Assembly: GCA_039621445.1 (NCBI GenBank)
Contig: CP154954.1
Span: forward strand, 7,575,425-7,617,756
From: Euglena gracilis
Lineage: Eukaryota
Direction: 5' to 3'
DNA: 42,332 bases
Shown here in pieces: positions 1 to 42,332 of this stretch. Position 1 is the stretch's first letter, and the number at the start of each line of letters is the position of its first letter. Both the position numbers and the translations under genes were made by a program. The notes under the pieces were generated by a model. That model did not search any database. It saw only the letters and a list, made by a program, of their open reading frames with translations, and was not told the origin of the DNA.

Positions 1-899
1 TGGAGAAGTGGGGCCACATTTTGGGATTCAAGTGTTCTAAATATATGCAGTATTATCTCTTTCTATTTTAGTACTCTGTTTTATAATTACCATTCCGGCG
101 CCCTTTGGGTGGGTCACCACAAATTGGTAATGTTTGGAGCATGGTTATTTTAAGCTACCTTTCTGGGCATGGCCTGTGCGGGGGATTTTTTTTCAATTTT
201 GGTAAAAAAAAATGTGTTTTTTTCTTTTTGCCAGTGATTTTTGAGTTTTTGCTCGACAATTTTTTGGACCTTGTTATACCAGTGAGAAATATGCAAAAAT
301 TTGCCCAACTTAAGCGCAATGTTGCATGACATGTAATATTGCAGAATTAAATAAAATTCTGAGATTTTCTTGAGAAGGTGAGTCTTGTCTAGCAGTGTTC
401 ATCGGGGGTGTCTTTTTTACATTTTCTAGGTCTGTGTTGCCCCCCCCCCCCCCGCTGTAGTTTGCTGGAGGTCGGATAGGGCTGGTTTTTGAAATGGGAA
501 AGGTTTTCTCCTTAAGGAAGGGTTTACCCCATGCTGCTCTTTTATGAGATGTTTATACAAAGATTTGCATAATAAGCTTCTGCAAAATATGTGAGTGGGT
601 CATTTTGGCTCCAAACCACCTTTGAATCGGAAAAGCGGACCAGCAAAACAAGATATGACACAGAAGCAATGCCCACTCGCCAAGGAGTGGCATATTAGTT
701 CCAGTGGCACGGGAGGTCCAGGGGCAGGACTGGGCTGCACGTGTGCAACGTTGGGGGGGGGGGCGGTCGCGTTCATGCGTGGTTGGGGAGTGGGGAGGGG
801 CAGGAGGGGCAGACTCTGATGGCCACAAATGGTGACCGTGTTCGGGTTGCAAGGGCGAGGGCAGGCAGACAGAGCCCCTGGGGCTCCACAGCAAGGGAG

Positions 900-3800
900 G
901 GGGTAGTGTACAGCCGGCAGTGGAACCAAACGGACGCCATCGAACGGCAGCAAACTGGACGGGCCCCGTCGACCGCCGGCGCGCTGGTGGGCCCGAAGCA
1001 AACACCCATGAACATCCAGAATCCTGAACCCGGTCACGCCCAGTCACGCCCAGTCACGCGCATTCACACGCAGTCACACCCATCCACACACAGTAACGCC
1101 CAGTCACACGCAGCCACACGCAGTCACGCCCAGTCATACCCAGTCACACGCAGCCACGCCCAGTCACACGCAGCCACGCACAGTCACACGCAGTCACGCC
1201 CAGTCACACACAGTCATACTCATTCACACGCACGCAGTCGCACGCGCAGCCACGCCCAGTCACGCGCAGTCACACGCAGCCACGCCCAGTCACACGCAGT
1301 CATGCCCAGTCACGCCCAGTCACACGCAGTCAGGCCCAGTCATGCCCATTCACACACAGTCACGCCCAGTCACACGCAGCCACGCCCAGTCACACGCAGT
1401 CACGCCCAGTCACGCCCAGTCACACGCAGTGATGCCCAGTCATGTCCAGTCACACGCAGTCACACGCAGCCACGCCCGGTCACACGCAGTCACGCCCAGT
1501 CACGCCCAGTCACACGCAGCCACCCCCAGTCACACACAGTCACGCCCAGTCACGCCCAGTCACGCCCAGTCACGCCCAGTCACACGCAGTCACACGCAGC
1601 CACGCCCAGTCACACGCAGCCACGCCCAGTCACACGCAGTCACGCCCAGTCACACGCAGTCACGCCCAGTCACGCCCAGTCACGCCCAGTCACGTCCAGT
1701 CACACGCAGTCACGCCCAGTCACACGCAGTCACGCCCAGTCACACGCAGCCACGCCCAGTCACACGCAGTCACGCCCAGTCACGCCCAGTCACGCCCAGT
1801 CACGCCCAGTCACACGCAGTCATGCCCAGTCACACGCAGCCACGCCCAGTCACACGCAGCCACGCCCAGTCACACGCAGTCACGCCCAGTCACGCCCAGC
1901 CACTCGCAGTCATGCCCAGTCACACGCAGCCACACCCAGTCACGCCTAGTCACGCCCAGTCACGTGCAGTCCCACGCAGTCACGCCCAGCCACACGCAGT
2001 AACGCCCAGACACACGCAGTCACGCCCAGGCACACCCAGTCACACGCAGCCAAGCCCAGTCACACGCAGTCACGCCCAGTCACGCCCAGTCACACGCAGT
2101 CGTGCCCATTCACACGCAGTCACGCCCAGTCACATGCAGCCACGCCCGGTCACACGCAGTCACGCCCGGTCACACGCAGTCACGCCCAGTCACACGCAGT
2201 CACAAATAGTCATTCCCAGTCATTTCATTTGCTTGGCTTGGCCCCGAGGGGACCCTTGGAGCAGGAGGGCCGCCGCAGAGCCAGCCATTCACTTAACATG
2301 AGTGACAATGCAATGGCACAGCGTGAATGTCCGCGTGGTGCCGGGGGGGTGGGGGGACAGCTGCCAGGGGAGGTGGCAACGTTCTGAACGGTGGTCCACT
2401 GGCTTGCAGGCATGGGAGAAAGGGGCGTGCAGGGGGAAACGACTGGGCTGTGGACGGGGTCGTCACTTCTGGCGCTTGGAAGGCGGTCAAGGGGCAACCC
2501 ACAAAAGTGGCCACAACACCCAAGGTAAAAACAAACGCACACAAGTATGCAAGTGCGTGGGCCCTGGGATCAGGCATCATTGTTTAAAGAAGCCTTAAAA
2601 CCCTTAAAATTTTTAAAACCCCTTAAATGCCTTCAAAAACAATAAAAAGAAAAAACCTTTCCAAAGGTCACCCAAAGCGGGCTTGAAGGAAAATAACATT
2701 CTGTGGAGGGGGGATGACAAAAATACCCTTAGACAGCCCCGACGGGGCCGCATAAGGGCATTTCTCAAAAGTTTTCCAGAGCTTTGCAACCAAACTCATA
2801 CCAAGCCTCCGGCCCGGACCTGCCCACCCACACCCTGCCCCCCCCAAGGGGGTTCTTAGCAAGTTGGAAAAAAAAAGGAAACCTGATTAATTTTAAAATT
2901 AACGCATACATGGCGCCGGGGTGTAACCCAAAAAAAAAGCAGAAAAACACGTTGTTTTGCGCATCCTGGTGGCCCGGGCGGACGCAACACCGATGGGAGA
3001 GGCCTGCCCCCAGCGGCTGACGGGACGGCGGGGCAGAGCGGGGCTGGCGGGGCTCGTCCAGGACGCAGTACCGGCGGCTGTAGGTGGCCGTGCCCCCCGG
3101 GGCCCAAGCCACAGCCCTTGCCCCACCCACCCCCCATCAGTCGTAACCGAAAAAACACACACAGGAAAAAATACGCCCACAGTCTGCAATCATTCGGGGA
3201 ATTTTGAGGAAGTGGTTGGGGGCATGCCATTTTGCAAACGTGGCTTCGCAGAATAATGCACGGTGGTAGAACCTTTTGGCTTCAACGCTTCAAATTTGAC
3301 TTCAAAAACAACACGTGCCCCACGTATTTCAGAGCATATTTCCACCCGGGCAGTAGGGAATGACTTGCAGGTGGATTTACGCACCAAATTCTGAAACGAA
3401 CGCCTCCCCTGACACACACGAAAAATTTACAAAAGTGAAAGCAAACATGCTATTTCTTGAAAACAGCATGTGATACATTCTCTGTTCTAATGCAAATTTC
3501 ATCAACTGAGAAACTTTTTTTCCAGAACCAGAGGAGGGGGTACGAACCCACTACCCACCCCTGGGGGGTTCCAGGGGACCACCTTTTGGGAGGTGAATCT
3601 TGGCATCCAATTTAACGCTTCGCACCGAGAGTGGAGATAAAACCCCCCTCTGAGGGAACCCACTCGGCCCGACCCCATTTCCCATGGGGGGGCGGGGCTG
3701 GACACACCGACCCGCCCCCTCCCCCACCGACCTTGAAGCAAGAACCTCGACCGAAACAGGAAAAAGCAGCTCGGCAGATGTCGTGCAGGGAGGAAGTCCC

Positions 3801-6800
3801 GCCCCCTCTGCCTGACATCAACGGATCAATCGACGGTGGCGGGCCGGGGGGATGAACGCAACGCCTGACACCGGGGGAACCGGGCGGCCGGCCACCTGCG
3901 TCACCCCTGGTGCGGGTGGTGGGGGGCGGCACAGCCCGGCGGGCGGCCCCTTCGGCCGAAACGGTCTCGCTTGGGAGCCTGAGGTCGGAACCGTAACCGT
4001 CGTAGATGGCAGGTGTTCGATGCCCGAAGGGTAACCCCCTCCCCCCCCCCCCGCAACCCATTGCTTGAGTTGTTTTCAATGGAGCTGCCCAGGGGTTCCT
4101 TCAAGTTGGGTGTTGTTTAAACTTTGGATGTATTTTTTTTGCAATACGTCGTTGTGAGTGTGCACGGACGTCGGCTTCGTTGCTGTGATTGCGCCTTGAG
4201 ACTGCACGGTGTGTTTCAACCCCAGGGGGGTTGCTGAAATTTCGATTTCAGGTGGTGGCCGAGGAGGTTGCTTGAAGTTGGGTGTCGGTCGGTTGGGTCC
4301 AGGGATTGTTTTAAAAAACCGAGGGAGGAGGGCGTACCCCACTAACCCAGGGGGCACTCCCACCCCCCTAGGGAGTCCGGGAACCAACTTTTTGGGGGTA
4401 CCCCTCAGGGGAGGGGAAAGGGTCTGGCAGACCCACCCACCCCAGCCCCCCCTGTGGTGCCAAATTAAAAAATAAAACTCTGGCCAGGGCCTAAGAGTCG
4501 CTAAAAAGCGGAGGGGCACTCTTTAAGACTAAGGGAAGAGGACAGCAGTTGGTCACCAGGCTGGAAAGTAATTGAACCTTACCAATGCTCCCAAACACGT
4601 CGAGCAGACAGCCAGCACCCTCTCTGAAACGACGAAAGACGACATCCCGTTTGAGCCAAAAAAAAAGAATCAGCGCTTGGTGAGAAGTGGGGAACTGGAA
4701 AATAGCTTCTGGATGCTCTTACAAAAAAGCTTTCGGCATTTTTTGATATGGTACCTCAACTCTTTTTTGTCGTAGGGTTTTATCGTCGCAAAAACACTCG
4801 GCTGAGGGAAAACGAGAGAGATGCACAACGGGAGATCAATCCGACCATTTTCCAGAAGGGAGAAGAAAGTCCAGAATTACATCAAATGTGACTGTAAAAA
4901 ATCGGCAGGTATTTCCTGCTCTCCAGAAGGGGCCACGACTCGTGGAAGTGCTGATGGCAGTAACAGCGGCATCCAACTGCTTTGCAATTTGGAGGCTCAC
5001 CCCAAAATTCAGGCAAATCGATGATACAACACCACAAATGACCAATTCTTTTGCATTCAAAAAAGTCACAGGAAATGATGCAGCCCGGGAAAAAGAGAAA
5101 TGGAAAAAAATCCAAATGGATGGGGATGCTTCCAAAAAAAAAGGCTACTCAGAGAAGGGGTTAGCAGATGGATGGAAAGCACTGAAGCAGGCGGCCATCC
5201 CGCCCTTGGAAACTGCCCCGCTGGCACTCCGGGCACTCCGTCAAGTCCCATACTGCGAAGGGTCAAAAACAATGCCAGAAAATAATTTTTACCAGATTTT
5301 TTTAAATTTTCAATTTAAATATTCTTTTTTTAAAAAAATATACTTATAATAATACATAAAATAAAAATAAAATATATAATACATTCCAGGTCTGTTCTCA
5401 AATAATAAATTCACAGAAAGATCCGGTTACTTCACACCGTAATTATTTTGCACTGTGTCTCAAAAATATTTGCACAATATCCCAAAAATATTTGCCTCCG
5501 TTCCAAAAAATTTTGCACCTGGGTCGGTGGTTTGCACAGTTGCCCTTTGAAACTTCAATCGGCGTGGATCTTTTTACATTGTCCAGTGTAAAGCTGTTTT
5601 TTCATTGACCAAAAATAAATGACAGAGTGCAAATTTTTTCCGTACACGTGCAAATATTTTTTGAGGCTCATCACCAAAATTTTGGGGGCTCTTGGCAACA
5701 ATTTTGACAGGTTGGGGCAAATATTTTTGCTAAACACGGGCAAACATTTCAGACGCTGGTGTAATACAAATATTGACATTAAGACATCCAGAGTAATACA
5801 AATAAACCACATCGATTTTGCTGGCATGTGGTTCTCCTTATTGCACATTCAATGGGTTTTGAATTTGCAAACATGTATTGCTCAAAGCGCGGTTCAAGGC
5901 ACCCTTGATGAAAAGAAAAAAAACTGACACAGATGGAGACCCTCACAGAGGAGGGAGCAGACATCCGAACAGGACCAGATACTATTTGGCAAGCCCATAC
6001 GGAAACGTAAATGACAATGAACGAGCCCTTGTAGTTCGTTGAGGCACTTCACCCGTAACCCCGCCAGGTAACCACCGCAAACCTCACCAGTGAATCAGTG
6101 CTATGGAGCATCGGGCAGACCGAGACCGAAATTTCCAAGTGCCACAGCCTCTGATGACCGCTTGGATCGGACAACGCTGCACGGGGGGGGGGGGTCCCCA
6201 CAGCATACCCGGGACGTCCCTGAGATTCAGGCGCGGGTTCTCGTCCCGGTCGTGCCAGGTGGCCTTCCACCGGGGCAGGCCCTTCCACCGCAGCAGCACC
6301 CGGCAGCGGGGCAGCGACAACGCATCAGCGGAGGGCATTGATTGGCAAGGACGCACCCGGCAGGAGGGCGGACATGGCACAGAAAAAGAGCGCACAAAAT
6401 TGGCTCTGGGCGTGGGGGACTTGGAAGATTAGAATACATCATTTAAAGAACACAAAAGGCGCTAGAACTAAAATGCGCATGCGTGGGTGGGTGGGCCGGT
6501 GTTTGTGTGTGTGTGCATAAGAAAAACTTCCCCCAGAGAAGGCCGAATTTGGTGCAAACAACTTCCCTCTTTGGCCTTCAAAAAAATGGGGGGGAACAGG
6601 AAATAAATCAAATGAATAACGCTATAAATAAAAAAAATCTGTTTTCGACCTCCAAATTTCCGGTCTTGACAGAGCTCCAGAGGGACGACTAGGAGCTCTT
6701 TGCCCTCTGGGTGGTCCTGAAGGGGGGACTCCCAACATTTCAAAAAAAAACGGCAACTGCTCTGTCCTTCAAAAGTCACCCTGGGGTAATTCAGTCCCAA

Positions 6801-9800
6801 AGCAGTTGGGTTGGGGCATGGGGTCTTCCCACTGCATGACAACGCCGGCGGAGGGGCAGAACGGCCGTTGCCCCGGGCACCACTTCTTTTTGGCGTACGC
6901 CTGCGCCAGCACCTCGTCCACCACGAACGGGGTCTGCTCGTCCTCGCTGCCGCCATCGCTGGCGGCCTCCACCTGCGGCGCAGCCAGAGATTTGACCAAA
7001 TCCAATCCTGAAAAAGCAAAGTGATTCCGATTGCCCCACGGGTGGAGGTTTTGTTGGGCCCAGGGGGGGGGGGGTGCGGTCAGCACCCACCAACCCAACC
7101 TCTGTGGGGTGGGGCCAAGGGGACCAGCTGTTTGGGGAAATCAACATGGGGTGCCGGGGGTCCCAACATCCCCTCCCCTAAACAGAACCACTGCTGACTC
7201 AGCACCCTTCTCATGCTGTTCGGAGGGGGGATCAACCTAAAAGAGTAATACCTGCCCCTGGCCTGGCATTCATTCTCAGGGCAAGGGCAATAAAGGGAAA
7301 AAGTGTTACATGGCAAATATGGCACTCAAAACTTGTGAGTAAGAAACCCCTCTGAATCTCCGCAGACAGTGACCTTGCGGTGCCTGGAACAACATGTGCA
7401 CATCGCACGGCACGATTGAGTGCACCGGTGTGTGAGCCGACCCCACCACTGGAAGCGTCGCCAAAGCGGCCAGAAAGCTGCAGGCCAGAGAAGACCTTAT
7501 CCCGCATTTCCCATGGGCACAACCAGCTGACAAAACAAAAAATGAAAAGGCATCCCTGGTCGGCCCTGGTCGTCCCAGGTCAGCCCCGGTTGTCCCTGGT
7601 CAGAACCCCCACAAAGGGGGTTCTATGGGGGGGGGGGGGTCCTGAAAATCATGGTCGGCCCTGGTCGGCCATCGGTGCCTGGCCACGAGCTGGCCGCCAA
7701 AAGACAGCACTTAACACAGCGGATGATCGGCTACCCGTGCGGGAGACCTCGAGCCAGAGGGAATACACTCAGCACCGAACCGCGCGAGCTCGCGCCCGCA
7801 GAGGTACACACTGCATGCGCACTTGCCGCGATTGGGGCCTGGAAAAGAGACGCCATGGCCCGGGTTGAAAACCCAGGCAGAGAGGCGATGCTTCACGCAA
7901 GTGTCGTGCGCCGGTGGACGCATCAGGTACTCCCACCTCTTCGGCTTCTCGGCCCCTGTTTGAAACCCCTCCCAACAAACACGCTGCCGGACGGCAGCCG
8001 TTGTCTCCAAGCACATCACCGAGGGGTCTTTGATGACCGGATCGCGCGCATATGCGCACGATTGGATCTCTGAGGAAAAGATCACACATCTCAAAACGTG
8101 TGGATGGGGTCCAAACCCCGATGTTGAAAGTCAATGCAAAACGCTGGGGCCTGAGGCAAGTGGAGGGCGTTGGGTTTAGAAACTGATGGACAAGCCCTCA
8201 ATTTTGCTTGCCGAGTGATGGGCGAGGGTGTAAGGACCAACAGATGATGTGGGTTGCAGTGCTTTGTGGCGCCACAGTCAGCAGGTTTTTGGGGGGCCCG
8301 CAGCTCCCCCTCTGGCAATTCTCCAGGTTCAACCCTTCACACAGCCATGCTTGGGCAAGCCTGGGGGTCACCGCCAGCAGGAGTTTCAAACACGGCAAAA
8401 TGAAGCAGACGGACATGTCATAAGTTCGTGCGCAGGTGTGCGGAATTCTTAAATGCCACATGGGCCTCCTATCTTCTCATGCAGCTTGACATGGTTGAGA
8501 AGCGGGGGACACCCTTGGGTTTCCCCACCCGATTCCAACTCGGCACATCAAACACGGCGCGTACCTTTGCCTTCTTTTGCTTCTTTGCGGCGCGGGAAGG
8601 ATTGGAAGACGACGGTTCCGCGGCCAGGGCTGTGTTTCCGAGGCCACGGACCGCGCCGCCTGGCCTAGAATGCGCTTGGGTGAAAGGAAAAAAAAAACGT
8701 TTAAACCGACCAAGCTGGGCTGTGCACATTTCTGCAGGAAAAGACCGAAAAATTATCCCATCTCCTTGGGAGAAACTTCCATCATGCAACATTTGTTAGG
8801 ACATGTCGAACATTCATTCACATTTTTGCTCCAAAGATTATACAAGCACAAGCAAAATATTTTTTAAAAAATAAACAACAAAAAAATGAATAATGAAAAT
8901 TCCAATGAAAAAAATTAATGTGCCAGAAAAAATACATCGCGAAAGGGTTCAAACATCTTAAAATGGCTTACCCAACACAACAAAACAACCTGGCCGCATC
9001 ACCTCCCCAGCCAACGTGGAGCGCCATCGGAGACAGCTTGGAATAGCAGCTTGAAAGTCAATGGAGTTTGGAAGCAGGTGCCCCAGAAGGGAGAGGGAGT
9101 GGAGGGGGGTAGGGTGGACGGCGCACCGGACCTTATTGTCAGCGATTTTGGGCTCCAGATGCAGCCCTGGATGAAGCTCGGTGGCTTCTTTTGGACGGGA
9201 CGGGAGGTTTGGCTTCGTCCTGATGAGTGCAAAGAAGCTCGGGCAACCGGTTTGGAAAATTTGCAAAAAAACACACTGTTGCAAAATCTGAGAGAAAAAC
9301 TGGAAAATCCACCAAAATGTAAAAATTACCCAAAATTCCAAATTAAATTTAAGGAATCACATGGAAACATGAGGAAGATGACATTTTCAAAATGCAAAAA
9401 AAAATACAAAAACGGGCAGATGTGGGGGATTTACAAAAAAATGCAAAGAAATATGAAAAATTAAAGAAAACGTTGCTTAAAAGAATACATTGCTGGCAAA
9501 AATCAAACAAATACGCAAGAAAAGGATTTTTTTTAAAAAATTGACAAAATTGAAAGAAAAAAAACATTCTGCAAAAAACCACAAAATGGTAAAATGCGAA
9601 ACGCATTAACCCACCTGGTGATATCAAGCATATGGTTGTGGACAAGGTTTCTGCCTTTCCTCGTCTGACTTCTTGCCACTTTGAAACTGGAAAAAAATGC
9701 CACATACGAGAAAAAAAAATGCGTGAGAATGAACTCCGTCCATCACTCACATAAACTTTAGCTTTAGCTGGGATTTCGGTTCCCTAGAATTGAGAACATG

Positions 9801-12800
9801 CATCATCAAGCAGGAAACCAGGGCAGCACCATGAGCACCTTTACAAATGGCAGCAAAAACTCGCACCCCATTTAATTTTTTTTCGGACAATTGGTCTGGT
9901 CCAGGGTTTCGGCAGAACCCCCCCCTGAAAACGGCGGCTGAATAAAATTTGCCCGCCTCCTCTGGAGGCCGTTCAAAGAAGCCCCCCACCCCACCCCGCC
10001 CGCCCACCCCTTCTTATACAGGTGCAAAGGAGGTATAAGCTGATACTGAAGGTGCCCAATGCAAAAATTTGTAGGCGAAAAATCTGGATGCAGCAGAGGG
10101 GAACGTGGGAGACACCTCCTGAGTCAGCGGTGGGGAGCTTTGGCGAGAGCTGCAAGAGACGGGCGGCACAGGGCTGGCCGGAGGGCCAGGTGGGGGGTTC
10201 AGGGGGGAACGCCCACCCGAAACGCCCTCCTTTGTACTTAATGTGACACAGCCCAAGGCAGACCAGACAGTGGGGCACTGTTCCCATCCTAAACCCCCCC
10301 AAGAAATAAGACCCGGGTTCTATCTTATTTTTGGGGGGGTCTTATTTTTGGATTTTTTCTTGACCGACCCGGGCCCGAAAAAAAACATCATTTTCAGGTT
10401 CCTAAAAACACTAAATTTTCCTTCGGCGCTTCGCACTATGTGTAAATTTGTGTAAGTTGACATTTAGCATCACTTCAAGAATCTGAACATTTTTGAAATT
10501 TCATCATTCTTGTGTGTGAAATTTGGGTTTTTGGCAATTTCTCAGGGAAAATTTTCACCGTCCCCAGCGCTTCGCGCCATCAGGGGAGCCTTATTTTTTG
10601 GGGGGGTCTTATTTTTGGATTTTTGCTCAATCGGCCCAGGGGGGTTTTATTTTGGGGGGGTCTTATTTTGGGGGGGTTAACCCCAACATCCTCCAAATGC
10701 AAACCCTGCGGCAAGGGAATCGAGAGAAATGTACAAAACATCGAATAAACCACTACTGGGCAGGTGGTTGTTGCGCTGCTTGCCCTGGGCACGTCGGTCC
10801 TTGAAGGACAAGAAAAGGCCCTCCTTTGGGCCAAATGGAAGGCCAAAGGCTTCTGTGGGCTCGAACAGGGTCGAAAACTAAAATGAAGAAAATTTTTGAT
10901 GATTGGGGGCTGACCATGCAATGGGAAGAAATCAGACACTACTGCTTGGGGGCGGAGGGGGGGTTCAGGGCAGGGTTCGATATAAACGCTGCTGGCAGGA
11001 TGAACGGATGCACCCCCTGGTCCATTTTCAAAACATAGTCGGACAAGAGACCATTCGAGCTTTTTTCAGGCAAAATTGACAAAAATGCCCAAAATTTTCG
11101 GCGGAAACCAGGGCAAGGAATATTTGACCTATCATTGCGCTGCTCAGCGACGCTCCCACTCCCCCCCCCCACTTCAAGGACGAGCGTGTGCTTATTTTGG
11201 TGGCCACCAGACAAAAGATGAGGGTCCGCTGTTGTAAATCCCCCAGGCGTGCCAAAATCCATTTCTTGTTGCACAGAAGGGACACACCAACGTCACCATG
11301 CCACGTGAAGGACAGTGTTGTCCGTTCGTCTTCCACCGCCCTTGTGTCCAACAAAATTTAGACAATTGTGATTGCATGTTCGTCGGTTTTGAGGATGGCT
11401 CAGAATGAGAGGTGGGGCACGTGGGGCACAATGCGGTCGGCTGCCTCCAAAAAAAATGCGGCCCCGCGTGCCCAGGCATTGCCCCTCGACCCACCCCCCA
11501 ACCATGCCAACCATGGAAAGGGGGGCAGCACTGACACCTGCTGCTGGCGTGGCTCACTTCGGGTCTGGGCCGGGGCAGGACAGCGATGCGGCGCGGAGGG
11601 GCGTGCTGGTTGGCCGGCGGCGGCGGCTCTGCTGGCGGCGCACTGTCCCCCCCCCCCCACACCTGCTGAAGGGAAAAGCTTCCCTCCAAAAAAAAAACCT
11701 CCTGCGGACGTCGGAAAAGAGTTTAGCAAAAAAAAAAAAACGAAAAGAAATGCAGTCTCTCGGATTCTTTGGGATTCCTGGGGCCGAAGGTCATGGAACG
11801 CCTTGCTGTAGACCAGGCTGAAATTGACCAACGCCGGGGGGAGGGTTTCGGGGCAAACCTGTGATGAAGCACAACCCAGACGTTTGGGCACTACCCAGGA
11901 AACGGCCAACCCCATCAACCCATGGAGCACAACCCAGGCCAACACAAAGCTAATGCTGGCCCAGCTTTTGTGTGCACAAGTGGCCGGGGTGCCAGCAAAG
12001 CGCCGCGCGGGGCGTAGCCCGGGACCTGGGGGTACGCAGGGTCCTGGTGGCACGGCAATTCCCCTTCTTCGGGGTGGCCCAAACCCCTTTGGTGAGCCCC
12101 CAACCTCGTCCCTCCCAATCAGGCATATTTTTAAGGATGACTTTAAACCCCTTTAAAAATCGAAAACCCTTCTGAGCAAAATGTCACAAAATACCTCAAA
12201 ACACCTTTAACAAACCACACAAAAGCATCCTGGGAGAAATTTTCTTCAATCGGGCAAAAACGAAAACCTCGGCAAAAAAACAACCGAAAACAAAAAACTC
12301 ATTTCTGGCATCCTTAAAACATCGCCTGGCACCCAAACTCAGATGACTTTCCGGCCTTTTTTATTTTCAACCTCGCTCGATGGCCTTGGGGAGGGATTAT
12401 TTTTAAGGCGATTTTAAAATTAAGGGTCTTGAAGTTGAAGGAGAAAAAAGGTTAAGGCTTTTGAAAGGAAGGCGTTTCGAAGGTTTTCTTAAAAAAAATT
12501 TTGAGGTCTTTGAAAAAAGGCCCAAAGACGATCCGCCCAGAGCGGGTTGGAATTGGCAACCATCCTTGTTGTCTGCAGACTCTTGGAAAGGGATGGTCAG
12601 AAACACCAACGATGCAAGTGAACGTCTGGAAGAGAGTCAAATAAACTCTGCAGCCTGCAGTGTTCTGGTTGTCTTGTCAGAGGTTTTTCAGGGTTTAACC
12701 CATGGGGGTGGTCACCCATCCCCCCCCACCCGTGGGACCATGACGCTCCACCCAAAAGCAGGAAAGCCTGCCTCCGGGCGGGGGAGGCACCCCTGGGGGA

Positions 12801-15800
12801 CCCCTTGCAATCAAACCTTAAAAAGAAACCACTCCGTCACTCCCCCCCCCGTCGGTTGCCATTCAGCAGGCAGTGCCGTGGGCGGGAAATGCCCACGATC
12901 TGGCGGGCCTCGTGGTGGCCGGTGAGGCCCCACTGCGGGTACCACACCTGTGACGGGAGAGAGGGAGGGAGCGGTAAGAGCCAAACTGGGAGAAATGGCC
13001 CCAGTGAACGCCATGAGTCCACCTTCTTCACAACAACAACTTCCAAAACTTCAGAATCCCGTGCCTGTGCTCCCAACAATCCGCCACAACCCCATCAAAT
13101 GGCATATCCAGGGGGTAACACTGAGCATCCGCACTAAAAAAAAAAACACCCTTAAATCCCAGCTGCACACGTTTGCATTGGAAGTTTGGGAACAAACACA
13201 CACTCGTGTCAAACGTCTTCATTCCCCCTCGATATGTGTGGGGGGGGGCATTCAACCTCATCCCAGAATCCCACGCTGTGTGTGCACTACCAAGGCCCTG
13301 TCCAACACAGCAGTGCCTCCAGCAGTGTGCCACAGCGCTGCATGCAAATCAGCGACCAGTCATGCGGGAGGCATCCCCGACATTTTTGTGTCTTCCTATG
13401 AGTCAATCCAAATCCTGTCCAGGCATAGGGGCAAGAGGTCCAAACTGGGGTGCACAGTCTTTGTTCTCATCTTTGGGCACCTGTGCACCTGTGCTCCTGT
13501 CAGCGCTGGCTGGGGAGGCAGTATGAATGATATAATATGTCCCCTCACCATTGAGACGGAGAGCAAGGAAGGTGGAAAAGATTCATTTTTTGAAGCTTAT
13601 TTCATCTGTCTTAAATTTTTTGTACGATTCAGTTTTGCCAAACTGGCCTGCTTTTTTTGTGGGGGAGAACAAGATCCCAAAATTATTTAAAAAAATGTGC
13701 ATTTGGGTGGTAATTTTTTTGTTTGAATAAACATGGTTATCCCACCTGGTTCTGAGACAAGTGTCAACTACGAAGGGGTTACCATGGCAGGGGGAAACAT
13801 GAAGCCGAGTCTTGACGCAGCTGACAACTGACAGGACTGCGGGAATGGTGGGGTAGGGAGCCTAACAGCTTGGACAGCCCAAATTGACAGCTGACCACAG
13901 ACGGACACCCAGGGAGAGGGTGCAGGGAGGCACCTTGTACACCGCCTTCTTGGGCCCCTGCTTGGTCTGCAGCGCCACAATGTCCCCCACCACGGGGCCA
14001 GCCGGGCCGGCAACCTCCACGTGGTCGCCAACCTGGTAGGGCACCTCCCGGGGGCACCGCCCAGCGCTGGTGCCAAACTTACTAATACTATTAATAATAT
14101 TATTTTTTATAAATCATAATGATAACACATAAAATAAAATAAAATAAAATAAAATAAAACAAAAAAATAAATATGTAAAACAAAACAAACCAAACCAAAA
14201 TAAGTTACCCTTGGATAAATGCATCATTTCCACAACGACAAACTGCCAATCCCTGGTACTGACAGGTCGACCAGCACCGCAGACGGTGATACTTTCTCAC
14301 AAACTGGCAGGAACTGGCTTCTGGGCGGGAGCCTGCCAAGATCTCAGGGATGCTAGTTTCCCAGGCAGGGCCCTGGTTTGATTTGATGACAGGGCCTTGA
14401 TTTCTGGGCAGGGCAATTACGGGTGGATCACATGGACGCCAGCTCTGACAGGTCCATCAGTGCAAGGTACCTCCCCCCCCAAGCCTGCTGAACACTAAAA
14501 TGGCCTAGATGGTCCGGACGGGGGACGTTCAATGGGGACGGGTTGCACTCTAGATGCTCCGGACCGGACACCCCTGTTCATTGGGCAAGGGGGTTCATTA
14601 GACGTTGGGGGGGGGGTGCCTGGACAAGCTTCCAATACCGAGACCTTGACAGTTTCTTGGGAGGCAACATGGAGTTCCCAGATGACAATTCCCTGGGAGG
14701 GGCAACGGTTTGATATGTTTTTACACCACCCACCTCCATTTTCTCCCCTGGAGAGGAATGGACGGGTGCATTCTGTTATGGGTCCTGGGCCCGGGCCAAC
14801 ACCCGTCAAAGTGCCGTTATGGGCCCTCGATGCCCCAGTGCTGGTGTGCCAACCTACCCAGCCTCCCCCCCCCCCCCCGGGACCGAAAGTGTCACCCCCA
14901 CCTCAAACCAACAGCCCACTTGGGGGGAGCAAAACCTGGAAGCCTGCCACTTCGGACGCAAGGTGAGGGTGAATTGGTGCTGAACAGCAGCAGAGGAGGT
15001 CAACTCTTCACTCCGTTGACAGAACATGTGTCTGCTGCTGTGGAGGTGGTTTGCACTCCGCAGGGATGCAGACGGGGCAGAACCGATGGCAGGGGCAGCA
15101 TTCCAGGTTGGGGGGGGGGGGGATGATGAGCAGCTTTCATGTCCTGCCAGAACAAAGCCACATCACGAAATCACTGTAGAAATGAGCCAAAATTGGTCGA
15201 AAAATGGCCGTGACTCGGGCTACACGAAGAGTTGGTGGAAAAGTAAACCATGGTTGGATAGGGCATTCCGAGGCCTTCATTTTGCTCTCTGGACATCCCG
15301 TTTCCTCCACACACAACAAGAAGTCGGGCTTGCTTTCCACTATGATGAGTGGCTTGTTGTCATATCTTTGGGGAAAATGCATTAACGCAAGCAGGCATTT
15401 TTTGTTGTTGTTTTTTGGGACCATTTTTTGTTCAAAAAATCGATTTCCCCAAAATATCGTGACAATGAAGAAAAATCAAAGCAAAATTTACCAGCCCATT
15501 GAACAAATTTAAAAACCCGTGCCCTGTGTGCCAGAACCTCAGCTCCCCAATAACACCTTTTCTGGTGCTTGGGTGGGGTGAAGCCAACCCTGCTCACTCA
15601 TCACCGAGAGCCTCTGCTCGTCTCGCAGCTGAGGAGACGGGAGAAGCCGTGGGCACAATAAACCATACACAAGGAAGGGGTCGGCGAATCTCTCCCTCTC
15701 CCCCCTCTTCCCTTCACATTGCCCCATTATGTATACAAATATTCTCGGCATCTTCAGTCGCAAAGCACCAAATACATTCAAAATAATCAAATTTGGAAAA

Positions 15801-18461
15801 TATGCTCGCCATTCCACAAAGGATTAGACTTTATTATATGTCAACTAAAAAGAAAAAATTGGCTGACACAAACAGAAAATAATTAAAATAATTAAATGTA
15901 TTTTAAGAGAAATACAGCAATGCAACAAAGCGAGGAGGACTTTAAGCATTGCTGTGACGCACAAACTCAACACAAAAATGCAGCATTTATTGGCTGTCCG
16001 TGTGAAAAACATCTCCCCTCCCCAATCTGTCCCACACACTGTCACGCGCCCAATGTTCAGAACAGAGGCACACAACGCTGACACCCTTCCTGTGCGCTCC
16101 AGCGGAACCGACGACCCCATCAAGTCCAAGGCACGCCAATGATCCAAGAATGTGTGTGGACAGACAAGGGGGACAGTGGGACCCAACGACTGGGGGGGGG
16201 GGACGATGGGGAACTGCAGGGGCTGGGAGTGATGGCCAGCGTTCAACAAACACTTCGCTTTAAAAAAAAGGAAAATGACGAAAAAATTGGACGTCTTTCC
16301 GGGGGGGGAGGCAGGCCGAAAATATGGGAAAATTGATTCCCAGCGTCCACCGTGCCACAATTGAACGTGGTCTCGGTGGAACCCAGAACACACGGGGCTT
16401 CTCAAAAAAACGGAGGTCTGTTCAATACAGAGCATCTAAAAGTCCATGCTTGGTTGCATAATCGCACGTTCAGCCGAAAAAGGAAAAAAAGTCTAGCCCA
16501 ACAATGTCCCCAAATAACCCCACCTTTGGGGATGGAGTTTGTCCAGTGAATATTATTTGGGGGATGTTTTTTTTTTGCTCTTTTGCATGTTTGATGGGAT
16601 AACACATTCTGCTGGCTTGGAGAAAAATGCGGGGAGCCTGCAAAAATTGCTGGCGGCCCACCCACCTATGCCCCCAAACTACACATTCATCAGTGCCTAA
16701 AATGTGTGTGTCCCCCCCATGCTCTGAATAGCAGGGGGAGATGCAGGTCAAAAAGAACTGTGATTTAAGCGACATTTCATCACTTGGTATCTGGGATGGA
16801 TGGCAGCATAAATACTCGACCCACACTTCGCGGCCGTGATTGTGATGCCCCCAAGCCAAGGGTGGGTTACCAGCCCAGAAGGCTTTCCTTGGTTTGTGAG
16901 GGGGGGTTGGGCCAGAGGGGATCCAGTGAAGGCCCCCAAGAGGGATTGTGTACACTTTTGGGACAACCCGGTTTGATGCTCAGCCCGGACCATGGGGTTT
17001 TCTTAAGGACAGCCCGGGGAGGAAGGGGTCCCGCAGGCCAGCTGGAAAACAGGTGCTGGCTGGACCCCCCCCCCCCCTGGAGGGTGGGGTCCCCTCCGGC
17101 TTAAGGAAATCTTATAGCAGCGAGGCCATACCGGCCTTTCCGCCGAAGTACCCCTGCAGGCAGCCCGCACAGAACCGCTTGCCGCACTTCAGGCGGTCCG
17201 CACATCGGAGCAGCTGGGCAGGAGCCGGTCCCTCGACTGGAACGATACAACATTAACAAACTGGAACCAATATGCCGGAGTTTATGGAAAGAGACTTTGA
17301 ATTTTTTTTACAAATTACACTGTCCCAGGGCTGCAGGGGTTGTTTGGTCCGGTTTTTTTTTGGTGGGGGGGGACGTCGAGATTCAGTGAGAACGCAAGCA
17401 CTTGCCAAATTTATGGGTTTTTTTTGCAGACCTCTCATTGGTTGAATAATGCAAACCTATATTTTCACTTCACCCCAAATCCTTGGCACATTTCGTCCGA
17501 GTTTCCTGCCGTCTTCGACCTGTTTTGGTGCTGCCTTGGCTCAAACGGGCATCCTTCAAAGAAAAGCAATGATTCCGTTGCAGGGTGCTATTGGCTCCAG
17601 TGCACTGGGATCCCTGTCTCGAGACCCACATGGCTCGGACTCTGACTTCAGGGTAAGGGGTTGGGCTGGAATTCAGAATCTGACGTCCCCCTGAGTATCA
17701 ACCACGGGAAAATATTTCCTCCTGGGAGACACTGAATGGCTGCGTCTCCAAGGGGTTCTGGTGTCAGAGAGGCCGGGTCGGGAGCAGCGGCGGCGGCGCC
17801 ACAGAAGACACACCGCTCCTTTTCTTGCGTCTGGCAGAGGGCACCAGCCGTGAACGGAATCTGACACAGAGCACACCAAACGATCCGGACTCTTCTGGTG
17901 GGTGGTTCTCAGACCAGCTCTCGTGTGCAAAACAGAACTAAAAAAAATGAGAATACAAAAAACAGACAAAAGGAGGTGTTTGTGTGTCTGTGCGAGTGCA
18001 CATATAGTATGTGCACTGTGTCTGCCTTTCTGATGGTAAAATGTGTGCCACCACAGTTATGCCAAATCATGCCAGTGCCCCGCTTCGCATGACCCTCGGA
18101 GCACAGCGCAAAGCGACCGAACCAGGGGTCGTAGGCGAGCAAAGGGTGGAAGAGGCCCCCATTGCGCGCCTCATGGTTCATGGGAGTGCGTTTTTTTTAG
18201 TCTATGACTGATATACATACATAGATACATACATACATAGATACATACATACATACACACATGCATGCATCCATACATCCATACATCCATACATCCATCC
18301 ATACATACATACATACATACATACATACATACATACATACATACATACATACATACATACATACATACATACATACATACATACATACATACATACATAC
18401 ATACATACATACATACATACATACATACATACATACATACATACATACATACATACATACA

Positions 18462-18493
<32 letters not shown>

Positions 18494-18504
18494 CATACAT
18501 ACAT

Positions 18505-18537
<33 letters not shown>

Positions 18538-21500
18538 TACATACATACATACATACATACATACATACATACATACATACATACATACATACATACATAC
18601 ATACATACATACATACATACATACATACATACATACATACATACATACATACATACATACATGCATGCATACATACATACATCCATCCATCCATCCATCC
18701 ATCCATCCATCCATCCATCCATCCATCCATCCATCCATACATACATACATACATACATACATACATACATACATACATACATACATACATACATACATAC
18801 ATACATACATACATACATACATACATACATACATACATACATACATACATACATACATACATACATACATACATACATTACACACACATACATACATACA
18901 TACATACATACATACATACATACATACATACATACATACATACATACATACATACATACATACATACATACATACATACATACATACATACATACATACA
19001 TACATACATACATACATACATACATACATACATACATACATACATACATACATACATACATACATACATACATACATACATACATACATACATACATACA
19101 TACATACATACATACATACATACATACATACATACATACATTACCATAAGCAATATTTACCCAACCTTCAACCTTTTACCATTAATCATTATTACTTGGT
19201 TGTTGATATTGTTTCCTGAATCGTTGTTGTGCCATTCCTTCGAGTATATTTCCCTTCGATTAAAATTTCATTTTTTCTGTTATTCAGACCAGAAACCAAA
19301 AAGACTTTGAGGTCTTCTGTCAGTTTGACCCCTGCCACCAAAGAGCATTCGTCCTTTTTTTTTAAACAGAAAACAATTAAAAATAAAAACTACAACAGCA
19401 ACTTGTATTTGAACCGATGCTGGATGACGTTGCCTCAAAAAGAAATGGGAGTGGAAGCTTGGAGACTGCCAAATCATCAAGCCATTGGACAGCCATGCTT
19501 CATCTGCAAATATGTGGCACAGAAATGAATAACCCATGGTAGCAACGACGAGCAGCAACCAGAAGCAGGGGTCTCAGTGGCGGTTGGTTGTGGCGTTGCC
19601 GCAGCCGTGCACACAGCGCTCGAAGGGGAGCGGGATGCTGCACGCAGGGCCTTCGGCAAACCGGGAACGGAATCAACAACCACAGCAACACCCCCACACA
19701 CACAGCCAGGCTCAAACCAGCAGTCAAAGCCCATATGTGCCGGTCGGACACCGAGGGGGATTCTACGACAAAGAGACTGAAGAAGACTGGTCGTTTAGTT
19801 AAAGCAACGAATTGCCGCTTTGTTCTCACCGAAAAGACGTCAGGGGTGCAGGGATGGGTCATGGCGCTTCCCACCCCAAAACCGAACCTTCTCCCCTGTG
19901 CTTTCTCCCATTGACTGTAAAATGACAGTGATTTCTCCGTTGGCGGGGGGTGCGCACTTTAGGGAGGTAGTTTCGGACCCTTGGTGGGTGCGCACTTATT
20001 AGGGCACTGCGCACTTATTAGGGGGGGGGGGAGGTTAGTGGGGGAAAAAACCCGCGTCGGGGACCGCTGTCCAGGCATTATTATTTTTTAAGGCGCCTTA
20101 AAAATCCTTAAAAAAACCTTAAAAACCCTTAAATTTTTTTTGCCAAAATGCCTTAAAACCCCTTAAAAAACCTTAAAAACCTTAAAAAATCACCCCGGGG
20201 AAGTTTTTCTTCCCTGTGATGATAGCATTTCTGAAACCCTGCATAAAGCCAGTCAATGCAGCTGCGATTGAAAACAAACAATATGAAAACCGGATTGTTT
20301 GCCAAGGTTTCTTGGATAAGTCGGTTGGCCTCGCTTCACCAAAGGCTGTGACACACGGCCAGAAAAAGCAAAACTTGCAACCACATCTTTCTTGATTTGA
20401 ATTACTTGAGACATTCTCAGACGAGTCAACCCAAATTGCTCAAAAGTGCAATTGTAGCAAAAGTTGCATGAACAACAAAAAAATCCCAATTTGGGGCAAT
20501 TTACTACGCTGGAGCAGTTTCCCACACTTGCCACAGCATTTCAAGAAGCGAAACAGCACGTTCTCCAATTGAGCGCTGACTGCGCGAATTTTTCCAACTT
20601 TTTTTTGCCCAAGCACGCGAAAGTTTTGATCCCCGCACTTATGTGCAGCAGTTAGAAGAAATTTCTCATTTGGAGCAGAAATCTTGCCATTGTGGAGAAA
20701 TTCCTGCTGAATTTGCAAGCTTTCACACCCAAAATCTCGAATATCGCAAGTAGGATTGAGAGTTTGCAACAACAGTGGCAAAATGACACAGTGGATATCC
20801 GAACCGCAATCGCGGATTTGCAGACCCGCAATGCGGCAACCCGTGCACCCACACCAGATAGCCTCATGAACACCGAGGAAAAAATCAAATTTTTTTCATG
20901 TGAGCAATACCAAATGTGTGCCCACGCAGTGTGTCGCCATGCACATTGCTCAACACCTTGTTGCATGGGATGCAGAGTGGGTCACGAAACTCAAAACTCG
21001 AAACCATCCTTTTTTTTCATTGCAATTACTTCAAATTTCTGACCCTATTCAGGACATTTGCTTGCCTTTTGACAATGACTGTCCCTCATGGACCGCCCTG
21101 ATCCCCGTGCTTCGCCCTAGGCTTCTTCCTTGGGCGTTCCGAAGCCACAGAGGAGTCTGAAGCCATCGGGCCATCTTTGCCTTAAAAAACCTTAAAATTT
21201 TTTAAAAATCCTCAAAAAACCTTAAAAACCCTTAAAAAAAACGGCTTAAAAAATTGAGAGATTTCGCCTTTAAAAAAATAATGCCTGCCGCTCTTGCCCC
21301 AGCGGGGTAAGTGGAGTGGTACTTCCGAAGCCCTGGGGGTGGCGGATGAGGGCCGGAAGGACAGGGCTCGGGCATCGGGTGCAGTGCCACCCACTGTACT
21401 CTGTGACACGCATGGGTGGATGGCGCGGCGATACCAACGTTGCACATATTAAATGAGATGTGCGTTTGGTAGCCCTAAACCACCCGTCCCCCGGGGGTCC

Positions 21501-24085
21501 GTGATCTGACACAGGGGGCTCCGGCCCACATGCCCTAAAGAAGAGGGGCCCGAGGCCAAACTCTCCTGTCTTTCTGTCCTGACTTCCGGCGATGGCAAAC
21601 GTGTGGTATGGAAGGCTTGTTTGGGTTTGGGGGTATTTTGGTTAGGAATAGGGTTAGGGTCAAAGGTCAAGAACAGGATTTGGGGATCAGGATTTAGGCA
21701 ATTTGACTTTAAATCAGTTCTAAAATGGCCCAATTGTTGGGCTGAATTTTAGGCTAACCTCCTAAATTTGGCCAAACCCTAACCCTAGCCCTCTAAGGTG
21801 GTTAAGGTACAGCAGCGATACACTACTGCCCCCCCCCCCCGGTGATCCAGTAGTCCAGTGGTTTAGTGGGGGGTTTTATTTCTGCAGGGAAGCTGATGGA
21901 GGTTTCATTTTTGGTGCATTTTTTTTAATATAGAAATAGGGTTGGGAACATGCTTGTGCTTACCAACCGGGGGGGGGGGGGTGGGTGCTATAGGGTGCCT
22001 GCCCCTAGCAGGCACACCCCCCCCCCCGGGGGAGGGGGGATAGGGGTCCGGGCCGGACCCAGAAAATTTTCATTGAAAATGGCCTTTTCCGGGCCCCCGG
22101 CGCCTTCGGCGCCGGGGTCGGAGGGGGGTGCCTGCTAGGGGCAGGCACACCCCAAAACCCTACCCCCCCGGGGGGGGGGGTCGGATCGGGTGCTATGGGG
22201 TGCCTGCCCCTAGCACCCACCCCCCCCCGTGGGGTAGGCACCCGACTAAGCGCAAACCTGGTTGGGAATATGGTTGTCCAGGAATCAGTTCCCGCACCTC
22301 TCAATCATAAACTCCTTGGGACCAAAAAGAAAATGAAAATGAATGAAAATGGATTTGTGCGGCACAGGAAAAAATGACACATGGGTGACACATGGCAACC
22401 CATTGGGTGTTGGCAACAGACGGTGCAGGAAGGCAGGAGAGGCATCCCCCACAGGAGACATTTCCTGTGCAGATGTATCCAAGCATCCACAGGACGTACA
22501 GTGCAGCGACCAGCGAATTCTATTTTTAACGAACCCCCCCCCCCGGGGTCCAGCTCAGAGGCTGGAAAATTTGGGCTGGCTGGAAAAAGGCTCCTGGCTG
22601 ACGCCCCCCCCCCCCGGGGTCAAGTTTACCCGTGGTCAAACCGGGTAAACTTCAAAATAACACACAAAAACTGCCAATCATGCAAAAAAAATCGATTTTT
22701 TGATCCCAAAATTGCCCTGGCCAGCCTAAATCCGGCCCATTTCCCCCCATTTTTGGCCCATTTTTTCACCCCACAAAAGCATATAATCCGTTACTGTCCA
22801 GCCGCCCTGAAGTGGCTGAAACATTTTTGTTAACAGAACATCCTCTATATCCTGAAAATGTCCTCACACGAAGCCTCGGGGACATATGAGCATCACAAGC
22901 TGGATATCAAATTATGCAAACGTAGATATTGCATATCTGTTGCGAAGAAGTTCGCCGAAAATGGCAGAATCCAGACAACCTTCCAACAAACTGGAAGCAC
23001 TGGAAGCATGCCACATATCATGAACAGCAGAACCCGATTAGGAAGTCATAAACACTTACATTGGCGAAACCTCAACCGCTCGATGAGCAATTAATTTTGT
23101 TTTGAGGGTCCCAGAACTCGGACTGGGCTCAGAGGGTGCCCAAGCAAATTGGGGTGATGGGAAAAGGCTGAACCATCCCGTCATTGTCCTCCCCCAGATG
23201 GACTCTCCGGCTTGAGCAAAGCCCCCCGCCCAGGGTTTGAGATATGGGCAGGTGGGGGGGCAGACCCCCCTCCAGTCCAGCAGCCCCCCCCCCCCCCGGG
23301 AGAGTGGTGCGGTGCGGGGGACCAATTTTCAGCCCGGCACAAAGCGCCGGCCCAAAAAGGCCAGGTTGGGCAGTTTTGGGGCAAAGCTTTGCCCAAAATA
23401 CCCAAAACTTTCGGCGCCGGAAGGAAAATTTTGAGGCGGGGGCAGGGTTCGATATAAGGAGGGTGTGCGGGTTAGCAGGGGAGGGTCACCCTTCTGGATC
23501 AGAGGCGGAGACCCCCCCTCACCTGGTCCAGACCAAACAGGAGGAGGTACCCGGACCCCCCCAAAAAAACAGCTTTCCAGTTGTATACAGCGGATCCGGT
23601 TGTCGGCCACGGTTTTGGTATTGGGCGGGGGCAGAGTCACAGACCGGTTCGGAGGCGGAAGGCGCAGCGGCGGCGGTGGACCCGGTTGCCGCAGCCCGGC
23701 GCCGCACACGTCACCGTCGGCGCCATCCCGTCGCCCCGGAGGCGCGGAGGACACCCCTTTCAGGCATGTTTTTGAGAAAACCCGTGGAATCGCACGTCGC
23801 ACCGCGGGAAACGGCAGTGTTGTGTTGTGAAAGAAAAAACGAAATGCGAAGCCAAACTGCAGCAGGGACGAGGCGGGGGTTCGAAAACTTCGGCTTCGAA
23901 TGTCTCAGGAGGCACCCCGGAAACGAGATTTGAACGCGCGTGATGACTGCTGCTCCCTGGAAATCACAAGAGGGGGATGAAAACCCCGTTGAATCAGCCC
24001 ACGAATGCAGTGGGGGCTGCGTAAGTGAATGGATGGGTGAGTTGGCGTGGAGCTGCCGCTCGCACACCGCGCAGAATTCCTGCAT
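900..24085 (-). CDS. Multi-exon chromatin-reader-like protein (PHD-like, ADD-like, Tudor/chromo-barrel-like, chromodomain, PHD-like); envelope only, many middle and 3' exons unresolved, could be more than one gene
   Basis: A series of GC-rich minus-strand exons with acceptor/donor signals encodes recognisable histone-reader motifs (listed separately). Further probable exons near 11535-11630, 9134-9240, 8564-8666, 3732-3864, 3010-3078, 2381-2474, 2254-2292 and 926-983. Confidence 0.6.
1033..2222. repeat. 10-bp minisatellite (CACGCCCAGT / CACACGCAGT variants), probably intronic
   Basis: About 1.2 kb of tandem 10-mers, directly visible. Confidence 0.97.
2566..3009 (-). other. Probable nonconventional intron (444 nt) related to the 20072-21287 element family
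   Basis: GGG-CAGGCCTC ... GATGCCTG-ATCCC. The end at 2571 (CAGGCATCATTGTTTAAAG followed by CCTTAAAA arrays) resembles the 20072 terminus. Confidence 0.5.
4583..5252 (-). CDS. PHD-like finger split over exons 5252-5178, 4964-4935 and 4612-4583: [45 protein letters not shown]
   Basis: The C-x2-C...LLQC-x2-C-x4-H-x2-C pattern only appears when two nonconventional introns are removed with the 3+5 rule. Canonical acceptor at 5253 and GTAAG donor at 4582. I did not find the final CxxC. Confidence 0.7.
4613..4934 (-). other. Nonconventional intron (322 nt) in the PHD-like finger
   Basis: GGC-CCCTTCTGGA ... TTCAGAGAGGG-TGCTG pair with one bulge. Join restores H-E-S-C. Confidence 0.6.
4965..5177 (-). 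other. Nonconventional intron (213 nt) in the PHD-like finger
   Basis: TTC-CATCCATCTGCT ... AGCAGTTGGATG-CCGCT (11/12 complementary). Join gives LLQC-C-YC. Confidence 0.78.
6209..6301 (-). CDS. Chromodomain exon 2: (W)[30 protein letters not shown]
   Basis: L-x-W-K-G...TW...EN chromodomain signature. GTATGC donor at 6208. Confidence 0.85.
6302..6878 (-). other. Nonconventional intron (577 nt) splitting the chromodomain
   Basis: GCC-CGGGGCAACGGC ... GTCGCTGCCCCG-CTGCC (10/12 complementary). No AG before the second exon. Frame is preserved. Confidence 0.72.
6879..6972 (-). CDS. Chromodomain exon 1: [31 protein letters not shown]
   Basis: CAG acceptor, very high GC3. F.V..VL matches the chromodomain start. 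Confidence 0.8.
7384..7477 (-). CDS. Exon (S)[31 protein letters not shown]
   Basis: CAG acceptor. A GC donor (CAG|GCACCG) gives a phase-0 join to the chromodomain exon. Confidence 0.55.
7553..7677. repeat. Short degenerate 10-mer array (CCCTGGTCGG)
   Basis: About 5 copies at 7553-7602 and 2-3 more at 7652-7677. Confidence 0.6.
7937..8069 (-). CDS. Exon [43 protein letters not shown]
   Basis: Pyrimidine tract with CAG acceptor, GT donor, phase 2 matching the next exon. Confidence 0.6.
12877..12947 (-). CDS. Tudor/chromo-barrel-like exon 2: [23 protein letters not shown]
   Basis: CAG acceptor. A phase-0 join gives YKVWYPQW, similar to the chromo-barrel motif Y.VHY.GW. The 3' end is approximate. 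Confidence 0.65.
13934..14066 (-). CDS. Tudor/chromo-barrel-like exon 1: [44 protein letters not shown]
   Basis: CAG acceptor and GT donor. The Y.VGD.VEV start is typical of Royal-family barrels. Confidence 0.7.
17132..17236 (-). CDS. ADD-like zinc-finger exon [34 protein letters not shown]
   Basis: CAG acceptor and GTATGG donor. The L-x-C-x5-C-x3-FC-x2-C-L pattern resembles the PHD part of DNMT3/ATRX ADD domains. The upstream exon near 18094-18167 ([19 protein letters not shown]) resembles the ADD GATA-like part. Confidence 0.7.
18213..19141. repeat. (CATA)n microsatellite with CATC and CA patches
   Basis: Directly visible. Confidence 0.98.
20072..21287. mobile_element. 1.2-kb hAT-like element forming nonconventional intron 21290-20067 (minus strand)
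   Basis: About 23-bp TIR CAGGCATTATT(A)TTTTTTAAGGCG at both ends, 6/8 TSD CCGCTGTC / CCGCTCTT, subterminal CCTTAAAAA arrays at 20096-20190 and 21181-21252. Confidence 0.82.
20410..21042 (+). pseudogene. Decayed reading frame inside the intron-forming element, possibly a hAT transposase fragment
   Basis: ORFs 20464-20655 and 20692-21042 share one frame interrupted by [36 protein letters not shown] loosely resembles the LQ-x5-I-x2-A-x2/3-I-x2-L helical segment of hAT transposases. This is by eye only. Confidence 0.4.
21291..21400 (-). CDS. Exon (E)[36 protein letters not shown] (W-x-C-x2-C end of a PHD finger)
   Basis: CAG acceptor ending at 21401, phase 1 compatible with the donor at 23644. 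Ends at a TIR-bounded nonconventional intron. Confidence 0.65.
21949..22260. mobile_element. 312-bp hAT-like MITE
   Basis: TIR CATGCTTGTGCTTA versus CAGGTTTGCGCTTA (11/14). Perfect TSD GTTGGGAA (21941-21948 / 22261-22268). A second copy starts at 27540. Confidence 0.9.
23645..23750 (-). CDS. PHD-like exon ...[31 protein letters not shown]
   Basis: C-x4-C-x4-H-x3-C pattern, GT donor at 23644 (phase 1). The 5' boundary is approximate. Confidence 0.65.
24053..24085 (-). CDS. Probable first exon [11 protein letters not shown] (first CxxC of a PHD-like finger)
   Basis: ATG 6 nt downstream of a pyrimidine-rich tract ending in AAG. The CAVC pair completes the PHD-like pattern of the next exon. The 3' boundary is approximate. 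Confidence 0.6.
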
Positions 24086-24091
24086 CGGATT

Positions 24092-24120
24092 CTTGGAGGA
24101 GCGTCAGAGGGTGGGGGCAG
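24092..24120 (-). promoter_or_regulatory. Candidate spliced-leader trans-splice acceptor of the chromatin-reader gene
   Basis: C-rich tract ending CCAAG, 6 nt before ATG 24085. SL trans-splicing is established in euglenozoans. It could instead be a cis acceptor in the 5' UTR. Confidence 0.4.
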
Positions 24121-24987
24121 TTGGGGTTCGCTGTCTAAGCCATTTTCCCTGACGGCGGGGGTCGAGGGGACCCATTTTTAGGGGTCAATTTTGGGGTCCA
24201 AAAAATTCGTCCAGAAATGGAGCAAAACCCCCCTTTGGGTGGGAGGGGCACCCAGTTGGCCGACCTCCCCCACCCCCTGGGGCGGGTGGGAGGGAGGGAA
24301 GGGCTGGGCCCGGACCCACCAGCCCTCATGATTCTGCATTTGAACCAAATTCCGCAGCAGGAAGTCATTGGGCGGAATTACACAGAACCCGTCGCACGCT
24401 GAACTCAAAGCAGCACGGATGCCACGTCCCGAGCTGGAAAAACTGTTTTTGAGCCGAAATGGGAGTTTTTTGACCCCCGGCCTCCCGTTTTCGGCCATGC
24501 CATGCCAAAATGTCCAAAAAATATTTTTGGACATTTTCTGGGTCAAAAATGTCCGAAAAAAAATTGAAAAAAGCCCAAACCCATGTTTTTAGACCCCCCC
24601 GACTGAAATGCCTAATGGCGAGTTTCGACTTCCTTCTGAACTTCTGGGTTAGAATGGCTGTCTACCGTGTGCGTCTTCGCTGAGTTCCTTTCTGGTGGTT
24701 AATGCAGAAAAGACCAAATGCGCTCAGAAAGTCAGTGTCCCAGGGTAAGGGCGAAGCAATGCACATGGTCTGAACATTTTGATTTCTTTGGCCATTTTCT
24801 CCCGGGTCCTGGGTCCTGAGGGGCCGGGAGGAGAGATTCATCGACACAAATATCAATATTGAACCATCTTGCTATGAATACGAATCGCATCAACCTTCGA
24901 AAAGAACAACGGGAAAATCATCCTTCATTTCACAGGGTCGCCATGGGAATTCCGAGTTGATGAAAGGTATTGGGAGTTGGGCGAAAC

Positions 24988-25010
24988 TGTCTCCAATACG
25001 CTCTGCCCAG
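24988..25010 (+). promoter_or_regulatory. Candidate spliced-leader trans-splice acceptor of the plus-strand gene
   Basis: TGTCTCCAATACGCTCTGCCCAG, 2 nt before ATG 25013. Confidence 0.35.
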
Positions 25011-25012
25011 CG

Positions 25013-27241
25013 ATGGTCGGCGCAGCGGCGGATGCGGTGAGTCTCTCGGGTGGGCGTCACACCCCACGCCACGGCAGGCTGGCGGCCCTGCAGTGGACGG
25101 GGGAAAAAAAACGATGGGCTATCCCAGACTTCTTGTTCTTGGAGTGGAGTGCCGGTGGGCCATTGCGTTCAACGGGACGCTCTTTCTCATGTGTGTTGAG
25201 TGGGGCCTTGTGATCACGGGTGTTTCTTTAACGGTTGGGTATTGGGGGCACGGATGCAGTTGATACCACGTCTCCAGTCGCCCAACCCACTTGGGGATTG
25301 TCTGTGGGTTTGTGGCTGTGGGGGTTTTCGACCTGCGGCCTTCCTCGGTGGAGAGTGGGTTCCGGGGCCATCCACCCAGCCTGCAGCATACGACCGCCAA
25401 AATTCCCGTAATGTGGACCTTGGATTGCTTGAGTCCGAGCGCAAAAGACCGAAATGGGGAAAGAGGGGAAACGGTAGGAAACTGAAAAAGTGCACTCGGT
25501 CGCTCACACTGCTTTTCCACAGGACACAAAAAAGAAGTCCGAAACCGCAGTGGAAAAAAACTTCCACGTTGGGGACCTGTAGCTTCGGCCAGATGGTGGG
25601 AAATGCCACTTTTGGGAACGGCCAAAATTAAAACGTATCACGCAACACCACACAATATCGCACAATATCTTTTGAGCAGGTGTTCAGAGAAGGGGAGGAT
25701 TCTGGTGATTTGGCCCCTCCCAGAGGGGGGTGGGTGGAGACTCCCTGGACAAAATAAGGTCTGGGAGACTCTAAAAAAAAGTTTAAAAAGAGGGTTCCAT
25801 AAAACTGGTTCTGACACAATTGGGGGCAGGAAACCGTGGGCAATCCATTTTTGGGCCCGGGAAATATTTACAGAAAAATTTAGTTAGTTTAATTTAGAGA
25901 AATTTACATTGGGGCACCTGCGCAAACAGATCAGGGAAAATAGGCTCAGAAAAGCACAACCGCCGCTCATCCGGCATCACCCAAAGAGCTTGCACTGATA
26001 TCCAAACAATGCTTGAAAAGCAGAAACGTTTCTTAAAATGTACTTGCCTCTGGAAAAACAAAACCTCCCCAAATAATACCCCCCCAAATAACAACCCCCC
26101 AAGGACCTACTCAGCTGCCCAAATAATAAGCCCCCACCGAAACCTGTGAAGTTGAAGGGGGGGGAAAAAATAAGCAGAAATGTTGCAAAAATAACACACA
26201 AATGGAAGGAACTGGTGAACAAAATATGCCAAAAAAGCACCCATTTTTCAATAAAACCCAAAATGCCCAAAAAGGGTCAATTCTTGACTTCAAACCTTTT
26301 GCTCGAATAATTGCCCCTCCCCCTGGACCCTGACTTCGGACCCTGACTTCGTGTGCTCAAAAACCAGGAGTTTATTATTGGGGGGGGGGTTCACACAATT
26401 TGGAGTTTCAATGGCAGAAGATAGTGGTTGGGATCGAAACAATTGGAACACAATCCAGAATTAATAACCGAGGAATTTGAATGAACCACCATGAGATAAA
26501 AAAAAAACCAGTTCCAAATTGACAGCAATTTGGTGAACATCATTCGAGAAAAAGGGAGAAAGAGAAATTCTGCAAATAGCATTTCTCCCCTTACCCTTGC
26601 GACATTTCCTTTCTGTCCACGCTTCTCCCCTAATGCAACGTTTCTTTCTGCCTGCGGGGAAGACATCTTCATTCTGGCTGACAGAATTACCATCGGCTGC
26701 TAAACATGACATATCACTGGAAGTGGAGAAACACATATCTTCAAAGATGCTTTCTCATTGAACAATATTTGGTAATCAGGTGGCCAGATTGTTACCATTT
26801 CCCAGAATAAATGTGTGCCCACCCCCCATCAACCAGCGATGATGGTGACTTTATTCAACCCAGAATTGCTGAGGCATAGCGAAGCGTTCTTCTTGCCTCT
26901 GAGGCACCAAAAAATTTTGGGGCACAAAAATTTCAGACTTTTTGTGAGCCCCTCCAAAAATAGAAAAAAAACCACCTATGACCAGAGATGACACAGCGTA
27001 CGGAACCAACAAGCACTGCACGTGAGACTCTTTGCACTGTGATGTTGACGGAGGGGACATAAGCTTGCCCAAAGGAGCAGCCTTGCTGCACCAAAACACA
27101 TGCAGGGGAATGAGGTTCAAGACCACGGAGCAGAATTGGGACCAGGCCCTCAAGGAGATGCCACCGCTGTTCAACGTTGCGTTCCTATCAAGCGCAGGAT
27201 TTGTGCAGTTCGGTGCGCGTGTGTCGCCGGGGTTTGGTTGA
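25013..27241 (+). CDS. Spliced gene of unknown function; candidate exons 25013-25036 (MVGAAADA), 26864-26903 and 27106-27241, middle exons unresolved
   Basis: ATG after a pyrimidine-rich tract ending in CAG, with a GTGAGT donor at 25037. The last two exons join in phase to give LLRHSEAFFLPLRGMRFKTTEQNWDQALKEMPPLFNVAFLSSAGFVQFGARVSPGFG*, with GC3-rich codons. Confidence 0.5.
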
Positions 27242-27268
27242 CTTGTTGGGCCGCCGGCCGGCCCGGCC

Positions 27269-41459
<14,191 letters not shown>

Positions 41460-42332
41460 CTGCGCGGGTACAGGGGGAGACAGGCACAGTTTGATGGAAA
41501 GCCCCTCCAGCTGATAATCAAGGGACAGAACAACTCACACCTAAATCCACCCTCCGTGTGGGAAGGCCATGCAAGAACCGAATTTACTTGAGATCGAAGC
41601 TGTTCGAAGTCAGTTTTGGAAAGCCAAATTCTTCCTCCCGTGACAGAAAAATGTGCCTCTGGAAAACATCCATCGCACCAAAGAGGGATAGAGAGAGAGA
41701 GGGAGAGAGAGAGAATATTTTGTTTTCTGTCATAAACTTGCTTTTGCGAGCTCGTCACGGTGAAAAAACCAAAAGTAGATGGCATCTAAAAACCCAGAAG
41801 AAAAATTTTGTTCCCAAAGCGTTTCTTAGCGATTAGCGATTCCCGGGGGGGGGTACCCTGTTCGACCCCCCCCCCTGACCCGAGGTCGAACAGGGTGCCC
41901 CCCCGGGGTACCCAAAAATCAAATGCAAAAATGCCAAAAAACGTCCAATTATGCAAAGAAAAACAATCTTTGAACCAAAATTTTACCTGGCCGACCCAGT
42001 TCTTCCCATTTTTTTGCCCATTTTTGCACCACCAAAAAGCGAAAAAAAACGCGTTAACCCCCCTCCAAATAACGGGGCGGGGTGCCCCGTTACTGGCACC
42101 ATCTTTTTGATCTTCCCCCCGCCCCGTTATTCGGGCACTGCCCACTCAAAGGGCACTGCCCCGTTATTTGGGGGGGGTTACTGTCCGGCCGCCCTTCGGG
42201 CAGCCGGAAAATAACCAAAAATTGCCGATGGGGAGTCCGGGGCAGTGCCATGCTGGCACCTCACTGCAAAAAAAAAATATTCCCACTGATGCACCAACTC
42301 ACCACATTCCACTGCGGCCGGCAGGGGGTGGT

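What the first reader, a model, noticed from the sequence alone, without database searches (positions are those of the whole stretch)
4295..41317. Age series of TSD decay across about 9 nonconventional introns that all obey the 3+5 rule
Seen: the same 3+5 cut restores frame and motifs at 41317-41017 (flank 8-mers 6/8), 38826-38547 (8/8), 37803-37581 (5/8), 36009-34906 (6/8), 21290-20067 (6/8), 6878-6302 (3/8), 5177-4965 (4/8), 4934-4613 and, tentatively, 4485-4295 (4/8). The terminal triplets vary (CAG/CTG, CAT/GTG, CAT/ATG, CGG/CCG, CCC/GGG) while pairing is kept. Inference: structure and spacing rather than sequence define the splice sites, the TSD decays while the stem is conserved, and the class as a whole descends from repeated transposon insertions.
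Basis: partly seen in the sequence, partly recalled or inferred. Interest (0 to 1): 0.85.

Follow-up and report, generated by a model that had tools for sequence, protein, structure and literature searches.

The report
Euglenid nonconventional introns, some still transposons
These are the already-described helix-measured "nonconventional" introns of euglenid algae, and a few of them still look like freshly inserted miniature transposons, which supports a published idea about their origin rather than revealing a new kind of element.

Summary
The geometry is real. All nine spans have 3 nt, a terminal helix, then 5 nt, and the flank 8-mer identities are as reported: 6, 8, 5, 6, 6, 3, 4, 2, 4.

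RNA reads could be laid only on 2210-18200. They confirm 2 of the 4 claimed introns there (6878-6302, 5177-4965). They refute 4934-4613 and 4485-4295: one 1002-nt intron, 4939-3938, is used instead. The five spans at 20067-41317 were not tested by reads.

In an unselected set of 12 read-defined non-GT-AG introns, 11 have an mRNA-compatible register with the helix at +4/-6. So the rule holds here. It is also the published Euglena code, N3-CDG...CH'G-N5-6|R (PMC12501133).

Flank identity splits into two groups:
- The GCN1-like gene's four introns and the 1.2-kb element average 6.2 of 8 (P<1e-5).
- The 11 read-verified introns average 3.0, against a null of 2.55 (P=0.17).

A graded age series is not shown (rho 0.32, P=0.23).

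The span 38826-38547 is an intact 272-bp MITE with a 16-bp TIR and a perfect 8-bp TSD. A sibling with its own perfect 8-bp TSD lies in non-coding DNA at 28271-27821.

MITE origin and 8-nt repeats at a young intron are already in print. This is a known kind, with useful new examples.

The parts
41017..41317 (-). Predicted nonconventional (NC) intron in the HEAT-repeat (GCN1-like) gene: N3 AGC, CAG/CTG, N5 CCCCC, purine at exon+1. Flank 8-mers CCCGCAGC / CCCCCAAC (6 of 8).
   Evidence: geometry, signature; frame kept only at this net length. Not tested by reads.
38547..38826 (-). Predicted NC intron that is an intact MITE. The element is 38552-38823 (272 bp) with a 16-bp perfect TIR (CAGGCTTCTTTTTAAG). 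TSD copies CTTTGGAC lie at 38824-38831 and 38544-38551 (8 of 8). It sits inside coding sequence of a HEAT repeat.
   Evidence: one of 2 pairs with 8/8 flanks among 189 TIR pairs; sibling alignment; frame; fits the published signature. Not tested by reads.
37581..37803 (-). Predicted NC intron: CCC CAG...CTG GCGCT|A. Flanks match in 5 of 8.
   Evidence: Not tested by reads.
34906..36009 (-). Predicted NC intron of 1104 nt: GTC CAT...GTG AAGGT|G, with an 8-bp helix including one G:U pair. Flanks match in 6 of 8. The interior holds several G/C-rich palindromic repeats.
   Evidence: Not tested by reads. Lacks the strict CDG triplet.
20067..21290 (-). TIR element of 1216 bp (20072-21287) with an 11-bp perfect TIR (CAGGCATTATT), subterminal TTTTTAAGG-type repeats, and flanks matching in 6 of 8. 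No evidence that it is an intron.
   Evidence: no Pfam hit in its ORFs; pyrimidine at exon+1. Flanks are non-coding or repeat-like. Not tested by reads.
6302..6878 (-). Confirmed NC intron splitting what I read by eye as a chromodomain-like exon (no tool hit): GCC CGG...CCG CTGCC|G. Flanks match in 3 of 8.
   Evidence: joint 6300>6878 (577 nt, slides by 1; X21 3 reads, X15 and X16 contigs). (7-bp helix in the 3+5 register).
4965..5177 (-). Confirmed NC intron: TTC CAT...ATG CCGCT|G. Flanks match in 4 of 8.
   Evidence: X16 record 7 piece arithmetic; same side lengths in X15..
3938..4939 (-).
   Evidence: joint 3936>4939 (X15 depth 67.5, X16 depth 60.2, X21 1 read)..
4613..4934 (-).
   Evidence: no such joint among those listed; the supposed exon 4612-4486 has near-zero depth; a low-depth contig runs unspliced across 4459-4888.
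4295..4485 (-). It lies inside the 4939-3938 intron and may be a decayed inverted-repeat element there.
2485..3014 (-). Read-defined NC intron, 3+5 register allowed, helix run 8.
3075..3901 (-). Read-defined non-GT-AG intron that breaks the rule: helix AGGTGGCC/GGCCACCT with offsets summing to 11, and a pyrimidine at exon+1.
8620..18084 (-). Eight further read-defined NC introns of the same long gene, all with an allowed 3+5 register: 9172-8620, 12008-11616, 12883-12046, 15051-14050 (cannot slide), 15595-15085, 17779-17220, 18084-17833, plus the incompletely resolved 9221>11538 joint. The span also holds three GT-AG introns.
27813..28279 (-). Sibling MITE in non-coding DNA. The element is 27821-28271 (451 bp) with TIR CATACATCTCT and a perfect 8-bp TSD, CTTGGGAC. 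It shares the TIR pattern and a GC-rich core with the 38823 element.

Best explanation
The window is euglenid nuclear DNA; this is inferred from the intron code, not named by any tool. The spans are members of the known class of nonconventional (NC) introns.

How the intron is removed:
- The two ends of the intron pair in the pre-mRNA.
- An as yet unidentified machinery cuts 3 nt upstream of the helix on the 5' side and 5 nt downstream of it on the 3' side.
- The exons are joined. According to the literature, the intron is released as a circle.

Why insertion is tolerated:
- Some of these introns are recent insertions of non-autonomous TIR transposons (MITEs) that make an 8-bp target-site duplication.
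- Because 3 + 5 = 8, the RNA-level cut removes the element plus exactly one TSD copy and restores the pre-insertion message.
- Such an element can therefore land in a coding exon of an essential gene without harm.
- Afterwards the helix is held by selection for splicing, while the intronic halves of the TSD drift.

Shown here:
- The helix geometry.
- Two junctions and ten further NC introns defined by RNA.
- The 8-bp TSD and the sibling copy.

Inferred:
- That the four GCN1-gene spans are spliced.
- That the old introns once had TSDs.
- The endonuclease-ligase mechanism.
For: Geometry in 9 of 9 spans.

RNA evidence:
- Joints confirm 6878-6302 and 5177-4965.
- 11 of 12 read-defined non-GT-AG introns have an mRNA-compatible register with the helix exactly at +4/-6 (runs 4-11), while 4 of 4 GT-AG introns give runs of 0-2.
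- The outermost helix corresponds to a total offset of 8 in 11 of 12.
- By my arithmetic's register counts, the chance that the '3' split is allowed in all 11 is about 7e-7, if the cut were anywhere within the 8 nt.
- Purine at exon+1 in 11 of 11.

Transposon evidence:
- Among 189 outermost perfect TIR pairs of at least 10 bp in the window, exactly 2 have 8/8 identical flanking 8-mers.
- Those two elements align, sharing the TIR pattern and a core (also a 33-nt match at 97%).
- The four GCN1-gene spans keep frame only at helix-to-helix + 8.
- Their flank identity plus that of the 1.2-kb element is 31 of 40, P<1e-5.
- Three of the four fit the published signature exactly.

Literature:
- Spacers of 3 and 5 nt and the CAG/CTG pair were tested by knock-in mutants; the signature is N3CDG-/-CH'GN5-6|R (PMC12501133: abstract, sections 5, 7, 8).
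- MITE hypothesis (PMC3935182, passages).
- Eight-nucleotide direct repeats at a recently gained gapC intron (PMC4770533, passages).
- A review figure legend naming TIR and TSD (PMC11282704, passages).
Against: No RNA was laid on the five spans with high flank identity, so their splicing is inferred.
- 2 of the 4 spans that were tested are wrong.
- One of 12 read-defined NC introns (3901-3075) does not obey 3+5.
- In the read-verified set, flank identity (mean 3.0) is not above the mismatched-pair null (2.55, P=0.17). Its matches cluster at positions 4-6 next to the cut (6, 5 and 7 of 11). The known junction preferences could produce that without any TSD.
- No significant TSD-versus-helix correlation.
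- Family size could not be measured because no genome is held, and no transposase was found in the window.
- The two sibling TSDs are alike in 7 of 8, which is unexplained.
- Naming the gene GCN1 rests on a recalled motif and weak Atlas leads only.
Confidence: 0.8

Rival explanations
1. The high-identity spans are plain transposon insertions that are not spliced. On this view the MITE-bearing GCN1-like copy is a disrupted allele or paralogue, and the 1.2-kb element is simply intergenic.
For: The flanks of 21290-20067 show no coding signal and exon+1 is a pyrimidine. The perfect TSD and TIR of the 38823 element mean a very recent, possibly polymorphic, insertion. One search shows that diverged alleles or paralogues exist in this organism (27 divergent letters at 6210-6236).
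Against: Three of the four GCN1-gene spans fit the experimentally defined signature exactly. All four keep the frame only at helix + 8. In the neighbouring gene the same geometry predicts real junctions in 11 of 12. Knock-ins of natural and synthetic introns with this signature are spliced in E. gracilis (PMC12501133, abstract and sections 7-8).
Confidence: 0.12
2. The direct repeats are footprints of double-strand-break repair, or microhomology at intron gain, rather than transposase-made target-site duplications.
For: This was proposed for the 8-nt repeats of the recently gained gapC intron (PMC4770533, passages). In the read-verified set the matches sit next to the cut, as microhomology would.
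Against: The 38823 element has 16-bp perfect TIRs abutting the repeats. A related element elsewhere, in non-coding DNA, has its own perfect repeat of the same 8-bp length flush with its TIRs. That is the anatomy of transposition.
Confidence: 0.08
3. The 'decayed TSDs' of the older introns are chance plus junction consensus. On this view those introns never had TSDs and arose another way, for example by conversion from conventional introns.
For: Mean 3.0 against a null of 2.55, P=0.17, with matches concentrated at positions 4-6. Conversion between intron types has been proposed (PMC3935182 and PMC4770533, passages).
Against: 11 of 12 introns can slide by at least 1 nt. I expect roughly 44% by chance (my estimate). 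17779-17220 still shows 6 of 8. The long helices of 11 bp at 4939-3938 and 18084-17833 look like TIR remains.
Confidence: 0.35

Closest known systems
Nonconventional introns of euglenids (Milanowski et al. 2014, 2016; Nomura et al. 2025 splicing code N3-CDG...CH'G-N5-6|R)
   Same: Non-GT-AG borders. Terminal helix at +4..+6 / -8..-6. Spacers of 3 and 5 nt. Purine at exon+1. Frequent direct repeats that make the junction slidable. Co-existence with GT-AG introns in the same gene.
   Different: Nothing in kind. Locally, only 4 of 11 read-verified introns carry the strict CDG/CH'G triplets, against 61.2% reported for E. agilis, and one intron has offsets summing to 11.
MITE-origin hypothesis for NC introns, and the recently gained E. 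agilis gapC intron with 8-nt direct repeats (PMC3935182, PMC4770533, review PMC11282704)
   Same: Inverted repeats at the ends and 8-nt direct repeats at a young intron.
   Different: Here the intron has a sibling element outside coding sequence with its own perfect 8-bp TSD. This points to transposition rather than break repair. In the passages I read, I did not see such a family link shown for euglenids.
Introner elements and MITE-derived introns of Micromonas, dinoflagellates and Fritillaria (as summarised in PMC11282704, passages)
   Same: DNA transposons with TIR and TSD that become introns on insertion.
   Different: As summarised in the passages of that review, the Fritillaria introns are removed by the spliceosome and the 3' splice site arises from flanking exon sequence. 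That this holds for Micromonas and dinoflagellate introners is my recollection. Here the cut sites are measured from an RNA helix, and the sum of the two spacers equals the TSD length.
Endonuclease-plus-ligase splicing that yields circular introns (tRNA-type bulge-helix-bulge, IRE1/RtcB-type); RNase III proposed for diplonemid NC introns (PMC12621601, passage)
   Same: It works like them in principle: cuts at fixed distances from a helix, and a circular intron product reported in the literature.
   Different: No enzyme is known and nothing about chemistry could be tested here. The resemblance is inference and partly recalled.
DNA transposon superfamilies with 8-bp TSDs, such as hAT or P (recalled, not from any call)
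   Same: 8-bp TSD, short TIRs beginning CA..., small non-autonomous copies.
   Different: No transposase was found in the window, and the TIR ends do not obviously match the hAT terminal consensus I recall. The superfamily is unassigned.

Membership tests
Euglenid nonconventional introns | Borders other than GT/GC-AG | tested here: met
   none of the nine spans, and none of the 12 read-defined NC introns, has GT/GC..AG in the 3+5 register.
Euglenid nonconventional introns | Terminal helix starting at +4 and ending at -6 (spacers of 3 and 5 nt) | tested here: met
   9 of 9 spans; 11 of 12 read-defined introns have an allowed register with runs of 4-11, against runs of 0-2 in 4 GT-AG introns.
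Euglenid nonconventional introns | Absent from mature mRNA at exactly these borders | tested here: inconclusive
   2 of the 4 tested claimed spans are confirmed and 2 refuted.
Euglenid nonconventional introns | Published signature CDG/CH'G with a purine at exon+1 | tested here: inconclusive
   strict triplets in 5 of the 7 non-refuted claimed spans and in 4 of 11 read-verified introns. Purine at exon+1 in 6 of 7 and in 11 of 11.
Euglenid nonconventional introns | Spliceosome-independent removal and a circular intron RNA | not testable with these tools
   Known only from the literature cited.
MITE / TIR DNA transposon with 8-bp TSD | Terminal inverted repeats | tested here: met
   16 bp perfect (38823 element), 11 bp (28271 element), 11 bp (21287 element).
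MITE / TIR DNA transposon with 8-bp TSD | Direct duplication of fixed length flush with the TIRs | tested here: met
   2 of 189 TIR pairs have 8/8 flanks; I expect about 0.04 by chance, from P(8/8)=0.000235. The others have 5-6 of 8.
MITE / TIR DNA transposon with 8-bp TSD | Multiple related copies in the genome | tested here: inconclusive
   One sibling and several fragments in the window. No genome is held. The spans at 41317 and 37803 have no detectable sibling in the window.
MITE / TIR DNA transposon with 8-bp TSD | Mobility: empty sites or an autonomous partner with the same TIRs | not tested
No transposase domain was found in 10 ORFs.

The most novel reading that the evidence does not exclude
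The nonconventional splicing system may be geometrically matched to one transposon type. Its 3-nt and 5-nt spacers add up to that transposon's 8-bp target-site duplication, so RNA excision is an exact molecular 'undo' of insertion. This would let an active MITE family colonise coding exons freely, here a GCN1-like HEAT repeat. It predicts that every young NC intron genome-wide carries an 8-bp TSD and belongs to a TIR family. It would also mean that the unknown excision machinery co-evolved with, or derives from, that transposon lineage.
Probability: 0.4. Interest if true: 0.6.

Novelty: new member of a known kind. Interest (0 to 1): 0.38.

Why it matters
Papers up to late 2025 still describe the origin of euglenid nonconventional introns as unclear or merely plausible.

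A coding-exon intron that is an intact MITE, with a perfect 8-bp TSD and a sibling copy in non-coding DNA, is the kind of direct link that hypothesis lacks. The equality 3 + 5 = 8 gives a simple reason why such insertions are harmless.

The window also shows that read-verified introns keep pairing, spacing and the exon+1 purine while often lacking the strict published triplets. That bears on how general the published code is.

None of this changes the picture of the class. It supplies test cases.

Tried and rejected
RNA holders:
- The look-up of sequencing runs on 34000-41600: no RNA holder listed. X15-X20 are only guessed to be RNA.

Protein routes to transcript-derived sequences or orthologues for the GCN1-like gene all failed:
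- The search for homologous proteins with exon 34242-34090, lengths 'longer': none.
- The search of protein representatives with exon 41459-41319: one weak hit, E 7e-4, not used.
- PDB sequence search with exon 34904-34797: none at E<=10.
- Pfam on 10 single exons: none at E<=1.
- The search for related loci in metagenome contigs: none.
- Exact DNA pattern in metagenome contigs: none.
- The ESM Atlas gave only weak leads (0.90) that include HEAT_GCN1 clusters.

Other attempts:
- No genome is held, so copy number is unknown.
- Pfam on 10 long ORFs, two of them inside the 1.2-kb element: no transposase.
- A relaxed TIR scan (595 pairs) added no further clean TSD. The extra high scores lie in microsatellites, and offset controls also gave isolated 8/8 hits.
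- The search of earlier findings returned nothing.
- The 32 letters that transcripts carry between 9221 and 11538 could not be placed in the window.
- My attempt to define the two remaining introns of the GCN1-like gene (E2/E3, E3/E4) by helix and frame gave candidates only.

Supplementary tables of the Milanowski papers and of the 2025 PNAS paper were not seen. They may hold repeat-length distributions that bear on the 8-bp claim.
Full report
WHAT THE SEQUENCE SHOWS

All nine spans lie on the minus strand. I read the regions and recomputed the geometry. In each span, 3 nt are followed by a stretch that pairs with a stretch ending 5 nt before the 3' end. The 8-mers made of 5 exonic + 3 intronic nt on the left, and 5 intronic + 3 exonic nt on the right, match in 6, 8, 5, 6, 6, 3, 4, 2 and 4 positions. 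The order is 41317, 38826, 37803, 36009, 21290, 6878, 5177, 4934, 4485.

RNA TEST

A search for runs found DNA holders, contig sets guessed to be RNA, and raw RNA runs of the same species label. TRF showed six arrays that cut the window into pieces. With one lay allowed, I chose 2210-18200, which holds four of the nine spans.

The lay shows one long minus-strand gene with GT-AG introns (read as CT..AC on the plus strand) and many non-GT-AG introns.
- The joint 6300>6878 skips 577 nt and can slide by one.
- One contig's pieces add up (22+62+35+26=145, next piece at 146 = 5178) to a joint 4964>5178.
- The transcript then goes from 4939 straight to 3936. So 4934-4613 and 4485-4295 are not introns, and the exon supposed between them is essentially uncovered.
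- Fifteen joints were listed and 12 more were not shown.

AN UNSELECTED TEST OF THE RULE

I took the 12 read-defined non-GT-AG joints and listed every register that gives the same mRNA. I then asked whether a helix starts at +4/-6 in any of them.
- It does in 11 of 12, with paired runs of 4 to 11, G:U pairs counted.
- The exception is 3901-3075, whose helix sits at offsets summing to 11.
- Four GT-AG introns give runs of 0-2.
- Scanning all total offsets shows that 8 is the outermost helix in 11 of 12.
- If the cut could lie anywhere within the 8 nt, the chance that the '3' split is among the allowed registers in all 11 is about 7e-7. This is my arithmetic from the register counts.
- All 11 have a purine at exon+1, but only 4 carry the strict CDG/CH'G triplets.

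Four of them lie in a HEAT-repeat gene that ends at a stop codon near 27270. I think it is GCN1. That rests on a recalled motif and on weak Atlas leads, since every sequence search failed.

For these four, removing helix-to-helix plus 8 nt keeps a helical, HEAT-like reading. Removing one or two nt more gives Arg/Pro-rich text or stops. The helix positions fix the length, so this is a fair check, at roughly 1 in 81 by chance. Three of the four fit the published signature exactly. 36009-34906 has CAT/GTG instead.

The fifth, 21290-20067, is a 1216-bp TIR element whose flanks show no coding signal and which is followed by a pyrimidine. I found nothing to support 'restores frame and motifs' there.

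ARE THE FLANKS DUPLICATIONS?

I used two nulls:
- random 8-mer pairs from the window: mean 2.02, P(8/8) 0.000235;
- mismatched pairings of the 5' and 3' flanks of the 16 introns, which keep junction composition: mean 2.55.

The five untested spans sum to 31 of 40 (P<1e-5 on both nulls). The three imperfect GCN1-gene spans alone reach P about 1e-4.

The 11 read-verified introns sum to 33 of 88. That is P=0.17 against the mismatched null and about 0.01 against random 8-mers. Their matches pile up at positions 4, 5 and 6, next to the cut (6, 5 and 7 of 11). This is what junction preferences, or the known 'slidable' junctions, would give.

Identity does not correlate significantly with helix length (rho 0.32, P=0.23, n=16). 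There is therefore a clear high group and a group at background, not a demonstrated series. One observation does fit ageing: only the 8/8 element has detectable relatives in the window.

TRANSPOSON ANATOMY

Among 189 outermost perfect inverted-repeat pairs of at least 10 bp, 60-2500 bp apart, exactly two have 8/8 identical flanking 8-mers:
- the 272-bp element inside the GCN1-like exon (16-bp TIR);
- a 451-bp element at 28271-27821 in non-coding DNA (11-bp TIR).

The two align, sharing a TIR pattern and a GC-rich core. This is a MITE family that makes 8-bp TSDs, and it argues for transposition rather than break repair.

The two TSDs resemble each other in 7 of 8 positions, which I cannot explain beyond a target preference. 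A looser scan added nothing clean. No transposase domain was found, and no genome is held to count copies.

WHAT IS ALREADY KNOWN

- The 2025 PNAS paper defines 5'-N3CDG-/-CH'GN5-6|R by knock-in mutants. It shows that the 5' spacer must be 3 nt and the 3' spacer 5 (6 tolerated). It reports 71.8% NC introns and 84.4% slidable junctions in E. agilis (abstract, sections 5, 7, 8).
- The MITE hypothesis dates from 2014 (passages).
- A recently gained gapC intron with eight-nucleotide direct repeats was described in 2016, with break repair offered as the cause (passages).
- A 2024 review's figure legend names TIR and TSD for euglenid introns (passages).
- Three literature searches listed no paper that ties a euglenid NC intron to a multi-copy family with TSDs, or that states 3+5 equals the TSD length. 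I read only listings and passages, and supplements were closed.

MECHANISM

The shown steps are the helix, the fixed spacers, and exact removal in two claimed and ten further introns. The inferred steps are these:
- The machinery measures from the helix and cuts in the single-stranded flanks.
- Exons are ligated and the intron circularises (literature).
- A MITE insertion is erased from the message because the spacers sum to the TSD length.
- Selection then keeps the helix and the exon+1 purine, while the intronic TSD halves drift.

VERDICT

The class and its rule are known. The window adds good examples and a family link that would be worth following genome-wide.

Noticed in passing
window 9221-11538 (minus-strand gene): Transcripts carry 32 letters between these two exon ends that occur nowhere in the window: no match with up to 3 mismatches, and no shared 11-mer. 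This could be a missing micro-exon, an allele difference or an assembly gap.
   Followed up: partly
window 6210-6236: One RNA contig (X16, depth 60) joins 5253 to about 6237 through 27 letters that are only roughly three-quarters like the window. A second contig set matches the window. There seem to be two diverged alleles or paralogues of this exon.
   Followed up: no
window 38544-38551 / 38824-38831 and 27813-27820 / 28272-28279: The TSDs of the two sibling MITEs are alike in 7 of 8 positions (CTTTGGAC and CTTGGGAC on the minus strand). This suggests a strong target preference or something not yet understood.
   Followed up: no
window 40208-40897: Candidate further NC intron of the GCN1-like gene, with a 10-bp helix in the 3+5 register, a frame-keeping length and 0 of 8 flank identity. 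It is unverified. The next intron (about 40102-39643) is ambiguous.
   Followed up: partly
window 1029-2203, 18213-19141, 32383-32607, 37067-37482, 38231-38440, 38976-39418: Long microsatellite or minisatellite arrays (20/50-mer, ATAC, CACACG, CA, CACG, CCACA). By my reading of the gene models, most of those inside the two genes sit in GT-AG introns; 18213-19141 lies in the intron 18150-19580, whose type I did not determine.
   Followed up: no
window 18150-19580: The next upstream exon of the long gene starts at 19581. It was located from a loose end of the reads (exact 30-nt match). So this intron is 1431 nt and contains the ATAC array.
   Followed up: yes
window 6284, 6916, 12917 and others: Single-base differences shown by most or all laid reads or contigs at these places (most clearly T>C at 6284). 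These are probably strain or allele differences between the window's source and the RNA runs.
   Followed up: no
window 33487-33857, 41850-41912, 42090-42210, 35408-35454, 35858-35907, 36300-36353: Many short G/C-rich palindromic repeats of the type GGTGGG...TCGA...CCCACC or CCCCAAATAA fill introns and spacers. They look like further small inverted-repeat elements.
   Followed up: no
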